Shown: in pieces, positions 1-64,000 of the stretch
Position numbering within the stretch: the stretch's first letter is position 1
Layout: each line of letters begins with the position of its first letter
Assembly: GCA_963675665.1 (NCBI GenBank)
Contig: OY776510.1
Location: 4,416,001 to 4,480,000, forward strand
From: Spirochaetia bacterium
GTDB taxonomy: Bacteria; Spirochaetota; Spirochaetia; UBA9216
DNA length: 64,000 nt
Direction: 5' to 3'
Program-made: the position numbers and the translations under genes
The notes under the pieces: generated by a model
What the model saw: the letters and a program-made list of their open reading frames with translations, nothing else
Database searches by the model: none
What the model was told of the DNA's origin: nothing

Positions 1-231
1 ATACGATATTGTAAATATTAATGTTTCAAAGATACTTGCAAAAATTAATACTATTCCGATAATCCTTACTATATCTGCTTCAGTTGGCACAACTGTTAGA
101 ATAGTCCCTACAACTAGTAAAATTGAATAAGTATATCGATAAGTAATATGAGCAGCTTTTTCTGCATTTTTAACAATTCTCTCATCAGTAACTATCAATT
201 CTTTCTTTTTTATTCTTCTATTATTAATTAT

Positions 232-1506
232 CATAGCTGTCCAAAACAATCATAACAGCTCCATTTGAAGTTTTAAGCCTGGCTCATTTCTGCCGGGCGG
301 CGGTAGTTTATTCAGAATATTCCAGAGATCTTTTCTGGTCGTCAGGATTGATGGAAGCAATTTCATAAGCGAATAATGAGTCCATCCACCGGAAGATAAC
401 ATCTTCAGATATTGCAGCATCAGATGAGTTATCAATGCTATCCAGATCTGAGTCATTACTGCATTTTTCGTCGTTCCAAAAAACTTCTTTATTTTCAGGT
501 TCTGTTTGATTGTTTTGAAGAATATTTCTATCTGCCATCTGTCCTTATAGACAGCAGCAACTGTTGTAGGTGCCCAATCAAGCTGATTTGTAAGAATTAC
601 AATATATTTTCCTGTTTCCGGATCTTTTATTCTAATTCGCCGTAATTGGAGTGGACACTTCTTGCTGGTGTAGTATCCTCGCATTTCAATTATTTGATCT
701 GATGAAATATTTTCATATTTTGAAACATTATTTCTTTGAAAAACTTTATAATCTGCATTCTTTTTCATACGAGTAATAAAATAAATGCCTGCAATACAAT
801 AACTTGCAAATAATTTGAAATCTGTATAGGCCCGATCGAATGCAACTACATCACCTTTATTGAATTTCATTTTCTTGAGTGAATTAAGCTCATGGGTTTG
901 AGCTGTTGTAACAGATACAAAGTCCGGAATATATCCGCTGTGATCAAGTTTTACATTAAGTTTGATTCCGCCTTTATTCTTTCTAAACTTCGCCCATGGA
1001 AATACTGACAGGCATAAATCGATGGTTGTCGCATCAACACTGTACAGCGGATTTTTAAATCTATGCTTATGAGACCTTTTCATTTTAAGGATCTTTGTCA
1101 GCAGGTTATTGAATACATTTTCATAAATTTCTGAGGGTCTGTTGTTATTTGCATAGGAAAGTGTTGAGCGTTTAATCTTTTTTACCCCCAAATGATAAAG
1201 CATGTTTTTAATCGAATCCAATGCTGTTTCTATGCCTCTAAGTCCGGTCTGTCCTGTAAATTGGGCAAACAGCATTGAAACAAATTGTTCCCAACAGGAG
1301 AATCCTTTTGAAGCAAAATCTCCTTTATACTTTCTGACAGATCTTTCAAATTCATGTCTCGGAATGATTTGAAGTATCTGATTTAAAATGCTATTCTTAT
1401 AACTCATTGCCTGTTTTCCTTCCGTTGTAATGATTTAAGCTTGCCCGCTCAATTCATTATAACCAGGGATTCAGGCTATTAATAGTCCTTATTTTGGACA
1501 GCTATG
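232..1506 (-). mobile_element. IS4-family element, copy 1 (1275 bp)
   Basis: Terminal IR CATAGCTGTCCAAAA; 9-bp TSD ATTAATTAT at 223-231 and 1507-1515. Confidence 0.95.
250..1407 (-). CDS. IS4-family DDE transposase (DUF4372-type N-terminus)
   Basis: VDATTID, FDRAY and YKDRWQIEIFFK motifs. Confidence 0.93.
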   Translation of the reverse strand: MSYKNSILNQILQIIPRHEFERSVRKYKGDFASKGFSCWEQFVSMLFAQFTGQTGLRGIETALDSIKNMLYHLGVKKIKRSTLSYANNNRPSEIYENVFNNLLTKILKMKRSHKHRFKNPLYSVDATTIDLCLSVFPWAKFRKNKGGIKLNVKLDHSGYIPDFVSVTTAQTHELNSLKKMKFNKGDVVAFDRAYTDFKLFASYCIAGIYFITRMKKNADYKVFQRNNVSKYENISSDQIIEMRGYYTSKKCPLQLRRIRIKDPETGKYIVILTNQLDWAPTTVAAVYKDRWQIEIFFKTIKQNLKIKKFFGTTKNAVMTQIWIALITHLMLQYLKMLSSGGWTHYSLMKLLPSILTTRKDLWNILNKLPPPGRNEPGLKLQMELL

Positions 1507-1884
1507 ATTAATTATTAATAATAGAACCCCGGCGATAATTGCATATACAAGATAAAAATAACCAGGCAAACCAGGATAAAATTTCTCAATGATAAAACTT
1601 GATCCAATCACTATAAGAAAACTTATTGGTAAAAATTTATTATTCATAATTTACTCCTCTATATTAAATGTACAATCTCTTTTACATATTGTCAAATAGT
1701 TTTTACATTTGATTCTACACTAATTTTTAAAATGGTCTTTATCATTTTAAAACCCGATTTTTATTATTGATCTATATACGAAGAAATTGTTTCAAATACT
1801 GGTTTCTTAAATTTAACTCATAGAAAAACCCTACAAGAATTATCTTTTTCCAAAGATATTAAAATCTTAGTAACATTAAGTTAC

Positions 1885-2026
1885 TTATAACGAAAATTTT
1901 AGCTGCCTGGCGGCGCGAGTCTTTCGAGCGCATTGGCGTGATTCTGGAGTGTAGCGCGATCAGCGCGAAACGTCTTCAGCCAGAATCATGACAATAGCCA
2001 GGACTGCTCCAAAACTTTTGTTATGT
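1885..2026 (-). repeat. attC site 1
   Basis: TTATAAC...GTTATGT, imperfect palindrome of the array family. Confidence 0.9.
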
Positions 2027-2040
2027 ACTAATCTTTCTTC

Positions 2041-2463
2041 TTAAATTTCTTCATCAATATTCATCTCAAGAAATTCTGTAGCAGTTATTGCGGGTAATTT
2101 ACTTCCTTTATAATCATCTTTGTTTCTCGTTATTATAAAATCAATTTCATTATTTTCAGAAGCAATATACTGTATTGAGTCTTCAAAATCTGGAGCATCT
2201 GAATACAAAGCTTCATCAATGATTTCTTCATTTAAAGTTAATATTGAAAGCATTTTTCTTATTTTCCTTAAATTTAATATTGATTTATTCTTTCCTGCAT
2301 ATTTCGTCATAATATAGTGTACATTCGCTATTACAATTGGAGTGGTAAATCCTTTAAATTTTCTTTTTTCAAGTAGAGTGAATAACAGTGCAGAACTCTC
2401 ATATTCATTTCTCTTAATTAATAAATCTAGAATAATATCCGAATCGATAAATAATTTAATCAT
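2041..2463 (-). CDS. PIN-domain (VapC-like) toxin
   Basis: IDSDIILD N-terminus; DFEDSIQ...IITRNKDDY. Confidence 0.88.
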   Translation of the reverse strand: MIKLFIDSDIILDLLIKRNEYESSALLFTLLEKRKFKGFTTPIVIANVHYIMTKYAGKNKSILNLRKIRKMLSILTLNEEIIDEALYSDAPDFEDSIQYIASENNEIDFIITRNKDDYKGSKLPAITATEFLEMNIDEEI

Positions 2464-2710
2464 GTAGATACCGACTTTCGAGATATTCCATTTTTTCTTT
2501 CTTATAGTCGAAATCTTCTGGAACGTCTATTGTACCCATTAATTCCATCACCAAAGGAGATACTTCTTTTTCTTTATTCTTTCTACTTGATGTTAATAAT
2601 CTAAAATAATTCTCAACCAATTGTGATAGTGATTCATTCTTATCTTCAGCATACGCTTTTGCTTTCTCAATTATCGTATCATCAACTGAAAGTGTTAATT
2701 TCTTATTCAT
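2456..2710 (-). CDS. RHH antitoxin (DUF6364-like)
   Basis: KLTLSVDDTIIEKAKAYA...SLSQLVENYF; overlaps the PIN gene. Confidence 0.85.
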   Translation of the reverse strand: MNKKLTLSVDDTIIEKAKAYAEDKNESLSQLVENYFRLLTSSRKNKEKEVSPLVMELMGTIDVPEDFDYKKEKMEYLESRYLHD

Positions 2711-2874
2711 TTCAGCCTCCTACGTAAGAATATACCATATTTTATACGTAAAGACAACTAAATCTATTTATAGCTATTTCAATAAAGCCCTTTTAAGCTT
2801 ATTTCTTAATATAATAAGGATTTATTCACTAAATCTATATTTCAAACAAAGCTATTTAAATCCATTTTTTGTGT

Positions 2875-3013
2875 ACATAACGACGTTTTGAGTAGCAAAA
2901 TTGTTCCGCGTCTCCGCGGAATTGGCGCGATTCTGGAGTGAGGCCCATTGGCCGAACGTCTTTAGCCAGAATCGTGACAATAAATTTTGACTACTCCAAA
3001 TCTCTTGTTATGA
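2875..3013 (-). repeat. attC site 2
   Basis: ACATAAC...GTTATGA. Confidence 0.9.
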
Positions 3014-3035
3014 ATATTCCTTTTTCTTAATAAAT

Positions 3036-3275
3036 TTCTTCGATTCTTCGATTCTTCGATTCTTCGATTCTTCGATTCTTCGATTCTTCGATTCTTCGAT
3101 TCTTCGATTCTTCGATTCTTCAATTCTTCAATTCTTCGATTCTTCGATTCTTCGATTCTTCGATTCTTCGATTCTTCGATTCTTCGATTCTTCGATTCTT
3201 CAATTCTTCAATTCTTCAATTCTTCAATTCTTCAATTCTTCAATTCTTCAATTCTTCAATTCTTCAATTCTTCAA
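3036..3275. repeat. Octamer tandem repeat, 30 units of TTCTTC(G/A)A
   Basis: Counted as 10 CGA, 2 CAA, 8 CGA, 10 CAA units. Confidence 0.95.
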
Positions 3276-3311
3276 TTAAAAGAATACGTATTTTATAAAA
3301 GCTTGTGTCTA

Positions 3312-3635
3312 CTACCGTAGTTGTCTTTTCATCAAAATTTCTTCAATATTTCTTCTTCCATCTATTATCGCCAATATCAAAATTCTATTTTCTTCAATTC
3401 GATACATCATTCGCCAGGGATTTACAATCATTTCTCTAAATTTCGTTATATTTTCATTTTGTAATTCTGGAATAATTCTTCCTTGTTTGGGAAAGGCTGC
3501 AATTTCTTTAGCTGTTTCTTTTATTCTTTCATATTGCTTTATTGCTATATCTACAGAATCTGCTGCTATATAGGTGATTATTTCATCTAAATCATTTAAG
3601 GCGGGTTTTGTCCAAATTACTTTATTATTACCCAT
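3312..3635 (-). CDS. RelE/ParE-family toxin
   Basis: VIWTKPALNDLDEI...FPKQGRIIPE...WRMMYRI...IDGRR. Confidence 0.88.
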   Translation of the reverse strand: MGNNKVIWTKPALNDLDEIITYIAADSVDIAIKQYERIKETAKEIAAFPKQGRIIPELQNENITKFREMIVNPWRMMYRIEENRILILAIIDGRRNIEEILMKRQLR

Positions 3636-3636
3636 T

Positions 3637-3924
3637 TTATTCTTTTTCTTTTAATTTCTTTAATTTTTCTTCCATGTAGTCAAATACTTCTTCTTGACTA
3701 TATACTTGTCCTTCTTCTGCAGCCTTTTCACCTTCTGCAAGAACTTTCAAGATACCCAAACTATTACGCATATCCTGATATGATTCTGTATCTAACAATA
3801 CTGCTTTTGCTTCTCCATTTTGTGTGATTACTATTGGATTGTGTGTTTCATTCACTCGTTTTAGCATATCTGCAGCGTTTGTTTTTATATATGAGATTGG
3901 CTTGATATCTTCTCTTAAATTCAT
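3637..3924 (-). CDS. Phd/YefM-family antitoxin
   Basis: IKPISYIK...PIVITQNGEAKAVL. Confidence 0.9.
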   Translation of the reverse strand: MNLREDIKPISYIKTNAADMLKRVNETHNPIVITQNGEAKAVLLDTESYQDMRNSLGILKVLAEGEKAAEEGQVYSQEEVFDYMEEKLKKLKEKE

Positions 3925-3986
3925 TGATTGGCCCCCAAGTGCATATATTGTACCACATTTAGACTAATCCATCAATCCGGAATTAT

Positions 3987-4119
3987 TCATAACGACGAAA
4001 TCAGTAGCAAAATCGGCCGAGTCTTCGAGGCTTGGCGCGGTTCTGGAACGTAGCGCGATCAGCGCGAAGTGTCTCCGCCAGAACCGTAACAAAGATTTTG
4101 ACTACTGCATTTCATTTGT
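3987..4119 (-). repeat. attC site 3, inverse core box interrupted by IS481 (GTTATAT completed at 5333-5339)
   Basis: TCATAAC...CATTTGT, then IS, then CATTTGTTATAT. Confidence 0.88.
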
Positions 4120-5329
4120 TGTTTAGTGAGAGTATTTCCCTGACACTCACCCCGAAAAATATATAATTTCATTATGCGGCAGTGCCGCCATTGTCCTCGT
4201 CTTTTTCTACTTCCTCAAGGAATACCTGAAAGGGTATTCTACCCTTCATATTGCGTCCTTGATGTGCTCGTTCATTATTGTAGTACTCCAGAAACTTATC
4301 CAGATCTTCCTGCATCTCAGATAATGATTCGTAATATTTTTCACGACCTTTAATTCTAAAATGCTCATCAAGTAAAGTTCTGTGAAGCCGCTCAACAAAT
4401 CCATTACTTTGCGGTCTGCAGACCTTTGTTGTCCTATGCTCTATATCTTCAAGCTGAAGGAATAATTCGAAAGGATGATGGTCCGGTCTTCCGCAGTACT
4501 CACGTCCATTGTCGGTAAGCACATTCTTAACCTTCACATTATGTTCCTCGAAAAAAGGCAGAACATCATTATTTATTACCTGAACTGCAGTCACCGGCAG
4601 CTTATTTGTATACAGCCTTCCCCAGGCATGACGACTATGACAATCAATCACTGTTTGTAAATATATTTTCCCTATTCCTTTCAGATGTCCGACCATAAAG
4701 GTATCTATCGAAACGAGATAACCAGTATGCTTTGTTTCGATGTGTCTCTCTCTGAACTCAGGATTAAATCTTTCAAGTAGTTTTATCTGGTCATCATTAA
4801 GCTTGAATTTTTTGTTCTTCAATTTTTCTTCCAAGCGTAAAAGTCGCTGGTGGCGGGTTTCCATTTTATGTCTAACCCATACTCCACGGACCCCGCCGGA
4901 GCTTACATTCACACCCTTCAAAGCAAGCTGCTGAGAAACTCTCAGACAACCATGAGTTGGGAACTCCAAACTATAATCCAGAATCTCTTTTTCAATTTCA
5001 GGTGCTACTCGATTTGGATGTGGATTCCGTGGTCCTGGTAAGCTGTCGATTAATCCCTGAGATCCGTAGGTTTGATAATTACGTCTTATCTCATAAAATT
5101 GCTGCCGGGAATAACCCATAATTCGACATGCCTTACTTACATTTCCTAAATCTTCTGCAAGCTCTAACATACTCATCTTTCGTCTCGCAGCTTTCTGTGC
5201 TACAGTCTTGTTGGTGGCCATTTGCTCCTCCTGATAAATGTTTTTGTGGTGAAATCATTATATCTTTCGGAGGTGTTTTGGCCACCTATTTTTTAGCCAA
5301 CTGTCAGGTTAATACGATCACTGTTCACA
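4120..5329 (-). mobile_element. IS481-family element inserted in the attC end
   Basis: TGT...ACA ends; imperfect IR AGTGAGAGTATTTCCCTGACA vs AGTGATCGTATTAACCTGACA; target duplication TTTGT (CATTTGT if the right end is 5327). Confidence 0.88.
4172..5221 (-). CDS. IS481-family transposase
   Basis: N-terminal HTH (NVSKACRIMG); rve core DTF / TDNGREY / PQSNGFVERLH. Confidence 0.93.
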   Translation of the reverse strand: MATNKTVAQKAARRKMSMLELAEDLGNVSKACRIMGYSRQQFYEIRRNYQTYGSQGLIDSLPGPRNPHPNRVAPEIEKEILDYSLEFPTHGCLRVSQQLALKGVNVSSGGVRGVWVRHKMETRHQRLLRLEEKLKNKKFKLNDDQIKLLERFNPEFRERHIETKHTGYLVSIDTFMVGHLKGIGKIYLQTVIDCHSRHAWGRLYTNKLPVTAVQVINNDVLPFFEEHNVKVKNVLTDNGREYCGRPDHHPFELFLQLEDIEHRTTKVCRPQSNGFVERLHRTLLDEHFRIKGREKYYESLSEMQEDLDKFLEYYNNERAHQGRNMKGRIPFQVFLEEVEKDEDNGGTAA

Positions 5330-5348
5330 TTTGTTATATTTTTGTCTT

Positions 5349-6671
5349 TCATAATAAGTTTTCAATATCATCAAGTGATAATTTCTCATATTCAATATCA
5401 TATCCTGGATATTTCATTATTAAATTCTTTGCTTTTTCCTTTAATTTTTCCATTTTTATCTTATCTTTATTTATCTTTACTTCTGTAATTATCAACTTCT
5501 TTTCAATTTCATCTATTGCAACTATATCTATTTCATTCTTATTTCCTTTTTCCCAATATGTACCTATCAATCCGAGATTAGGATTTTCTTTTTTTATCTC
5601 GATAAACAATTTTTCTAAAATTGGTCCAGAATATGTACTTAAATCTTTTTCTATAATTTTCTTTATTAATTCATATCGTTCATCCTCTATTAGCCTTATA
5701 TTTTTATAAATATATCTAAACCAGAATTTTATAAAATTATCCTTTACTCCATACTTTTGACTTTTTCCATTTTTCTTACTTCCAACTGGTTTTATTTTTT
5801 CAATTACATCATATTCTACTTCTAACTTTTCTAAATACCCGCCTATACTTTTTTCTAATATGGATTCTATTTCACTTCGAGAAGTACGCCCAACTGAAAT
5901 CATCTCCAATATTGAAAAATATATTCCATAATCCTTTCCAAATTCTTGAATTAATAAATTCTTTCCTTCTCCTATAAAAAAAGAGTCCTTTTCCAATATC
6001 AAATCAAGTATTTTATCAAAGCTATAACATTTTTCTTTTACCAATATTTCTTGGTATCTTGGCACTCCACCTGTTATTAAATAATTATAAAAAAGATTTT
6101 CTTTGCTGTAAGCATTATTATCAATTAATATTTCTTTTATAACATTCACTTCAAACGGTTTTATATATAAAATTCTATCTGCCCTTCCATATAAAGGTTC
6201 TTTCGAATTTTGAAAGATTCGTATCATCATTGAGTATATCGAACCTATAAATATTACATGGACTTTTGTATCAAATTTATATTTATCCCATAAATTTTGT
6301 ATTTCTGAATAAATACTCGAATTTATATTATTAAACTCCTGAAACTCATCTATTATTAATACATAAGGATTGTCTTTTCCAAATTTCAATAATTGCTCGA
6401 ATAACTTTGTGAAACTCTTTACTTCTCCAATTATTTCCTGATCAGTAAATTTTTCATATTCTTCTTTCAATTCTTCACACAATAACGGTTCAGCTTTTTT
6501 ACTTGTAAAGAAATATAGGTGCTTTTTATCTTTGGCAAATTCTTTTGATAACAGTGTTTTCCCTACACGACGTCTACCTGTTAAAACAGTTATTGCTCCG
6601 TATGATTCTTCACATTTCGAGTATATATCGTTTAATATTGTTAATTCTTTATCACGGTCATAAAACCGCAT
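5349..6671 (-). CDS. ATPase_2 (archaeal-type AAA) + DUF234 PD-(D/E)XK-fold protein
   Basis: FYDRDKEL; Walker A GRRRVGKT; Walker B IIDEFQ; C-terminal EIDIVA..EVK. Confidence 0.88.
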   Translation of the reverse strand: MRFYDRDKELTILNDIYSKCEESYGAITVLTGRRRVGKTLLSKEFAKDKKHLYFFTSKKAEPLLCEELKEEYEKFTDQEIIGEVKSFTKLFEQLLKFGKDNPYVLIIDEFQEFNNINSSIYSEIQNLWDKYKFDTKVHVIFIGSIYSMMIRIFQNSKEPLYGRADRILYIKPFEVNVIKEILIDNNAYSKENLFYNYLITGGVPRYQEILVKEKCYSFDKILDLILEKDSFFIGEGKNLLIQEFGKDYGIYFSILEMISVGRTSRSEIESILEKSIGGYLEKLEVEYDVIEKIKPVGSKKNGKSQKYGVKDNFIKFWFRYIYKNIRLIEDERYELIKKIIEKDLSTYSGPILEKLFIEIKKENPNLGLIGTYWEKGNKNEIDIVAIDEIEKKLIITEVKINKDKIKMEKLKEKAKNLIMKYPGYDIEYEKLSLDDIENLL

Positions 6672-6735
6672 AGCAACCTCCGTTACTGTAACAGTTATTG
6701 CTATTATAATATCCTTATCACGGAGTTGTCAATAA

Positions 6736-6876
6736 ATATAACGACGTTTTGAGCTGCCTGGCGGCGCGAGTCTTTCGAGCGCATTGGCGTGATTCTGGAG
6801 TGTAGCGCGATCAGCGCGGAACGTCTCCGCCAGAATCATGACAATAGCCAGGACTGCTCCAAAACTTTTGTTATGC
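6736..6876 (-). repeat. attC site 4
   Basis: ATATAAC...GTTATGC. Confidence 0.9.
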
Positions 6877-6963
6877 GAATTTCCAATATATCTAATATTT
6901 TGTTCATTAAGATTTTTCGTTTTGATAAATCCTTATCTTTCTTAATAATAAATTGCGAAAGGG

Positions 6964-7359
6964 TTATTCGTTTGATAATTCTGCCAATACTTTATTATAA
7001 ATATCCTCAGCAAATTTTTTATAATTGGATGCTGTCTTTATACTTGGTTTTCCAGTTGGTATTAAGCCCAAATCTGATGGATATCTTGTTTCTGTATATA
7101 CTTCACTAATTTCCATTAGTAAATTTTTATCAAGGTCAATTTTTATATACTTTTCAATCAATTCTTTCAATTTTATAATATTATGGATTCTTGGGACTTT
7201 TGATTCATATTGTTCTAAAACGGCTTTAAAACTTTTTTCAACTGCTTGTTCAGCATGAAAAGCTATCATATTGGTTAGACTTTCGTCTTCTCTAATTTTC
7301 TCTATTAATCTTATATCATCAGAAGCCGCATCTAACCAATTTTCAACTTGCTTTTTCAT
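6964..7359 (-). CDS. HEPN-domain toxin
   Basis: FHAEQAVEKSFKA...PRIHNI...ETRYP; start reassigned to MKKQ, overlapping the MNT gene. Confidence 0.87.
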   Translation of the reverse strand: MKKQVENWLDAASDDIRLIEKIREDESLTNMIAFHAEQAVEKSFKAVLEQYESKVPRIHNIIKLKELIEKYIKIDLDKNLLMEISEVYTETRYPSDLGLIPTGKPSIKTASNYKKFAEDIYNKVLAELSNE

Positions 7360-7678
7360 AAAGAATTTTTCCTGTCTCAGAAATTTCATTATAAAAGGAT
7401 GTCTGATTATTCTTGATAAGATCATATTCGGCTTCTGTATAAACCACCAAATCTATTGCTTTTTTTCTGGATAACTCATATATACAGTTTCTGACCATCA
7501 ATTTATTAGCCATTCTCTTTTCATAAGTATCCGGTATTTCATTAGAATCAAGAATTACTATCAAATCTATATCGCTATCATCAGTATATGTTTCACTCGC
7601 ATAAGATCCAAAAAGGATTATATACTTGGTATCGAGTTTTTTTATATTATTCACAATATCTGATATTATGGCTTCCAT
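7343..7678 (-). CDS. Minimal nucleotidyltransferase (MNT) antitoxin
   Basis: LFGSYA...DSDIDL motif. Confidence 0.88.
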   Translation of the reverse strand: MEAIISDIVNNIKKLDTKYIILFGSYASETYTDDSDIDLIVILDSNEIPDTYEKRMANKLMVRNCIYELSRKKAIDLVVYTEAEYDLIKNNQTSFYNEISETGKILYEKAS

Positions 7679-7824
7679 ATTTCATTTATACTATAAATTC
7701 TTGTTTCTTTCCATATTTTTATAAAATCATAGTAAAAATTGACTCAAGTTCTCTTATTTCATGCCAATTCGCTATTTTTCTTTACATTTTTGGATTAGAA
7801 CACACTTTTTCAGTAAAATTCCTT

Positions 7825-8631
7825 TTAATCCTTTATAAAATTCCTTTTCCTGTTATAGAATATCTCAATATATTCGAACACGCCAGCTTTTAATTCTTCC
7901 ACAGATTTGTAATTATTCGGATAGATCATCTCTACCTTCAATCTGCTGAAGAAGGATTCCATTGATGCGTTATCCCAGCAATCACCTTTACGACTCATGC
8001 TGATTTGACATCCGAAAGATCGGACATAATCTATATAATCCTGTGCTCTATACTGCACTCCTCTATCTGAATGCAGTATTGGTGCTTTATCAAAATGGCG
8101 TCTTCCCATCGCTACTGATAATGCTTCTTTTATCAAATCCTCAGTCATATATTCTCTTAATGCCCAGCCTACTATCTTTCTTGAATATAAGTCCATGACA
8201 ACTGCCAGGTACATCCATTTTTCTTTCACCCAAATATAAGTGATATCAGAAGTCCATTTCTCATTGGGCTTTGATGCTTTGAAATTTCTAAACAAAATGT
8301 TCTCAAATACATTATTCATTGATAGACTTCTTCGTGGATACTTGAAACCCTTTCCATTTAATGCTTTTATTTCATTTTCCTTCATGATTTTAGCTATATA
8401 ATTCTCACTGCATTTATAACCTAACCCATTCAGTTCCTCGGCTATACGTCTTGAGCCATAAACAGCTTTGAAGTCTTCGTAGGTATCTAAAACAAGTTTT
8501 GTATATTTATCTTCTTTTTCTTTTCTTTTTGAGGTTTCACAGTTAATCCATTTATAAAATCCTGAACGAGCAACTCTGAGAACACGGCACATTAACGTTA
8601 TTGGATATTGACCTATATGATGATCTATCAC
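7825..8631 (-). CDS. IS3 OrfB transposase core, C-terminally truncated
   Basis: WTSDITYI, HSDRGVQY, WDNASMESFF. Confidence 0.88.
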   Translation of the reverse strand: MIDHHIGQYPITLMCRVLRVARSGFYKWINCETSKRKEKEDKYTKLVLDTYEDFKAVYGSRRIAEELNGLGYKCSENYIAKIMKENEIKALNGKGFKYPRRSLSMNNVFENILFRNFKASKPNEKWTSDITYIWVKEKWMYLAVVMDLYSRKIVGWALREYMTEDLIKEALSVAMGRRHFDKAPILHSDRGVQYRAQDYIDYVRSFGCQISMSRKGDCWDNASMESFFSRLKVEMIYPNNYKSVEELKAGVFEYIEIFYNRKRNFIKD

Positions 8632-8639
8632 AGCGTACT

Positions 8640-8948
8640 TTACTCCTGGTCGTTCGCAAAGTACGCAGCAGCTTTTTTTAAGAAAGAGATCTCATCCTTT
8701 AGGCGTTTATTTTCTCTTTTGAGTTCCCTCAATTCTTCACTTTCTTTTTTTGAATAATCTACTCCATCAACAGTTTTGAATTGCCGGCCTGTTAATTTAT
8801 TGTACTGTCTTTTCCAATTGTAGATCTGCTGAACGGTGATACCTAATTCTTCGGATACCTGCTTTGCAGTAACCCCTTCTTTTTCAGACCGTCTGACGGC
8901 CTCTTTTCGGAACTCTTCTGTGTACGCTTGTACTTTTCTCTTTCCCAT
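8640..8948 (-). CDS. IS3 OrfA (HTH_Tnp_1)
   Basis: YTEEFRKEAV...ELGIT...LKKAAAYFA. Confidence 0.9.
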   Translation of the reverse strand: MGKRKVQAYTEEFRKEAVRRSEKEGVTAKQVSEELGITVQQIYNWKRQYNKLTGRQFKTVDGVDYSKKESEELRELKRENKRLKDEISFLKKAAAYFANDQE

Positions 8949-9012
8949 ATGACACCCCTTAATAGTTTAAATCTAACTACAGCAGGTGTCCACTAATCGT
9001 GGGGCAGTCGGT

Positions 9013-9151
9013 ATTTAACGACGTTTTGAGTAGCAAAATTGTTCGGCGTCTTCGCCGAATTGGCGCGATTCTGGAGTGAGGGCCATTGCCCGAACGTCTT
9101 TAGCCAGAATCGTGACAATAAATTTTGACTACTCCAAATCTCTTGTTATAA
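9013..9151 (-). repeat. attC site 5
   Basis: ATTTAAC...GTTATAA. Confidence 0.9.
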
Positions 9152-9292
9152 GGATACGCCTCTTTTGCTTTTGCTACATCATTTTTATAAACTTCTTAAA
9201 ACTGTCTTTTATTAATAATCCCCTAAAATGCGCTTCCACTGGTGCTTTTCTTCTATTCCCCCAGGTCTCGCTACCATTGGGATTTATAAATC

Positions 9293-9565
9293 TTAATTAT
9301 ACGCATCCTTTCTATCTTCAATATCAACGATATATACATAGATTTTATCATCATCTATTTCATAAAACAGTCGGGATTTTCCAATTCTGTATCTATACAT
9401 TCCGGCGAGTTCACCCTTTAATTTCTTTATATTGTTTCCAAAGTATGGGTTCTTACGTAGAATAGGATATACATAATCGGTGATTTTCTTATATAAATTC
9501 TTATATTTTGTTTTAATGATTTTTTTCTGAAAATTTTCACTTTCAGCAATCTTAAATTTATCCAA
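9293..9565 (-). CDS. RelE-family toxin
   Basis: IKKLKGE..YRYRIG..RLFYEI...IEDRKDAY. Confidence 0.88.
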   Translation of the reverse strand: MDKFKIAESENFQKKIIKTKYKNLYKKITDYVYPILRKNPYFGNNIKKLKGELAGMYRYRIGKSRLFYEIDDDKIYVYIVDIEDRKDAYN

Positions 9566-9800
9566 CGATCCGATACTTCCCTTCTTTTATTTCTTTTCTA
9601 CCCTGTTTCAAGCTCTTAAGAAGGTTTTCATCATTCATGATTTCATCCATTTCATTATCACTTACGAAACTTTCTTCTGTAAGAAATGCAATTGTTGCAT
9701 ATTCAATGAAATTCGATATAGATCGTCTATCACCATCAGCTGCTATTTTTATAAGATTGTATATGTCATCATCCACACGCATTGTAATCGTTTTAGCCAT
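9558..9800 (-). CDS. RHH/CopG-type antitoxin
   Basis: KTITMRVDD...RSISNFIE; overlaps the toxin gene. Confidence 0.82.
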   Translation of the reverse strand: MAKTITMRVDDDIYNLIKIAADGDRRSISNFIEYATIAFLTEESFVSDNEMDEIMNDENLLKSLKQGRKEIKEGKYRIVG

Positions 9801-9918
9801 AATTGACTCCTTTATTCAAATTTATTCTTAAATATTCGTTTTGTCAATAAAAACTGTTGATTCTTTATATTCTTAAATTCGCCGGAGGCGGATGTACTCT
9901 ATAACACATCGTTTATAC

Positions 9919-10058
9919 ACATAACGACGAAATCAGTAGCGAAACCGTGCCGAGTCTTCGAGGCTTGGCGCAGTTCTGGAACGTAGCGCGATCAGCGCGG
10001 AGTGTCTTTAGCCAGAACTGTGACAAAGGTTTTGACTACTGCATTTCTTTTGTTAAAT
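9919..10058 (-). repeat. attC site 6
   Basis: ACATAAC...GTTAAAT. Confidence 0.9.
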
Positions 10059-10071
10059 GTTGATTTTCTCT

Positions 10072-11346
10072 CATAGCTGTCCAAAATAAGGACTATTAAT
10101 AGCCTGAATCCCTGGTTATAATGAATTGAGCGGGCAAGCTTAAATCATTACAACGGAAGGAAAACAGGCAATGAGTTATAAGAATAGCATTTTAAATCAG
10201 ATACTTCAAATCATTCCGAGACATGAATTTGAAAGATCTGTCAGAAAGTATAAAGGAGATTTTGCTTCAAAAGGATTCTCCTGTTGGGAACAATTTGTTT
10301 CAATGCTGTTTGCCCAATTTACAGGACAGACCGGACTTAGAGGCATAGAAACAGCATTGGATTCGATTAAAAACATGCTTTATCATTTGGGGGTAAAAAA
10401 GATTAAACGCTCAACACTTTCCTATGCAAATAACAACAGACCCTCAGAAATTTATGAAAATGTATTCAATAACCTGCTGACAAAGATCCTTAAAATGAAA
10501 AGGTCTCATAAGCATAGATTTAAAAATCCGCTGTACAGTGTTGATGCGACAACCATCGATTTATGCCTGTCAGTATTTCCATGGGCGAAGTTTAGAAAGA
10601 ATAAAGGCGGAATCAAACTTAATGTAAAACTTGATCACAGCGGATATATTCCGGACTTTGTATCTGTTACAACAGCTCAAACCCATGAGCTTAATTCACT
10701 CAAGAAAATGAAATTCAATAAAGGTGATGTAGTTGCATTCGATCGGGCCTATACAGATTTCAAATTATTTGCAAGTTATTGTATTGCAGGCATTTATTTT
10801 ATTACTCGTATGAAAAAGAATGCAGATTATAAAGTTTTTCAAAGAAATAATGTTTCAAAATATGAAAATATTTCATCAGATCAAATAATTGAAATGCGAG
10901 GATACTACACCAGCAAGAAGTGTCCACTCCAATTACGGCGAATTAGAATAAAAGATCCGGAAACAGGAAAATATATTGTAATTCTTACAAATCAGCTTGA
11001 TTGGGCACCTACAACAGTTGCTGCTGTCTATAAGGACAGATGGCAGATAGAAATATTCTTCAAAACAATCAAACAGAACCTGAAAATAAAGAAGTTTTTT
11101 GGAACGACGAAAAATGCAGTAATGACTCAGATCTGGATAGCATTGATAACTCATCTGATGCTGCAATATCTGAAGATGTTATCTTCCGGTGGATGGACTC
11201 ATTATTCGCTTATGAAATTGCTTCCATCAATCCTGACGACCAGAAAAGATCTCTGGAATATTCTGAATAAACTACCGCCGCCCGGCAGAAATGAGCCAGG
11301 CTTAAAACTTCAAATGGAGCTGTTATGATTGTTTTGGACAGCTATG
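10072..11346 (+). mobile_element. IS4-family element, copy 2
   Basis: Same IRs as copy 1; TSD ATTTTCTCT at 10063-10071 and 11347-11355. Confidence 0.95.
10171..11328 (+). CDS. IS4-family transposase
   Basis: Protein identical to 250-1407. Confidence 0.93.
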   Translation: MSYKNSILNQILQIIPRHEFERSVRKYKGDFASKGFSCWEQFVSMLFAQFTGQTGLRGIETALDSIKNMLYHLGVKKIKRSTLSYANNNRPSEIYENVFNNLLTKILKMKRSHKHRFKNPLYSVDATTIDLCLSVFPWAKFRKNKGGIKLNVKLDHSGYIPDFVSVTTAQTHELNSLKKMKFNKGDVVAFDRAYTDFKLFASYCIAGIYFITRMKKNADYKVFQRNNVSKYENISSDQIIEMRGYYTSKKCPLQLRRIRIKDPETGKYIVILTNQLDWAPTTVAAVYKDRWQIEIFFKTIKQNLKIKKFFGTTKNAVMTQIWIALITHLMLQYLKMLSSGGWTHYSLMKLLPSILTTRKDLWNILNKLPPPGRNEPGLKLQMELL

Positions 11347-11357
11347 ATTTTCTCTTA

Positions 11358-12278
11358 TTAATAATTCTCCATAAATTGTATTATTTCCTTCGAAATCTCT
11401 TCATATTTCTCATGATGCAGATAATGAGAGCCTTCATATTCTATCAATCGACCTTCATTTTGATTATTAATAATAACTTCATGATCTTTTATCCATTTTT
11501 CAGGATTATCATGATTATTTCTAGATACAAAGAACAAGATTGGTATATCTTTATCCATTTCAATATTTGATACTTTTTTAACATTTTCAGAATACCAATC
11601 AATTTCACCCAATTGTGCGGCATTCTTATAGTTTCTTATAATTGCTTTTCTTAATTCTTTTAAATCATTTTCACTATAAATATCTTTCATTTTTTTATCA
11701 GTCAATTTATTAGGAGAAACTATTCCAATTAACCTTAAAATGCCACTTCTTCTTGTAATCTTATCAATTAGGATTGCTCCTGGAATTTCTTTTCCTTCTA
11801 AATATTGAGGGATTGCGTTTTCTATGCCAATATATCCATCTATCTCATTTTTATATTTTTCAATATAATATTGCGCATAGATTCCTGATATAGAATGGGC
11901 TAATAGCGTATATTTTTCTATATCCAATTTATTCATAATATAATGAATCTCTTCTGTAATATTTTCGATAGTTCTCTGTTTTCTTGTATCATCGGAAAAT
12001 CCATACCCATAGGTTTCAATTATCACGATTCTATATTTATTCTTCAATTCATTAGTAAGCGGAGAAAAATCAATTATTGGTGAGCCAGTCCCAAAACCTG
12101 ATAGAAGCAATATAGTATTATCCCCTTTTTGACTATCATACACATGGAGTCTTTCATTATCACTTTCAAAATATAGATATTGTCCATTTGCATTATTAAT
12201 TTCAATATTTAGCATAACATTATGGATTATTATCAGCATTAACATTGATAGTAAGACTATTATTGAAATCTTCTTCAT
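11358..12278 (-). CDS. Membrane-anchored alpha/beta hydrolase
   Basis: N-terminal hydrophobic segment; GYGFSD; nucleophile elbow AHSISG; GSHYLH; start reassigned to MKKISII. Confidence 0.85.
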   Translation of the reverse strand: MKKISIIVLLSMLMLIIIHNVMLNIEINNANGQYLYFESDNERLHVYDSQKGDNTILLLSGFGTGSPIIDFSPLTNELKNKYRIVIIETYGYGFSDDTRKQRTIENITEEIHYIMNKLDIEKYTLLAHSISGIYAQYYIEKYKNEIDGYIGIENAIPQYLEGKEIPGAILIDKITRRSGILRLIGIVSPNKLTDKKMKDIYSENDLKELRKAIIRNYKNAAQLGEIDWYSENVKKVSNIEMDKDIPILFFVSRNNHDNPEKWIKDHEVIINNQNEGRLIEYEGSHYLHHEKYEEISKEIIQFMENY

Positions 12279-12343
12279 AATCTTATTTATCGGCCCTACT
12301 CTCCATACTGCTATAAAGAAAATTGCACCCAATCTAATCATAC

Positions 12344-12485
12344 ATTTAACGACAATTTTAGCTGCCTGGCGGCGCGAGTCTTTCGAGCACATTGGCGTGA
12401 TTCTGGAGTGGAGCGCGATCAGCGCGAAACGTCTTTAGCCAGAATCATGACAATAGCCAGGACTGTTACAAATTTCATGTTTTGT
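12344..12485 (-). repeat. attC site 7 (allele of the ORF-less cassette)
   Basis: ATTTAAC...GTTTTGT. Confidence 0.9.
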
Positions 12486-12969
12486 GTAACGGCCCCATAC
12501 TCACTACTTTCATCTACATTCATAATTATCCTTTTTCTTACTTTGCCCCTTCTTTACCCAGCGTTCTCGCTGGGTTCATCCCAATTAATCATACAACGAT
12601 TTCCTCTTTGTAGGTATTTTTATTTTTAAACAATAACTACTGTTCTGTTTCTTAACATTTTACTTCTTCATTTCCGTAATATTCATTTTAAACATTTGGC
12701 CGCTAAAATTTTACGCAGGTTAGCTGTGATTTTTTTGAGAAGCTTAAAATAGGACATAGATACGAATACGTTTCACGTCGGAGGTTATGGGAAACTATCG
12801 AAAACAGGATGATTAACTCCATAAACTTCTTTATTCAACCTGCAAATTATTGTTCTATCAAAGAACTAAATCAAATATTTTCTTTTTAATATGTTTTTCA
12901 CTTATGTGTCATTTTAAACGGGAACCGTATAAAATCTTTATTTTAGCCTAATTCTCTTTTACACAAAAC
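12479..12969 (-). other. ORF-less gene cassette, copy 1
   Basis: Bounded by GTTTTGTGTAA and TTACACAAAAC; no credible CDS; near-identical to 24537-25027 and 29242-29731. Confidence 0.88.
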
Positions 12970-13101
12970 GACGATTTGAGTAGCAAAATTGATCGGCGTC
13001 TTCGCCGAATTGGCGCGATTCTGGAGTGAGGGCCATTGCCCGAACGTCTTCAGCCAGAATCGTGACAATAAATTTTGACTACTCCAAATCTCTTGTTTGT
13101 T
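12963..13101 (-). repeat. attC site 8
   Basis: ACAAAAC...GTTTGTT. Confidence 0.87.
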
Positions 13102-13120
13102 TAGTAAGCATCTAATTTTT

Positions 13121-14206
13121 TTAAATCTTTCTTATATGATCACATATTTTAGCATATGCTTTCTCATAATAAAAAAAGTGTAAACATTGATTAGTACCAA
13201 GCTCAACTCCAAACCTATCCATCTGAACAAGATCGTAGAGACAACCACCATTACATAAACTAAAATATTTACAAATTTTGCATTTATTTCTTATTTCTAT
13301 TTCAATATTTTTATAATGTTCAATCCCTCTTGACTCGATATTTTCTTTAAAATTATCTAAATTATACTCCATTTTTAAAAAATTAAAATTATCAAACTTA
13401 TCACAGTGCGATATTAATCCATCATTATTTATAGTAAAATATTTACCAACACAATTTTGACCTTCATGACATAATCTTGGCTTGTTTTCAAATAAAATAT
13501 CAATCTTGCTTTCAAATTCTCTTAATTCAATCTCTTTATATTTATCACTTATTATTAAATCTATAAACTTATTCAAATATTTTTTAACTTTAGCAATATA
13601 AATTAAATACTCTTCTCTATTATTAAAACACAGTCTTAATGGTAATAATGCTATTTTGTAAATTCTATTTTCTTTAAGAAAATCTAATAATTCTACTGGT
13701 TTAGTATCCAATAATTCATTAGAAAGGACTGATAGAATACCAAATTTCTTAGTATTATCATTAACTATTTTTAGATTTTTTATAATAATTTCCGAACTCT
13801 TATTTCCATCAGGAAATATTCTATTTATATCATGAATTTGCATCAATCCATCAAAACTTATACCAATATTAAAATAATTCTCATTTAAAAAAGTTACAAA
13901 TTGTTTGGATAGTAAAGTACCATTAGTTTGAATAGAGTTGTATATTTCTTTTTTTATATATTTCTTCTGATCTTTAATTATTCTCTCATAAAACTCTTGT
14001 CCTAAAAGTAAAGGCTCTCCTCCATGCCAAATAAAATTAATTTTTTTTATCCAATACATAGAGTTTAGTACTTTAAATAATGAAATTAATAAACTACGTT
14101 CAATTTCTTTTGAATTATTATCTCGTTCAAAACAGTACTTACAATTTAAATTACACTTTCTAGTGGTTTTAATAATAAATGAAATATTGTCAGATTGTCT
14201 ATTCAT
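13121..14206 (-). CDS. Radical SAM/SPASM enzyme, probable peptide maturase
   Basis: CNLNCKYC; WHGGEPLL; QTNG; SPASM cysteines CHEGQNC...C...CKICKYFSLCNGGC...C. Confidence 0.88.
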   Translation of the reverse strand: MNRQSDNISFIIKTTRKCNLNCKYCFERDNNSKEIERSLLISLFKVLNSMYWIKKINFIWHGGEPLLLGQEFYERIIKDQKKYIKKEIYNSIQTNGTLLSKQFVTFLNENYFNIGISFDGLMQIHDINRIFPDGNKSSEIIIKNLKIVNDNTKKFGILSVLSNELLDTKPVELLDFLKENRIYKIALLPLRLCFNNREEYLIYIAKVKKYLNKFIDLIISDKYKEIELREFESKIDILFENKPRLCHEGQNCVGKYFTINNDGLISHCDKFDNFNFLKMEYNLDNFKENIESRGIEHYKNIEIEIRNKCKICKYFSLCNGGCLYDLVQMDRFGVELGTNQCLHFFYYEKAYAKICDHIRKI

Positions 14207-14634
14207 TTAAATTTTTTAAATAATTTTAATTCCTCCTCATTTAAATCATCTATTAATACTGATCTAATCTCTAAATTCTCATTTTGAATGGAAATTGTAT
14301 TTTGTAATGGTAATTCATCATCAGTCCAAGAATTATCCCAGCATTCACCAAATCCTCCATCTGAATGACACCATCCATTTGTATAACTTTCTGCGACTTC
14401 TCCACCATCCGTTAACGGAAGATTTACAATCTTTCTAATCGATTCTGGAATTGTAGTGCCTTTTTGAATCGATATAGTTCTAATTAATTTTATACTTTCA
14501 TGGTCGTTAACGACATCTCCAACAGTTCTTCCAATTCTATTAGTTATAACATCTTCTGAATTCTTATCAACAAAGTTGCTTTTATTTTCGATCATTTTTA
14601 TAACTTTTCTTATTCTTTTACTTAAATCTGCCAT
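14203..14634 (-). CDS. Putative RiPP precursor with an internal aromatic-rich core
   Basis: GGAGG RBS; 4-bp overlap with the rSAM gene; segment YTNGWCHSDGGFGECWDNSWTDD. Confidence 0.65.
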   Translation of the reverse strand: MADLSKRIRKVIKMIENKSNFVDKNSEDVITNRIGRTVGDVVNDHESIKLIRTISIQKGTTIPESIRKIVNLPLTDGGEVAESYTNGWCHSDGGFGECWDNSWTDDELPLQNTISIQNENLEIRSVLIDDLNEEELKLFKKFK

Positions 14635-15056
14635 AGGACCCTCCATAATTTTTAATTGGATACATACTAGAGCAAAACAACTATTTTCTTATAAAAATTA
14701 TAACCCTATATAAGAAATATGTCATTATTTTTTAAAAAACCTACGCCACTTGTTTAAACGAAGTATCCTATATATCTATCATTTTTAGGCTATCTAAAGC
14801 CCAATTTTATAATACACAATCTCAATATTTTTATCATTTTAATGATATCAAAGTAAATGTTATTTAAATCCTTATAAAACTTACATTTATTGATTTATAA
14901 TTTTGTAAGAATTCATTAAGTTCTCTTATATTTATATCTCTTTAAGCAAATATCTTATCTCAAAACTGTCTTTTTATCTTATTCCTCTTTATTTCTGATT
15001 ATTTACCCTATTATTAAAAAACTGTACACAAAGCTGTCTGACTATACTCGCTTTAC

Positions 15057-15195
15057 ATTTAACGACGTTTTGAGTAGCAAAATCGGCCGAGTCTTCGAGG
15101 CTTGGCGCGTGTTTTTGCATAGCTTTTTACCTCTACCCTACTTTTCTGCAAAAACCGTGACAAAGATTTTGACTACTCCAAAACTCATGTTATAC
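15057..15195 (-). repeat. attC site 9 (variant inner stem)
   Basis: ATTTAAC...GTTATAC. Confidence 0.9.
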
Positions 15196-15202
15196 GGATT
15201 TT

Positions 15203-15493
15203 CTATACTTTTTCTAATAATTTCCCAGAAACATATTTATGCAATATCATTGATACCAGAGTTTGATATGGTAAGCCTTCTTCCATTGCTTTTATCTTCA
15301 AATTCTTCAAATCTCTTTCTGATATTCTTATATTCATCCTTTTATCTTTTTTCATCGTAGCTTCAGCATATCTTTTTGCTTGAAGCCTATATTCTTCACT
15401 TTCTTCTATTTCTTCCCATTCACCTTTCTCAAGTGAATTCATTAAATCGCGTTCTTCTTCATCTATCGGAGTACACATATTTTTATCTTTCAT
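15203..15493 (-). CDS. Antitoxin with C-terminal RHH (BrnA/CopG-like)
   Basis: RMNIRISERDL..LK.KA.EEGLPYQTL. Confidence 0.85.
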   Translation of the reverse strand: MKDKNMCTPIDEEERDLMNSLEKGEWEEIEESEEYRLQAKRYAEATMKKDKRMNIRISERDLKNLKIKAMEEGLPYQTLVSMILHKYVSGKLLEKV

Positions 15494-15777
15494 TCCTTTC
15501 CTCCATTCTTCAATAATTTCTTTGTATATTCCCTACTCGGGTATATCGTCTTTAGAAATATCTCTTTATCTTCTTTATTTTCAACAAAAGGCACTACATA
15601 TATATAATCATTATAATTGATTAGATAAATTTTCTGATTTCCATATTTTTCTTCATTTGGATGCTTTAAGACTTTTACAACTTTTCCTTCAGAAATACAC
15701 AATATAATTTCTTCAAATGAAAAATTGCGTTGTTCCTTCAGTATTTCATTCTTTTCATCATTCCAATTATATGTCAT
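15490..15777 (-). CDS. BrnT-like toxin
   Basis: WNDEKNEILK..RNFSFEE...FLKTIYPSR. Confidence 0.82.
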   Translation of the reverse strand: MTYNWNDEKNEILKEQRNFSFEEIILCISEGKVVKVLKHPNEEKYGNQKIYLINYNDYIYVVPFVENKEDKEIFLKTIYPSREYTKKLLKNGGKE

Positions 15778-15913
15778 ATTATAAAGATAAGCTCACGTGT
15801 GCCTTTTGTCAATACTTTATATTTCTTAAATTCTTACGAAGTCTCGATTTAACCACGAATGGCCCACCAAACTATGGATTCTATCAATATTATTTTATCT
15901 AATTCTTAATTCC

Positions 15914-16054
15914 GTATAACGACGTTTTGAGTAGCAAAATCGGCCGAGTCTTCGAGGCTTGGCACGCGTTTTTGCTACCGCTTTTTGCCTTTACCCTACT
16001 TTCTTAGCAAAAACCGTGACAAAGATTTTGACTACTCCAAATCTCTTGTTATGA
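15914..16054 (-). repeat. attC site 10
   Basis: GTATAAC...GTTATGA. Confidence 0.9.
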
Positions 16055-17134
16055 TTACATCTTCAATATTTCCATTAATTTCTTATTAATGAATATATTC
16101 TCCCTTCCTACTTTTTCTAATTCTAATATTCCTATTTCAGATAGTTGATGCAAATATCGGGATGCTGCTTTTCGTTCTATTCCTATAGAATTTACTATGA
16201 ATTCAACTTTACAGTATGGGTTTTCAAAAAGAGTCTCTACCAATTCTTTTGTATAAATTTTTGAAGCTTTCTCTTTTACTTCATCTATTGTCTTATCCAA
16301 TAATTCTCTAATTTTCTTAATTTTATCAATCGTTTCTATTGCTGTCTGCTTTACTCCCTCAAGAATGTATAATAGCCATTCTTCCCATTCATCTTCAGAA
16401 GTAACTTTTCTTAACAATCGATAATATTCATTTTTATTCTTAATGATGTATGAACTCAAATACAGAATAGGTATTTCAAGATATTCTTTCAATAATAGGT
16501 ATAATACATTTAATATTCTTCCAGTTCTGCCATTTCCATCATGAAACGGATGTATGCTCTCAAATTGATAATGAATTATTCCCATTTTTATCAATGATGA
16601 TTCACCATCATTTAAATATTCGAATAAATTCTTCAACAGTTTATATATAATTTCAACTTCATCTGGTGGGGAGTAGACTATCTCTCTCGTTTTATCATTA
16701 TATAATCTGGTTCCTGGTGTTTTTCTTATACCTGAATCATTTTTCAACAAGATCTCTTGTATCTCGATAATTTCTTTTTCTGAGATGTATCCTTTTTCTT
16801 CTATTCTTTTATATCCCCAATTTAATGCTTCTCGATAGTACATCACTTCCTTTGTTGCATGATCTACACTTTTACTACTTGATATCGCCTGATACAATTC
16901 ATCTCTTGTTGTTATAATATTCTCAATTTCAGAACTATCTTTTGCTTCTTGAAGAATTATTGCATTAATTAATATAGATTGATTAGGAATAATATTGGCT
17001 ATACCTTTCAATTCTGCAAGTGAAGCGCGAGCTTCACTTTCCTTCTTCCATAATTCTAATGTCGCACATTTTGATTTATCTGGTGGTATTAGAGGAAGGT
17101 CATTAAACGGAATATCTGCTTTAAAACTACTCAT
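16055..17134 (-). CDS. Fic-family protein (Fic_N + Fic + HTH)
   Basis: Inhibitory motif SSEIEN; catalytic HPFHDGNGRTGR. Confidence 0.92.
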   Translation of the reverse strand: MSSFKADIPFNDLPLIPPDKSKCATLELWKKESEARASLAELKGIANIIPNQSILINAIILQEAKDSSEIENIITTRDELYQAISSSKSVDHATKEVMYYREALNWGYKRIEEKGYISEKEIIEIQEILLKNDSGIRKTPGTRLYNDKTREIVYSPPDEVEIIYKLLKNLFEYLNDGESSLIKMGIIHYQFESIHPFHDGNGRTGRILNVLYLLLKEYLEIPILYLSSYIIKNKNEYYRLLRKVTSEDEWEEWLLYILEGVKQTAIETIDKIKKIRELLDKTIDEVKEKASKIYTKELVETLFENPYCKVEFIVNSIGIERKAASRYLHQLSEIGILELEKVGRENIFINKKLMEILKM

Positions 17135-17340
17135 ATGTACCATTTTACTATATTTTCGGTCACATCACAAGCTATTTGTACTTATATCCAATATTTTGGT
17201 ACACATACAGTTTTTATGTGCATCCCATGCACATGACATTTCATTCATGTACACGTTTTTCTTTTCTTTGTACATGTCAAGCTAATCATGTCCTCATTTT
17301 CAGCTTTTAAGGACATTTAAGCCGATTATTTTTTTGTTAA

Positions 17341-17481
17341 TCATAACGACGTTTTGAGTAGCAAAATCGGCCGAGTCTTCGAGGCTTGGCACGTGTTTTT
17401 GCTACCGCTTTTTGCCTTTACCCAACTTTCTCAGCAAAAACCGTGACAAAGATTTTGACTACTCCAAAACTCACGTTATCA
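17341..17481 (-). repeat. attC site 11
   Basis: TCATAAC...GTTATCA. Confidence 0.9.
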
Positions 17482-17593
17482 AGAGCTTTTTTCTTAATTT
17501 CTTCAGATTCTCTTCATTCTTAAATATCTTCATGTTCTTCTTTCCCACACTTTTAGCTTCCATTGGGATTATTCTTAAATTTTTCTTATCTAC

Positions 17594-17824
17594 TTATGAT
17601 GCTTTCCAATTTATATTCAATTTCAGATTTTTCCTTGCACAATCTGCTAAATACAAATTGATCAATTGCTGATATTTTATTCCCGATTCTTCGGACATTT
17701 CTTTAAAATAATCGATAGTATCTTCATCTAAGCGGATAGTAATCTGCTTCTTCAGTTTTGAGACATAGGGATTCTTTTTTGCATTTGAAAAATCATAATG
17801 TTCTCTCATAATTTCATCCTCCAT
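17594..17824 (-). CDS. brnA: BrnA-family antitoxin
   Basis: YDFS..KKNPY...ITIRLDED.IDYFK...YQQLIN. Confidence 0.85.
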   Translation of the reverse strand: MEDEIMREHYDFSNAKKNPYVSKLKKQITIRLDEDTIDYFKEMSEESGIKYQQLINLYLADCARKNLKLNINWKAS

Positions 17825-18098
17825 ATTTCCTGGTTTCGTCCTTATCAGCTTTCCTTGCTGATATAATCCTTATTACTTCTTCATTTTCTCTATAACAATG
17901 ACATACAACCAACACTTTTAATGTTTGTGATAATCCCATAATCAAGAATCTTTCTTCATCTTCAGAATGATCCGGATCATGAATTATTAACGCAGCTGGA
18001 TCATAAAACACTGTTATTGCTTCATCAAAGCTAACCTTATGCTTCTTTATATTTAACTTATTTTTATTTTCATCCCATTCAAACTGGATATGTTTCAT
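17814..18098 (-). CDS. brnT: BrnT-family toxin
   Basis: FEWDENKNKLNIKKHKVSF...IRIISARKA. Confidence 0.9.
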   Translation of the reverse strand: MKHIQFEWDENKNKLNIKKHKVSFDEAITVFYDPAALIIHDPDHSEDEERFLIMGLSQTLKVLVVCHCYRENEEVIRIISARKADKDETRKYGG

Positions 18099-18282
18099 AC
18101 TTATAATGTACATACATTGTAGTGTTTTGTCAATTTTTATATTTCTTAATGATCCCAGCCCTAATACTCGCTTCCACTGGGGTTATCCTTTCAGTCTCAC
18201 TACCTCTGGAGGAAAATTCGTTCATAGAAGTGTATAGACTATTACAATTATTATATCAAATTTTCATGGAGTTCCGGGTTCT

Positions 18283-18421
18283 TGATAACGACGATTTGAG
18301 TAGCGAAACCGGCCGAGTCTTCGAGGCTTGGCGCAGTTCTGGAACGCAGCGCGATCAGCGCGGAGTGTCTTTAGCCAGAACTGTGACAAAGGTTTTGACT
18401 ACTCCAAATCTCTTGTTATGA
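18283..18421 (-). repeat. attC site 12
   Basis: TGATAAC...GTTATGA. Confidence 0.9.
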
Positions 18422-18836
18422 ATATTTTTCTTCTAATACATCATCAATATCTATCAACCCGAATCCAACTTCATCAATATTATAGTCTTTATATTTCTTA
18501 ACTAAATTCTTAGATTTTTCTTTTAACTTCTTCATATTAATTTTTTCTTTATTCATTTTTATTTCACCTATAATCATCTTTTTATTTATCTCATCTATAC
18601 AGACTAAATCGATTTCGTTTTGATTTCCTTTTTCCCAATAATTTCCAATTTCATTAAAATTTCCAGAGTCTCTAAATATTTCATGATATAGCTTTTCAAG
18701 TATGGGACCGCTGTAGGATTTAAAATTTTCTTCTAAATTCTTTCTTATATATAAATAATTATTGTTCTCTATTGCAGAACGATATTTATAAACAAATCTA
18801 AACCAAAATTTTAAAAAATTATCTTTTATATAATAT

Positions 18837-20111
18837 CATAGCTGTCCAAAATAAGGACTATTAATAGCCTGAATCCCTGGTTATAATGAATTGAGCGGGC
18901 AAGCTTAAATCATTACAACGGAAGGAAAACAGGCAATGAGTTATAAGAATAGCATTTTAAATCAGATACTTCAAATCATTCCGAGACATGAATTTGAAAG
19001 ATCTGTCAGAAAGTATAAAGGAGATTTTGCTTCAAAAGGATTCTCCTGTTGGGAACAATTTGTTTCAATGCTGTTTGCCCAATTTACAGGACAGACCGGA
19101 CTTAGAGGCATAGAAACAGCATTGGATTCGATTAAAAACATGCTTTATCATTTGGGGGTAAAAAAGATTAAACGCTCAACACTTTCCTATGCAAATAACA
19201 ACAGACCCTCAGAAATTTATGAAAATGTATTCAATAACCTGCTGACAAAGATCCTTAAAATGAAAAGGTCTCATAAGCATAGATTTAAAAATCCGCTGTA
19301 CAGTGTTGATGCGACAACCATCGATTTATGCCTGTCAGTATTTCCATGGGCGAAGTTTAGAAAGAATAAAGGCGGAATCAAACTTAATGTAAAACTTGAT
19401 CACAGCGGATATATTCCGGACTTTGTATCTGTTACAACAGCTCAAACCCATGAGCTTAATTCACTCAAGAAAATGAAATTCAATAAAGGTGATGTAGTTG
19501 CATTCGATCGGGCCTATACAGATTTCAAATTATTTGCAAGTTATTGTATTGCAGGCATTTATTTTATTACTCGTATGAAAAAGAATGCAGATTATAAAGT
19601 TTTTCAAAGAAATAATGTTTCAAAATATGAAAATATTTCATCAGATCAAATAATTGAAATGCGAGGATACTACACCAGCAAGAAGTGTCCACTCCAATTA
19701 CGGCGAATTAGAATAAAAGATCCGGAAACAGGAAAATATATTGTAATTCTTACAAATCAGCTTGATTGGGCACCTACAACAGTTGCTGCTGTCTATAAGG
19801 ACAGATGGCAGATAGAAATATTCTTCAAAACAATCAAACAGAACCTGAAAATAAAGAAGTTTTTTGGAACGACGAAAAATGCAGTAATGACTCAGATCTG
19901 GATAGCATTGATAACTCATCTGATGCTGCAATATCTGAAGATGTTATCTTCCGGTGGATGGACTCATTATTCGCTTATGAAATTGCTTCCATCAATCCTG
20001 ACGACCAGAAAAGATCTCTGGAATATTCTGAATAAACTACCGCCGCCCGGCAGAAATGAGCCAGGCTTAAAACTTCAAATGGAGCTGTTATGATTGTTTT
20101 GGACAGCTATG
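18837..20111 (+). mobile_element. IS4-family element, copy 3
   Basis: Same IRs; TSD ATATAATAT at 18828-18836 and 20112-20120. Confidence 0.95.
18936..20093 (+). CDS. IS4-family transposase
   Basis: Protein identical to the other two copies. Confidence 0.93.
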   Translation: MSYKNSILNQILQIIPRHEFERSVRKYKGDFASKGFSCWEQFVSMLFAQFTGQTGLRGIETALDSIKNMLYHLGVKKIKRSTLSYANNNRPSEIYENVFNNLLTKILKMKRSHKHRFKNPLYSVDATTIDLCLSVFPWAKFRKNKGGIKLNVKLDHSGYIPDFVSVTTAQTHELNSLKKMKFNKGDVVAFDRAYTDFKLFASYCIAGIYFITRMKKNADYKVFQRNNVSKYENISSDQIIEMRGYYTSKKCPLQLRRIRIKDPETGKYIVILTNQLDWAPTTVAAVYKDRWQIEIFFKTIKQNLKIKKFFGTTKNAVMTQIWIALITHLMLQYLKMLSSGGWTHYSLMKLLPSILTTRKDLWNILNKLPPPGRNEPGLKLQMELL

Positions 20112-21102
20112 ATATAATATTTTTGAATTCTTCCTGTAGGTTTAGAACCTATTGGTTTTATCTTTCCCACAATATCATAATCTGTTACTAATTTTTCCAA
20201 ATATCCACCAATATCTTTCTCCAATATTGATTCTATTTCACTACGGGAAGTTCTTCCATCTGACATTAATTCCAATATCGAGAAATATGTCCCATATTCT
20301 TTTCCAAATTCCTCAATCAGAATTGTTCTTCCTTCTTCTATAAAAGGAGAATCAATTTCAAAATAAAAATCTAATATTTCTTCTTTAGAATATTTTCCAT
20401 TATCCAATAATATCTCTTGATATCTCGGAACTCCCCCTGTCAATAGATAATTTATAAATAAATTATCTAAACTATACTTCTTATTATCTAATAATATTTC
20501 CTTTATCACCTTAGGGGGAAAAGCCTTCAAGTATATAATTCTATCAGCTCTTCCAAATAGTGGCTCTTTGCTATTTTTGAATATTTTATGCATTAATGAA
20601 TAAATTGATCCAATAAATATTAGATGTACTTCTGAATTCCCTTTATATTCATCCCATAAACTTTGTATTTCTGAATATACGGAATCATTTATTTGAAAAA
20701 ACTCCTGAAACTCATCTATTATTACTACAATCTTTTCTTTTTTTCCTATTTCCATTATTAATTTGAATACATCTCGGAATTTTCTTATTTCCCCTATTAC
20801 TGGTATATTAAATTCTTCTTTGATTCTTTCAATAAATTCTTCACAAAGAAGTACTTCATCCTTCTTGGAAACGAATAGATACAGCGTTTTTTTTTCTTTT
20901 GCATATAATTTTGACAGTGATGTTTTCCCTATTCGCCTTCTACCTGTTATCACTGTCATGATTGATTTTTCTTTTGCCTGGTTATATTGCTTCTCGAGTA
21001 GCTCTAACTCGCGTTCTCGTGCATAAAATTTCACAAAACCCTCTTTTTGCGTAATATATTTTACTGTAACATACATTACTATGACGCGCAAGTCTTAATT
21101 AT

Positions 21103-21244
21103 TCATAACGACGAAATAAGTTGCGCCCTCGATCCTGAGCGAAGCGAAGGAATTGGCACTGTTTCTGAGTGAGGGCCATTGCCCGAACGTCTTCAGCAGA
21201 AACTGTGACAATAGACGGCGACAACTTCATTTCATTTGTTATAT
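21103..21244 (-). repeat. attC site 13 (divergent allele)
   Basis: TCATAAC...GTTATAT. Confidence 0.88.
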
Positions 21245-21333
21245 TGCTTATTTTCTATATATATTTATTACTCTAATTTTCTCAATATTTCTTTTTCTAT
21301 TCCCTATATTTTTTCTATCTCGATATTATAGTA

Positions 21334-22668
21334 CTATATTACTTCTTCCAATTTTCTATCTATATCTACAATTGAAAGTCCTTCATATTTACATTCATAT
21401 CCCTTATATTTCAGTAGCAAATTTTCTGTCTTTTCTTTCAATCTCTTAATATTTATCTTTTCTTTATTCATCTTCACTTCTGCAAAATATATTCTTTTAT
21501 CTATGTCATTTATTGCGACAATATCTATCTCATTCAAATTCCCTTTTTCCCAATATCTTCCAATAATTCCATATTCCGGATTATATCCAATTATTTCAAT
21601 AAACAATTTTTCTAATTTTGGTCCTGCAAATGTCGATAAATCCCGCTCTATCAATCTTTTTACATAATCAAATCTATCGGCGGATATCATTGTCATATTT
21701 TTATTTATAAATCTAAACCAGAATTCTATAAAATTATCTTTTATTATATATTTCTGATTTCTTGAATCCTTTTTTGCTCCTATAGGTCTTACTTTCTCTA
21801 ATATATCATATTCATTTTCTAACCTTTCTAAAAAACCGCCTACACTTTTCCCTATAACTGATTCTACTTCACTTCTTGAAGTTCGTCCTACTGATATTAA
21901 TTCCAAAATTGAAAAGTATTTTCCATATTCTTTCCCAAATTCCTGGATTAATAAATTCCGACCTTCTTCCAGGAAAAAGGAATCTTTCTGTAGAATATAG
22001 TCTATTATCTCTTCTTTATTATACTTTCTTGCTTCATTTAGTATTTCTATATATCTTGGAACTCCTCCTGTGATAAGATAGTTTATAAATAAATTTTCTT
22101 CATTATAATATTCATTTTCTATTAATACATCTTTTATTGTTGATACTTTAAATTGTTTTAAATATAAAATCCTATCAGCTCTACCATATAATGGTTCTTT
22201 TTCATTCTGAAATATTTCTTTCATTAAAGAATATATTGACCCTATAAATATTACATGAGTTTTTGTTTTAAATTTATATTTATCCCATATCCTTTGTATT
22301 TCAGAGTAAGTACTTTTATTTATATTTATAAATTCTTGAAATTCATCAATAATTAATACATATGGATGGTTTTCTCCATAGACCATTAGTAGTTCAAATA
22401 ATTCATGAAAATAATCTATTTTTCCTATAAACTTTTTCTGCGTTAATTCTTCATATTGAACTATAAACTCTTCGCAAAGAAGCCTTTCTTCTTTTTTATT
22501 TATGAAAAGATAAATATTCTCTTTATTTTCAGCATATTTTTGTGACAATACTGTTTTGCCAATACGACGGCGGCCTGTTATTACAGTTATTTTCCCATAA
22601 GATTTGCCACATTGAGCATAAATTTCTTCAAGTATATTTAATTCATCTGTTCTACCGTAAAATTTCAA
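21334..22668 (-). CDS. ATPase_2 + DUF234 protein
   Basis: FYGRTDEL; GRRRIGKT; IIDEFQ; EIDIVA..EVK; probable TTG start. Confidence 0.88.
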   Translation of the reverse strand: MKFYGRTDELNILEEIYAQCGKSYGKITVITGRRRIGKTVLSQKYAENKENIYLFINKKEERLLCEEFIVQYEELTQKKFIGKIDYFHELFELLMVYGENHPYVLIIDEFQEFININKSTYSEIQRIWDKYKFKTKTHVIFIGSIYSLMKEIFQNEKEPLYGRADRILYLKQFKVSTIKDVLIENEYYNEENLFINYLITGGVPRYIEILNEARKYNKEEIIDYILQKDSFFLEEGRNLLIQEFGKEYGKYFSILELISVGRTSRSEVESVIGKSVGGFLERLENEYDILEKVRPIGAKKDSRNQKYIIKDNFIEFWFRFINKNMTMISADRFDYVKRLIERDLSTFAGPKLEKLFIEIIGYNPEYGIIGRYWEKGNLNEIDIVAINDIDKRIYFAEVKMNKEKINIKRLKEKTENLLLKYKGYECKYEGLSIVDIDRKLEEVI

Positions 22669-22731
22669 TGCAATCCTCATTACTGTAATATGTATTGCAT
22701 TATATCATTTTATCCCAAATTCCGCAAGTCA

Positions 22732-22867
22732 ATATAACGACGATTTGAGTAGCAAAATTGGTCCGCGTCTTCGCGGAACTGGCGCGATTCTGGAGTGAGC
22801 GATCAGCGAACGTCTTTAGCCAGAATCGTGACAATAAATTTTGACTACTCCAAATCTCTTGTTAAAT
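22732..22867 (-). repeat. attC site 14
   Basis: ATATAAC...GTTAAAT. Confidence 0.9.
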
Positions 22868-23047
22868 GCTGATAATATATACTCATTTAGAAAATAAAAA
22901 TGAGCATAGTGGCTAACCCCGTAAGGGCGAAGCTTATCTTCCCTTGTTATATACAGTTTCTACAGTTTCTAATGGTTGTCTAAAAAATACATTTATCAAA
23001 TACAAGGATGTATTTGATATCAGAATAATTTAGATTAAATCGCTTTA

Positions 23048-24091
23048 TTAATATTGATCTTTTATAGAAAGTTCATTGGCCAAGTCACTACACCCATCCA
23101 ACATTGAATCGACAGTTAAATAAATACCACGAGCAGATAAAAATGTCTCGTTAGATTCAATATCTATCAACTGAGCATTAATTACAAAACGAGAACCAAC
23201 ATTACCTAAACTTCCAACTACCATATAATCAGCAGAAAGAGCCTTCCCCATCTCTAATTGGCATGAAACATCAGTACAACCTGTCATTGAATACTTTATC
23301 TCACTTAAAGTAGCTTCACGCTGTGATCTATCTATAATTCTATAGTAACCTGTATCAAATAATGCGCCACTTAGATAATCTACAAGAAAATTTGCTTCAT
23401 TTTCTGAAATGCCTTCATATTCAAAATCAAATACTGTTAGAATTGGAAGATCATCTCTATTAATAACAATATTTTCACTTTTTGCGGCTTCAGCCTTGTC
23501 TCGCAACTGTTTTTGATATATTTCTCTTGAAATACTAACTTCTTTTTCAATTTCAGTAAAAGAAAGTGAATATTCTAAGGCAGATAATGAAGCCGCTATG
23601 CATTTGAACATTTCTTCACCAACATTAGAGCTAATGTTAAAAACAGAAAACTCATCAGATATGCAGGAACCCTCCAACTTGACATCAAACAGTTCATCGC
23701 CAGTGTATGCATCATTTATTGAAAAATCATACCTAATTTGAGATTCTATAGTTATATTAAAACCTGCTGGCCATTTAACGTAAGCATTCCTTACATTTAC
23801 TATAATATCAATATCAGGTTCATTACTTTCAATCAAGCCAATACCATTTAGAATTGTATTAAAATTTTTACGCGTAATTTCTGAAATTGTTTGATCTGAT
23901 TTATAAGATTCATTTTCATTTACAAAAATGAAATTACTTCCAATATTACTTTGATCTTTGACTGTCAAGCGATAAGTTAAATCATCAACATAATCCCAGT
24001 GCGTATTATGATATCGAGTTGGTGTGTCAATATGTATTGTAGTACATCCAGAAAGTATAATCATAATGATAAAGAATAATAATTTTTTCAT
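23048..24091 (-). CDS. Lipoprotein with C-terminal CsgG/TolB_N-like domain
   Basis: Lipobox ILSGC; C-terminal IIDRSQ..LSE...GC.D..C..EMGK.L.ADY.V.GS. Confidence 0.75.
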   Translation of the reverse strand: MKKLLFFIIMIILSGCTTIHIDTPTRYHNTHWDYVDDLTYRLTVKDQSNIGSNFIFVNENESYKSDQTISEITRKNFNTILNGIGLIESNEPDIDIIVNVRNAYVKWPAGFNITIESQIRYDFSINDAYTGDELFDVKLEGSCISDEFSVFNISSNVGEEMFKCIAASLSALEYSLSFTEIEKEVSISREIYQKQLRDKAEAAKSENIVINRDDLPILTVFDFEYEGISENEANFLVDYLSGALFDTGYYRIIDRSQREATLSEIKYSMTGCTDVSCQLEMGKALSADYMVVGSLGNVGSRFVINAQLIDIESNETFLSARGIYLTVDSMLDGCSDLANELSIKDQY

Positions 24092-24401
24092 TAAAAGGAC
24101 TTTTAATTTTTTCATAATATGAAGAAAGTATACTTTATGTTTATAAATTTATCAATTTATAAATTTACACTATAGCAAGCAATAGATTTTAATACTCTAT
24201 CTAAAAGCAAATTATTAAAAGATGATATCCTAAAATATACTTAAATCTATTAATAAGCCCGCCATGGACGGCGGGCTCTTCCTTAAACAATCCCAACCAT
24301 GACAAAAATTGCGTCTAACGTTGCGGGAATATAAAACGTTTTTATTTTTCTAATTGATTCTACCACACCCATCATTTTCCCGAAACTGAAAAATCCCGTG
24401 C

Positions 24402-24543
24402 ATTTAACGACAATTTTAGCTGCCTGGCGGCGCGAGTCTTTCGAGCACATTGGCGTGATTCTGGAGTGGAGCGCGATCAGCGCGAAACGTCTTTAGCCAG
24501 AATCATGACAATAGCCAGGACTGCTACAAATTTCATGTTTTGT
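24402..24543 (-). repeat. attC site 15 (allele of the ORF-less cassette)
   Basis: ATTTAAC...GTTTTGT. Confidence 0.9.
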
Positions 24544-25027
24544 GTAACGGCCCCATACTCACTACTTTCATCTACATTCATAATTATCCTTTTTCTTACT
24601 TTGCCCCTTCTTTACCCAGCGTTCTCGCTGGGTTCATCCCAATTAATCATACAATGATTTCCTCTTTGTAGGTATTTTTATTTTTAAACAATAACTACTG
24701 TTCTGTTTCTTAACATTTTACTTCTTCATTTCCGTAATATTCATTTTAAACATTTGGCCGCTAAAATTTTACGCAGGTTAGCTGTGATTTTTTTGAGAAG
24801 CTTAAAATAGGACATAGATACGAATACGTTTCACGTCGGAGGTTATGGGAAACTATCGAAAACAGGATGATTAACTCCATAAACTTCTTTATTCAACCTG
24901 CAAATTATTGTTCTATCAAAGAACTGAATCAAATATTTTCTTTTTAATATGTTTTTCACTTATGTGTCATTCTAAACGGGAACCATATAAAATCTTTATT
25001 TTAGCCCAATTCTCGTTTACACAAAAC
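24537..25027 (-). other. ORF-less gene cassette, copy 2
   Basis: Near-identical to 12479-12969. Confidence 0.88.
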
Positions 25028-25161
25028 GACGTTTTGAGCTGCCTGGCGGCGCGTGTCTTCACGCGCATTGGCGTGATTCTGGAGTGTAGCGCGATCAGCG
25101 CGAAACGTCTTCAGCCAGAATCATGACAATAGCCAGGACTGCTCCAAAACTTTTGTTATAT
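25021..25161 (-). repeat. attC site 16
   Basis: ACAAAAC...GTTATAT. Confidence 0.9.
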
Positions 25162-26322
25162 TGAGTTTTTCACTATTCCATCATATATATTGTTCCATGA
25201 TACTACATTCATGCCATTTCTTTTTAAATTTTCATTTCCTCCATATATTAAATACATATTTTCTTTATCTATCTTTGATAATTCACTCCAATATTTTAAA
25301 CCATCAAAATGTTTTTCATTCACTGTTTCACTGGATTTTATTTCTATTCCATATTTTTTAATTCCAAAATCAATTATTAGATCGATTTCTTTTTTATGAT
25401 TGTCTCTCCAATAATATAATTCATATTTCTCTCCAACATTATAATTTGCTTTAATCACTTCATTTATTATAAATGTTTCGAATATATTACCTTTTAAGAA
25501 ATGATAATCCAGTTCTTCTTTTTTTCTTATTCCTAATAGACTGCAAACTAAACCTGTATCGGTAAAATATATTTTAGGTGATTTAACCAATCTTTTATTA
25601 TAATTATTATAAAATGGTTTTAATCTATAAATTATAAAACTTGTCTCTAATATTGAAATCCATTCAATTATCGTTGCATGAGATACTCCACAATCTTCAC
25701 CAATTGTCTTTAAATTTAATTCTTGACCAGTTCTCCCCGCAAGAATCTTCATAAATTTTATAAATACCTCTAATTTCATTACTTTTTTTAATTGTCTTAA
25801 ATCTTTCTCAATATACGTGGATATATAATTCTTATAAAATACGTCTGCTCTAATATTCTGATCATAAATTCTTGGGTAAAATCCTTTAAAGATTAGTTCA
25901 TTTTTATCAATTTTTAGCTTATCAATTTCTTTTATCGAAAATGGAAGCAATTTAGAAATACCTACTCTTCCAGCCAATGATTGACTAATCTGTTCCATCA
26001 ATAAAAAGTTGTGAGATCCTGTTATTACAATTCGTCCATTTTTCTTTAGTTTATCCACATGAGTTTGCAGATAGCTTATTAATTTCGGATTTCTCTGTAT
26101 TTCATCAAAGATTACATTCTCACTATACCTATTTAAAAATCCTCGAGGATCTGATTCCGCAAACTCATAAACATCGTAATCTTCAAATGAAATATATTCA
26201 TAATTAGAGAAAATCTTCTGCGAAAGCGTAGTTTTCCCAGATTGTCGTGGTCCTAATATAGCTATTATTGGGAATTCATTTTTTAGAATGTTAATTTCTT
26301 TTTCGATTTGTCTATCTATCAT
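25156..26322 (-). CDS. AAA_14 ATPase + DUF4143 protein
   Basis: GPRQSGKT; DEIQ; KSPKIYFTDTG; EIDLI..IEIK. Confidence 0.9.
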   Translation of the reverse strand: MIDRQIEKEINILKNEFPIIAILGPRQSGKTTLSQKIFSNYEYISFEDYDVYEFAESDPRGFLNRYSENVIFDEIQRNPKLISYLQTHVDKLKKNGRIVITGSHNFLLMEQISQSLAGRVGISKLLPFSIKEIDKLKIDKNELIFKGFYPRIYDQNIRADVFYKNYISTYIEKDLRQLKKVMKLEVFIKFMKILAGRTGQELNLKTIGEDCGVSHATIIEWISILETSFIIYRLKPFYNNYNKRLVKSPKIYFTDTGLVCSLLGIRKKEELDYHFLKGNIFETFIINEVIKANYNVGEKYELYYWRDNHKKEIDLIIDFGIKKYGIEIKSSETVNEKHFDGLKYWSELSKIDKENMYLIYGGNENLKRNGMNVVSWNNIYDGIVKNSI

Positions 26323-26417
26323 CGTACAATTTTATCACATATGTACATTTTGTCAATCTTTTCTACACTCTACACTGTTCAGACCGAGCATTGTACACAC
26401 ATTTCTAATAGTTCCAT

Positions 26418-27617
26418 CTACAGTCTCGGTACGTAACTGTATTCCTGAATATCATACACCTGAAGTGCTGTTTCGTCCAAATATCCTAACCAATAATTCC
26501 GATAATACAGACGGTAAATACCTTCTCCTATCTCCTCCAATCCTACATCTTTACCCTTTAAAGCGGTTGTTACAAAAATCTGATCTGTTCTTCCTACTCT
26601 TATTATTCCGTTATTGCAGACATGCTTTATCTTATAATCTACTGGATATTCCCATTTCTCTATTTCTTCTTCATAGACTCTTTTAGACTTCTCATGAACA
26701 CTATTCGGCGTCTTCATACCTAAGGCCTCGTGTGGTCTTTCGTTATTATAAAACTTTTTAAACTTGTTGAATCGAACCTGCTGTGCTTGAAGATTCTTAC
26801 TTGGTCTTTGACATGTTGCAGCTTTCAATTCTCTATGCATTCTTTCATGTCTACCATTCTGTTCCGGGTGGCCAGGATCTGAATAGACTGGTTTCACTCC
26901 TAAGTCCATCAACCATACCCCGAAAGCTGTTAGTCGTCCTAAAGCTCTTACGTTTGCAAAAGGCACTCCGTTGTCGGTATGCAGCTGTAAAGGTAGTCCA
27001 TAGACTTCAAATATACCTTTGAAAATTGCCTTAACAGTTTCATAATCTGTTTTATGCAAACCTTTTATCTCGATTATTATTCGCGATTTACTATCACACA
27101 CGGTTAGAGGATAACAGTACTTTCCGTTACCCATCCTGAATTGACCTTTGAAATCAGCACTCCATACTTCGTTAGGTTCCTGCGGATCAAAAATTGGTTT
27201 TTCCGATTCTACTTTCTTTCTTTTTTTCCGTTCAGGAATTAATCCATTTCGCTTCAATATCAAGCTGACTGTTGAGCGTGCTGGTAGCTTTTCGTAAACC
27301 CCTTCTTTTTCTAATTTCCAGAGTATCTTACTTGCTCCCCAGTTTTTAGTTTCTTTAGTTGTTCGTATTTTTATTATTGCGTCTTCGATTGCTTTTGGTG
27401 TCTTACTGGGAATGTGGTGTGGAATTGTCGGCTGATTCTTTAAACCTTCCATTCCCCATTTTTCATACTTTTCTACATAACGGTATCCGGTAGTTCTTGT
27501 AATATTGAACTCTCGACACAGATGACTGAAACTATACTGACCGGATTTCCAAAGTAGAATAAATTCCTTCTTCTGATCCATTGCCGTAGTCTCCATCACT
27601 GGCATAATATCCTCCAA
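26418..27617 (-). CDS. IS481-family transposase (second type); element ends uncertain, ~26376-27702
   Basis: WSADFKG; TDNGVPF; PEQNGRHERMH; YNNERPHEAL. Confidence 0.9.
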   Translation of the reverse strand: MEDIMPVMETTAMDQKKEFILLWKSGQYSFSHLCREFNITRTTGYRYVEKYEKWGMEGLKNQPTIPHHIPSKTPKAIEDAIIKIRTTKETKNWGASKILWKLEKEGVYEKLPARSTVSLILKRNGLIPERKKRKKVESEKPIFDPQEPNEVWSADFKGQFRMGNGKYCYPLTVCDSKSRIIIEIKGLHKTDYETVKAIFKGIFEVYGLPLQLHTDNGVPFANVRALGRLTAFGVWLMDLGVKPVYSDPGHPEQNGRHERMHRELKAATCQRPSKNLQAQQVRFNKFKKFYNNERPHEALGMKTPNSVHEKSKRVYEEEIEKWEYPVDYKIKHVCNNGIIRVGRTDQIFVTTALKGKDVGLEEIGEGIYRLYYRNYWLGYLDETALQVYDIQEYSYVPRL

Positions 27618-27699
27618 TCCAGGATTTCTATATGCCTTTCATTGTACACCCACTTATTAGAAAAATGCTGATAATCTTACAAGCCTGTACCTGATATCT

Positions 27700-27835
27700 A
27701 CATAACGACGATTTGAGTAGCAAAATTGTTCGGCGTCTTCGCCGAATTGGCGCGATTCTGGAGTGAGCGATCAGCGAACGTCTTTAGCCAGAATCGTGAC
27801 AATAAATTTTGACTACTCCAAATCTCTTGTTATAC
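27700..27835 (-). repeat. attC site 17
   Basis: ACATAAC...GTTATAC. Confidence 0.9.
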
Positions 27836-29026
27836 AGGTTTTTCTATTTCTTGATATTTCTCTAATTCATCTAATTTAAACACTGAATCTATTACAATTT
27901 TTTCTTCTGCCTTCGTTTTCTCAAATAATGCCTTTTGTTTATCATTCATATATGAATTATATTTGGACTCTATTAAAAGATCCAAATTCTTTATATAAAA
28001 ATCTATTTCTATCCCATCTTCATATAAATAATAAATATCGTGTTGTTTCATTTTGAGAAACAAATAATTTTCAAAATAGCTCCCAAAATCCCTTGCTCCT
28101 GTAAAACAATGTTTTATTCCTAAGTCATTACAATATATTTTTTTAGGAGATAATATCTTTTCATTTGTTTTTCCATATCTTGATAATAATTGTATTAAGA
28201 ACGTATCATTAAAATAGTATAAATACTTTCGAGCAGAATTTACCGATATTTTCAAAATATTAGCGATCTTATTAATGCTTAATTGTTTACCACTTCTTTC
28301 CATCAATAATAAAAAGTAATCCTTTATCATTTGGGGATCTTTAATTGAATGTTCCGATATAATATCTTTATGTAAGATATCATCAACCAAACTAAATAAA
28401 AATTCTCTTTCTTCATTCAATACATAGTACGGGATTCCTCCTACCTTAAGAAAATCATCAAAATATGGTTCAAGCAATTTATTATCTTTTCTTGATATTT
28501 TAATATCCTTAAAATATAGATATTCATCAAAATCCAAGGGTTTTACTTCATAGATATATGCCCTTCCAGTTAAAAAAGCTTTTCTATCTTTCAACTTTAT
28601 ACTTGAAGATGATGAAGCATATACTTTTGCATTCTGCCTATCATGGATATTTTTCAATTGTTGATGGAAATCTTCTTTATATATTACTTCATCTAAAAAC
28701 AGGTAGACTTTATCATCAACCGGAATCCGATGTAATTTCCTATATTCATCCAATACATCCAGGATTGAATTATCTTTAAATACATAATCGTCTAAACTGA
28801 CATATAAGACATGATTTGCTGAAATACTCATTTCTTCTATTAATTCCTTGATAATCAACTTCATCAAGGTTGTTTTCCCAATACGTCGTAATCCTGTTAG
28901 AAAAATAATATGCTCATTTTGCAGATTTCTACGAAGTAACTCGAGATATTTCTTTCTGGGTATAATCCTATCTAATGAAAACTCACCTTCCCACCATGGG
29001 TTATATTGGTATAATGCATCTATCAT
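27830..29026 (-). CDS. AAA_14 ATPase + DUF4143 protein
   Basis: NPWW; GLRRIGKT; LDEV; KKIYCNDLG; EIDF..IESK. Confidence 0.88.
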   Translation of the reverse strand: MIDALYQYNPWWEGEFSLDRIIPRKKYLELLRRNLQNEHIIFLTGLRRIGKTTLMKLIIKELIEEMSISANHVLYVSLDDYVFKDNSILDVLDEYRKLHRIPVDDKVYLFLDEVIYKEDFHQQLKNIHDRQNAKVYASSSSSIKLKDRKAFLTGRAYIYEVKPLDFDEYLYFKDIKISRKDNKLLEPYFDDFLKVGGIPYYVLNEEREFLFSLVDDILHKDIISEHSIKDPQMIKDYFLLLMERSGKQLSINKIANILKISVNSARKYLYYFNDTFLIQLLSRYGKTNEKILSPKKIYCNDLGIKHCFTGARDFGSYFENYLFLKMKQHDIYYLYEDGIEIDFYIKNLDLLIESKYNSYMNDKQKALFEKTKAEEKIVIDSVFKLDELEKYQEIEKPV

Positions 29027-29106
29027 ATTATTATTTTATCACTAAATGCATATCCTTGCAACTTTTTATACTTTCTAAAAGTATATTATAACCATTTCTT
29101 AACTCT

Positions 29107-29248
29107 GTATAACGACAATTTTAGCTGCCTGGCGGCGCGAGTCTTTCGAGCGCATTGGCGTGATTCTGGAGTGCAGCGCGATCAGCGCGAAACGTCTTTA
29201 GCCAGAATCATGACAATAGCCAGGACTGCTACAAATTTCATGTTTTGT
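29107..29248 (-). repeat. attC site 18 (allele of the ORF-less cassette)
   Basis: GTATAAC...GTTTTGT. Confidence 0.9.
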
Positions 29249-29731
29249 GTAACGACCCCATATCAACTACTTTCTTTTATCTTAACAGTATCCTTTTTAT
29301 TACTTTGCTCCTTCTTTACCCAGCGTTCTTGCTGGGTTCATCCCAATTAATCATACAACGATTTCCTCTTTGCAGGTATTTTTATTTTTAAACAATAACT
29401 ACTGTTCTGTTTCTTAACATTTTACTTCTTCATTTCCGTAATATTCATTTTAAACATTTGGCCGCTAAAATTTTACGCAGGTTAGCTGTGATTTTTTTGA
29501 GAAGCTTAAAATAGGACATAGATACGAATACGTTTCACGTCGGAGGTTATGGGAAACTATCGAAAACAGGATGATTAACTCCATAAACTTCTTTATTCAA
29601 CCTGCAAATTATTGTTCTATCAAAGAACTGAATCAAATATTTTCTTTTTAATATGTTTTTCACTTATGTGTCATTCTAAACGGGAACCATATAAAATCTT
29701 TATTTTAGCCCAATTCTCGTTTACACAAAAC
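29242..29731 (-). other. ORF-less gene cassette, copy 3 (slightly diverged near its attC)
   Basis: Matches copies 1 and 2 except mainly the first ~70 bp. Confidence 0.88.
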
Positions 29732-29863
29732 GACGTTTTGAGTAGCAAAATCGGCCGAGTCTTCGAGGCTTGGCGCAGTTCTGGAACGCAGCGCGATCAG
29801 CGCGGAGTGTCTTTAGCCAGAACTGTGACAAAGATTTTGACTACTCCAAATCTCTTGTTATAT
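29725..29863 (-). repeat. attC site 19
   Basis: ACAAAAC...GTTATAT. Confidence 0.9.
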
Positions 29864-30169
29864 AGCCTTTTCTTCTTTTAATAATCTTATTGATTTCATA
29901 ATTTCTTGTTTTTCAAATAATTGATTCGTAATATATTTATGTAGAACCGTTGTAATAAGAGTCTGATATGGTAAACCTTCTTGTTCAGCTTTTTCCTTCA
30001 ATTTTTCAAGATCATAATTTGTTATTCTTAAACTTATCGCTTTATTCTTTTTAGCTTCAGAAATTATTCCTTCTATTCTCTTCCTTTTTTCTCCATCTAC
30101 GGATTTATATGTTACTATCTCATTTTCGATCATTGTTTCTTCATCATTCAATTTATATTCAGTTCTCAT
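29858..30169 (-). CDS. Antitoxin with RHH (BrnA/CopG-like)
   Basis: AISLRITNYDLEKLKEKA..EGLPYQTL. Confidence 0.83.
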   Translation of the reverse strand: MRTEYKLNDEETMIENEIVTYKSVDGEKRKRIEGIISEAKKNKAISLRITNYDLEKLKEKAEQEGLPYQTLITTVLHKYITNQLFEKQEIMKSIRLLKEEKAI

Positions 30170-30437
30170 TATTCTCTCCTTTATATTTCTTATTATATTT
30201 CCTACTTGGAAAAGCTGTTTTTAAGACAATGTTTTCAACATCATCAATAAGAAATGGTACTATCCAAATATATTCTTCAATATTAACTACAAAGTACAGT
30301 TGTCCTTCTCTAACGGGATTTTCTAGAATATCAAGATATTCTCCATCCATTATCATTTGGCTTATCTCTTCAAAAGAGATATTACGCTCTAACATTAGTT
30401 TCTCATTTTTTTCTTTATCCCAAATGATATTTCTCAT
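30159..30437 (-). CDS. BrnT-like toxin
   Basis: WDKEKNEKL..ERNISFEE...LKTAFPSRK. Confidence 0.82.
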   Translation of the reverse strand: MRNIIWDKEKNEKLMLERNISFEEISQMIMDGEYLDILENPVREGQLYFVVNIEEYIWIVPFLIDDVENIVLKTAFPSRKYNKKYKGENNEN

Positions 30438-30700
30438 AATTAATAATACCTATTTGTATATACATTGTCAACTTTTTATTACTTTCTCAGACAAATTCCA
30501 TATATCTTTCTATCTTGGTCTATGAATCTCATAAAATTTATTCCAACTTTCTGTTAATTCCTTATATATTAAATATTTAATGGATCTTACAAGGCTGATA
30601 ATCATTAAGAATAAATAAATCCTCTTCGATTCTTAAATTCTATATATCATCCACATATCGGAATTTTCTATTCAAAGATGTTGATTCAACTCTGGAGGCT

Positions 30701-30839
30701 ATATAACGACGATTTGAGTAGCAAAATCGTTCCGCGTCCTCGCGGAATTGGCGTGATTCTGGAGTGAGGGCCATTGCCCGAACGTCTTTAGCCAGAATCA
30801 TGCCAATAGATTTTGACTACTCCAAAACTTTTGTTATGT
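30701..30839 (-). repeat. attC site 20
   Basis: ATATAAC...GTTATGT. Confidence 0.9.
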
Positions 30840-30846
30840 GTTCATT

Positions 30847-31815
30847 TTATTCTTCAAGTATTTTCATCTTATTTACACCTGCTATCATGCTAACACACGT
30901 GTCTTCCCACTTAATCCCTGGATATATATCCATAATCTCAAAATGTAAGACTGTATTTTCAAAAGGTTTTAATACCTTATTACCAAAGTTATTAATATCA
31001 ATTTTAAAAATTTGTGGGTCTGGAATATCTCTTATTTCTATAATTTGATCTAATTCTTCATAATTTGGTGATGTAATCCTTATTTTCTTAATTCGTCCAT
31101 TTTTTAGATATAAATCTGGTCTCGAAGCGTCAATGTAACCGTTAAAAATGACCAAATGATCAACTGGCCTTAAATATCGATTATTTTCATAAATATAATA
31201 TGGAGTAGTAAAACCTAGTTCTACCCATTCATTAACTCCATATCCATTTACACCTTCTACCCATGGAACTTTACCTATATACTTATTATGCAAATTCAAA
31301 TTCAGATATCTAAGATTTTCAGCATTATATTCGATCTCACCTTCTATTAAAAACGTACTTTCCCTAATATCACCATTATTTCTTGACCACAAAACGATGC
31401 TTTTGTCATTAACTCTCCCCAAGGAGAATATTCTTTTATTAAGAGGATTCTGCATATAAAGCATTTCATCTGAATATAGTAATAATAATCTTTTTCCAGC
31501 CAATGGCCCTTCTTCAAATGCTATATTGCTTCCACCTAATACTTTATACTCATATTTTTCAATCTCAATTTCTATCCAGTGGAATATTTCTTCTTTTATT
31601 ATTCTATAAGTACCTTCTGAATCGATTTCTTCATATCCATCTTCTCCAAAAACATGAAATCTATTATCATCAAAAACCCATGTCATAGGGTTAAATGGTG
31701 GCCCTTTTGTATTTCTAATAAAAGAATACTCTCCATTTAAATCATATGAATTTATTACTGGGATTAATATGATCATATTTAATATGATCAACATTTTTAG
31801 ATATTTTCTTTTCAT
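30847..31815 (-). CDS. Secreted protein with discoidin-like (NADase-type glycan-binding) C-terminal domain
   Basis: Signal peptide; PWVEG..GYG..EW, IFNGY, LY.KNGRIKKI, YPG.KWEDTCVS. Confidence 0.7.
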   Translation of the reverse strand: MKRKYLKMLIILNMIILIPVINSYDLNGEYSFIRNTKGPPFNPMTWVFDDNRFHVFGEDGYEEIDSEGTYRIIKEEIFHWIEIEIEKYEYKVLGGSNIAFEEGPLAGKRLLLLYSDEMLYMQNPLNKRIFSLGRVNDKSIVLWSRNNGDIRESTFLIEGEIEYNAENLRYLNLNLHNKYIGKVPWVEGVNGYGVNEWVELGFTTPYYIYENNRYLRPVDHLVIFNGYIDASRPDLYLKNGRIKKIRITSPNYEELDQIIEIRDIPDPQIFKIDINNFGNKVLKPFENTVLHFEIMDIYPGIKWEDTCVSMIAGVNKMKILEE

Positions 31816-31875
31816 ATTATTCAGTCCTTTAACATTATAAACTAAAAACCTCATTATTTTCCGAAATTTTGATAC

Positions 31876-32013
31876 ACATAACGACGAAATCAGTAGCAAA
31901 ATCGGCCGAGTCTCCGAGGCTTGGCGCGATTCTGGAGTGAAGCGCGATCAGCGCTGAACGTCTCCGCCAGAATCGTGACAAAGATTTTGACTACTGCATT
32001 TCATTTGTTATGT
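31876..32013 (-). repeat. attC site 21
   Basis: ACATAAC...GTTATGT. Confidence 0.9.
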
Positions 32014-33084
32014 ATAAATTTCATTCTTCAATTTCCAGATAGCACTCATATACTTTCCATTATCTCTACCAGTTGAAGCTACTGCTTTCTCAGCTGAATA
32101 TGATAATTCATATTCTTCAATCTTTTCCATATTCTCTTCAATAATTCTTTTAAATCTATTCAAATCTGCATTATCTTCTAGAATTACTATGGGTTCTATC
32201 TCCCCATCTCTTTCAAATGAATTATAATTATTTCTTACTAAAAACTTAAAAAATGCCCCTTTCTTACTATCTCTTAATAAATAATAAAATGGTTTCCTTG
32301 CAGCCACTGTAATATCTGGAAATGGTAAAATTTGTCTCATTTCATCCAAATACACATAAGTCATTTCAAATAAAATAGTAGAATTATATAGAAACTTCAC
32401 ATTTCCTTTAAATGAAGATTCATTTATAAAAAAATAACTTATTTCATCTTGAAATTCATTTACACCTTTTAACTCAAATCTAAATTCCGGATATTGTTCA
32501 TTATATGCATACTTCTTATTGCCTATATCATGAATCCAAACAGAATCATCCTTTAATAATGAACAAATTCTATCAACAGGATGTATATTTAAACCAAAAC
32601 GTTCTTTCCACATTTCTTCAATTAATCTTGATTCAGCTGATCTATTTGTTGGCGTATTCGTATCCCTAACTCTCGAATAGACAGTTCCTGGATATAAATT
32701 TTTACCTTCCTTACTCATAATTTCTTTTAAATAATATGGTTTCTCGGGACGATTTTTTATAATTATTACATCTATATCATATTCATCAATTGTTTGTAAA
32801 AATATATCAGGATATCTGTCTTCAGCAAATTTAGCATCCCTTAATATATTTATTATATCAGCTTGGGTTCTTCTATTTTCATCATTCGCTAAGCCCTTTA
32901 TCTCAAATTGATCTGAAACCCCTAAGATTAAATATCTATCTTCTTCAGAAATGACATTTGCTAAACAAATTATATCTTTTACTAACTGTAAAGAGTTTCT
33001 GTGATGACATAGCTTGAAATCCCATGTATCAGATTCTTTCTTACTCAGAATAAAAATATCAACAATTTCTTTTAATAATTCCAT
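32008..33084 (-). CDS. Schlafen/AlbA_2-domain protein
   Basis: E...WDFK; KDIICLAN; YLILGVSD; YSRVRDTN. Confidence 0.8.
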   Translation of the reverse strand: MELLKEIVDIFILSKKESDTWDFKLCHHRNSLQLVKDIICLANVISEEDRYLILGVSDQFEIKGLANDENRRTQADIINILRDAKFAEDRYPDIFLQTIDEYDIDVIIIKNRPEKPYYLKEIMSKEGKNLYPGTVYSRVRDTNTPTNRSAESRLIEEMWKERFGLNIHPVDRICSLLKDDSVWIHDIGNKKYAYNEQYPEFRFELKGVNEFQDEISYFFINESSFKGNVKFLYNSTILFEMTYVYLDEMRQILPFPDITVAARKPFYYLLRDSKKGAFFKFLVRNNYNSFERDGEIEPIVILEDNADLNRFKRIIEENMEKIEEYELSYSAEKAVASTGRDNGKYMSAIWKLKNEIYT

Positions 33085-33142
33085 TTTTCTAATCTTTGTT
33101 CATTACAGCTTGCCATACTCAAGCTTCTTCTAATGTAAATTA

Positions 33143-33703
33143 TTAATACCACCTTCTATAACTATTTTGAAAAACAAGCTTTGCTTTATTAGTATTCTCT
33201 ATTGGAACATCTGGAACATATACTTCAAAATCTGCACTGTATGAAGGTTTTATGTCTTCTATAATTTCAAATTCTTTACTTGATTCACCTATCACAATAA
33301 ATAAAGAAATTCTTGACTGTGTAACTGATAAGCAATTTATTACTTTTCCTTTAACTTTGACTCCAGTTAAATGTTCATCCACTACAATATCTGAAACTAT
33401 TAAACCATGGCCTAAATCTTGCCACCCTTCAGATGTTAAATCAATTTCAAGACTAGGCAGAAATATCATATATGAGTTTAATAACTCAGATACTTTATCA
33501 ACCATGTTTTCACGAAATTCGTCATTTGCATTAAATAAGATTTCTTCTAATCGTTTATTCTTTTCATCAATTCTTGTATTGATGGTTTGCACATATAAAA
33601 ATATTCCGATTACACAGATTAAACAAGTTATGAGTGATATAATCGCTAAAATTTTTATTGCTTTAATTGTTTTTAAAATCCTTACATTTTCTTCTTCCGA
33701 CAT
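33143..33703 (-). CDS. Hypothetical single-pass membrane protein
   Basis: AGGAG RBS; one TM segment, a coiled segment and a beta-rich C-terminus. Confidence 0.7.
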   Translation of the reverse strand: MSEEENVRILKTIKAIKILAIISLITCLICVIGIFLYVQTINTRIDEKNKRLEEILFNANDEFRENMVDKVSELLNSYMIFLPSLEIDLTSEGWQDLGHGLIVSDIVVDEHLTGVKVKGKVINCLSVTQSRISLFIVIGESSKEFEIIEDIKPSYSADFEVYVPDVPIENTNKAKLVFQNSYRRWY

Positions 33704-34037
33704 ATTAAACTCCTAACGTTGTCTTCCAGAGACCATAGTCATGCCTAAAACCCATCTCTATAATATCATTAATTATGAGAATCCTCCATTTTCTTTTAAC
33801 ATATACCATAACAACATATATTATTTCCTATACATGGCACATATTTCATAAGATTGTAAAATTCCATCTTTTTATACATAACGACGATTTGAACGCAGCC
33901 CATAGAAGTAAAACTTATAAAAGTAGGGCAACCCCTTACTCGGCAAAGAGTTATTTCACGGTAGGTTCTATCTAACAATAAAACAAAATGGCCGAATGCG
34001 CAAATATGATAGCATTTCGGCCGCATAAGGAGTTTTT

Positions 34038-35192
34038 ATGCGTTACAGAGAACCTTTTACACTATTTCTCAGGAAGTTACCCTCAGGTAAGCGAATTTGG
34101 TACTATCAGACATACGATAAAAATAACAAACGTACCAGCGCTTTTTCTACAGGGAAGAAATCAAAGACAGCAGCTAAGGCCTATTGCTTTGATTTATTAA
34201 AAAAGGATTTGCTGATCCCAATAAGACTCAGAAGGATAAACTTTATGAAATATTCTGAAAACTGGTGGCTTTGGGATGAATGCGAATATCTGAATTATCT
34301 CAAAAAGAGAAAAACGATTTCAAAATCATATGCACATACCGCGAGGGTAATGCTTGGAAAGCATATACTGCCATACTTTGAAAAAAAGTACTTATCAGAC
34401 ATCACACCGTATGATATCGAGAAATGGCTTGATACTTTTACGGCTAAGGGACTTTCAAACGCGACTGCCAACCTCGGATTAGCATTCTTAAAAATAATGC
34501 TCAAAGAAGCCGTCAGACGCGAATTGATTACTGACGATCCTTCAAGTTCAATTATGCCGCTTAAAACAGAATCAGTAGAGCGAGGGGTTCTTTCCCAGGA
34601 TGAAGTTTCAAAATTATTTGACCTTGTGAATAAAAAGCAAATATGGGCCAATGATATTTATTATTATGCAAATCTCTTATCTGCCTGCACCGGCATGCGG
34701 CTTGGCGAAGTCCTTGCTGTACGCGGCGAAGTACTTAAAGAAAATCATATTCTTGTTGACAAGCAATTTACAAAAAACTTCGGGCTCACTGATACTAAGT
34801 CACACCATGCAAGAAAGGTAATTATCCCTGAACAGTTAATGACCGAGCTTGTAAATTTTTCTGAACAGAATAAAGGCGGGTATGTCTTTTCAACCGACGG
34901 CGGAAAGCTTCCGGTATACCCTGACACATTAAGACGCTCATTATTCAAGGCATTCAAGGCTATTGGAATTGATGATGAGCAAAGACGCGAACGAAACATC
35001 TGCTTTCACAGCTGGCGTCACTACCTGAACACAACTCTTAGAAGTAATAATATCACAGATGGAAAGCTAAGAGCGCTTGTCGGCCATGCATCATCCAAGA
35101 TGACCGAACACTATACTCATTTTGACACTGATGATTTTAAGGACATTCAGGAAATCCAGAATAAAATAATAAATTTTAAAAAAGTAGGGTAA
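34038..35192 (+). CDS. Tyrosine recombinase / phage-type integrase
   Basis: TGMRLGE (R), TK (K), FHSWRH (HxxR), VGH, HY (Y); N-terminal arm-binding-like region; no recognisable IntI-specific insertion. Confidence 0.93.
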   Translation: MRYREPFTLFLRKLPSGKRIWYYQTYDKNNKRTSAFSTGKKSKTAAKAYCFDLLKKDLLIPIRLRRINFMKYSENWWLWDECEYLNYLKKRKTISKSYAHTARVMLGKHILPYFEKKYLSDITPYDIEKWLDTFTAKGLSNATANLGLAFLKIMLKEAVRRELITDDPSSSIMPLKTESVERGVLSQDEVSKLFDLVNKKQIWANDIYYYANLLSACTGMRLGEVLAVRGEVLKENHILVDKQFTKNFGLTDTKSHHARKVIIPEQLMTELVNFSEQNKGGYVFSTDGGKLPVYPDTLRRSLFKAFKAIGIDDEQRRERNICFHSWRHYLNTTLRSNNITDGKLRALVGHASSKMTEHYTHFDTDDFKDIQEIQNKIINFKKVG

Positions 35193-35269
35193 CCCCTACC
35201 CTAACTCAATATAAAAAACTGGTAGAATAAGTACAGTCTGCCGGTTCTTTTTTTATAAGGAGGTTTGGA

Positions 35270-35524
35270 ATGAAAGCATTATTGACAATCGAAGAAGCAG
35301 CGGAGCTTACAAAACTCAGCGTAAAAACCCTGTATACATACGCGGAAAAGGAAAAAATACCGCATATCAAACTTGGGCGCAGGGTTTTGTTTGAAGAAAA
35401 CAAACTGGAAGAATGGGTATCCAGTCAAAGAGTTGAACCAACGAATGAAACAGAAAAGATTACTGCTTCTGAGAATAACACCACAGAGGATGGATTTGAA
35501 AACGATACAGGAGGCTCCGCCTGA
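35270..35524 (+). CDS. Excisionase-like HTH_17 DNA-binding protein
   Basis: LLTIEEAAE.....KTLY......IPHIKLGRRVLF. Confidence 0.88.
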   Translation: MKALLTIEEAAELTKLSVKTLYTYAEKEKIPHIKLGRRVLFEENKLEEWVSSQRVEPTNETEKITASENNTTEDGFENDTGGSA

Positions 35525-35782
35525 TGAAGAAGAAATATCCTACGGTTGAAAAAGCAAAGAATGACCTCAAGTCTCCTAAAAACAAGTGCGACCATGCAAA
35601 AACTACCCGAAATAGAAAATGCAAAAAATCATGTAAAATCTCTGTAGGGATTCTTTTCCGAAATTATCTCCTTCATTTATTTCTGCTGACGAATCAATTA
35701 AATGCAAGATCTGTTCACAAAATTATTAAATTCATTATATGGAATTCCCGATCCCATACCCTTCCAAGAAAACAGAAGAATA

Positions 35783-35808
35783 AACCTGACGGCGCCAGCC
35801 GCCAGGTT
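35783..35808. terminator. Probable intrinsic terminator between convergent genes
   Basis: AACCTGACGGC-GCCA-GCCGCCAGGTT hairpin just past the stop at 35817. Confidence 0.55.
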
Positions 35809-35816
35809 AAAATGGC

Positions 35817-36077
35817 TTACTTACCGTACTGTGCAGGTGCTGAATCTGCAACACCAGCAATAGCACTTGAAAGCGGACACAGAGAACAGCGCCTGTCTCG
35901 GCAATTGCTGCAGATGTTATTGCATTTCTGCATAGAGCTAAAAGCAGTAACTGCAAGATTCAGTGTTTGCGTCATTGGTTTGTTTAATGCCCACGCGAGC
36001 CGCCTAAGAATGAAAGCCGTTTCGGAACTGATTTGGGGAGTATAAACCCTATGTTTTGGTTGTTGACTCTGATACAT
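35817..36077 (-). CDS. Small hypothetical protein, RHH-like with Cys-rich tail
   Basis: GGAGG RBS; YTPQIS...LRRLAWAL.KPMT; C..C.....C..C. Confidence 0.65.
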   Translation of the reverse strand: MYQSQQPKHRVYTPQISSETAFILRRLAWALNKPMTQTLNLAVTAFSSMQKCNNICSNCRDRRCSLCPLSSAIAGVADSAPAQYGK

Positions 36078-36134
36078 AATGTACCTCCGTTTAGTGATTT
36101 GTTTTACGGACGAACAAAGGATTTACCTCCCTTA

Positions 36135-36262
36135 CTTGCCGCGCTTAACCGTTCCCGACCAGCCTTCATCTGGCCATGTCAAGGCCGACCGGAGGGAGCC
36201 CGCAGGGCCGAAGGGCCTTTACCTGGACAGATAAGGCGGTACAATGAGAGACGTGCGGAAGC
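36135..36262. promoter_or_regulatory. Long hairpin with promoter elements (Frpo-like ssDNA promoter candidate)
   Basis: TGTCAA arm (36177-36182) pairs with the TTTACC arm (36218-36223); TACAAT at 36240-36245 faces a mismatched segment. Confidence 0.55.
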
Positions 36263-36308
36263 AATGTTTGTTAAAGGATTGTTCTTTATATTATTTCAGA
36301 TTGAATCA

Positions 36309-36662
36309 TCACCTGTTGCCGGCCCGCCGACGTTTGTTGATAGTATAGATTACTATATCAAGAATCATCTGCCACAAAATTTTAGCCTTTTCGCTTTCAG
36401 AAATCAGAATTCCAAGTTTTAAAAAGGAGTAGAAATCAAAAACACCAAGGCTTGGCTCCTTTTTGATGTTAACGAAATACATTTCGTCGACATCAGATTC
36501 GGAAATGACTAATTTCAACTCCTGCAAAGCTTTACCCCGTAAAACCGCGCAACCGTTTTGTTTAAGCTCATCTTCGTTCTGAGGAAGATAACTATCAATA
36601 GTTCTGGGGCTTACCTCAAAAAAATCGGTCAACTTCTCTTTGGTAAGAACAGACTTATCCAT
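36309..36662 (-). pseudogene. Internal fragment of a DNA-binding protein
   Basis: FFEVSPRTID.YL....DEL..NG..VLRG; appears to lack both termini. Confidence 0.45.
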
Positions 36663-36679
36663 TTAGTTGATGGTATGGA

Positions 36680-37119
36680 TTCCGAGCGCTTTATTTGTAT
36701 TTGAATCCAGCTTCTTTTATTGCAGTATGTTTAAAATCAAGCTGTAAATTATCGATTCTGTATGATCTGTCAGGACCATCAGAAATATATTTATAATGAG
36801 CAGGTACCTATGTAAATAAACCAAGGTAGTTCAATGCAGTATTCCCCGAAGGCTGAATCCGCCATTTAAACTTACGCGCTATTGCATTGGCAACTTGTTC
36901 GATATTACGGCTCAAGTCCAGATTCAGAAGCTGACTAAACTTCGGATAGTCGTAAACACCGGTACAGACACGGCAGATAACACCCTTTTTAGCTAATCCA
37001 GAAAGAGATTTTCTAACATTAATATCCGTAAAATCTGCAACGAAATCATTCTTGGTAAAGGCTCACCCCCTACCGCGGCTATAAATTCTTGCAATTACTT
37101 TATCTGTAACAGATTGCAT
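36680..37119 (-). pseudogene. DUF6088/AbiEi-like type IV antitoxin with in-frame stops
   Basis: MQSVTDKVIARIYSRGRG*AF...RKSLSGL.KKG.I.RV..GVYDYPK...QPSGNTALNYLGLFT*VP. Confidence 0.7.
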
Positions 37120-37222
37120 AAGCTATTGTTACTCCATTTTTTCACAAAAATATATAAATTTTTGTGAATTTTTTGAGGCATCAATTTTCGCCAGCGCCGA
37201 CGTTTTTCCGGCAATTGCGGTA

Positions 37223-38038
37223 TCATCTCATAAACCGCTCCACAGACATGGTCTCGGTATCAATTACTACAAAGACCAGAGTTCCTGTTTGACCTGGTTG
37301 AATTACAATCGTGTTATCTACTTTATTCTTCCATTTTCCGCTTACATCAGGTGATTCATGGATGTGGCCATGTAATGTGAATAAGGGTTGTCTGTCCTTG
37401 ATGAAATCATATACTGAATCTGAACCGACTGTTCTACCATCCATACATACATCTAATCCGAGACTCGATGGCGGCATGTGAATGATATAAACAACCTTTT
37501 CATTACCGGATTTCGGCAAATTCTCAAGTTCACCATGTATGGTAGGCAATTTTTTTACATATCCAGGCCAATCGGTAATTTCAGTCCATCCGCCTTCAGT
37601 CGAAAGCAACGCAGTTCCGTATTGCATCTGAAGACTATAATCATCATGATCCATTCGGCATCTGTCTTTCAATCTGAACGGGTAATCGACAACCCAGTTC
37701 ATTCCAATAAAATCAATATCTTTTATCGTTACCATATTCTGAGCTATATCATGGATATAATCAAATCGACTGCATTCGTCCTGAAAAAGTCCGTCAAATA
37801 TCTTTAGATCATCATTTCCCGGGTAACACAGATAATGGACTCTTAGTTGCTCAAATCTTTCAAAATGCTTATGCAGTTTATCCTTTATAAAAGCATCCTG
37901 TTTGTGCAGCTCAATATTCTTAGGAAACATATCTCCACCGTTAATCACAACGTCAGGATGTAATTCATCAGCAACATTCACTAATTCATCATATTTTCGA
38001 TTATCACCGTGAAGATCTGTAGTGTATATTATTTTCAT
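37223..38038 (-). CDS. Calcineurin-like metallophosphoesterase
   Basis: DLHG, GGD, PGNDD, H.PP, HGHIHE. Confidence 0.9.
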   Translation of the reverse strand: MKIIYTTDLHGDNRKYDELVNVADELHPDVVINGGDMFPKNIELHKQDAFIKDKLHKHFERFEQLRVHYLCYPGNDDLKIFDGLFQDECSRFDYIHDIAQNMVTIKDIDFIGMNWVVDYPFRLKDRCRMDHDDYSLQMQYGTALLSTEGGWTEITDWPGYVKKLPTIHGELENLPKSGNEKVVYIIHMPPSSLGLDVCMDGRTVGSDSVYDFIKDRQPLFTLHGHIHESPDVSGKWKNKVDNTIVIQPGQTGTLVFVVIDTETMSVERFMR

Positions 38039-38046
38039 TGCGCTCT

Positions 38047-38604
38047 TTAATCGTCGAATATTCCACCGTTAGCGGCTCTACCATGAAACTTATGCTTTTT
38101 GACCAAAGCGCCAAGCGGATCATTTGATTCCAATATTTCTCTTTTTGAAAAAAGATTAAATGTATTTGATAAGAAGGTTTCTTTATCTTCGACTTTGTCA
38201 TATTCATTAAGAATTGATATTCCCTGATACAAACTGCTGAAACGTCTATGCCATAGGTCCCGTTCCGTTTGAGCCTTGTCCAGCCATTCAATGAGATCAA
38301 GCCTGTCAATTGAGTTCAATCTTTCTTCTGCTTCATCTTCTGAATTGAAAATACCGATATATATTGAATGCCAGATAACGACATAAACCATGCCGTCATT
38401 TATTTCTTTCGGCCACCGACATTTCTCACAATACAGCGTTTCAGTAATAATCCCCGTTCTTATCCTGCAGCCTCGTGTTATATCTCCCGGTTCATATGTA
38501 TCCATAGAATTTTCAAAAACTTTGGTCTGAACAGAATTGATTTCATTGCCGCAATCAGGACATTTTATCGAATCCCCCAGTATTAATGTGTCGAATAATC
38601 CCAT
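38047..38604 (-). CDS. Hypothetical protein with Zn-ribbon (CPDC...CEKC)
   Basis: MGLFD N-terminus; two CxxC pairs; operonic with the phosphoesterase. Confidence 0.7.
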   Translation of the reverse strand: MGLFDTLILGDSIKCPDCGNEINSVQTKVFENSMDTYEPGDITRGCRIRTGIITETLYCEKCRWPKEINDGMVYVVIWHSIYIGIFNSEDEAEERLNSIDRLDLIEWLDKAQTERDLWHRRFSSLYQGISILNEYDKVEDKETFLSNTFNLFSKREILESNDPLGALVKKHKFHGRAANGGIFDD

Positions 38605-38647
38605 ATTTTGCCCCCCACTTTTTATATTCTTTCTACTATTACCAAGT

Positions 38648-38836
38648 TTAATCTATAATTTTATATCTACCTTCCGCTGCTTCTTTCATGCTTTTTTTCA
38701 GCCCCTTTATAAGTTTCTTATTCTCAAGGATTTCCGCCATCTCTTCGTCACTCACGGAATTATTCTCTAATTTTGATAAATAGGGATTTTTTATTGCATT
38801 CAAAAAATCATAATGTTCTTTCATCCTCTTTCTCAC
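38648..38836 (-). CDS. Chimeric mini-antitoxin or antitoxin fusion remnant
   Basis: N-part resembles BrnA 17594-17824; C-part resembles antitoxin 9558-9800. Confidence 0.55.
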   Translation of the reverse strand: MRKRMKEHYDFLNAIKNPYLSKLENNSVSDEEMAEILENKKLIKGLKKSMKEAAEGRYKIID

Positions 38837-39099
38837 CTATAAGAATATAGTGTTACGCAGTTTTATACGTTACTAACGTATATTTCATTATAACCTGAAT
38901 CTAATAAAAATAATTCCGGTGTTTTGCATTTTTATACCGGGGTGACAGTTGGCAAATTTATTTTAATTATCTCATGACTCATCTTTAAAGCCATCTACTA
39001 AAACATATTGTAATACAAGAATCAGTAAATATCAAACATTCATGATGTTGTCCGCCACATAACCTTGACAACTTCATATATTAGTATAGTATTAGTGGC

Positions 39100-39699
39100 A
39101 TGAATACTATGAGAGATAGAGCCAAACAACTCCTCATTCTTAAACCTCTGCTCAGCACCCAGGAAATAACCGCAGAAGGCATAGACCGTAAAACGATAAA
39201 GAGAATGACAGACGATGGAGAACTCATCCGTGTATCAAGAGGGCTTTACTGTTCACCGGATTATATCCCCGGCAACAATCATTCGATAATAGAAGCACAG
39301 AAAATAATCAAACAAGGTGTTGTTTGCCTTCTGTCTGCCCTGTCCTTTCACGAGATAGGAACACAGAATCCGTCACAGGTATGGATGGCTATTCCTAAAA
39401 CAGCCTGGAAACCTGCGATAGAATCGCTCCCGGTGCAAATAGTCAGATTTACCGGGCCGGCATATGAAGAAGGAATAATTGAAGAAAAAATTGTAAATGA
39501 TAATATCAGAATTTATAACATTCCTAAAACGATTTCCGACTGCTTCAAATTCAGAAATAAAATCGGCCTTGAGCCGGCTATAGAGGCGCTGAAGGATGTG
39601 ATAGGTAATAAGCGCACCACTGTAGATGAGCTGCTCTATTATGCTGATATATGCAGAGTAAAAAATGTAATCACGCCATATCTGGAAAGTATAATATGA
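39100..39699 (+). CDS. AbiEi-family type IV antitoxin
   Basis: LIRVSRGLY; CLLSALSFH; KTISDCFKFRNKIG; TTGACA promoter upstream. Confidence 0.88.
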   Translation: MNTMRDRAKQLLILKPLLSTQEITAEGIDRKTIKRMTDDGELIRVSRGLYCSPDYIPGNNHSIIEAQKIIKQGVVCLLSALSFHEIGTQNPSQVWMAIPKTAWKPAIESLPVQIVRFTGPAYEEGIIEEKIVNDNIRIYNIPKTISDCFKFRNKIGLEPAIEALKDVIGNKRTTVDELLYYADICRVKNVITPYLESII

Positions 39700-40040
39700 A
39701 AAAAGATCCTGTAAACATACCTGCATCAATACTATCCCGCCTTCTGAATTACAGCCGCGATCAAAAAACTGACTATCAATCACTACTGAATAAATACATT
39801 GCGGAACGGTTTTTGTATCGGCTTGGTCAAACTGAATACAAAGAATCATTCATTCTGAAAGGCGCGTATATCCTTACCATAATGCTTGAAGATCAGACAT
39901 ATCGAACAACAAAGGATATAGATTTTTAAAAACCGGTAATACGGAAAAAGAAGAAATCAATAACAGCAATTTGTAATACTATATGCCCTGAAGATGGAGT
40001 AACCTTTGATGCAGGTTCTATTAAGATAGAGGACATTCGG
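39696..40040 (+). pseudogene. AbiEii nucleotidyltransferase toxin, frameshifted and truncated
   Basis: ERFLYRL..FILKG...RTTKDIDF then stop. Confidence 0.8.
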
Positions 40041-40041
40041 G

Positions 40042-40245
40042 ATGTTTCTGACCAATCAGAAAGCAAAAACCGGAAGACCTCCGATTACAATAAAAATCAG
40101 AAAACTCATCATTGAGATGAAGAAGCTTAATCTTCTCTGGGGTTACCGCCATATTTCGGGTGAGCTAGATAAAATCGATATTGATGTCTCAAAGGACACC
40201 GTTGCAAGGATTATTCAGAAGGGCCGAAAGTTCTTCCGTACATAA
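40042..40245 (+). pseudogene. Transposase/integrase-core fragment
   Basis: GRPP...LI.EM...N.LWGYR.I.GEL.K....VS..TV..I. Confidence 0.65.
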
Positions 40246-40265
40246 AAAAGCAAGCTTGCTTTTTT

Positions 40266-40293
40266 TGCCCAGAACTGGACTCGAACCAGTACG
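40266..40293 (-). other. 3' fragment of a tRNA (probably tRNA-Leu), att-site relic
   Basis: Minus strand CGT-ACTGG-TTCGAGT-CCAGT-TCTGGGCA equals a T-arm plus 3' acceptor strand; no 5' half. Confidence 0.65.
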
Positions 40294-40571
40294 TACGGTG
40301 CAACTTTTTGAGTTAGACAATAGAGAATAACGTTGTCCGTGAAGACACTAGACCCTGAACTCAGTCTGTGTCCTCATGTAGTTTATATAGTGCAGTATAT
40401 AGCAGCATAAGAAGTGCTTATGCGGTAAGATTTCCATATAAGCCTTCTGGGTTTGTATAATTAAGGCGTCAGTATCGGCGTCGACAGGTTATTAATTTTA
40501 TCGACTATATAAATACTGCCCAGGTAAATAAAACTAACCAACGGGCTTGAAATCCTCCCGATGTAAAAAAG

Positions 40572-42052
40572 CTGATATGATGTGACCCTTGTCAACAGTT
40601 AAATACTTTTTCCTGCTTAACCTCCCGACATCCGGGCAGTAAGAAAGATAGAGAAGTTTATTACGCGGCGATAGACCACTCTGGTATTCGCGGATTGGTT
40701 ACCGCAGGTCAATGGGATCGTCGGGAGCTTCCTCTGTCTACGGACAAGGATAAATAAATATATTGCCTTCAGCTTTTTACAAGGATTCTCCGTTATCGCT
40801 TCCGCTTCTCTATCCATCCTTCCACCCGGATACAATTTCATTTATTCAATTCTCAGCTTAAAGCTGTTTGACCAACCATCATTCCCCAGATGAAACCAGC
40901 CAGCTCTCGTGCTACTGCAGTAACAATTTTCGGACTTGCTTTCCATCTTTGACTTATTTCTTATTGAGTCTGATTCCGGCTTTATCAGCATAGGCGATTA
41001 TTTCCAGCTCCTGCCCTTTCCGCTTTTGAGAGAGTCTTTTCGATGGCCCATAATGACGATAATGCCAACCAGCCTCAATTAGTAGCATCCTCAGACGGGA
41101 GTTGCCTGCCTTTGTGATACGCCCCTGTTTCCTCATCTCTCCACTTGAATGCTCTGAAGGGACAAGACCCATATATGCCATAAACCCCTCAGCTTTTTTG
41201 AAACGCCTAAAGTCTCCGATCTCTGCCACAAAGGTTAAAGCGGATAATGTGCTGATCCCTTTGAGGCATTTCAGCTTTGATACTCGTTCTGCATACTGGG
41301 CTTCTGTGCTGATCTCCTCAATTCGTTCGGTGATTCTTTCAATTTTTGCTTCCATCTCCAGTATGGCCGTGTAATATTCGTTGAAAACTTCCCTGTGGAT
41401 GTCCTCCTCAAAGATTAGAGTTTTCATCCACCTGTGAAAGATTCCAGTCCAGTATCTATTACTGGTAGGATACTTCTTTCCTAATCGAAGCAAGAACTGC
41501 ATCATTCGCTGTTTCTGTCTTTTTAGATCTTTCCGCATATCGTTGCACATTCTCAAATAATCTCGAACCACTTCATCTGAACGGGTTGGAATGTAAACAT
41601 TGACAATCTCCTGGTTTCTTAATGCCTTTGCCAGCAAGACTGCATCACGACTGTCTGTTTTAATCCTATCACCGGGTTTACGTGGAAGCATTGAGGGCGC
41701 GGCAACATAGCAGGATATTTCCATCTCTTCAAGCTGTCTGTAAAGTGTAAAACCGGTTGGGTCTGCTTCGTAACAGCAAATGATATTGGCTGATCTATCT
41801 TTCAGCTTTGTGAAGTACTTTTTGATTCCACCAGGTTCATTTCTGATCTGTCTTTCAAACTCGATGGTTCGGCTATTGTCTCTGATGACCGCTAAAGAGA
41901 TAGTTTCTTTGTGGACATCCATTCCAACATAAAATAAACTGTTCATTGTGACCTCCGTTGATTTGTATGTGGCGTGCTTGCATTTAGGTGTAATTTATTA
42001 TGCGGGCTAATCTACGATATTGCAAACACGGGGGTCACTTCATATTGTCTAC
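40572..42052 (-). mobile_element. IS110-family (IS1111-group) element
   Basis: Subterminal IRs ATATGATGTGACCC (40575-40588) and GGGTCACTTCATAT (42032-42045); long 3' non-coding region. Confidence 0.8.
40870..41946 (-). pseudogene. IS110 DEDD recombinase with C-terminal frameshift
   Basis: GMDVHK, YEA, KTDSRDA, GLVPSEHSSG; ORF stops at 40954, and the terminal VTAVARELAGFIW lies in another frame. Confidence 0.82.
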
Positions 42053-42388
42053 GGGACGCGCATCAATTGACTCATTCAACACTGCCGTGAGTCTGAACAG
42101 GGTAGTCTGCCAGTCTGAACGAATCAGCGGATACATTTTTCCGGTATTGTCCAATTTATGCCGATCGGAATCCCAAACGGAGTCTGAAGAATCACTTTTC
42201 AAGCAATTATCCCGACCGGGAATCCGGATAAGCGTATACAGAATTCAACCTGATTTTTATTAAACAAAAATGATTTCAATACATTATATTACCACCTAAA
42301 TCGATTCGTGGTAAGAAGAAATCATGGGCAAATGACTCTATAACAACAATTACAGATAATACTATTATTTATGTCGAACTGGTAATCT

Positions 42389-43885
42389 TCAGATAGATTC
42401 AGAAACTTTCTGAAAATGATACCCGTATACGGCCATTGTCAAAGCTGTGCCGATATATTCCGGATATCTATACAAGGTATGACCGAACAACTGCCAGAAA
42501 TAGCGTTTCCCGTCTTTTCTGAAGATTCCCAGACGAAAAATAGTGAGAAACAAAGTCCTGATGCTGAGGAAGGTTGTTTTGTTCACGGAAAGCCGCGGAG
42601 GATTATATTCGCTTAAAAAGGTTTTAATCCTCTCAAAATATGCTTTCGGAGAATAGATCGTTCTTACAAGGCTTTTATATCCGTTCCTGAGTTTTTCTGC
42701 ATCCATTTTCGGTATAAAGTTTAAACTGCCGTCTGTATTATCTCCGGTGAATCCTTTGAGTATGCGGTTATCCGCATCGAGTCTTTTATACAGCTTTGTG
42801 CCCAGCGGGGCATTTAACAAGCCGACCATTGCGGTAACGATTCCGCTTTTACGGATAAAGCTCGCCTGACTTTCAAAGACATCTTCAGTGTCATTGTCGA
42901 AACCTACAATAAAGCCGCCCATTATGTTGAATCCCTTCCGCTGCATTGTCTTAACCGACTCCACCATGTCTCTTTTCCGGTTTTGAGTTTTACCGCACTC
43001 GCTCAGGCTTAAATCTTCAGGCGACTCAATTCCGACAAAGCATGAATGAAAACCAGACTGGACCATCAGCTCCATCAGAACATCATCATCCACCAAATTT
43101 ATTGAAACCTCGGTCGTAAATGTAAACGGGTAATTACGTTCCTTCTGCCATGCGATTAGTGCAGGGAGCAGTTCTGTTTTCAGTCGTTTTTTATTGCCGA
43201 TAAAATTATCATCTACTATAAAAACAGAACCCTTCCATTTTGCAGCATAGAGGGATTCCAGCTCTGCAATAAACTGTTCGGTCTGTTTTACCCTGGTTTT
43301 TCCCCCGTAAAGGGCAGTGATGCTGCAGAAGTCGCAGTTGAACGGGCAGCCCCGGGAATACTGGATGTCCATGCTTGCGTAATCTTTCGTCCTGATTAGA
43401 CTCCAGTCGGGAGCCGGAGTCTGCGACAGATCTGCATAATCATCGGAAGAATAAATTCCTGAAACCTTACCTTCGGCCAGATCCGCCAGAAACGGAGCCA
43501 GTGTGAGTTCCGCCTCATTAAGGATCAGATAATCAATTCCGGAAAAATTTTCGGGATCCTGTGTTACCATCGGTCCTCCGGCAGCAACCTTTACCCCAAG
43601 AGACCTGCACTTGTCTACAGCCTTCATGAAAGATTCTTTCTGGATGTCCATACCGCTGATAAAAACAATGTCGGCCCATAAAATGTCCTTTGAGGATAAT
43701 CCGCTTACATTGAGGTCAACCAGCTTTTTCTCCCAGGAAGACGGAAGCATCGATGCAACAGTCAGCAGTCCCAGAGGCGGCTCTGAAGCCTTCTTTGCAA
43801 CAAACCCGAGCACATGTTTAAAGCTCCAGAATGTAACCGGGAATTCAGGATATATAAATAATATTTTCATTTTAGAATTCTCCAT
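42389..43885 (-). CDS. B12-binding radical SAM protein (DUF4070 / HpnP-like methyltransferase family)
   Basis: TFWSF, PPLGLLTVA, GGP, RGCPFNCDFC, GFIVGFDND. Confidence 0.9.
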   Translation of the reverse strand: MENSKMKILFIYPEFPVTFWSFKHVLGFVAKKASEPPLGLLTVASMLPSSWEKKLVDLNVSGLSSKDILWADIVFISGMDIQKESFMKAVDKCRSLGVKVAAGGPMVTQDPENFSGIDYLILNEAELTLAPFLADLAEGKVSGIYSSDDYADLSQTPAPDWSLIRTKDYASMDIQYSRGCPFNCDFCSITALYGGKTRVKQTEQFIAELESLYAAKWKGSVFIVDDNFIGNKKRLKTELLPALIAWQKERNYPFTFTTEVSINLVDDDVLMELMVQSGFHSCFVGIESPEDLSLSECGKTQNRKRDMVESVKTMQRKGFNIMGGFIVGFDNDTEDVFESQASFIRKSGIVTAMVGLLNAPLGTKLYKRLDADNRILKGFTGDNTDGSLNFIPKMDAEKLRNGYKSLVRTIYSPKAYFERIKTFLSEYNPPRLSVNKTTFLSIRTLFLTIFRLGIFRKDGKRYFWQLFGHTLYRYPEYIGTALTMAVYGYHFQKVSESI

Positions 43886-43957
43886 AATTGATCTGTGTTA
43901 TATTTTGATAGTAACATAAAGGGGAAACTGGTTGTGTAAAAGAAGTGTAAAAGCCAT

Positions 43958-44935
43958 ATGAGACTGAGCAAAGGGAAGAAATATCTTCAGCATTCAATAA
44001 CTCTCTTTATAATCATTCAGCTCTCGTGCTTTGCCCTGCTCGGTTTCTGGATTTACTGGTTCGTGTCTAATAATGCTGTTTATACAAAGCTTGCAAACCT
44101 GATTAACCCTGATCTGCTGCTTCATAATAACGGCACAATACTTTTTATATACGGATTAATCCTGATTACTCTCATTTCAACAGGGCTGATTTTCATCTTC
44201 ATACGTCTGATAAGACAGACAATTGCTAATCGAATTTACGACGGATTTATAGCGAATGTGACTCATGAATTAAAATCACCATTGGCATCCATTCAGCTCG
44301 GAATTGAAACACTCCAGAAACACCGGCTGCCGGAAGAGAAGAGTACCGAGTTTCTTGAACGCATGGCGTTGGATATCCGGCGGCTGGACGGACTCATAGG
44401 TTCAATTCTTGAAATATCGATTATTGACAGCAAGGCTGCATTCTTTGAACCCGTGGTCATTCCAGCCGATAGTTCGGTTAAAAAGCTCATTAGAAATCTC
44501 GCAGACAAGTTCGGAATCGAAAGCAACGGCATCCTGATAAAAGGAAAGACGTCATGCAATATAAAGATTGATCCGGCTGGTCTTGAGACGGTTCTCAGCA
44601 ATTTAATTGATAACTCAGTTAAATATTCCGACGGCCCGGTTAAGATAAAAATTAAACTGGAATATTTTAATAAAAAATTCCTGTTAACATTTGAAGATGA
44701 AGGAATAGGAATCGCCGATGGAGACCGGAAGAAGGTTTTCAATAAATTTACGAGGTTGAAAAGACCCGACAGCCCTTCTGTAAAGGGCACTGGCATCGGT
44801 CTTTACTGGTGTAGACAGATATTAAAAATCCATAAAGGCAAAATTCAAATTGAGAAAAGTAAAAGGAAGCAAGGGACGACCTTCAAAATAGAACTGCCGG
44901 CAACCAGGATGCGGTATCATCAAGAGGAGAGTTGA
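43958..44935 (+). CDS. Sensor histidine kinase
   Basis: Two TM segments; THELKSPL; NL.DNSVKY; DEGIG; GTGIGL. Confidence 0.93.
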   Translation: MRLSKGKKYLQHSITLFIIIQLSCFALLGFWIYWFVSNNAVYTKLANLINPDLLLHNNGTILFIYGLILITLISTGLIFIFIRLIRQTIANRIYDGFIANVTHELKSPLASIQLGIETLQKHRLPEEKSTEFLERMALDIRRLDGLIGSILEISIIDSKAAFFEPVVIPADSSVKKLIRNLADKFGIESNGILIKGKTSCNIKIDPAGLETVLSNLIDNSVKYSDGPVKIKIKLEYFNKKFLLTFEDEGIGIADGDRKKVFNKFTRLKRPDSPSVKGTGIGLYWCRQILKIHKGKIQIEKSKRKQGTTFKIELPATRMRYHQEES

Positions 44936-44941
44936 TTTAAA

Positions 44942-45655
44942 TTGAGTACACAGAAATTTAATTATAATATTCTCCTGGTTGAAGATGAAGAAAGCCTCGC
45001 CGCCGGACTTGAATTTAATCTTGAGGCTGAGGGCTATAGCGTAGCCCGTGCGGAAAACGGCAGAAAAGCACTGGAGTTTTTACAACAGAGCGATGCCGAT
45101 CTGGTTATTCTCGATATTATGCTGCCTTTTCTCAACGGATTTGAAGTCCTGAAAAAAATCAGAGAACAGTCTCCGGCTTTGCCGGTGCTTCTTCTCTCAG
45201 CAAGGACTGCACAGCAGGATAAGGTAAAAGGACTTTCTATGGGTGCGAACGATTATCTCACCAAACCGTTCCACCTTGAAGAATTACTGCTCAGAGTCGA
45301 AGGGATGCTTCGCAGGAACGCCTGGTACAGGGACTCCCTCGAGAGGAATTCAGAATACTGTTTCAGCGGCAATCAGGTTGATTTTAAAAACCTGACCTGC
45401 AAATCCCGGAACGGTTCCTTTAGGCTGACTCCTCTCGAAGGGGCGCTCCTTAAATATTTTGTCGATCATGAGGCCCAGATTATTACGAGGGAGGAACTGC
45501 TGGACAGGGTCTGGCAGATAGATTCCGACACAGACACAAGAACCGTTGATAATTTCATCATGAGATTAAGAAAATATTTCGAAGAGGAGCCTTCGTCACC
45601 CGTTTTTTTCAGGAATGTCAGGGCAAGAGGATATATTTTTAATTCGGGGAATTAA
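44942..45655 (+). CDS. OmpR-family response regulator
   Basis: LLVEDE, LDIMLP, KPF, winged helix RTVDNFIMRLR. Confidence 0.94.
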   Translation: MSTQKFNYNILLVEDEESLAAGLEFNLEAEGYSVARAENGRKALEFLQQSDADLVILDIMLPFLNGFEVLKKIREQSPALPVLLLSARTAQQDKVKGLSMGANDYLTKPFHLEELLLRVEGMLRRNAWYRDSLERNSEYCFSGNQVDFKNLTCKSRNGSFRLTPLEGALLKYFVDHEAQIITREELLDRVWQIDSDTDTRTVDNFIMRLRKYFEEEPSSPVFFRNVRARGYIFNSGN

Positions 45656-45668
45656 TAATCTCTGTTTT

Positions 45669-46565
45669 TCAACTATAGTAGCGTTCCGGATACAGCCTGT
45701 TAAAGATAAGCCATGCCCGTACGTCAATACGAGTCATTGCATATGCTAAGACAGGAACAATACAACCGCAAGATGAACAGTCAACCCCTTCACCGAGAAC
45801 ACAGGGTTCTTTCCGTTGTAATTGGGCATTATAGGAGACAACATTCTTTTCGTTCCGTAAATAACATGTTTTATAGAATTTTTTCGACTTAAATAATTTT
45901 ATTATGCCCGGTGAGAGCAATACAATATCCTTATTGCTTCTCCAGCTTTCTGTGAGTTGTTTAACAGTCCATTCAAGCTCATCCCTCTGTAAAAAGAGAG
46001 GATCATTTTGTACATGATGAGATGCATAAGTACTGAAAGTGATGCCGTCGACATCCGATTCCCGGGCAATCTTAACCAGTTCGTCAATATAACGGTAATT
46101 AGTCGTGGATAGTGTCGGCGTCAGCACAACACGTTTATCACCCTGAATATTTTTTATTACCGTGTCAAAAACCTTACGCCCACGAATCTTGTCATGAATC
46201 TCGGCGGGGCCGTCCAGACTAATAAACAAACGAGCCTGAATATCTTCCGGTATGGGAATAGTGCCGTTTGAGACAACGGTTAAATTATCAAATATCTGAT
46301 AGGCGGATCTGATCACCTCCGGGCGAATCGACGGCTCTCCTCCCGTAAGCATCACGCTCTTCACACCTTTTTTATAATAATCTAAAAATATTTTTTCCCA
46401 TTCGCCGTCGGACAATTCCTTTTCCGGGTTGTAGCTTTTACGCCAATAGCAATGTTCGCACAAAAGGTTGCATTTTGACGTAATATCGAAATTAACGATA
46501 TTGGGATATTCTTTCTTTTTTATGGATCCTCTCAAAAAATTAATTAATCGAACAGCTTTTGACAT
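45669..46565 (-). CDS. Radical SAM protein
   Basis: CNLLCEHC; TGGEP; ISLDG; C-terminal Cys cluster. Confidence 0.85.
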   Translation of the reverse strand: MSKAVRLINFLRGSIKKKEYPNIVNFDITSKCNLLCEHCYWRKSYNPEKELSDGEWEKIFLDYYKKGVKSVMLTGGEPSIRPEVIRSAYQIFDNLTVVSNGTIPIPEDIQARLFISLDGPAEIHDKIRGRKVFDTVIKNIQGDKRVVLTPTLSTTNYRYIDELVKIARESDVDGITFSTYASHHVQNDPLFLQRDELEWTVKQLTESWRSNKDIVLLSPGIIKLFKSKKFYKTCYLRNEKNVVSYNAQLQRKEPCVLGEGVDCSSCGCIVPVLAYAMTRIDVRAWLIFNRLYPERYYS

Positions 46566-46809
46566 GTACCGGCCTCTGTAAATAGTTTTGATCTGATAAC
46601 AAACTGTTGCATCGGGAAAAAGATTCACCTGTAAGATTCGCGGCTCAGTTACAGAAAAAGCAGTTCCAGGACTGAAGGTATATCATATTGATTTTTGTTA
46701 TTCAGATAAGAGATAGTAATTCTATTATAGGGGAAAGTAAAGTATCTCTATATGCAATCTTAATGCTAATTTACTATAATGAATGTATGAAAAAGAAATA
46801 ATTAAATCA

Positions 46810-47000
46810 ATTCGATATAAGAAAAGCAGATATCTTCGCACATTACGGCGGCGAGGAATTCGCCACCGTAATGCCTGAGACCAACATTCAAGAAGCCGCC
46901 AATGTCGCAAAAAGGGACAGAAAAAACTGTATTAAAACAGAAAACAGCGGAGAATAAAGAGTTTATCTTCAGGAACAGAGCATTCCATAATTTAACTGCA
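46810..47000 (+). pseudogene. GGDEF-domain fragment
   Basis: IRKADIFAHYGGEEFATVMPET, with no start or N-terminus. Confidence 0.6.
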
Positions 47001-47107
47001 TAAAAAACAGGCGAATGGCAATAAAGTTTCGTTTTAATTATTTTATCAATATTTATAACAGTACTGCTATCTTGTTTATTATCACTGACAGGTCTATCAT
47101 CAGATCT

Positions 47108-49333
47108 ATGAAAAAAATTAGAATAGCCTGCATAGGCAATTATCCACCACGGCAATGCGGAATTGCATCGTTCACCAAAGACTTTATCACATCTCTCATT
47201 AAAAATAAGAAAGAAAAGAGTATTCAGGCGGAAGCCTTTGTAGTCGCTATAAATGATCAGGAGTATATATATCCTGAAGAGGTAAAGCATGTAATAAATA
47301 AAAATCATGCTAAAGATTATCTTGAAGCTGTAAAGTATATTAACTTCAGTGATGCAGAAGTTTGTGTTCTGCAGCATGAATTCGGAATATTCGGAGGAAA
47401 CAGCGGAGTTTTTATCCTGCCTCTAATTCACAGACTGGAAATTCCCCTGATTGTGATATTCCATACCGTGCTGAGAGATCCCTCCTACAATGAAAAAAAT
47501 ATTGTCCGCGAGATTGGAAAACACGCGGAAAAAATAGTCGTAATGAGTAGGCTGGCTGTCGAATTTTTGACAAATATTTATGAAATACCTCTTGAAAAAA
47601 TTGATGTTATTGAACACGGTGTACCTGATTTTGATTTTACGCAAAATCTTTATTATAAAAAAAAATTCCATGTTGAAGAAAGAAAAACCCTTCTTACATT
47701 TGGTCTTTTGAGTCGAAATAAGGGAATAGAAACCGTCATTAATGCACTTCCTGACGTAGTAAAAAAACATCCGGAAGTTTTATATGTGGTACTGGGCAAA
47801 ACCCATCCGGCTGTTGTCAAATCCTCCGGAGAAGAATACAGAAACTATCTCAAGCTCCTGGTTCGGAAAAACAACCTTACGGATCATGTATATTTCGATG
47901 ATCGATTTGTAAGCACTGAAGAATTGCTTGGCTACCTCACAGCGTCCGATATTTACATTACACCATATTTAAATGAAGTCCAGATAACAAGCGGTACCCT
48001 GTCATATGCAGTAGGAGCGGGCGCCGCAGTTGTTTCGACTCCCTATTGGCATGCCAAAGAATTACTGGCGGATAATCGCGGTATTATTTTTGATTTCAAC
48101 AATTCAGATAAATTGACGGAAATACTTAATAAACTTATTGAAAATCCTGAATATCTGGGGACTTTAAGAAAATGTGCCTATCTTTACGGTAAAAATACCG
48201 TCTGGTCTGAAATAGGTAAAACGTATCTGCACCTGATAGCAAAAGCAATAGAATCTTATTCCGGAGTAGCGGATCAGCAGGAATTGATAATTAATCCTTT
48301 GCTGCTTCCGAAGTTCAACCTCGTGCATGTAAAAAAATTGACCGACGGAACCGGCATTCTTCAACATTCGCTCTACAATATACCCAGATTCAGAGACGGA
48401 TATTGCCTTGATGACAATGCACGGGCTTTGCTGATGGCAATTATGGTTTATAGCCAGATGAAAGAGATTGAAGTTCTGGATTTAATGTCGAATTATTTAA
48501 GTTATATTCAATATATGCAGAATGAGGACGGCACATTCAGAAATTTTTTGAGTTTCGAAAGAAGCTTTCTCGATGAAAAAGGTTCTGAGGATTCTTTCGG
48601 ACGTACTATATGGGCAATCGGGGAGCTTGTAAAAAATCCTCCGAATGAAGCTTACTTTGAATTGGGCAAGGAAATGTTCATGAAAGCTTCATCAGGTTTT
48701 AAAAAATTAACTTCAATAAGGGGAATCGCAAATACAGTCGTCGGGATCTGCGCGTGGATGAACAGATTTCCCTGGGATGAAGATATGGCTGAAATACTAA
48801 ACTCTCTGACTGCTAAAATTGTTACCATGTACGAAAAAGAAAAGACCGGAGACTGGCTCTGGTTCGAGCCAGGTTTATCATATGATAATGGAATTATTCC
48901 TTTTGCACTTTTTCATTCTTTCAGAATAACCGGAAATGAAAAGGTTTTAAGCGTCGCAATGGAAACAATGGACTTTCTGGAAGAGATCGTTTTCAGGGAA
49001 GGTTACCTTTCTCTTGTAGGATCAGAAGAATGGTATAATATCGGCGGCATCAGATCAAAATACGATCAACAGCCTATTGATGCAATGGCTATGGTATTAA
49101 TGTACTCTCAGGCCTTTGAAGTTACTCTGGACAACCAATATTTAAGAAAGATGTTTGATTCATTCATGTGGTTTTTAGGCGAAAACGATCTTCGTATTCC
49201 TATATATGATTTTGAAACCCACGGTTGCAACGACGGACTGAAAAGCAACGGAGTTAACAGGAATCAGGGGGCCGAGAGTATTCTCGCATTTTTAATTGCC
49301 CACCTGACAATTCTTTCAGGCACAAGACTGTGA
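47108..49333 (+). CDS. GT4 glycosyltransferase fused to a C-terminal glycosidase-like helical domain
   Basis: YPPRQCGIA; QHEFGIFGG; TSGTLSYA; GYCLDDNARAL; N.NQGAES. Confidence 0.88.
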   Translation: MKKIRIACIGNYPPRQCGIASFTKDFITSLIKNKKEKSIQAEAFVVAINDQEYIYPEEVKHVINKNHAKDYLEAVKYINFSDAEVCVLQHEFGIFGGNSGVFILPLIHRLEIPLIVIFHTVLRDPSYNEKNIVREIGKHAEKIVVMSRLAVEFLTNIYEIPLEKIDVIEHGVPDFDFTQNLYYKKKFHVEERKTLLTFGLLSRNKGIETVINALPDVVKKHPEVLYVVLGKTHPAVVKSSGEEYRNYLKLLVRKNNLTDHVYFDDRFVSTEELLGYLTASDIYITPYLNEVQITSGTLSYAVGAGAAVVSTPYWHAKELLADNRGIIFDFNNSDKLTEILNKLIENPEYLGTLRKCAYLYGKNTVWSEIGKTYLHLIAKAIESYSGVADQQELIINPLLLPKFNLVHVKKLTDGTGILQHSLYNIPRFRDGYCLDDNARALLMAIMVYSQMKEIEVLDLMSNYLSYIQYMQNEDGTFRNFLSFERSFLDEKGSEDSFGRTIWAIGELVKNPPNEAYFELGKEMFMKASSGFKKLTSIRGIANTVVGICAWMNRFPWDEDMAEILNSLTAKIVTMYEKEKTGDWLWFEPGLSYDNGIIPFALFHSFRITGNEKVLSVAMETMDFLEEIVFREGYLSLVGSEEWYNIGGIRSKYDQQPIDAMAMVLMYSQAFEVTLDNQYLRKMFDSFMWFLGENDLRIPIYDFETHGCNDGLKSNGVNRNQGAESILAFLIAHLTILSGTRL

Positions 49334-50334
49334 AAATCGCCGTTCTGGCCCCAATCTGCTGGAGAACTCCGCCCAGGCATTACGGTCCCTGGGAACAGGT
49401 CGCGTCGAATATCGCCGAAGGACTTATTAAAAAGGGTCATGAGGTTACTCTCTTTGCAACCGGAGATTCCATAACATCAGGGAAACTTTCATCGGTTTGC
49501 GGACATCCGTATGAAGAAGATAAAACCCTTGATCCGAAGGTATGGGAATGTCTCCACATCGCGAACCTGATGGAACATGCAGGAGAATTTGACATCATAC
49601 ATAACAATTATGATTTTTTGCCGCTGTCATACTCCAGGCTGATTAACACACCGATGATTACAACTATTCACGGATTTTCTTCTCCGAAGATTATTCCTGT
49701 ATATAAAAAATATAACGATTCAAGTTTTTATGTATCAATAAGCAATTCTGACAGAAGCCCTGAACTTGATTATCTCGCGACTGTATATAACGGTTTGAAA
49801 ACAGATGATTTCTCATTCAGTGAAAAAGCCGGAGACTATTTGCTTTATTTCGGAAGAATTCACCGTGATAAAGGCACTTACGAAGCTATAAAAATAGCGG
49901 AAAAATTCGGCATGAAACTAATTATTTCCGGAATTATTCAGGACCGGGAATATTTTAAAGAATGTGTAGAGCCCTTTTTACGCGAAGACATTGTTTTTAC
50001 CGGTAACTCCGGGCCTGAAAAAAGGAATGAACTTCTTGGCGGGGCCTACGCACTGCTTCATCCCATCAGTTTCAATGAACCCTTCGGTATGAGCGTCGCT
50101 GAATCATTGTTATGCGGAACACCAGTTGTTGCCTTTAACAAGGGATCTATGCCTGAATTGATAGTACACCAAAAATGCGGTTTTCTGGTGGATTCAATAA
50201 AAGAAGCCGTAAAAGCACTTGGAGATGTCGGCAAGATTGACAGGAAATTCTGTATGACCTGGGCCAAACAGAATTTCTCCCGGGAAAAGATGATACAGTC
50301 GTATATAAAACTTTATAAAACCATCCTTACTTGA
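49330..50334 (+). CDS. GT4 glycosyltransferase
   Basis: PPRHYGPWE; GRI...KG; EPFGM..AE...CGTPV. Confidence 0.92.
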   Translation: MKIAVLAPICWRTPPRHYGPWEQVASNIAEGLIKKGHEVTLFATGDSITSGKLSSVCGHPYEEDKTLDPKVWECLHIANLMEHAGEFDIIHNNYDFLPLSYSRLINTPMITTIHGFSSPKIIPVYKKYNDSSFYVSISNSDRSPELDYLATVYNGLKTDDFSFSEKAGDYLLYFGRIHRDKGTYEAIKIAEKFGMKLIISGIIQDREYFKECVEPFLREDIVFTGNSGPEKRNELLGGAYALLHPISFNEPFGMSVAESLLCGTPVVAFNKGSMPELIVHQKCGFLVDSIKEAVKALGDVGKIDRKFCMTWAKQNFSREKMIQSYIKLYKTILT

Positions 50335-51805
50335 GTAATTTGGCAAAAAGTACATCCAGAGATACCGAGAAGAAGGACGAAAGCGAATCCGACATTGCAT
50401 AGGGAATAATCAATTCATTATTATGAATTATTGCCCCGCAGGAATATACTACATTCGGAACATATCCCTCACGCTCTTCATCATTGGGGATCAGCAACGG
50501 TTCATCAAGATGACATATAACTTTGGCGGGATTATTCAAATCAAGCAAGGTGATCCCCAGGCAGTATTTACGCATCGGGCCTACCCCATGGGTAACCAAC
50601 AGCCATCCATTTTGCGTTTCAACCGGCGATCCGCAGTTTCCAATCTGCACAAATTCCCAGGGATTCTCCGGTTCTTCAATTACTTCAGCCTGCTGCCATT
50701 CCTGAATATCATCCGAATACATTATATAGTTTCTGAACCCGTCGACACGGGAGATCATTGCATATTGCCCGTTTATCTTTCTGGGAAAGAGAGCCATTCC
50801 CTTGTTCTGAGCACAGGATCCTAATACAGGATAGACTTTGAAGTGATAAAAATCTTCGGTTTCCAACAGCTTCGGCAGGATTGCGAACCCATTATATGCA
50901 GTGAAAGTAGCGTAATACATCACTTTTCCATTATCTTCGGTGAATCTGACGAACCTGGCGTCCTCAATCCCGTTTTTTTCAAAGGCTGAAACGGGAAAAA
51001 TTACCCTTTCGGCAATTGAGGTATACAAAGAAAAATTTATTTCATAATTCGCCTCAGCCAACCAGACAATTGACTGAATTACTTTTTTTTGAGAGTACGA
51101 TAATTCAACTTGCTTTGCACAATTATGAATAGCTTTTTGCAGCTCCTCATAAGTAAACTGATCTGCAAGCCTGTCCATTATCAGCTCAACAATGTCTTTA
51201 TGAATATTCATTTCATCAAGTTTCATCAGAAAGTTTACCTTGTCATATTGCGGAGTTTTAATAATTTCCGGTTGTTCAACAAAAAGATTCACCGGGTTAA
51301 ACGATAATTCATTATTTTTTTTTATAATTCCGCTTCTGAATACAATTGAAGATATATGGCCTTCTCCGGTAGCTCGAAAACTTACAATAATCCTCCTTTC
51401 TCCTTCCTCAAGATTTGATTGATCCGGATCTTCTACAATTGACGGGTTGAAAAATGCAGCAGATTCGATTGAATATTCATGAGAAAAATAGGCGCCGATT
51501 AATAATCGACGGTTTAAAGAAAGCGATTCAGGCTCAATCTTCAAATCCCGAAGGATGTGTATGATATTATTGAAATGTTTGTCGAAAACCTTGGTAATAT
51601 TTCTGTGTCGATGTGTAAAATCTCTTAGAACACCCGAGAAAGTAATTTTAACCTCTTCCTCATCGAGTGACATGACCTTTTTTATGATAAACTCAGCCCT
51701 GCCGTCACCTCCCGGCATATAAAAACGCGTGATGACCCGCTTGGAATCCGGATAGAATTTATTGCTTTTTCTGTTTACAGCTATGGCCATTATGCTTTTT
51801 TTCAA
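50327..51805 (-). CDS. Glycoside hydrolase family 130-like protein
   Basis: GIEDARF; NKGMALFPRKI; REGYVPNVVYSCG. Confidence 0.9.
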   Translation of the reverse strand: MKKSIMAIAVNRKSNKFYPDSKRVITRFYMPGGDGRAEFIIKKVMSLDEEEVKITFSGVLRDFTHRHRNITKVFDKHFNNIIHILRDLKIEPESLSLNRRLLIGAYFSHEYSIESAAFFNPSIVEDPDQSNLEEGERRIIVSFRATGEGHISSIVFRSGIIKKNNELSFNPVNLFVEQPEIIKTPQYDKVNFLMKLDEMNIHKDIVELIMDRLADQFTYEELQKAIHNCAKQVELSYSQKKVIQSIVWLAEANYEINFSLYTSIAERVIFPVSAFEKNGIEDARFVRFTEDNGKVMYYATFTAYNGFAILPKLLETEDFYHFKVYPVLGSCAQNKGMALFPRKINGQYAMISRVDGFRNYIMYSDDIQEWQQAEVIEEPENPWEFVQIGNCGSPVETQNGWLLVTHGVGPMRKYCLGITLLDLNNPAKVICHLDEPLLIPNDEEREGYVPNVVYSCGAIIHNNELIIPYAMSDSLSSFFSVSLDVLFAKLLK

Positions 51806-52127
51806 CCTCGTTATAACTGTAAGCGTAAGATATAAAATTCATTTATGCAATCAAATAAAAAATGTTTATAAAATACCTGTTTTAATTAATACCTACAACC
51901 TTCGAGGAAACAGCGGTCTTGATCTTATTCTCCGGTTGATATACAATCAGCTAGAACCATATATAGGTATCTTTATTATTATAGTTGAAATGTTTTTCTT
52001 TTTTAAAGAAGCATATAGATCATTTCTATCCTGCCTTTTTATTATTTCTTACTAATCAGCAAAAATAACCAAGAATCATCTGTTTGACTGGTAATACAAC
52101 GTTTTCCCGGACAGGTTCTGGGCAGGA

Positions 52128-52385
52128 GTGATTATGTCGAAAAAGCTTTATGTAGGAAACCTCAATTTTACAGTTAATGAGTCAGAACTGAAAGAACTTT
52201 TCTCGGAGTACGGGGAAGTGAATACTGTAAATATCATAACTGATAAAATATCAAACCGATCCAAGGGATTTGCTTTTGTAGAAATGCTGAAGGATTCATC
52301 TGCAAATGAAGCAATTTCAGCCTTAAACGGAAGGGAATTTTCAGGTCGTGAAATAAAAGTCAATGTAGCTAAAGATAGAAATTAA
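52128..52385 (+). CDS. RRM RNA-binding protein
   Basis: RNP2 LYVGNL; RNP1 KGFAFVEM. Confidence 0.93.
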   Translation: MIMSKKLYVGNLNFTVNESELKELFSEYGEVNTVNIITDKISNRSKGFAFVEMLKDSSANEAISALNGREFSGREIKVNVAKDRN

Positions 52386-52503
52386 TTATAGCGACAGAGA
52401 ATCTGTATACATTTTGAGCTCACAATGATTGTCTATTCAGCGTGAGCTGCTCAAAAAACGATTAAATCCTGTAGAATAAATCTGCAGGTATCCGGAGAAT
52501 CTT

Positions 52504-52761
52504 ATGAACGGTATTGGAAAAAAATTATTAAATTTCTTGGAAAACAGGAAATTATGGGTCTGGCTCCTGGTCTATCTGGGGTTGACGGGCATTATATTCG
52601 GCTTGTCCAGTTTGATTTTATACTTATTGGGAATAGTTCCGTGGATCGGCGTCCTGGCGTTAATTGCCACAGGACTTATCTGGGGTTTTATTCAATTTTC
52701 CATCCATAGAAACACAGATAAACCAGAAGTAGAAACTTCAGATAAAAAAGAATCTGAATAA
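52504..52761 (+). CDS. Small two-TM membrane protein
   Basis: GGAG RBS; two hydrophobic helices. Confidence 0.65.
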   Translation: MNGIGKKLLNFLENRKLWVWLLVYLGLTGIIFGLSSLILYLLGIVPWIGVLALIATGLIWGFIQFSIHRNTDKPEVETSDKKESE

Positions 52762-52882
52762 AGTAATTTCATATCTCTCTAACTTCCTGAACCAAGTTTT
52801 CAGGGAGTTCCAAATTTGCATCGGAGGGTTTCATTTACACGGTGTGAACTGATTAACATTATATATAAGCAAAGGGCATAAT

Positions 52883-53248
52883 ATGGAATTGAATGAGAAA
52901 CAAATAAAAAAAGAGATTCTGTATAACGAAGAAAAACTATTGAGAAATGAAATTAGAAATGACGCAAAAATGATAACGGAATTAACTGAAAATAATTGTA
53001 TTGAGATCAGTGAGACCGGAGTCCAGAGTATTTATCAGTTCGGACAGACACTTAAAGAAATCGACGGAGTTTTATATATCACAAGTGACGAACCTCAATT
53101 AATCAACCTATCTGAAGATTGTAAATTATTAATTTATATTGCTGTAAAAGTCAAAAAGAACACGAGGTCAATGATAAATTGCAGTTCAATATGGAAAATG
53201 AAGAATGAAAAGTGGAAGGCAGTATTTCAGCAAAGGACCACTCGCTGA
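52883..53248 (+). CDS. DUF4440/NTF2-like protein
   Basis: EEKLL..EIR.D...EI.ETG...SSIW.....WK.VFQQ. Confidence 0.7.
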   Translation: MELNEKQIKKEILYNEEKLLRNEIRNDAKMITELTENNCIEISETGVQSIYQFGQTLKEIDGVLYITSDEPQLINLSEDCKLLIYIAVKVKKNTRSMINCSSIWKMKNEKWKAVFQQRTTR

Positions 53249-53271
53249 TAAATTTTCCCGATGGAGTTCAA

Positions 53272-53652
53272 ATGTCCCTTATATATATTATCCTTTCCGT
53301 AATAAGCTGGATGGAACTCATTATCAGTTTTATTATCTTCATGCCCGTTCAGGCACTTCTATTTGTCGTCACATTACCGTTCGATAAACACAAGAAAATA
53401 ATGCACTATAATTCTTCTATTTTGTGTCTGGCAGTTCTTACGATGTGTCCACTTATCTCCCTTCAATATGAAGGGCGTAAAAACATAGACCGTTCAAAAC
53501 CAAATGTAATAGTAATGAACCATCAGTCGATACTTGATTTATATGACATAATTCCCGTTATATGGTCTAATAAACATTCTCATTATGGAAATATTTCCAC
53601 ATTCAAATCTTACAGGTTTTTCCTCATGAAAAGTTATATAGAACTTAACTGA
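53272..53652 (+). pseudogene. Lysophospholipid acyltransferase (PlsC-like) N-terminal fragment
   Basis: NHQSILD motif, then loss of similarity. Confidence 0.6.
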
Positions 53653-54552
53653 CCTTAAAAATGGCGGGTCCGCTATTATTTTCATGATTTCTGGAGAAAT
53701 CAGATCCAAAGTTTTTTCTAACTTGCTTTTCACACAGATTTGTATTTTCTCTTTTATTACAGGCGGAGACTTTTCTTACTTTTCTTATGCTCTCTACTCG
53801 CTGCTTTTTTCAATACCATATTCCGCGGAAGAAAGAATGTCATCTTTACAATGCTGCCTCTGATTAAGAGCAGTTAGATTGTTTTTAATCCACTTTATCT
53901 TGATAATTGGGTTTATCTAATGCTGTATAATTGTCAGATGTAAGAAGGAATTTTGATAAAGCTTCTTTATCGTACCGATAAAATTTACGTTTAAATTTTT
54001 TTGAGAAAAGGACAAACAATATACCATCCTCAAAAAAATATAATATTCCCTCATTTTATTAAGATAGATTCCTGAACGCATAACATTCCAATATAATATA
54101 TGTGCAGGATGATTAGCAGTTTTATAATAAAAATTAAAAAACAATTGTTAAAATCATCTATTATTTCTTCTTCAAGTCCATAAATTTCAATACGATTTTC
54201 AGCAAATATTTTATCCACACTAACATTACTCATATGTTTCTCCTATTTTAACATAATCAATGGTGTATAAACATAATTTTATAAATATTTCATTTATACC
54301 ACCCCAACCCTGTTGAACCCGACACCATTACGGAGCAGCAGCCTGCTATTAAGTATGATAATTCCAGGTTCTCACACCTCGGCACCGCATCGACTAATGG
54401 CACCTTGCGATATCTAATAAAAGACAACCAGCTTGATTTTATATTCCCGCTTTCCGAGGGCAAGACTGATCACAACCTGATGATCTCTGAAATAAACCTT
54501 AAGGAACAGTATATGATACTAAGCGATGAAGAGCAGCTTTACCGCGTAAGAC

Positions 54553-54864
54553 TCAAGTAAATCCATGCAACATATTCTTTTGCTCCAGGTACAGCTTAAT
54601 CTTCCGCACACCAGCCATTGAAACTACTTTATAAGACCATCGATTACCGACAAACCGCCCCCGCCTTATAACCCCAAGCAGTACATGATCAATATAAAAC
54701 ACACTACCGTAAGCGGTAACCGAGATAGTACGCTCAAAATCTGATTCATCCATTTCAACCCTGCCGACCGGCACAGGCCTGAGCCTTTGCCGCTTTCGAT
54801 ACGCCCTAAGCTTTCGCTCAGCATCCAGATAGGATTCATACAAACCGGTAAAACCAACTTTCAT
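54553..54864 (-). CDS. Small hypothetical protein
   Basis: ATG with GGGGG RBS-like run, downstream of the hairpin at 54921-55056. Confidence 0.55.
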   Translation of the reverse strand: MKVGFTGLYESYLDAERKLRAYRKRQRLRPVPVGRVEMDESDFERTISVTAYGSVFYIDHVLLGVIRRGRFVGNRWSYKVVSMAGVRKIKLYLEQKNMLHGFT

Positions 54865-54920
54865 AAAACACCCCCGATAAAAAAAGGAATTTGCCCCTAA
54901 AAAAGAGAATACTTTTTATC

Positions 54921-55056
54921 TACCGGCGGCATAACCGATACACCATAGCCTGAAGCAGGTTCAGTCAAGGCTGAAAAGCCGCAGGCTTTTTACCCGAAGG
55001 GCCTGGCCTTGACGGGTTCTGTTGCAGGATACAACAATTAAAACACCCGCTGATTA
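54921..55056. promoter_or_regulatory. Second long hairpin with promoter elements (Frpo-like candidate)
   Basis: GTCAAGGC pairs with GCCTTGAC; TTGACG at 55009-55014, TACAAC at 55030-55035. Confidence 0.5.
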
Positions 55057-55423
55057 ATGAAATACATAATTGAACTGTGTCGGGAAAAATTGATGAAGCT
55101 ATATGACAAAATATTGAATAGAAGCCTGCCCCTCCAGTTAAAGGAGGGGGCTGTTATTATAAAAACAGATATTTTCTTCGTATTAAATTACCAATCTTTA
55201 TGGTTCATACTACTGAAAAACATGAAGCATTATTGGACTGAAACACATTGTACAAGAAAAGGTCTCTCTCTTTCCCCTCCACACTCCCCATTTTTAGTCA
55301 GATTATGATACAGCGGCCAAGATTTTTTACTTCATAAAAAATTGCTTTGTACTACTCCTGACTACCTTTATATACAATTGAACGTATGATAATGAAGTAT
55401 ATGAGTAAGCGGTAATTCTTACC

Positions 55424-56977
55424 CTATGCCTTAATCAGCCCAGGAGTCAGGTTGAACGGAAGCAGTGCTTCATAATCAGCCGGTGTTTTGCAATTTGGAA
55501 GCTGTCTGAAAACGTAGTAGAAATAATCATAGACCGAGAGGTTCTGCATTTTAGCTGATTCAACAAGGCTGTACAAAATTGCTGAAGATTCGGCGCCGTG
55601 TTCTGTATCGGAAAACAACCAATTCTTCCTGCCGATCACAAAAGGCCGGATTGCGTTTTCGGCAATGTTGTTAGACGACGTAAGCAGCGGGTCTTCCAAA
55701 TACAAGTTTAACTGCTTCCAATTATCCAGCGTATAGGCAATAGCTTTCCCGAAGGCAAGTGTAGGCGGCGTTGCCGCTGCATATTGTGTCAGTAATTCAA
55801 ATAAGGATTTCAGAATCGGAGAAGCCCTGTTCGTCCGTTGTTTTTGAAACCCTTTCTTAGAAAAATCAGCTCTTAAATCTTCAAGCTCAAAAAGTTTCTT
55901 AATCAATTCGAGTATCTGTTTTGCATCCGGAGATTTAGACAGCTCCCAATACTTGTAGAAATATCTACGGGCATGAGCCCAGCACAAAACATGACGAATA
56001 GATTTATTTCCTTCATCGCTTAGTTTTTTCAATGCAGTGTGATAAGCCTCATAATCATCAGTCTGCAGCCAGCCGGAATATTCTTGCAGGAAATCATACG
56101 GAACTTTATGAGAGCGGCTTGTTTCATACTGAAACACAACAGATTTTTTATCAGTCTCTCCACCAAGAAATACCCACATCCAGGATTTATCCTGTGCTTT
56201 ACGACCTTTTTCTTTCAAAACCTGCACCCGGGTTTCATCAGCATTGATTACTGGACCGTTTTTAATATTATCTTTAAGCAGCTCATATAGCGGCTTGCAT
56301 CTTTCAGCGCATTTAATTGCCAATGTGCTCAGTGTTGCACGTGGAATATCCGCACCTATCGCATTCAACCTCTTACTCTGTCGATAAAACGGCAGCGCAT
56401 ATTCAAACTTCTCATTTATAATCCATGCAAGCAGGCTTTCATCGGCAATACTTCCGGAAATGAGGTGTTTAATCCCTTCTGCTGTCTGTACTCCGGATGA
56501 ATCATCAGTTGTTCCTTCACAATTTCGGCAGACATATTTTTTCTTTATCTCACGTCTGACGACTACTTTCGCAGGAACGATGCAGAGTCGTTCAGATACA
56601 TCTTCACCTATACAAACCTTCTCGGTACCACAGGCACAGGTTTTATCTTCTTCATCGATATCGTATTCAACAATCTCGCGAGGCAGGTCTTCAGAAAGCG
56701 CTTTTCTTCCCGAGTTCTTTCGAACTGTTTTTGTGTGGGCTTTTACTTCAAGGGTTTCTGATTCTATTTCATCCTGCTGCTCAAATGCGGAATCTTCTGC
56801 TTCGTTGAAAAGGGACGCCTGCTTCTTATCTTCACTGGTAAATTTCTCAGATTTTGTTCCGAAGTGAAGAGTCTGCAGGAGGTGTACCAGTTCTTTCAAT
56901 TCGGTAATCTGATTATCCTGATTTTGGACTGTTTGTTTGAGTTGAGCAATTTCGTTAAGCAAGGCTTCAGTACTCAC
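55424..56977 (-). CDS. tnpC: IS66 transposase TnpC
   Basis: FGTKSE; Zn finger; NADET; CWAHARR; NN.AE.AIRPFVIGRKNWLF. Confidence 0.94.
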   Translation of the reverse strand: MSTEALLNEIAQLKQTVQNQDNQITELKELVHLLQTLHFGTKSEKFTSEDKKQASLFNEAEDSAFEQQDEIESETLEVKAHTKTVRKNSGRKALSEDLPREIVEYDIDEEDKTCACGTEKVCIGEDVSERLCIVPAKVVVRREIKKKYVCRNCEGTTDDSSGVQTAEGIKHLISGSIADESLLAWIINEKFEYALPFYRQSKRLNAIGADIPRATLSTLAIKCAERCKPLYELLKDNIKNGPVINADETRVQVLKEKGRKAQDKSWMWVFLGGETDKKSVVFQYETSRSHKVPYDFLQEYSGWLQTDDYEAYHTALKKLSDEGNKSIRHVLCWAHARRYFYKYWELSKSPDAKQILELIKKLFELEDLRADFSKKGFQKQRTNRASPILKSLFELLTQYAAATPPTLAFGKAIAYTLDNWKQLNLYLEDPLLTSSNNIAENAIRPFVIGRKNWLFSDTEHGAESSAILYSLVESAKMQNLSVYDYFYYVFRQLPNCKTPADYEALLPFNLTPGLIKA

Positions 56978-57015
56978 ATAAGAATTTTACCACGGTTAAA
57001 TTCGAGTGTGAAGCC

Positions 57016-57360
57016 CTAAACGCGGGAATAATTTAATTGCTTATGCGCTTTAAAGAAATCTATTCCATCAAGCAGCATCTTCAACTCTTCGAACTTTATC
57101 TCCCTCGCGTCTTCTTCCGTTTCCGGCCAGGGGAACTTATTCTTTTCAAGTCTTTTCTGCCAAAGACAGAATCCGTTCCGATCCCAGTAAACGATTTTAA
57201 GCAGCTTTCTTTTGCCGTTGCAGAATAGAAACAGACTTTTTGAGAACGGGTCGTTCTGCATTATATTCTGAATCTGCAGGCTCAGACCGTTCACACCTTT
57301 TCGTAAATCAGTTTTCCCGGGTCTGACGAAGTAACGGTATTCTGAGTAATCGATAATCAT
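57016..57360 (-). CDS. tnpB: IS66 accessory protein TnpB
   Basis: TDLRKG..GL; LFLFCN; YWDRNGF.LWQKRLE. Confidence 0.93.
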   Translation of the reverse strand: MIIDYSEYRYFVRPGKTDLRKGVNGLSLQIQNIMQNDPFSKSLFLFCNGKRKLLKIVYWDRNGFCLWQKRLEKNKFPWPETEEDAREIKFEELKMLLDGIDFFKAHKQLNYSRV

Positions 57361-57656
57361 TCGAGCTCCCCGATTACTTTAAGAACTGATTTCAGCCCGG
57401 CTTCATCAAATCCGGCAGTTATTGATATTAAGAACTTTTTGGTTTTTATAACTATTGGGGCGGCTGAGAAGATTCCATTTGGTTTTATTTCAACAACTGA
57501 AGAACTTCCGGGTGCTTCCTGATTGCCAATAATTTTCCTGTTTTTATAAAACGTGTTTGGATGAATCCCGATCTCTTTACAGAACTCTAAAATCGTCTTA
57601 CCGCTTTGCTGTTGTTGCTCAATGACTTCTTCCCAATTATTTATTACCTTTCGCAT
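57357..57656 (-). CDS. tnpA: IS66 accessory protein TnpA
   Basis: W...I.....SGKT..EFC...GI...TFY. Confidence 0.85.
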   Translation of the reverse strand: MRKVINNWEEVIEQQQQSGKTILEFCKEIGIHPNTFYKNRKIIGNQEAPGSSSVVEIKPNGIFSAAPIVIKTKKFLISITAGFDEAGLKSVLKVIGELE

Positions 57657-58579
57657 TTATTTCCTCCTGGTTAATAATTCCGGAGGATAATACATTTTTA
57701 TATTTTAGCAAGAAGGTAAGAATTACCGCTTACGTATATGAACCTATTTCTTCCTATATATAAGAAATAATAGAAATAAAGATAAATAGTATATAGAGAG
57801 AGCTACAATTCATCATAAAAAACCGGTTTGTTTACACAAAAATACAAGACCATATAGGAAACAATCATTTATACCGGAAAAAACACGCCCCGAGCGGTTA
57901 AATCTAAAACCAAAAAAATATAGCTTATGTGCCCGGCGGAGGTTGAACCGAAGGTTTTACCGTAGCCGGACGATGATATGTTCTGCAATAACAGAGTATT
58001 ACAACAATTAAGACGAAGGGCCCGCGGTGTGAAACACTGCGGTGCGTAGGCCTTTTTACGGCTGGAAGCCGGACGCTCCCCCCCCAGCGGGGGGGGACGG
58101 GAGAGGGGGGAGAATACAATAACTTTCATTACAGCGCTGGTCCGGATGGAAGCCGTAAAAAGCCGGGCCGAAGATAGCAGCTGTTCAATAGCCTTGAATG
58201 GACACTAAAGCATAGCACTGATTGTGCTTCCCTAGATGACGGATAAAAGCCGTAACCACCCCGCTTTCTATTGGACGGCTGTTTGATGAGGGCCGTAGAG
58301 TTCCAGGTATCGTTTCCCTACCCCTGCCACGCATGGACGCGCGGCGACTACACGTGCCGGCAAAGGAGTTTATTAGCAGACCCGGCAAAGGGAGCGCGGC
58401 AGCGCGGTTGCCGGAAATAGTAGCTCACGGCCGCAGAGCAAAAACGGGAGCGCTGTCTTCGGCGCGGGTTTTTGCGGCCATGTTGGGAAAGAAGCCGACG
58501 GTCTGCAATAGCAGTCCGTGAGGCGGGTTATGAGCTGGCTACGGGGGAATTTATACGGGCGGAGCCGGTGATTTTAAAA

Positions 58580-59248
58580 TCACTCATCAACAAATCTCAA
58601 CCTATCTTTTATGAGATTTCCTAGACCATCAATTTTCACTAAAGATATTTTGTCGAAATCGGTTCTAAAAGCCAATATAGCTTTAGCATCTCCTTGAATA
58701 TTCAAATAAATCATAAAACACTCGTGATAGTATTTATGAATATCAGCTAAGCATTCTGATATTTTTTTAGTAAAAAATATTTTATTATATTTGTATTCTG
58801 AATCAAAAAGATTAAATTGCTGTTTTATTGATTCATAACCCAATACATTTACAACCCTTACATACGTTTCGTTTTTATCCGATGATTCTATAATCAATTT
58901 TTTATGATATTCTGGGATTGGATTACCATTTAAAAATTCTATCAAAGATTCATTACTATACTGATTCAAATCATCATACAATGTCTTCTTATCTGAATAG
59001 AAAAGTACCATACTTCTGAAAGTTACTACATATTCCCATAATGTTGGTAATATCTCAAACTCTTTTTGATTTAATTTTGATATCCTATCAAATTCTAAAT
59101 TCAATTTAAGTTTATATTTTTCAGTTAATCTATTGATATGATGCTCAAAGATCCTTTTTCCAAAGAATTTGATTAAAGCAAAAACGACAACTGCACCACC
59201 ACCTACAGCACCTAAAAATTGAATAACTGCAACTGCTATATTACTCAT
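58580..59248 (-). CDS. Hypothetical protein with N-terminal TM and helical body
   Basis: AAGGA RBS; hydrophobic Gly-rich N-terminus. Confidence 0.7.
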   Translation of the reverse strand: MSNIAVAVIQFLGAVGGGAVVVFALIKFFGKRIFEHHINRLTEKYKLKLNLEFDRISKLNQKEFEILPTLWEYVVTFRSMVLFYSDKKTLYDDLNQYSNESLIEFLNGNPIPEYHKKLIIESSDKNETYVRVVNVLGYESIKQQFNLFDSEYKYNKIFFTKKISECLADIHKYYHECFMIYLNIQGDAKAILAFRTDFDKISLVKIDGLGNLIKDRLRFVDE

Positions 59249-59292
59249 TAATAATGATCCTTATAATTTTTTAAAATTAATAAATACATAAT

Positions 59293-60033
59293 TTAATTTT
59301 TGAGTCTGTATGCTTTTATAGTAGCCTTACCTTTACCTGGATAAGTTTTCATCTCAAACTCTTTTAATTTTTCAATGATTCTTGTTAATTTGGGTTCACC
59401 GTAAGTACGTGGATCAAATTCTGGAAGCTGACGTTTTATATATGAACCTACTGCCGCGGTATTAGCCCATCCATCTTCATCCTGATATTTTTCCCAACCC
59501 TTAGTTAAAATAGGAATCAAGGATGTTTGTTCAGATTCTATATTATTCGTTTCTGTAATTACTGTTTTTTCAGTATTGCTTGAATCATCCGAAAAAAGAT
59601 TCTCTGTTAAAATGAAATCATCACAAGCATTCTTAAATGAAATCGGAGTTTTCTTTTCTCCAACACCAAAAACGTACATTTCTGATTCCCTTAATCTTGA
59701 TGCTAATTTTGTAAAATCACTATCACTGGAAACTATTACAAAAGCATCATATTTTTCAGAATACAGTAAATCCATTGCATCAATAATCATTGAAGCATCT
59801 GTTGAGTTTTTACCTTGTGTATATGCAAATTGTTGAACAGGCTGTATAGCTAATTCATTAAGAATAGTCTTCCAGTTTTTTAGATAATCGCTTGACCAAT
59901 CGCCATAAGCCCTTTTACAAACAATGTGACCATGAGCGGATACTTCACTTAATATAGCTGAAAGCTTTGTATACTGTGCATTATCAGCATCTATTAGTAC
60001 TACAATTTTTTTTGAATCTTCTAAATCCTTCAT
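59293..60033 (-). CDS. NYN-domain (LabA/DUF88) RNase with OST-HTH
   Basis: LIDADN; RAYGDW; GKNSTD; SSDSDF; FDPRTYG. Confidence 0.92.
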   Translation of the reverse strand: MKDLEDSKKIVVLIDADNAQYTKLSAILSEVSAHGHIVCKRAYGDWSSDYLKNWKTILNELAIQPVQQFAYTQGKNSTDASMIIDAMDLLYSEKYDAFVIVSSDSDFTKLASRLRESEMYVFGVGEKKTPISFKNACDDFILTENLFSDDSSNTEKTVITETNNIESEQTSLIPILTKGWEKYQDEDGWANTAAVGSYIKRQLPEFDPRTYGEPKLTRIIEKLKEFEMKTYPGKGKATIKAYRLKN

Positions 60034-60044
60034 TTTATCAACCC

Positions 60045-61220
60045 TTAAAAGTCTTTCATCCTAGGACGCATTACATTAACAAATATATTTAACCAATCTT
60101 TAAAAAATGATTTTATTTGCTCTCTATTTTTGGGATTAAAGACATCCTCACAAGACAATCTGACACCAGCGGCATCCCCTTCATCCCAAGACCAAATGAC
60201 ATCTTCACCAAGCTCTTTGCGTATCATATCTTTATCTTCACTGAGAGCCCTATAAATTCTATTACCCTCGGTATCGTTCTGACAACGGAAATAAACACCT
60301 ACACGTTTTTGGCTTTTCATAAAATATGCACTGATCCATGCTCTACGAGTTTTCCCTGGATAAACATATAGATTTTGACCATTTGCAGGATTTGGTAAAG
60401 GTTGACCAGGATCATCAAATGATAATTCCGCAATAAGCTCTGACCAAAATTTAGAATAAAATGAGCGTTCAGATTCCCACTCATCCGAATAGTTACTTTT
60501 CTCTTCAGAAGAAGATGCACTGGATAATACTAAGCCATGAGGTATATCAACAGTTATCTTTTGAAGTTCAACGGTTTTTGTAATGATTCTTGGCATCAAG
60601 ATCATTCCGAGAGTTTCATTCTTATAAACAGCTAACTCTACCATTCCAAAAGTAAAATTAAGATGACCAGCTGAAATTAGAAACTCTGCAATACCTGAAG
60701 CACCTTCTCGAATGCCATCACCAACAATAAGAAGTAAGAAATTACCCTTTTTAAGATTCATGCTTACAGTATCAACAAAATCAGATTCATTTAATAAGAA
60801 TTCAGAATTAGACTCCTTCGCTATTTCATAAAGAGTATTCCCTTGTCTTTTCAATCGACGGTTTAATTCTCTTTGTAGATCCTCATAAGCCCATTTTGAG
60901 AGTTCTTTTGCATAATCAAGAATTTGTGCAACAACTACTCTTCTTGCTTCAGGGTTTCTCCATAATTTTGTTTCAATAATTACAATTTCACCAGATGGCG
61001 TAATCATAAAAATATCGAGGGGGCCTACTGGTGTGTTTAATTCAGTGCATACGGGGATTACAGGATTATAAGATTCATCAATTTCACTGATAGGTAAACT
61101 TGCAGGATATTTAAAAACCAGATTCTGGATTGTTAATTCATCAACATCTTCTAATTTCTGCAGTAATGTAACTTGATCATTTTTGATCCAGATTGGCTCA
61201 CCATAAGCTGAATTCTTCAT
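60045..61220 (-). CDS. PD-(D/E)XK (NucS-like) nuclease + DUF4268-like domain
   Basis: E..IQ; LDI.....G...IIETK; VVAQILDYA; C-terminal FW.EL...ELG....W. Confidence 0.78.
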   Translation of the reverse strand: MKNSAYGEPIWIKNDQVTLLQKLEDVDELTIQNLVFKYPASLPISEIDESYNPVIPVCTELNTPVGPLDIFMITPSGEIVIIETKLWRNPEARRVVVAQILDYAKELSKWAYEDLQRELNRRLKRQGNTLYEIAKESNSEFLLNESDFVDTVSMNLKKGNFLLLIVGDGIREGASGIAEFLISAGHLNFTFGMVELAVYKNETLGMILMPRIITKTVELQKITVDIPHGLVLSSASSSEEKSNYSDEWESERSFYSKFWSELIAELSFDDPGQPLPNPANGQNLYVYPGKTRRAWISAYFMKSQKRVGVYFRCQNDTEGNRIYRALSEDKDMIRKELGEDVIWSWDEGDAAGVRLSCEDVFNPKNREQIKSFFKDWLNIFVNVMRPRMKDF

Positions 61221-61445
61221 ATACTTTTCCTTTTTTATAATTACATACTTATATAAACAATTATAACTTATTAAATACCATATCCGCAATTATAATTAAA
61301 AGGTGAGTACAGTTATGATACCATTTAGCCAATGGAATTGGGAGGAATTAGGCCGAATAAGACTCTTTACAGAGTAATAAGATTTGACTAATTCCTTATC
61401 CTATAGTAATATAGATGAATAGATAAGAACCTACGGAATTGAGCG

Positions 61446-61583
61446 GTTTAACGACGTTTTGAGTAGCGAAACCGGCCGAGTCTTCGAGGCTTGGCGCAGT
61501 TCTGGAACGTAGCGCGATCAGCGCGGAGTGTCTCTGCCAGAACTGTGACAAAGGTTTTGACTACTCCAAATCTCTTGTTATAC
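61446..61583 (-). repeat. attC site 22 (also the right junction of the integrative element)
   Basis: GTTTAAC...GTTATAC. Confidence 0.9.
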
Positions 61584-61708
61584 GGATATTTTACTATGTT
61601 TTTAAGGTTTACAGGATGTTTTATTTCTTCAGGATTCAAATTTCTTACATTCTTAAATTTCTAATAATTCTTATTAATAATAGCGATTTTGATACAATAG
61701 AATATGAT

Positions 61709-61963
61709 TTAATAATGATATCGACAGGCAATGATTCTTATAAATTTTTCTTCTACTTCATATACAAGACGATGTTCTTGATCAATTCTACGAGACCAAC
61801 ATCCTTGCAATTGATATTTTAAAGGTTCAGGTTTACCAATTCCTTCAAATGGATTTCTTCTTATATCTTTTATTAATTCATTAATTCTTCTTAAATTCTT
61901 TTTATCATTCTTTTGCCAGTATAGATAATCATCCCAGGATTCAGGCGTAAATAGTAAATTCAT
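61709..61963 (-). CDS. yoeB: Txe/YoeB toxin
   Basis: WDDYLYWQ; PFEGIGKPEPLK; WSRRIDQEHRLVY; CRYHY. Confidence 0.95.
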   Translation of the reverse strand: MNLLFTPESWDDYLYWQKNDKKNLRRINELIKDIRRNPFEGIGKPEPLKYQLQGCWSRRIDQEHRLVYEVEEKFIRIIACRYHY

Positions 61964-62214
61964 TCTTCTATTAATTCTTTCTTAATAGTATTTCCAGATC
62001 TGGCTGATTCAAGAGATTTCATCAAATGATCAGCATTTTTCTTAGATGATAAAAGATATTGAGTCTCTGTAAGACTGTTGTAATCATCTAATGAAATCAT
62101 CACTAAATTCTCATTATCTTTTCTTGTGATAATAAGAGGTTCATGATCCTGATAAACTTGATCCATATGAGCCTTTAAATTTCGTCTTAGATCTGAATAA
62201 TTAACAGCTTCCAT
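61960..62214 (-). CDS. yefM: YefM antitoxin
   Basis: NYSDLRRNLK...IITRK...ETQYLLSS..NA. Confidence 0.93.
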   Translation of the reverse strand: MEAVNYSDLRRNLKAHMDQVYQDHEPLIITRKDNENLVMISLDDYNSLTETQYLLSSKKNADHLMKSLESARSGNTIKKELIEE

Positions 62215-62357
62215 AAGTACAATATATAGTACTTATAAATGTACGTCAACTATTTTATCAATTAAAGATATGAAACCAATTAATGGGGTTTAATCCATAA
62301 ATTAATCCCAATTGACTCACATTTTCAAGATTAGGCTGTAAAGATACACGATATTCC

Positions 62358-62503
62358 GTATAACGACAATTTGAGCTGCGCCCTCGATCCTGGAGCGAAG
62401 CGGAAGGAATTGGCGTGATTCTGGAACGTAGCGCGATCAGCGCGGAGTGTCTCCGCCAGAATCATGACAATAGACGGCGACTGCTCCAAATTTTTTGTTA
62501 AAT
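62358..62503 (-). repeat. attC site 23
   Basis: GTATAAC...GTTAAAT. Confidence 0.9.
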
Positions 62504-62616
62504 ACCTACGATGTTAATACATATTAGAAAAATAAGGATATTCAAATTTCTTCTCATTTTCTTCATAGCTGAAAGTTTTGTGTCATTAGTCCAAAGACAA
62601 GGATGTCTTTGGATCT

Positions 62617-62889
62617 TCAGACTATCGCTATTCTTACTTCCTTTCCCAATGCCTTTGCTACTTTTTCTATTGTTGATAGTTTTATATCTTCTGAATGATT
62701 TTCCATTCTTGATATCACACTCTTTGTTGTATGTATCCTTCTTGCTAATTCTTCCTGTGTTAATCCATTATTCTCTCTTGCTTCTCTCAAAAATACACCT
62801 ATTTTGAATTCTTCATATCCTTCCCAGAATTCCTCTTTACTTATTCCTTCTTTTTTTATTCTTTTATCAACATATTCATCTAGGTTCAT
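62617..62889 (-). CDS. HigA-like XRE antitoxin
   Basis: AR...GLTQEELA....TTKSVISRMEN. Confidence 0.88.
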   Translation of the reverse strand: MNLDEYVDKRIKKEGISKEEFWEGYEEFKIGVFLREARENNGLTQEELARRIHTTKSVISRMENHSEDIKLSTIEKVAKALGKEVRIAIV

Positions 62890-63238
62890 TATTCTTCCTC
62901 CTCAAATAATCTCTTCTATATTCTTCTGCTTGTTTTATCTCTTTTGCAGGTGTTTTTTGCGATTTCTTGATTATTCCATGCGTTAGCACAATCAGATTAT
63001 TTTTTTCCAAAAAACTAAATATTCTATAAATATTAGAACCAAATTTTATTCTTATTTCCCAAATTCCATCTGTAGATTCTAATTTCTTAAAATATGTTTT
63101 TGGAACTATATCTTTCTCTTCAATAATTTTGAAAGTCCATGCAATCTTCTTAACTATCTTTATTTCAAGATTATTTAGAAATTCTTCAACTGGACATCTT
63201 CCATTTTCTTTTTCATAGAAGATAATTTCTCGTTTCAT
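62876..63238 (-). CDS. HigB-like (Gp49/RelE) toxin
   Basis: FYE.ENG.CPVEEFL; IWEIR; LTHG..KKSQKTP; toxin-first gene order. Confidence 0.88.
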   Translation of the reverse strand: MKREIIFYEKENGRCPVEEFLNNLEIKIVKKIAWTFKIIEEKDIVPKTYFKKLESTDGIWEIRIKFGSNIYRIFSFLEKNNLIVLTHGIIKKSQKTPAKEIKQAEEYRRDYLRRKNNEPR

Positions 63239-63420
63239 ATAATCTATGTTAGCATACATGCTAACATATTTCAAGTATATATCCTCAAATAGCCATGGAT
63301 GGCTATTCTTCATCAATAAATTCTTTCAGCTCAGCTATCCCAACAATGGGAATTCTTTTATTTTTCTCATTTCATCCCAATAACACTTATCATTTTCCCA
63401 AAACTATTATATCTCTGTGT

Positions 63421-63558
63421 ATTTAACGACGATTTGAGTTGCCTTGTCACCGAGCATAGCGAGGTTCATTTATTTCTCAAACTATTAACATTTCTGAGTA
63501 TATGCTATCCCATATATAGTATTTATCAAAAAGGACAACTCCAAATCTCTTGTTAAAT
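63421..63558 (-). repeat. attC site 24 (divergent centre)
   Basis: ATTTAAC GACGATTTGAGTTG...CAACTCCAAATCTCTT GTTAAAT. Confidence 0.85.
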
Positions 63559-63627
63559 GCCTTATTCTTAACCAGACCGCACGGCGGAGCCAAGGGATGG
63601 TTTTATAGATACAAAATATATAATTTT

Positions 63628-63999
63628 TCATATGTTCTTTTCAATTTTTCTTTTTTCTATTTCTCTATTAATTTTCTCTATATCACATTGCTCAATAAAG
63701 TATTCTTTATCATCAAAATCAAATAACTTAATTTTTAATTTATCTGTATTCTCAAATATAGCTGGAGAAAGCATTGGCAAATCTTTTGTTTCACCACTTT
63801 CTAATACTATCGGAAGCAGTCTCTTTCTAATCCCATAAGCTTCTTCAGGTTGTTCGTACCACCCAGGAGAACCTTCTGTCTTTATACCTTTTCTTGTATA
63901 ACCAGAATATTCAATTCCTTTAATCGTAATACGTTCAGAACCAAGATTTGCTAATAAAATGACAACGATTGGAAATTTTTCCTTTGTAACCTGATCAAT
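63628..63999 (-). CDS. Hypothetical cassette protein, 5' end beyond the window
   Basis: Open frame IDQVTKEKFPIVVILL...KIEKNI* ending before attC 24. Confidence 0.6.
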   Translation of the reverse strand: MDQVTKEKFPIVVILLANLGSERITIKGIEYSGYTRKGIKTEGSPGWYEQPEEAYGIRKRLLPIVLESGETKDLPMLSPAIFENTDKLKIKLFDFDDKEYFIEQCDIEKINREIEKRKIEKNI

Positions 64000-64000
64000 T

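Follow-up and report, generated by a model that had tools for sequence, protein, structure and literature searches.

Minimal two-gene triceptide loci often lack a protease or an exporter, and SPASM enzymes also act on whole proteins: QhpD modifies the protein-sized gamma subunit of quinohemoprotein amine dehydrogenase, in which it makes Cys thioethers, and anSME, which works on a protein substrate without an RRE, oxidises the Cys or Ser of the sulfatase motif C/S-x-P/A-x-R and does not cross-link. For the triceptide enzymes XncB and OscB, the excerpted text of PMC11002830 describes cross-linking of Trp-x-Asn/Asp/Arg triads at C-beta. DarE is closest to anSME in sequence, yet it forms cyclophanes (PMC10288494, excerpt).

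Here we compare these systems with a gene pair from a 64,000-nucleotide stretch of a Spirochaetia genome (the window), which consists of a small gene, ORF-A, and a radical SAM/SPASM enzyme, the maturase. The pair is conserved and unnamed, and its most likely product is a peptide or small protein with internal cross-links. In the literature searched, covered at the level of main texts, neither the ORF-A/enzyme family nor the packaging of a radical-SAM peptide pair as an integron cassette is described; the clade may be catalogued in the JACS 2022 survey of the triceptide landscape.

A two-gene cassette in a chromosomal integron

The gene pair and its surroundings are laid out as follows (positions in the window):

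12969..15062, minus strand: complete integron gene cassette of 2,094 bp, delimited by boundary bases and attC alignment
12960..13101, minus strand: the cassette's own attC (nhmmer E 4.7e-39; R' box GTTTTGT)
13121..14206, minus strand: radical SAM/SPASM maturase of 361 aa that has no N-terminal RRE domain
14203..14634, minus strand: ORF-A, the proposed precursor/substrate gene, 143 aa; a GGAGG lies 5 nt ahead of its ATG
14647..15053, minus strand: 5' region of the cassette with a GC content of 22.6%, non-coding (no ORF of at least 20 aa wholly inside)
15054..15204, minus strand: upstream attC (nhmmer E 1.8e-31; R' box GTTAAAT, which is the cassette start)

The sequence-only reading had described a 143-aa ORF that is translationally coupled to a radical SAM/SPASM gene and stands with it alone between two attC sites of an integron. 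All of this was borne out. The ATG of the maturase (14206-14204) overlaps the TGA of ORF-A (14205-14203) as ATGA, and outside the two genes no further ORF of at least 20 aa lies wholly between both attC sites, the few listed ones overlapping a gene or an attC. An alternative start of ORF-A, the first ATG, is found at 14646 and would yield a protein of 147 aa. According to the attC alignment, the cassette begins at the TT in the R' box of the upstream attC and ends with the G in that of its own attC, and the attC profile matches that flank it are spaced 2,094 start to start. The GC content of the cassette is 25.6%, against 43.3% for the genome.

When folded as a single-stranded bottom strand, the cassette's own attC, which starts around 20 nt past the maturase stop codon, reached -38.9 kcal/mol (z -8.1), which none of 200 shuffles equalled. 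The upstream attC, which is part of the preceding BrnT/CopG-like toxin-antitoxin cassette, reached -26.2 kcal/mol (z -5.1), far better than its shuffles. Both folds show the bulged bases of integron-cassette attC sites, and an alignment of 25 attC sites revealed conserved ends (..TAAC AAGAG..//..CGTC GTTA..). The array comprises 51 attC, every one of them in minus-strand orientation, that lie within genome positions 4,417,882 to 4,524,349, and the integron is chromosomal, around 107 kb long, with at least 51 cassettes of which this one is about the 44th. The true integron integrase is encoded on the plus strand at genome positions 4,525,383-4,526,315 (TIGR02249, 392 bits; cut-off 265), around 1 kb past the last attC of this co-oriented array, around 45 kb outside the window and around 94 kb from the cassette to that end of the array. 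A tyrosine recombinase within the window (34038-35192) was considered as the integron integrase and rejected, as it scored 40 bits against the cut-off of 265 and had a lambda-type Int as its best PDB match.

The 5' region contains a sigma-70-like match (11/12 positions) at 14725..14697, a candidate cassette-internal promoter from which the pair may be expressed; the scan upstream returned 18 sites against 17.5 +/- 4.4 in shuffles, a count that is not above chance. We found no Rfam match, be it a riboswitch or another RNA family, either in the 5' region or in the rest of the window. Among the sequencing runs listed, five of DNA type, from two studies, contain this stretch, and none of RNA type does.

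ORF-A and the conservation of its core

In its 143-aa form ORF-A is identical to database entry P0001. It can be divided into a leader (residues 1-83, net charge around +2), a core (84-105, around -4) and a follower (106-143, around -4), within which two stretches stand out:

14320..14385, minus strand: core, residues 84-105, with the triads Y84-T-N, W88-C-H, F95-G-E, W99-D-N and W103-T-D
14206..14271, minus strand: C-terminal follower, residues ~122-143, conserved and predicted to be helical, with E135 invariant

All Trp (88, 99, 103), Cys (89, 98) and Tyr (84) residues of the protein fall within residues 84-105. Their confinement to one segment had been noted from the sequence before, with the limits 14317-14385; the limits found here are 14385..14320. 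The AF2 model has a mean pLDDT of 56, drops below 50 for residues 90-126, including the second half of the core, and places a helix at residues 133-142 of the follower. Such a low-confidence model fits a flexible substrate and not a folded domain. The follower is proposed to be the element by which the enzyme recognises ORF-A.

ORF-A belongs to no Pfam, NCBIfam or PADLOC family, and a search of the ESM Atlas gave no usable match. A word-indexed search with ORF-A alone recovered only itself, which would wrongly suggest an orphan; full HMMER searches combined with neighbourhood mining recovered a family, for which there is no Pfam or NCBIfam model and no name in the sources. Its members share a helical leader, a periodic Trp-x-polar-x core and a conserved C-terminal follower.

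The segment rich in aromatics, the conservation of which had been put forward as a check on the sequence-only reading, proved to be the conserved part. The column of W99 holds Trp in 26 of 26 family sequences and that of F95 in 25 of 26, the window copy having Phe; at position 88 Trp is present in 17 of 26. Family-wide, the residue X of the Trp-x-X triplets is R, N, D, Q, E or K in 106 of 112 cases, the third position is polar in 97% (background 47%, middle position 45%) and the Trp-Trp spacing is 4 in 51 of 86 cases, although these motif counts come from related sequences and are not independent events. The core carries aromatic-X-X triads like those of triceptide precursors, in which the linked carbon comes from the third residue; an aryl C(sp2)-C(sp3) bond joining i and i+2 defines the triceptide product. 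The five crosslinkable motifs proposed earlier are indeed present within residues 84-105, but only two of them (95-97 and 99-101) are conserved family-wide. The same holds for the two core Cys: both are present (89 and 98), but they are limited to the window's subfamily (9/26), the other 17 sequences having no Cys at these columns. In the alignment, the window core is 8-9 residues shorter than those of its nearest relatives.

A second class of precursors, of the YCQNW..GWGKC type, occurs in the same enzyme clade; three Cys that are interspersed with its Trp residues are invariant. As a homolog of ORF-A it was rejected, since the HMM match is not significant (E > 1). In a comparison of the two classes with hhalign only the follower aligned (23 columns, E 1.4e-4, probability 52%).

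The maturase, its relatives and its pairing with ORF-A

The maturase contains the radical SAM motif CX3CX2C (C18/C22/C25), which homologs retain, and scores 52.7 bits with PF04055 (cut-off 29.5). Its Cys residues at 246, 252, 268, 309, 312, 318, 322 and 341 together with G263 follow the SPASM motif (CX9-15GX4C ... CX2CX5CX3C ... C); they are conserved in homologs and align with those of anSME. The Pfam model PF13186 gives no score on the window maturase, but scores on most homologs. Both reading frames of the cassette are intact and all cofactor ligands are present.

The best NCBIfam model is anSME (TIGR03942; 172.6 bits, cut-off 349.45), followed by DynA (NF041298; 166.9, cut-off 450), DarW (154.4, below its cut-off) and DarE (NF038005; 147.3, cut-off 650). 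The other models tried were GrrM/OscB (TIGR04261; 129.5, cut-off 310), the ranthipeptide enzyme PapB (122), YhhB (NF041707; 120.6, cut-off 445), FxsB/MscB (TIGR04269; 87.7, cut-off 370), XyeB/XncB (TIGR04496; 77.1, cut-off 450) and QhpD (66.5, cut-off 453). Judged by these profile scores, the nearest curated families of the maturase are modifiers of peptide or protein side chains. The best PDB match is likewise an anSME (4k37, E 3e-28), which aligns end to end over maturase residues 9-352, including the SPASM Cys and a Cys-Asp pair (C268-D269), and which also resembles the maturase in handling a protein without an RRE. The window pair differs from anSME in that no sulfatase gene or motif lies nearby and the conserved partner is a Trp-motif protein, whereas anSME oxidises Cys or Ser and forms no cross-links. 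With the triceptides it shares an RRE-less radical SAM/SPASM enzyme beside a precursor with repeated aromatic-x-polar triads, and the Trp-x-Asn/Asp/Arg triads of the ORF-A family are those linked by OscB and XncB, as far as these are described in the excerpt cited above. It differs from them in its maturase, which is nearer to the anSME and Dar-type models and below all triceptide-enzyme cut-offs, and in its ORF-A, with around 140 aa, an internal core, a conserved follower and no curated family. The WprB/WprA pair was considered as a member of the same family and set aside, as in the excerpt of PMC11851443 the enzyme is of a different lineage: it contains a twitch domain and has a partner that is a separate protein.

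To what extent the two genes travel together was derived from 80 fetched enzyme loci. In 17 of the 80, the enzyme homolog is immediately preceded by an ORF-A homolog in the same orientation (jackhmmer, E <= 1e-10), which answers positively the question, posed by the sequence-only reading, whether enzyme homologs lie beside similar ORFs. The linked loci are from Bacteroidota, Pseudomonadota, Actinomycetota, Chloroflexota, a Sumerlaeota bin and a Bathyarchaeia bin. As other phyla show the arrangement as well, the pairing goes beyond chance. One locus, L007, has two extra borderline copies of ORF-A (E 0.008 and 0.068). A quick ML tree of the enzymes, with 75 rows, is split by a branch with an SH-aLRT of 96 into a side of 37 rows, where all 16 rows linked to a precursor are found, and a side of 38 rows without a single linked one; the latter includes the Photorhabdus dynobactin-type and Vibrio sulfatase-type enzymes. 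For 21 of the 37 clade rows there was no HMM-detectable ORF-A homolog; judged by eye, other Trp-containing small ORFs are present there.

The position of the Dar-type models directly after anSME could point to darobactin- or dynobactin-type linkages, that is to an ether (C-O-C, +14 Da) or to C-N bridges, which might join successive aromatics, instead of simple C-C triads. DarE, DarW and DynA have an anSME-like sequence, yet cross-link aromatics from i to i+2 within a Trp-rich core, and a follower is present in some of their precursors (PMC9055067 and PMC10288494, excerpts). Moreover, DarE forms ether as well as C-C links in its Trp-rich core (PMC9055067, excerpt), and for wider members of the maturase family DarW is the best model (299 bits for P0012). 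Nevertheless, we consider such linkages quite improbable, given that the core of ORF-A contains no W-x-W (WNW-type) element, its Trp residues are spaced by 4 and not by 2, the scores stay far under the DarE and DynA cut-offs and the Photorhabdus dynobactin-type enzymes are found across the main split of the tree. Further differences are that a DarBCD-type transporter is lacking and that ORF-A is three times longer than DarA-type precursors.

The enzyme might also target Cys instead of the aromatic triads and install thioethers of the sactionine or ranthionine type at C89 and C98, or formylglycine, with a CrpA/CrpC-like product. This would agree with the anSME matches and the 122 bits for PapB, with the presence of both Cys throughout the window's subfamily and with the three invariant Cys of the second precursor class. 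Thioether-installing SPASM enzymes on protein-sized substrates are documented in the excerpt of PMC13692751, where the small protein CrpA is modified by CrpC, does not depend on a leader protease and remains a protein, much as may be the case here. CrpC, however, has an RRE according to the same excerpt and makes Cys thioethers, whereas in the ORF-A family most members dispense with Cys (17/26) and the Trp columns are invariant or nearly so. The latter also separates the pair from QhpD, on top of the low score with that model. Finally, every curated score is far under its cut-off, the Cys contexts of ORF-A (W-C-H-S-D and E-C-W-D-N) do not have the sulfatase-type C/S-x-P/A-x-R form and the cassette contains no sulfatase gene, so that we regard modification of Cys as unlikely.

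The window maturase is the most divergent of the family: its end branch measures 1.44, and it shares no more than 39% identity with any homolog. Because of this divergence, the shorter core and the Phe in place of Trp, the window copy may be decaying or shifted in specificity. The copy was not found in 40 relatives. Together with its AT-richness, the BrnT/CopG-like and Fic genes in the neighbouring cassettes and the lack of a linked protease or exporter, these features could suggest that ORF-A is a partner or regulator in a two-component module of the defence or toxin type, the enzyme of which has another target, or that the cassette is a functionless remnant. Either is very improbable in our view: the frames and the set of cofactor ligands are intact, and the conserved part of ORF-A is a motif of the cross-link type and not a fold. 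A defence system was rejected as well, as PADLOC gave only a generic match of the radical-SAM core with the viperin model (56.7 bits) and none for ORF-A.

The loci of the closest relatives, L001, L002 and L004, showed no clear attC-like inverted repeats, and their genomes contained no IntI above the cut-off; the attC profile had zero matches in the 80 enzyme loci. The gene pair thus also occurs outside recognisable integrons, and the pathway is not specific to cassettes. In L002 the gene pair is surrounded by direct repeats of its own of around 200 nt.

Proposed product and meaning

We infer that the cassette represents a self-contained substrate-enzyme pair, the enzyme of which likely staples the core from i to i+2 in a cyclophane-type manner, and assign this reading a probability of around 0.6. 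ORF-A would be a ribosomal precursor or small protein of 143 aa, co-translated with its enzyme, and the latter has one SAM cluster, two auxiliary clusters and no RRE domain. The enzyme would bind ORF-A, probably via the follower and/or the leader. A complex prediction with alignments of both proteins, three 4Fe-4S clusters and SAM, run without controls, gave a best score of 0.30 against a mark of 0.32, a result that we count neither for nor against binding. After binding, a 5'-deoxyadenosyl radical would take a side-chain hydrogen from the polar residue at i+2; coupling of the carbon radical so formed to the aromatic ring at i would give a small three-residue cyclophane staple. The most probable staples are F95-G-E97 and W99-D-N101, with Y84, W88 and W103 as possible further sites.

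In RiPP pathways generally, a dedicated or host protease takes off the leader and sets the mature peptide free, and an exporter is often present. No protease or exporter gene is present in the cassette, and none common to the pair was found among 40 flanking ORFs of 15 linked loci. The absence that had been noted for this cassette is therefore a trait of the whole family, and suggests that the product is retained in the cell or released by proteases of the host. The product, and with it any biological role, would accordingly be that of an intracellular stapled protein of around 140 aa or of a peptide freed by host proteases. One may go further and envisage, instead of a classical RiPP, a distinct class of radical-SAM-stapled proteins of around 140 aa with a row of internal Trp-x-polar staples, made by a follower-guided, RRE-less anSME-like enzyme, and remaining uncleaved, unexported and intracellular while being borne on a cassette. 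In such a class the follower may guide the enzyme across otherwise unrelated precursor classes, and two genes would suffice for the module, so that it could circulate as an integron cassette. We find this more specific proposal doubtful.

If the stapling of the core is confirmed, an uncurated enzyme-precursor family would be added to the radical-SAM cross-linked peptides. The layout of this family is unusual in that the core is internal, framed by a long leader and a conserved follower, and is served by an enzyme without a recognition domain and without protease or exporter. The common follower offers a way to test by what means SPASM enzymes without an RRE recognise their substrates. Confirmation would also imply that integrons store and move complete pathways for post-translational modification, beyond single resistance or toxin genes, and that environmental and metagenomic cassette arrays are a practical ground for mining minimal, portable peptide-modifying gene pairs.

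The gene pair and its precursor family

The candidate precursor gene (ORF-A) and the gene of its proposed maturase, a radical SAM/SPASM protein (the enzyme), are arranged as listed here; residue numbers of ORF-A refer to its 143-aa form.

14646..14203, minus strand: ORF-A, 147 aa if the first ATG is used
14634 (second ATG), minus strand: start of the 143-aa form of ORF-A, with GGAGG upstream and a 5-nt spacer
14206..13121, minus strand: radical SAM gene, 361 aa

The 143-aa form corresponds to a protein-database entry (P0001), and the stop codon of ORF-A and the ATG of the radical SAM gene overlap as ATGA. All Trp (88, 99, 103), Cys (89, 98) and Tyr (84) residues of ORF-A are confined to a core of residues 84-105 (14385..14320), which lies between a leader and a follower; the sequence-only reading had located this aromatic segment to within three bases. 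Both genes are single-copy in the host genome. The gene pair is real, intact and well supported, while its chemistry and role are putative.

A word-indexed search with ORF-A returned only ORF-A itself. Full HMMER over 1.84 billion representatives recovered six other proteins (E <= 1e-3), five of which (141-176 aa) have the core and the C-terminal motif in common with ORF-A, the sixth being a protein of 786 aa (P0126). A profile search added 24 proteins, all called 'hypothetical protein' where the source named them and none carrying a Pfam domain; a scan of 15 family members matched no relevant Pfam or NCBIfam family. The association of enzyme homologs with similar ORFs, implied by the sequence-only reading, was borne out by a jackhmmer search of all ORFs in 80 fetched loci encoding enzyme relatives: a homolog of ORF-A was found directly upstream of the enzyme gene and on the same strand in 17. 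One locus (L007) holds two additional copies, of borderline HMM significance (E 0.008 and 0.068) yet alignable by eye. Among the hosts are Bacteroidota, Paracoccaceae and further Pseudomonadota, Actinomycetota, Chloroflexota and one bin each of Sumerlaeota and Bathyarchaeia.

Within an alignment of 26 precursors W99 and E135 are invariant, and conservation reaches at least 90% at G59, P63, G78 and position 95, the last being Trp in 25 sequences and Phe in the window copy. The aromatic segment is kept across the family; of the five crosslinkable motifs proposed from sequence, those at 95-97 and 99-101 are shared family-wide, and the two Cys are present in only 9 of the 26 sequences. As counted in related sequences, and therefore not as independent events, there were 112 Trp-x-X triplets with X being Arg (36), Asn (18), Asp (18), Gln (16), Glu (13) or Lys (5) in 106, the third position being polar in 97% (47% in the background, 45% at the middle position), and a spacing of 4 separated consecutive Trp residues in 51 of 86 cases. 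AlphaFold2 with the family alignment gave a mean pLDDT of 56 for ORF-A, with predicted helices at 2-16, 24-42 and 133-142 and values below 50 for residues 90-126, including the second half of the core. The window core is shorter by 8-9 residues than those of the nearest relatives. A less likely rival explanation is that ORF-A is a non-substrate partner or that the cassette is decaying, beside which the intact state of the pair is to be set.

A Pfam scan of 40 flanking ORFs in 15 linked loci revealed no common protease, exporter or other partner, which extends to the family the absence of protease and exporter genes noted earlier for the cassette. The flanking genes are of mixed kinds, among them hemerythrin, GH94, MFS, glycosyltransferase, OmpA and AraC. 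What is conserved is the two-gene unit, as would suit a single cassette. The precursor family and its architecture (~140 aa, long leader, internal core, conserved follower) occur in no family library searched, and full-text literature searches gave no account of the family, although the JACS 2022 triceptide landscape could list the clade.

The enzyme and its proposed chemistry

The enzyme has a CX3CX2C motif (C18/C22/C25), and its C-terminal Cys 246, 252, 268, 309, 312, 318, 322 and 341 align with the SPASM domain of anSME; the N-terminus lacks any extension able to hold an RRE. Its closest homologs among 5.8 billion proteins are 39% and 37% identical. The NCBIfam scores (cut-off in brackets) were 172.6 for anSME (349), 166.9 for DynA (450), 154.4 for DarW (650), 147.3 for DarE (650), 129.5 for GrrM/OscB (310), 122.1 for PapB (340), 120.6 for YhhB (445), 87.7 for FxsB (370) and 77.1 for XyeB (450); no cut-off was reached by the enzyme or by the five homologs scanned. 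The system would function much as triceptide and daropeptide pairs do, but the enzyme reaches no curated family threshold. Its close resemblance to anSME leaves the chemistry undecided: DarE, too, has anSME as its nearest match in sequence and yet forms cyclophanes (PMC10288494).

In a quick maximum-likelihood enzyme tree of 75 out of 81 rows (leaving out loci L004, L012, L018, L040, L046 and L049), the main split (SH-aLRT 96) sets apart a side of 37 rows that holds all 16 precursor-linked rows, that of the window among them. None of the other 38 is linked; they include Photorhabdus dynobactin-type and Vibrio and Bacteroidales sulfatase-type enzymes. The window enzyme clusters with those of loci L001 and L002 (support 99), its own branch being long (1.44). 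The 21 unlabelled rows on the 37-row side carry small ORFs of other types upstream, likewise with Trp cores. Among these ORFs is a second precursor class of ~105-115 aa in eight loci, with an invariant Y-C-Q-N-W-x-R-C-x-N-G-W-G-K-C-T-P-D core and a C-terminal follower of the same type. It lies upstream of the enzyme gene in loci L020, L023, L028, L031, L034, L037, L038 and L061, with enzymes of the same clade and hosts from Desulfuromonadaceae, Thiohalomonadaceae, a Desulfobacteraceae bin and a Pedobacter bin. Five Micrarchaeota loci (L027, L035, L054, L066, L079) have ~40-aa peptides upstream of the enzyme, ending in W-R-G-H-x-L-H-S-K, with an acetyltransferase-like ORF after the pair; these resemble a minimal form of the system in archaea. 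HMM homology to ORF-A was detected for neither the second class nor the Micrarchaeota peptides. An hhalign comparison of the ORF-A and second-class alignments matched the C-terminal follower alone, over 23 columns (E 1.4e-4, probability 52%). Since this is the sole element common to both precursor classes of the same RRE-less clade, the follower is a candidate recognition element that would recruit the enzyme.

In Trp-x-Asn/Asp/Arg and Phe-x-Asn triads, XncB and OscB join the ring carbon to the C-beta at position three (PMC11002830), and DarE and DynA make i-to-i+2 aromatic links (PMC9055067 and PMC11002830). Because the triads of the family match the former substrates and DarE and DynA score next-best after anSME, i-to-i+2 aryl-alkyl stapling of the core is most likely the reaction, and it would first take place at the family-wide pair 95-97 and 99-101. 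Cys-directed chemistry, yielding a thioether or formylglycine, is a rival that has the anSME score and the Cys of the second-class core beside it, to be weighed with the patchy occurrence of Cys in the ORF-A family. Ether or C-N links of the Dar type are another rival, to be considered with the DarE and DarW scores on one side and the triad pattern on the other.

The cassette and its integron

15054-15204, minus strand: attC site flanking the pair (attC profile and folding)
12960-13101, minus strand: attC site flanking the pair on the other side (attC profile and folding)
15062..12969, minus strand: cassette of 2,094 bp, 25.6% GC (genome 43.3%)

The window contains a ~145-nt repeat family that, read on the minus strand, starts with TAAC-AAGAG and ends with CGTC-GTTA. 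An attC profile made from 23 window repeats found 56 matches in the 5.15-Mb genome, 51 of them co-oriented on the minus strand (genome 4,417,882-4,524,349); the window itself spans genome 4,416,001-4,480,000. As single-stranded DNA both flanking sites form long imperfect hairpins with bulged bases, and the fold of the bottom strand is the more stable one at 12960-13101 (-38.9 versus -34.4 kcal/mol; bottom z -8.1) and at 15054-15204 (-26.2 versus -20.8 kcal/mol; bottom z -5.1). An integron integrase (TIGR02249, 392 bits; cut-off 265) lies on the opposite strand ~1 kb past the last attC, ~45 kb beyond the right end of the window. The folding sites, the co-oriented array and this integrase confirm the integron-cassette setting proposed from sequence.

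The chromosomal integron is very large and sedentary, with 51 co-oriented attC over ~107 kb (window 1882-32024 and 61447-64000, on to genome 4,524,349). The array is split by a ~29.4-kb stretch of higher GC (38%; 32025-61446), which carries a half attC (R' side only) at ~33879 and a tyrosine recombinase (34038-35192, plus strand), and looks like an integrative element inserted in the array. The recombinase, at only 40 bits to TIGR02249, was rejected as the integron integrase and is lambda-type.

Neighbouring cassettes encode a BrnT-like/CopG-like toxin-antitoxin pair (15203-15777; weak Pfam scores) and a Fic/SoFic-like adenylyltransferase (16055-17143). A ~618-bp cassette occurs at 12341-12960, 24400-25018 and 29105-29722 (99-100% identity), with spacings of 618-620 at three more array places beyond the window; it has no ORF of at least 40 aa on the cassette strand and may be a non-coding or small-peptide cassette, duplicated repeatedly. 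Three 385-aa ORFs lie in the array (250-1407, minus; 10171-11328, plus; 18936-20093, plus); the second, the only one scanned, is a DUF4372 + DDE_Tnp_1 transposase, and a comparison over 300 nt showed 98% identity between it and the copy at ~18825. At 2980-3330, an 8-bp unit (TTCGATTC / TTCAATTC) repeated in tandem ~40 times adjoins an attC and overlaps the end of an ORF (3312-3635, minus).

The cassette is about the 44th of at least 51 from the integrase, ~94 kb from that end. Its 5' region of 407 bp is AT-rich and non-coding, with one 11-of-12 sigma-70-like site (14725..14697); promoter-like sites are as many in this region as in shuffles.

The three nearest relatives have no integron integrase above cut-off in their genomes, so that the pair also occurs outside integrons. 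At the closest homologous pair (L002, a Bacteroidetes bin), ~200-nt direct repeats (600-900, 1740-2080, 2940-3300, 5110-5420) stand between consecutive genes and on both sides of the precursor-enzyme pair. That bin yielded no integron integrase, and the repeats may represent either an attC-like array of a different type or some other repeat element. Full-text literature searches gave no description of a radical-SAM peptide pair within an integron cassette. Integron integrases above cut-off occurred in 10 of 20 host relatives searched; of the five that share the genus of the host, three had one and another showed a split match below the cut-off. ORF-A was found in none of 40 relatives. Given these counts, the single-copy genes and the low GC content, the pair is a strain-specific, compositionally foreign cassette in a host lineage that keeps large chromosomal integrons.

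Follow-up and report, generated by a model that had tools for sequence, protein, structure and literature searches.

An integron attC repeat as the probable attachment site of a tyrosine-integrase genomic island in a marine spirochaete

Integron cassette arrays are usually seen as the private territory of the integron integrase IntI, with IS1111-attC insertion sequences, group IIC introns and the Vibrio PLE already known as intruders. How, then, does a 27.6-kb island with an integrase of its own come to lie between two cassettes of a chromosomal integron? The locus was analysed in a 64,000-nucleotide stretch of DNA from a Spirochaetia bacterium (GCA_963675665.1, OY776510.1:4416001-4480000), here called the window, to which all coordinates refer unless a contig is named. 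With a probability of about 0.85, positions 33893-61448 are a non-conjugative integrative genomic island whose movement, present or past, is by lambda-type site-specific recombination and whose attB is the 3' end of attC as double-stranded DNA. An earlier note on this DNA had proposed a site-specific integrative element that uses the integron attC repeat as its attachment site, and both the junctions and the genes bear this out.

The host array and the two junctions

The genome that carries the window (G000) holds the island and intI on one contig, C1. The host is a marine spirochaete with a chromosomal integron of about 107 kb, and intI lies 45 kb beyond the window (C1:4525299-4526318, plus strand; TIGR02249, 392.5 bits with a cut-off of 265). 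About 40 co-oriented attC sites extend from 4417885 to 4524199 of G000, and the cassette ORFs are on the minus strand, opposite to intI. An IntI that scores above the cut-off and is divergent from attC-bounded cassettes is the structure of a sedentary chromosomal integron.

The island lies between two 14-bp direct repeats that are identical at 13/14 positions, the one mismatch being at position 9 (A versus T). At the int-proximal junction, attC sequence stops after ACATAACGACGATTTGA (33876-33892) and gives way to non-attC DNA, and at the distal junction GTTTAACGACGTTTTGAGTAGC runs from 61446 into an attC that is complete and about 137 bp long. By sequence and motif search, the identity block at 33879..33892 is the attL core, an attC half-site (L'-R' only), and the block at 61449..61462 is the attR core, at the 3' end of the complete attC. 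The full attC thus resumes at an offset of 27,570 bp (61449-33879), and the junction sequences, offset and duplication all read as the earlier note had described them. That note had taken the sequence at 33882 for the first bases of an attC, which was wrong, as intI is on the plus strand and the cassettes on the minus strand. Because the cassettes are read on the minus strand, 33876-33892 is the last part of an attC (L'-R') followed by the start of a cassette, here called Y. The island interrupts the L'-R' (3') end of the attC of the YefM/YoeB cassette (X), and that attC stays whole; one complete attC is kept, as had been claimed, at the far junction.

Cassette X (61586..62360, minus strand) encodes the YefM antitoxin (61960-62214) and the YoeB toxin (61709-61963), and its complete attC (61446..61585, minus strand) folds into a long imperfect hairpin with the 14-bp block as its 3' stem. 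Cassette Y (32013..33881, minus strand) has ORFs at 33143-33703 and 32008-33084, the second encoding a Schlafen/AlbA_2 protein. Its own attC is complete (31877..32012, minus strand; sequence and repeat families D6 and D13), a variant whose two arms have changes that compensate each other. Next to the island, cassette Y retains the half-site only, and it is without a complete upstream attC because its 5' boundary adjoins the island.

The 14-mer recurs far beyond chance expectation. With up to two mismatches, there are 20 matches in the window compared to 1.34 expected, and 0/100 shuffles reached 20. The exact 14-mer has 24 copies in the genome, all on the plus strand and all within the array, which agrees with the proposal of many equivalent landing sites; both the A and the T variants are present. 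The other attC end has 36 matches, again all within the array. GC content is 37-43% in most of the island and 28-36% in the array, with two bins of 33-34% inside the island range (52001-54000 and 60001-62000).

Conserved arms of about 150 bp are found at both island ends, and each is single-copy in the genome. The P' arm (33893..34037, plus strand) contains the conserved blocks AAAAGTAGGG..CCCTT, GTAGGTTCTATCTAA and TATGAYAGCA in an alignment of four attL sequences. The P arm (61290..61448, plus strand) contains TATGAYAGCA, ATTTGACTAATTCCTTATA and AATAGATAG..CTACRGAAKTGAGCGG, by attR comparison and alignment. When four attL and four attR were aligned, the motifs common to both arms were TATGAYAGCA in direct and GTAGGTTCTATCTA in inverted orientation, and the former is a candidate arm-type Int site. 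The two inverted end motifs noted earlier are present (33936-33951 versus 61362-61377, 14/16; 33959-33974 versus 61420-61436, one indel); in the same alignment the second is well conserved and the first partly. The core proposed in the earlier note, GTTTAA and TTGAAC around 7 bp, is compatible with the relatives, and the joined ends of G010-type elements form a perfect GTTTAA/TTAAAC pair. The P' core has G in G000 and A in three relatives. The triplet on the island (P) side of the core varies (TTT, CAC, CTT) in two of five attR, so the model of a 6-bp inverted repeat with a 7-bp spacer is kept as a proposal.

Recombination genes, proposed mechanism and cargo

The int + xis module named in the earlier note is recovered by profile matches. 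The integrase gene (34038..35192, plus strand) starts 146 bp from the 14-bp block and has an intact frame encoding a lambda-type, three-domain tyrosine integrase of 384 aa (PF00589, E = 8e-14; SAM-like domains; phrog_1). The catalytic residues R221, K254, H324, R327, H350 and Y359 show no variation in an alignment of 27 homologues. No Pfam arm-domain match was found in the integrase; its AF2 model (pLDDT 89.3) has strands at 8-13 and 19-24 and a helix at 43-55, followed by the core-binding and catalytic domains. The best Foldseek matches of the integrase are full-length lambda Int (1z1b/1z1g, about 380 columns) and Tn1549 Int. Downstream is a gene for an excisionase-family HTH protein of 84 aa (35270..35524, plus strand; PF12728, TIGR01764, phrog_66) that scores 46.4 bits on TIGR01764 (cut-off 28.8), making it a candidate Xis, or recombination directionality factor, by family assignment. 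The G010 island has an HTH_17 counterpart of 83 aa.

In the proposed mechanism, the attB would be the L' box, the spacer and the first R' box bases of the host attC repeat in double-stranded form. Int would bind core sites around an overlap of about 7 bp (CGACGWT) together with arm-type sites in both arms, P and P', and would recombine the island attP with any attC bearing the block, with Xis directing excision. After integration the distal junction would still be a complete attC, presumably with a new GTTAAAC R' box contributed by the island, while the int-proximal junction would retain a half-site only. This restoration would parallel the tRNA-targeting relatives, which restore the tRNA 3' end. 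The A/T difference between the 14-mers would fit recombination of an A-type attP with a T-type attC variant. We infer the recombination activity, exact crossover point and current mobility of the island from its sequence; neither a circle junction nor an empty site was seen among the assembled contigs of public runs.

The island holds more than 20 genes on both strands, and none is a phage structural gene. A backbone segment at 35524..36300, 80% identical in nucleotide sequence to the G010 island, contains no convincing ORF. By annotation, backbone and cargo follow at 36309..39929, with a 117-aa ORF, a metallophosphoesterase (37223-38038), a Cys-rich protein of 185 aa (38047-38604), AbiEi (39100-39699) and an N-terminal fragment of AbiEii (39651-39929); synteny with G010 covers 36324-39105. 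An IS110-family transposase gene (40954..41946, minus strand; NF033542, 227 bits) is internal and not at the ends. The cargo at 42389..54864 encodes a B12-binding radical SAM enzyme, a histidine kinase and response regulator, a second radical SAM enzyme, two GT4 glycosyltransferases, a GH130 phosphorylase, an RRM protein and small ORFs. It is followed by an IS66-family element (55424..57656, minus strand; tnpC 55424-56977, tnpB 57016-57360, tnpA-like 57357-57656) and by right-end cargo (58580..61289, minus strand) comprising a 222-aa protein, an NYN/OST-HTH protein (59293-60033) and a DUF4268 protein (60045-61289). The two IS elements and the truncated AbiEii suggest some decay of this copy. 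The G010 island (about 22 kb) has the same backbone with other cargo, namely a TOTE-type primase-helicase, a type I restriction-modification system and a Fic protein.

Recurrence of the landing site and competing explanations

Three further genomes and one metagenome contig have these junctions too, and the cassette at the flank is another one each time. On the int-proximal side, ATAACGACGATT leading into the same P' arm is present in G010 (integrase 85% identical), on contigs C50 (73%) and C24 (88%, int broken) of G003 and at metagenome locus L087 (78%). The distal junction, ...TGAGCGGnnnAACGWCGATTTGAG running into a full attC, is present in G010, on G003 contigs C22 and C3 and on G005 contig C121. 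A related junction in run X14 is joined to yet another flank. On G003 C24 the junction is present, but no attC was found within 5 kb of flank. At L089 (66%), only TATAACGAC is in common and no array is visible. Because related islands in other spirochaetes occupy the same spot, the attC repeat is a regular landing place, and the landing habit is a property of the lineage beyond this one copy. The check suggested in the earlier note, whether junctions of homologues fall at the same attC position, was thus answered in the affirmative: integrases 73-88% identical are at that position, and only distant ones (46% or less) are at tRNA or tmRNA genes.

More distant relatives extend the pattern. G044 (integrase 46%) and G071 (47%), from another spirochaete family, carry 36.6-kb phage-like elements flanked by TTAATTGGATGTTA, a different 14-bp repeat that is the 3' end of their hosts' own, quite different attC. 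Relative to the cassettes, these elements are placed and oriented as the G000 island is, and they lie 0.7-1.6 Mb from intI; the attC motif of G044 also matches near its intI. In a family tree of 28 rows, one clade (support 95/93) contains all nine attC-associated rows and three rows without an assigned target. For G287 and G312, the attC label comes from a 9-10 nt motif at one junction only. Outside this clade and its three-row sister group, also without an assigned target, 10/13 rows adjoin a tRNA or tmRNA gene. Of 30 genome loci, ARAGORN placed such a gene at 11, where the integrases never exceed 43% identity, and at 0/12 loci with integrases at least 46% identical. Some members of the clade lie elsewhere. 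Locus L099 (46%) is at tRNA-Leu. The G009 element (62%) borders an attC at its other end (R''), and those of G232 and L096 (49%) are joined to a different attC-like repeat at a point inside it, with neither a far end nor IntI found in the two. Non-attC junctions occur at G005 C189 and L088 (59-60%) and in the G133-type group (50-52%, about 10 loci). It is an even call whether a whole phage-type tyrosine integrase lineage has switched from tRNA genes to double-stranded attC, its core specificity tracking each host's attC. Arrays and orphan attC clusters in spirochaetes would then be multicopy landing pads on which defence islands and prophage-like elements settle.

Could the island owe its position to something other than its own integrase? 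IntI might have captured it at the R' box as a giant integron cassette, with Int irrelevant to its position. Both junctions have a GTTA R'-type box, the distal one is a fully formed attC, and the identity block would end 3 nt beyond the canonical cleavage point of IntI. However, the int-proximal 150 nt of the island fold no better than shuffled sequence (z = 0.21). Since this end forms no R''-L''/L'-R' hairpin and has only 14 bp of attC-like sequence, the island is without an attC of its own. Int, Xis and the arms of about 150 bp are, moreover, exactly at the junctions in every copy compared, and the G044/G071 elements are far away from intI. Capture by IntI is thus a very improbable account.

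A single ancient insertion, spread by vertical descent or by homologous recombination between arrays, would make the island a fixed relic with a junction that reflects common descent. The decay of the G000 copy and the broken int of one G003 copy are what a relic might have, as is the failure to observe an excision product in assembled contigs. Yet the DNA beside the int-proximal half-site is different in all five elements compared (G000, G010, G003 C50, G003 C24 and L087), and IntI cannot alone remove this flank because no complete attC lies upstream of it. The second lineage is at the equivalent 14 bp of a different attC in another family, which descent from one insertion cannot explain, and the G000 int frame is intact with all catalytic residues. 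Such a relic is therefore unlikely, if less so than capture by IntI. Least credible of all is a misjoining of the island into the array at attC repeats during assembly. These repeats do break short-read assemblies, and the G003 contigs end in them, but independent short-read contigs bridge the int-proximal junction: one of 8,309 nt from run X11, possibly the source sample, covers 31980-37500 with no differing base, and one of 942 nt from run X13 spans 33780-34720. Beyond the half-site at 33879-33892 the DNA is unique, with each arm present once in the genome, and both G010 junctions are on one 2.2-Mb contig. Site-specific integration by the island's own Int remains the preferred reading.

Relation to known elements

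The island adds a lambda-type integrase lineage that would treat attC like any other double-stranded DNA. As a natural example of a switch in attachment site, from tRNA to attC, with co-variation of integrase lineage and target sequence, it makes the determinants of core-site specificity testable. Large islands of 22-37 kb, with defence systems, metabolic cargo or phage-like modules, can ride inside cassette arrays, which bears on array growth, on integron and CALIN annotation and on possible cross-talk between Int/Xis and IntI. Because one full attC is left and the island is fused to the next cassette, IntI could in principle excise both as a giant cassette; if true, this would couple two recombination systems. 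The host also widens the range of large chromosomal integrons to marine spirochaetes other than Treponema, which a 2013 survey named in its abstract as the only spirochaete clade with integrons (PMC3607928).

Like an integron cassette, the island lies between two cassettes and its distal boundary is an attC R' box. Unlike one, it is without its own attC, is 27.6 kb long and has its own recombination module; identity as a gene cassette was rejected for want of a 3' attC hairpin of its own. Other mobile elements specialised on attC are the IS1111-attC insertion sequences and group IIC-attC introns, which are 1-2 kb and move by a DEDD transposase or by retrohoming. The island, in contrast, is a 27.6-kb element with Int and Xis. 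Both identities were discarded, as the IS110-family gene lies inside the island, 7 kb away from the nearer end, and Rfam detected no family at gathering score in the window and no intron. Lambda- and P4-type islands and prophages at tRNA or tmRNA genes have in common with it a three-domain integrase, an int gene beside one junction and an identity block by which the target regains its 3' end, and the integrases of its nearest outgroup do lie at such genes. Those elements use a single-copy RNA gene, whereas the island uses a non-coding, multicopy site that belongs to another recombinase, IntI.

The earlier note had known of no described example of such an element, which is too strong given the V. 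cholerae PLE satellites. These integrate into the VCR (attC) via a serine recombinase (PMC5481146). No tyrosine-integrase element at attC was found in the literature searched, and the tyrosine-integrase version of attC targeting looks undescribed. A PLE-type identity was rejected, as the sole recombinase at the junction is a tyrosine recombinase and not a serine recombinase. The PLE integrase has a serine-recombinase domain while the island has a lambda-type tyrosine integrase and an excisionase-family gene (PMC5481146), and the PLE host is Vibrio while that of the island, itself devoid of phage structural genes, is a marine spirochaete. The likeness extends to cargo, as the G010 island also carries defence-type genes. 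PLE (PMC5481146) and the island both have their attachment site in the attC repeats of a sedentary chromosomal integron, and because this site is multicopy, copies of either land between different cassettes.

Cassette array and island junctions

The genome of the host spirochaete (G000) is a single contig of 5.15 Mb, and the window consists mostly of integron cassette array. An imperfect palindrome of ~137 bp recurs in the window every 0.6-4.5 kb in constant orientation, and the motif TAACGACGWTTTGA occurs there 20 times at no more than two mismatches, vs 1.34 occurrences expected by chance. About 40 attC starts lie between G000:4417885 and 4524199, and the plus strand encodes an integron integrase (G000:4525299-4526318), which scores 392.5 bits against TIGR02249 (cut-off, 265 bits). 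The cassette ORFs are carried on the minus strand, divergent from intI, and thus the attC on the cassette strand starts ...ATAACAAGAG... and ends ...TCAAAWCGTCG|TTA.... When reverse-complemented, the plus-strand motif of the earlier note gives the attC 3' end, with the L' box, the spacer and the beginning of the R' box. The fold of the complete attC at the distal junction fits the minus-strand orientation, with the 14-bp block making the 3' stem.

The array has further features of its own. An 8-bp unit (TTCGATTC / TTCAATTC) is repeated head to tail about 35 times within a cassette, just past an attC (window 2980-3330), and near-identical cassette segments (families D5 and D7, 99-100% identity) occur three times, at 12343-12826, 24401-24884 and 29106-29588. 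In the attC of the cassette at the int-proximal junction (31877-32012), both stem arms deviate from the array consensus in a compensating manner (GAAATCA with TGCATTTC), the pattern expected of a site selected for its hairpin. When the entire window was scanned with Rfam, no family attained its gathering score.

The insertion point of the island (window 33893-61448) is the attC of a YefM/YoeB cassette, and the cassette downstream of the island encodes a Schlafen/AlbA_2 protein. At the int-proximal junction, ACATAACGACGATTTGA at 33876-33892 is followed by unique DNA, while at the distal junction GTTTAACGACGTTTTGAGTAGC... begins at 61446 and continues into a complete attC. The 14-mers at 33879-33892 and 61449-61462 differ by one base and are separated by 27,556 bp. 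GC content is 37-43% across most of the island (33-34% in two bins) vs 28-36% in the array. The junctions, the block and the int and xis module were found as the earlier note had described them. Each island arm is single-copy in the genome. A short-read contig of 8,309 nt from public sequencing run X11, which may be the source sample of G000, covers 31980-37500, including the int-proximal junction, with 0 differences, and a contig from a second sample (X13) covers 33780-34720. The usable public runs were Logan contigs; the marine metagenome runs X1-X10 had low word shares and were not taken as evidence of habitat.

The tyrosine integrase (384 aa) starts 146 bp from the left block and retains R221, K254, H324, R327, H350 and Y359. 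In its AF2 model (pLDDT 89.3), a small N-terminal domain of beta strands and a helix precedes the core-binding and catalytic domains, and the structures that match it best are those of full-length lambda integrase and the Tn1549 integrase. The island also encodes an excisionase-family protein (84 aa, TIGR01764), a metallophosphoesterase, AbiEi with a truncated AbiEii, an IS110-family gene, two radical SAM enzymes, a two-component regulatory pair, two GT4 glycosyltransferases, a GH130 phosphorylase, an RRM protein, an IS66 element, an NYN/OST-HTH protein and a DUF4268 protein; neither conjugation genes nor phage structural genes were found in its gene content. The AbiEii toxin gene ends after ~92 codons, and next to it come a transposase HTH fragment and the IS110-family gene (39651-42300), so the AbiE pair looks inactivated. 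Two segments conserved with the island of a related genome, G010 (35524-36300 and 58019-58572, 80% and 71% nucleotide identity), contain no convincing ORF and gave only chance-level matches in Rfam scans of the segments themselves; they may represent a regulatory region, an origin or an RNA gene.

Recurrence of the attC junction among related integrases

Close homologues of the integrase share the attC junction, which answers positively the question posed by the earlier note. The int-proximal junctions of G010 (integrase 85% identical) and of contigs C50 (73%) and C24 (88%, interrupted by a stop) of genome G003 read ...ATAACGACGATTTAAACGCAGC... and then enter the same conserved P' arm, and the metagenome locus L087 (78%) reads ...ACATAACGACGATT followed by a related arm. 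The distal junctions of G010, G003 C22, G003 C3 and G005 C121 read ...CTACRGAAKTGAGCGGnnnAACGWCGATTTGAG... and run on into a full attC. Both ends of the G010 element lie on one contig, ~22 kb apart, in an array that terminates at intI.

The cassette-side DNA at the int-proximal junction is different in G000, G010, G003 C50, G003 C24 and L087, and run X14 contains a related junction attached to yet another flank. Because no complete attC lies upstream of this flank, IntI should be unable to swap the flank alone, so the five int-proximal junctions seem to stem from separate integrations. Between G000 and G010, the islands have in common int, xis, an ORF-poor segment, a metallophosphoesterase pair and the two arms, with nucleotide identities of 71-92%; the G010 cargo is unlike that of G000 and includes a TOTE-type primase-helicase, a type I restriction-modification system and a Fic protein. 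The scan of genome contigs with a single integrase returned two G003 contigs only, and that of viral contigs only relatives at 35-39% identity. Loci L032 (G005:C121) and L068 (G133:C177) show a P-arm-like island end directly followed by a P' arm and an integrase gene, with cores that are not attC-like; this arrangement would be either two tandem elements or an unintegrated circular form.

A maximum-likelihood tree was built from 28 integrases taken from the best search hits, leaving out partial matches and those with internal stops. All nine attC-associated integrases fall into one clade (support 95/93) together with three of unassigned target. Seven of the nine adjoin the 3' end of attC and two other positions, the attC labels of G287 and G312 being weak. 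Outside this clade and its three-member sister group, whose targets are likewise unassigned, 10 of 13 integrases adjoin a tRNA or tmRNA gene. ARAGORN placed a tRNA or tmRNA gene at 11 of 30 genome loci, all with integrases no more than 43% identical to that of the island, and at none of the 12 loci with integrases at least 46% identical. The paralogue in G000 itself (38%) sits at tRNA-Pro.

A second lineage and further members

In G044 and G071, two genomes of genus g39 in a different family, the integrases (46% and 47%) flank elements of 36.6 kb bounded by TTAATTGGATGTTA, which is the 3' end of these genomes' own attC repeat and also ends in GTTA. The layout is that of G000: a full attC, the far end of the element, the int end, a half-site and the next cassette. 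Both elements encode a terminase large subunit, a portal, an HK97-type capsid protein and a D5-type primase amid cargo genes. They are situated within clusters of attC sites, 0.7-1.6 Mb away from intI; G044 has further matches to this attC motif at a distance of a few kb from intI. In the G044 element (G044:C1:2354221-2390840; loci L074, L077 and L078), the terminase, portal, HK97 capsid and D5 primase genes are interspersed with genes for an ABC sugar transporter, GH127, AraC regulators and a RES-domain protein. By its gene content, this element is prophage-like and heavily cargo-loaded.

In G287 and G312 the attC label comes from a 9-10 nt motif at one junction. In G232 (locus L072, G232:C2:1921000-1936100) and at the metagenome locus L096 (49%), the junction falls at an internal point (...CAAATTTCRCT|GAT...) of an attC-like repeat of 215 bp, which is present in G232 in 86 co-oriented copies over 155 kb. 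Neither an IntI nor a far end was found for either, the IntI search of G232, a 93%-complete genome, covering hits at E <= 1e-40. Simple motif searches over 40-60 kb did not find the far end of either the G312 or the G232 element, leaving each case with a single junction. The G009 element (62%) adjoins a complete attC at its other, R'' end, and the far end of the element was not found on the 44-kb contig. Junctions unlike attC occur at G005 C189 and L088 (59-60%) and in the G133-type group (50-52%, ~10 loci). Locus L089 (66%) has only TATAACGAC in common, with no array visible in its flank, and L099 (46%) is at tRNA-Leu.

Proposed recombination and comparison with known systems

The observed part of the mechanism comprises the int and xis module, the arms, the identity block, the recurrence of the junction and its co-variation with the host attC. 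We infer that the island attP would recombine with double-stranded attC in a lambda-type reaction. When ends of the G010 type are joined, GTTTAA and TTAAAC surround the 7-bp spacer CGACGAT; this putative core has the classic layout, which the earlier note had proposed. The P' half-site of G000 has G in place of A at one base, and in two of the five attR sequences TTT is replaced by CAC or CTT. The A/T difference between the 14-mers would fit recombination of an A-type attP with a T-type attC, provided that this base falls within the exchange region or to its right; the array contains both variants. After integration the distal junction reads as a normal attC, with its R' box (GTTAAAC) completed from island DNA. 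The int-proximal junction is a half-site with no hairpin fold, and IntI could then excise the downstream cassette only jointly with the island.

Other origins for the structure were considered and rejected: insertion of the IS110/IS1111 type, as the IS110-family gene is internal to the island, and likewise a group II intron, an integron cassette and a chance duplication. IS1111-attC elements and group IIC-attC introns, both named in the earlier note, move by other mechanisms. The attC-targeting integrative element is retained from the earlier interpretation; the strand orientation is reversed, and the view that such an element lacks any described precedent is not supported. Full-text searches of the main texts of open-access articles turned up no tyrosine-integrase island or prophage for which attC serves as attB, and passages of PMC1635311, PMC11389934 and PMC11551772 hold nothing bearing on a tyrosine-integrase element at attC. 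An island with a multicopy attC as its attachment site is an idea already in print: according to PMC5481146, PLE 1, 3, 4 and 5 of V. cholerae use VCRs as integration sites and, after transduction, come to lie between different cassettes. The PLE integrase is described there as having a serine-recombinase domain, whereas the G000 island encodes a tyrosine integrase.
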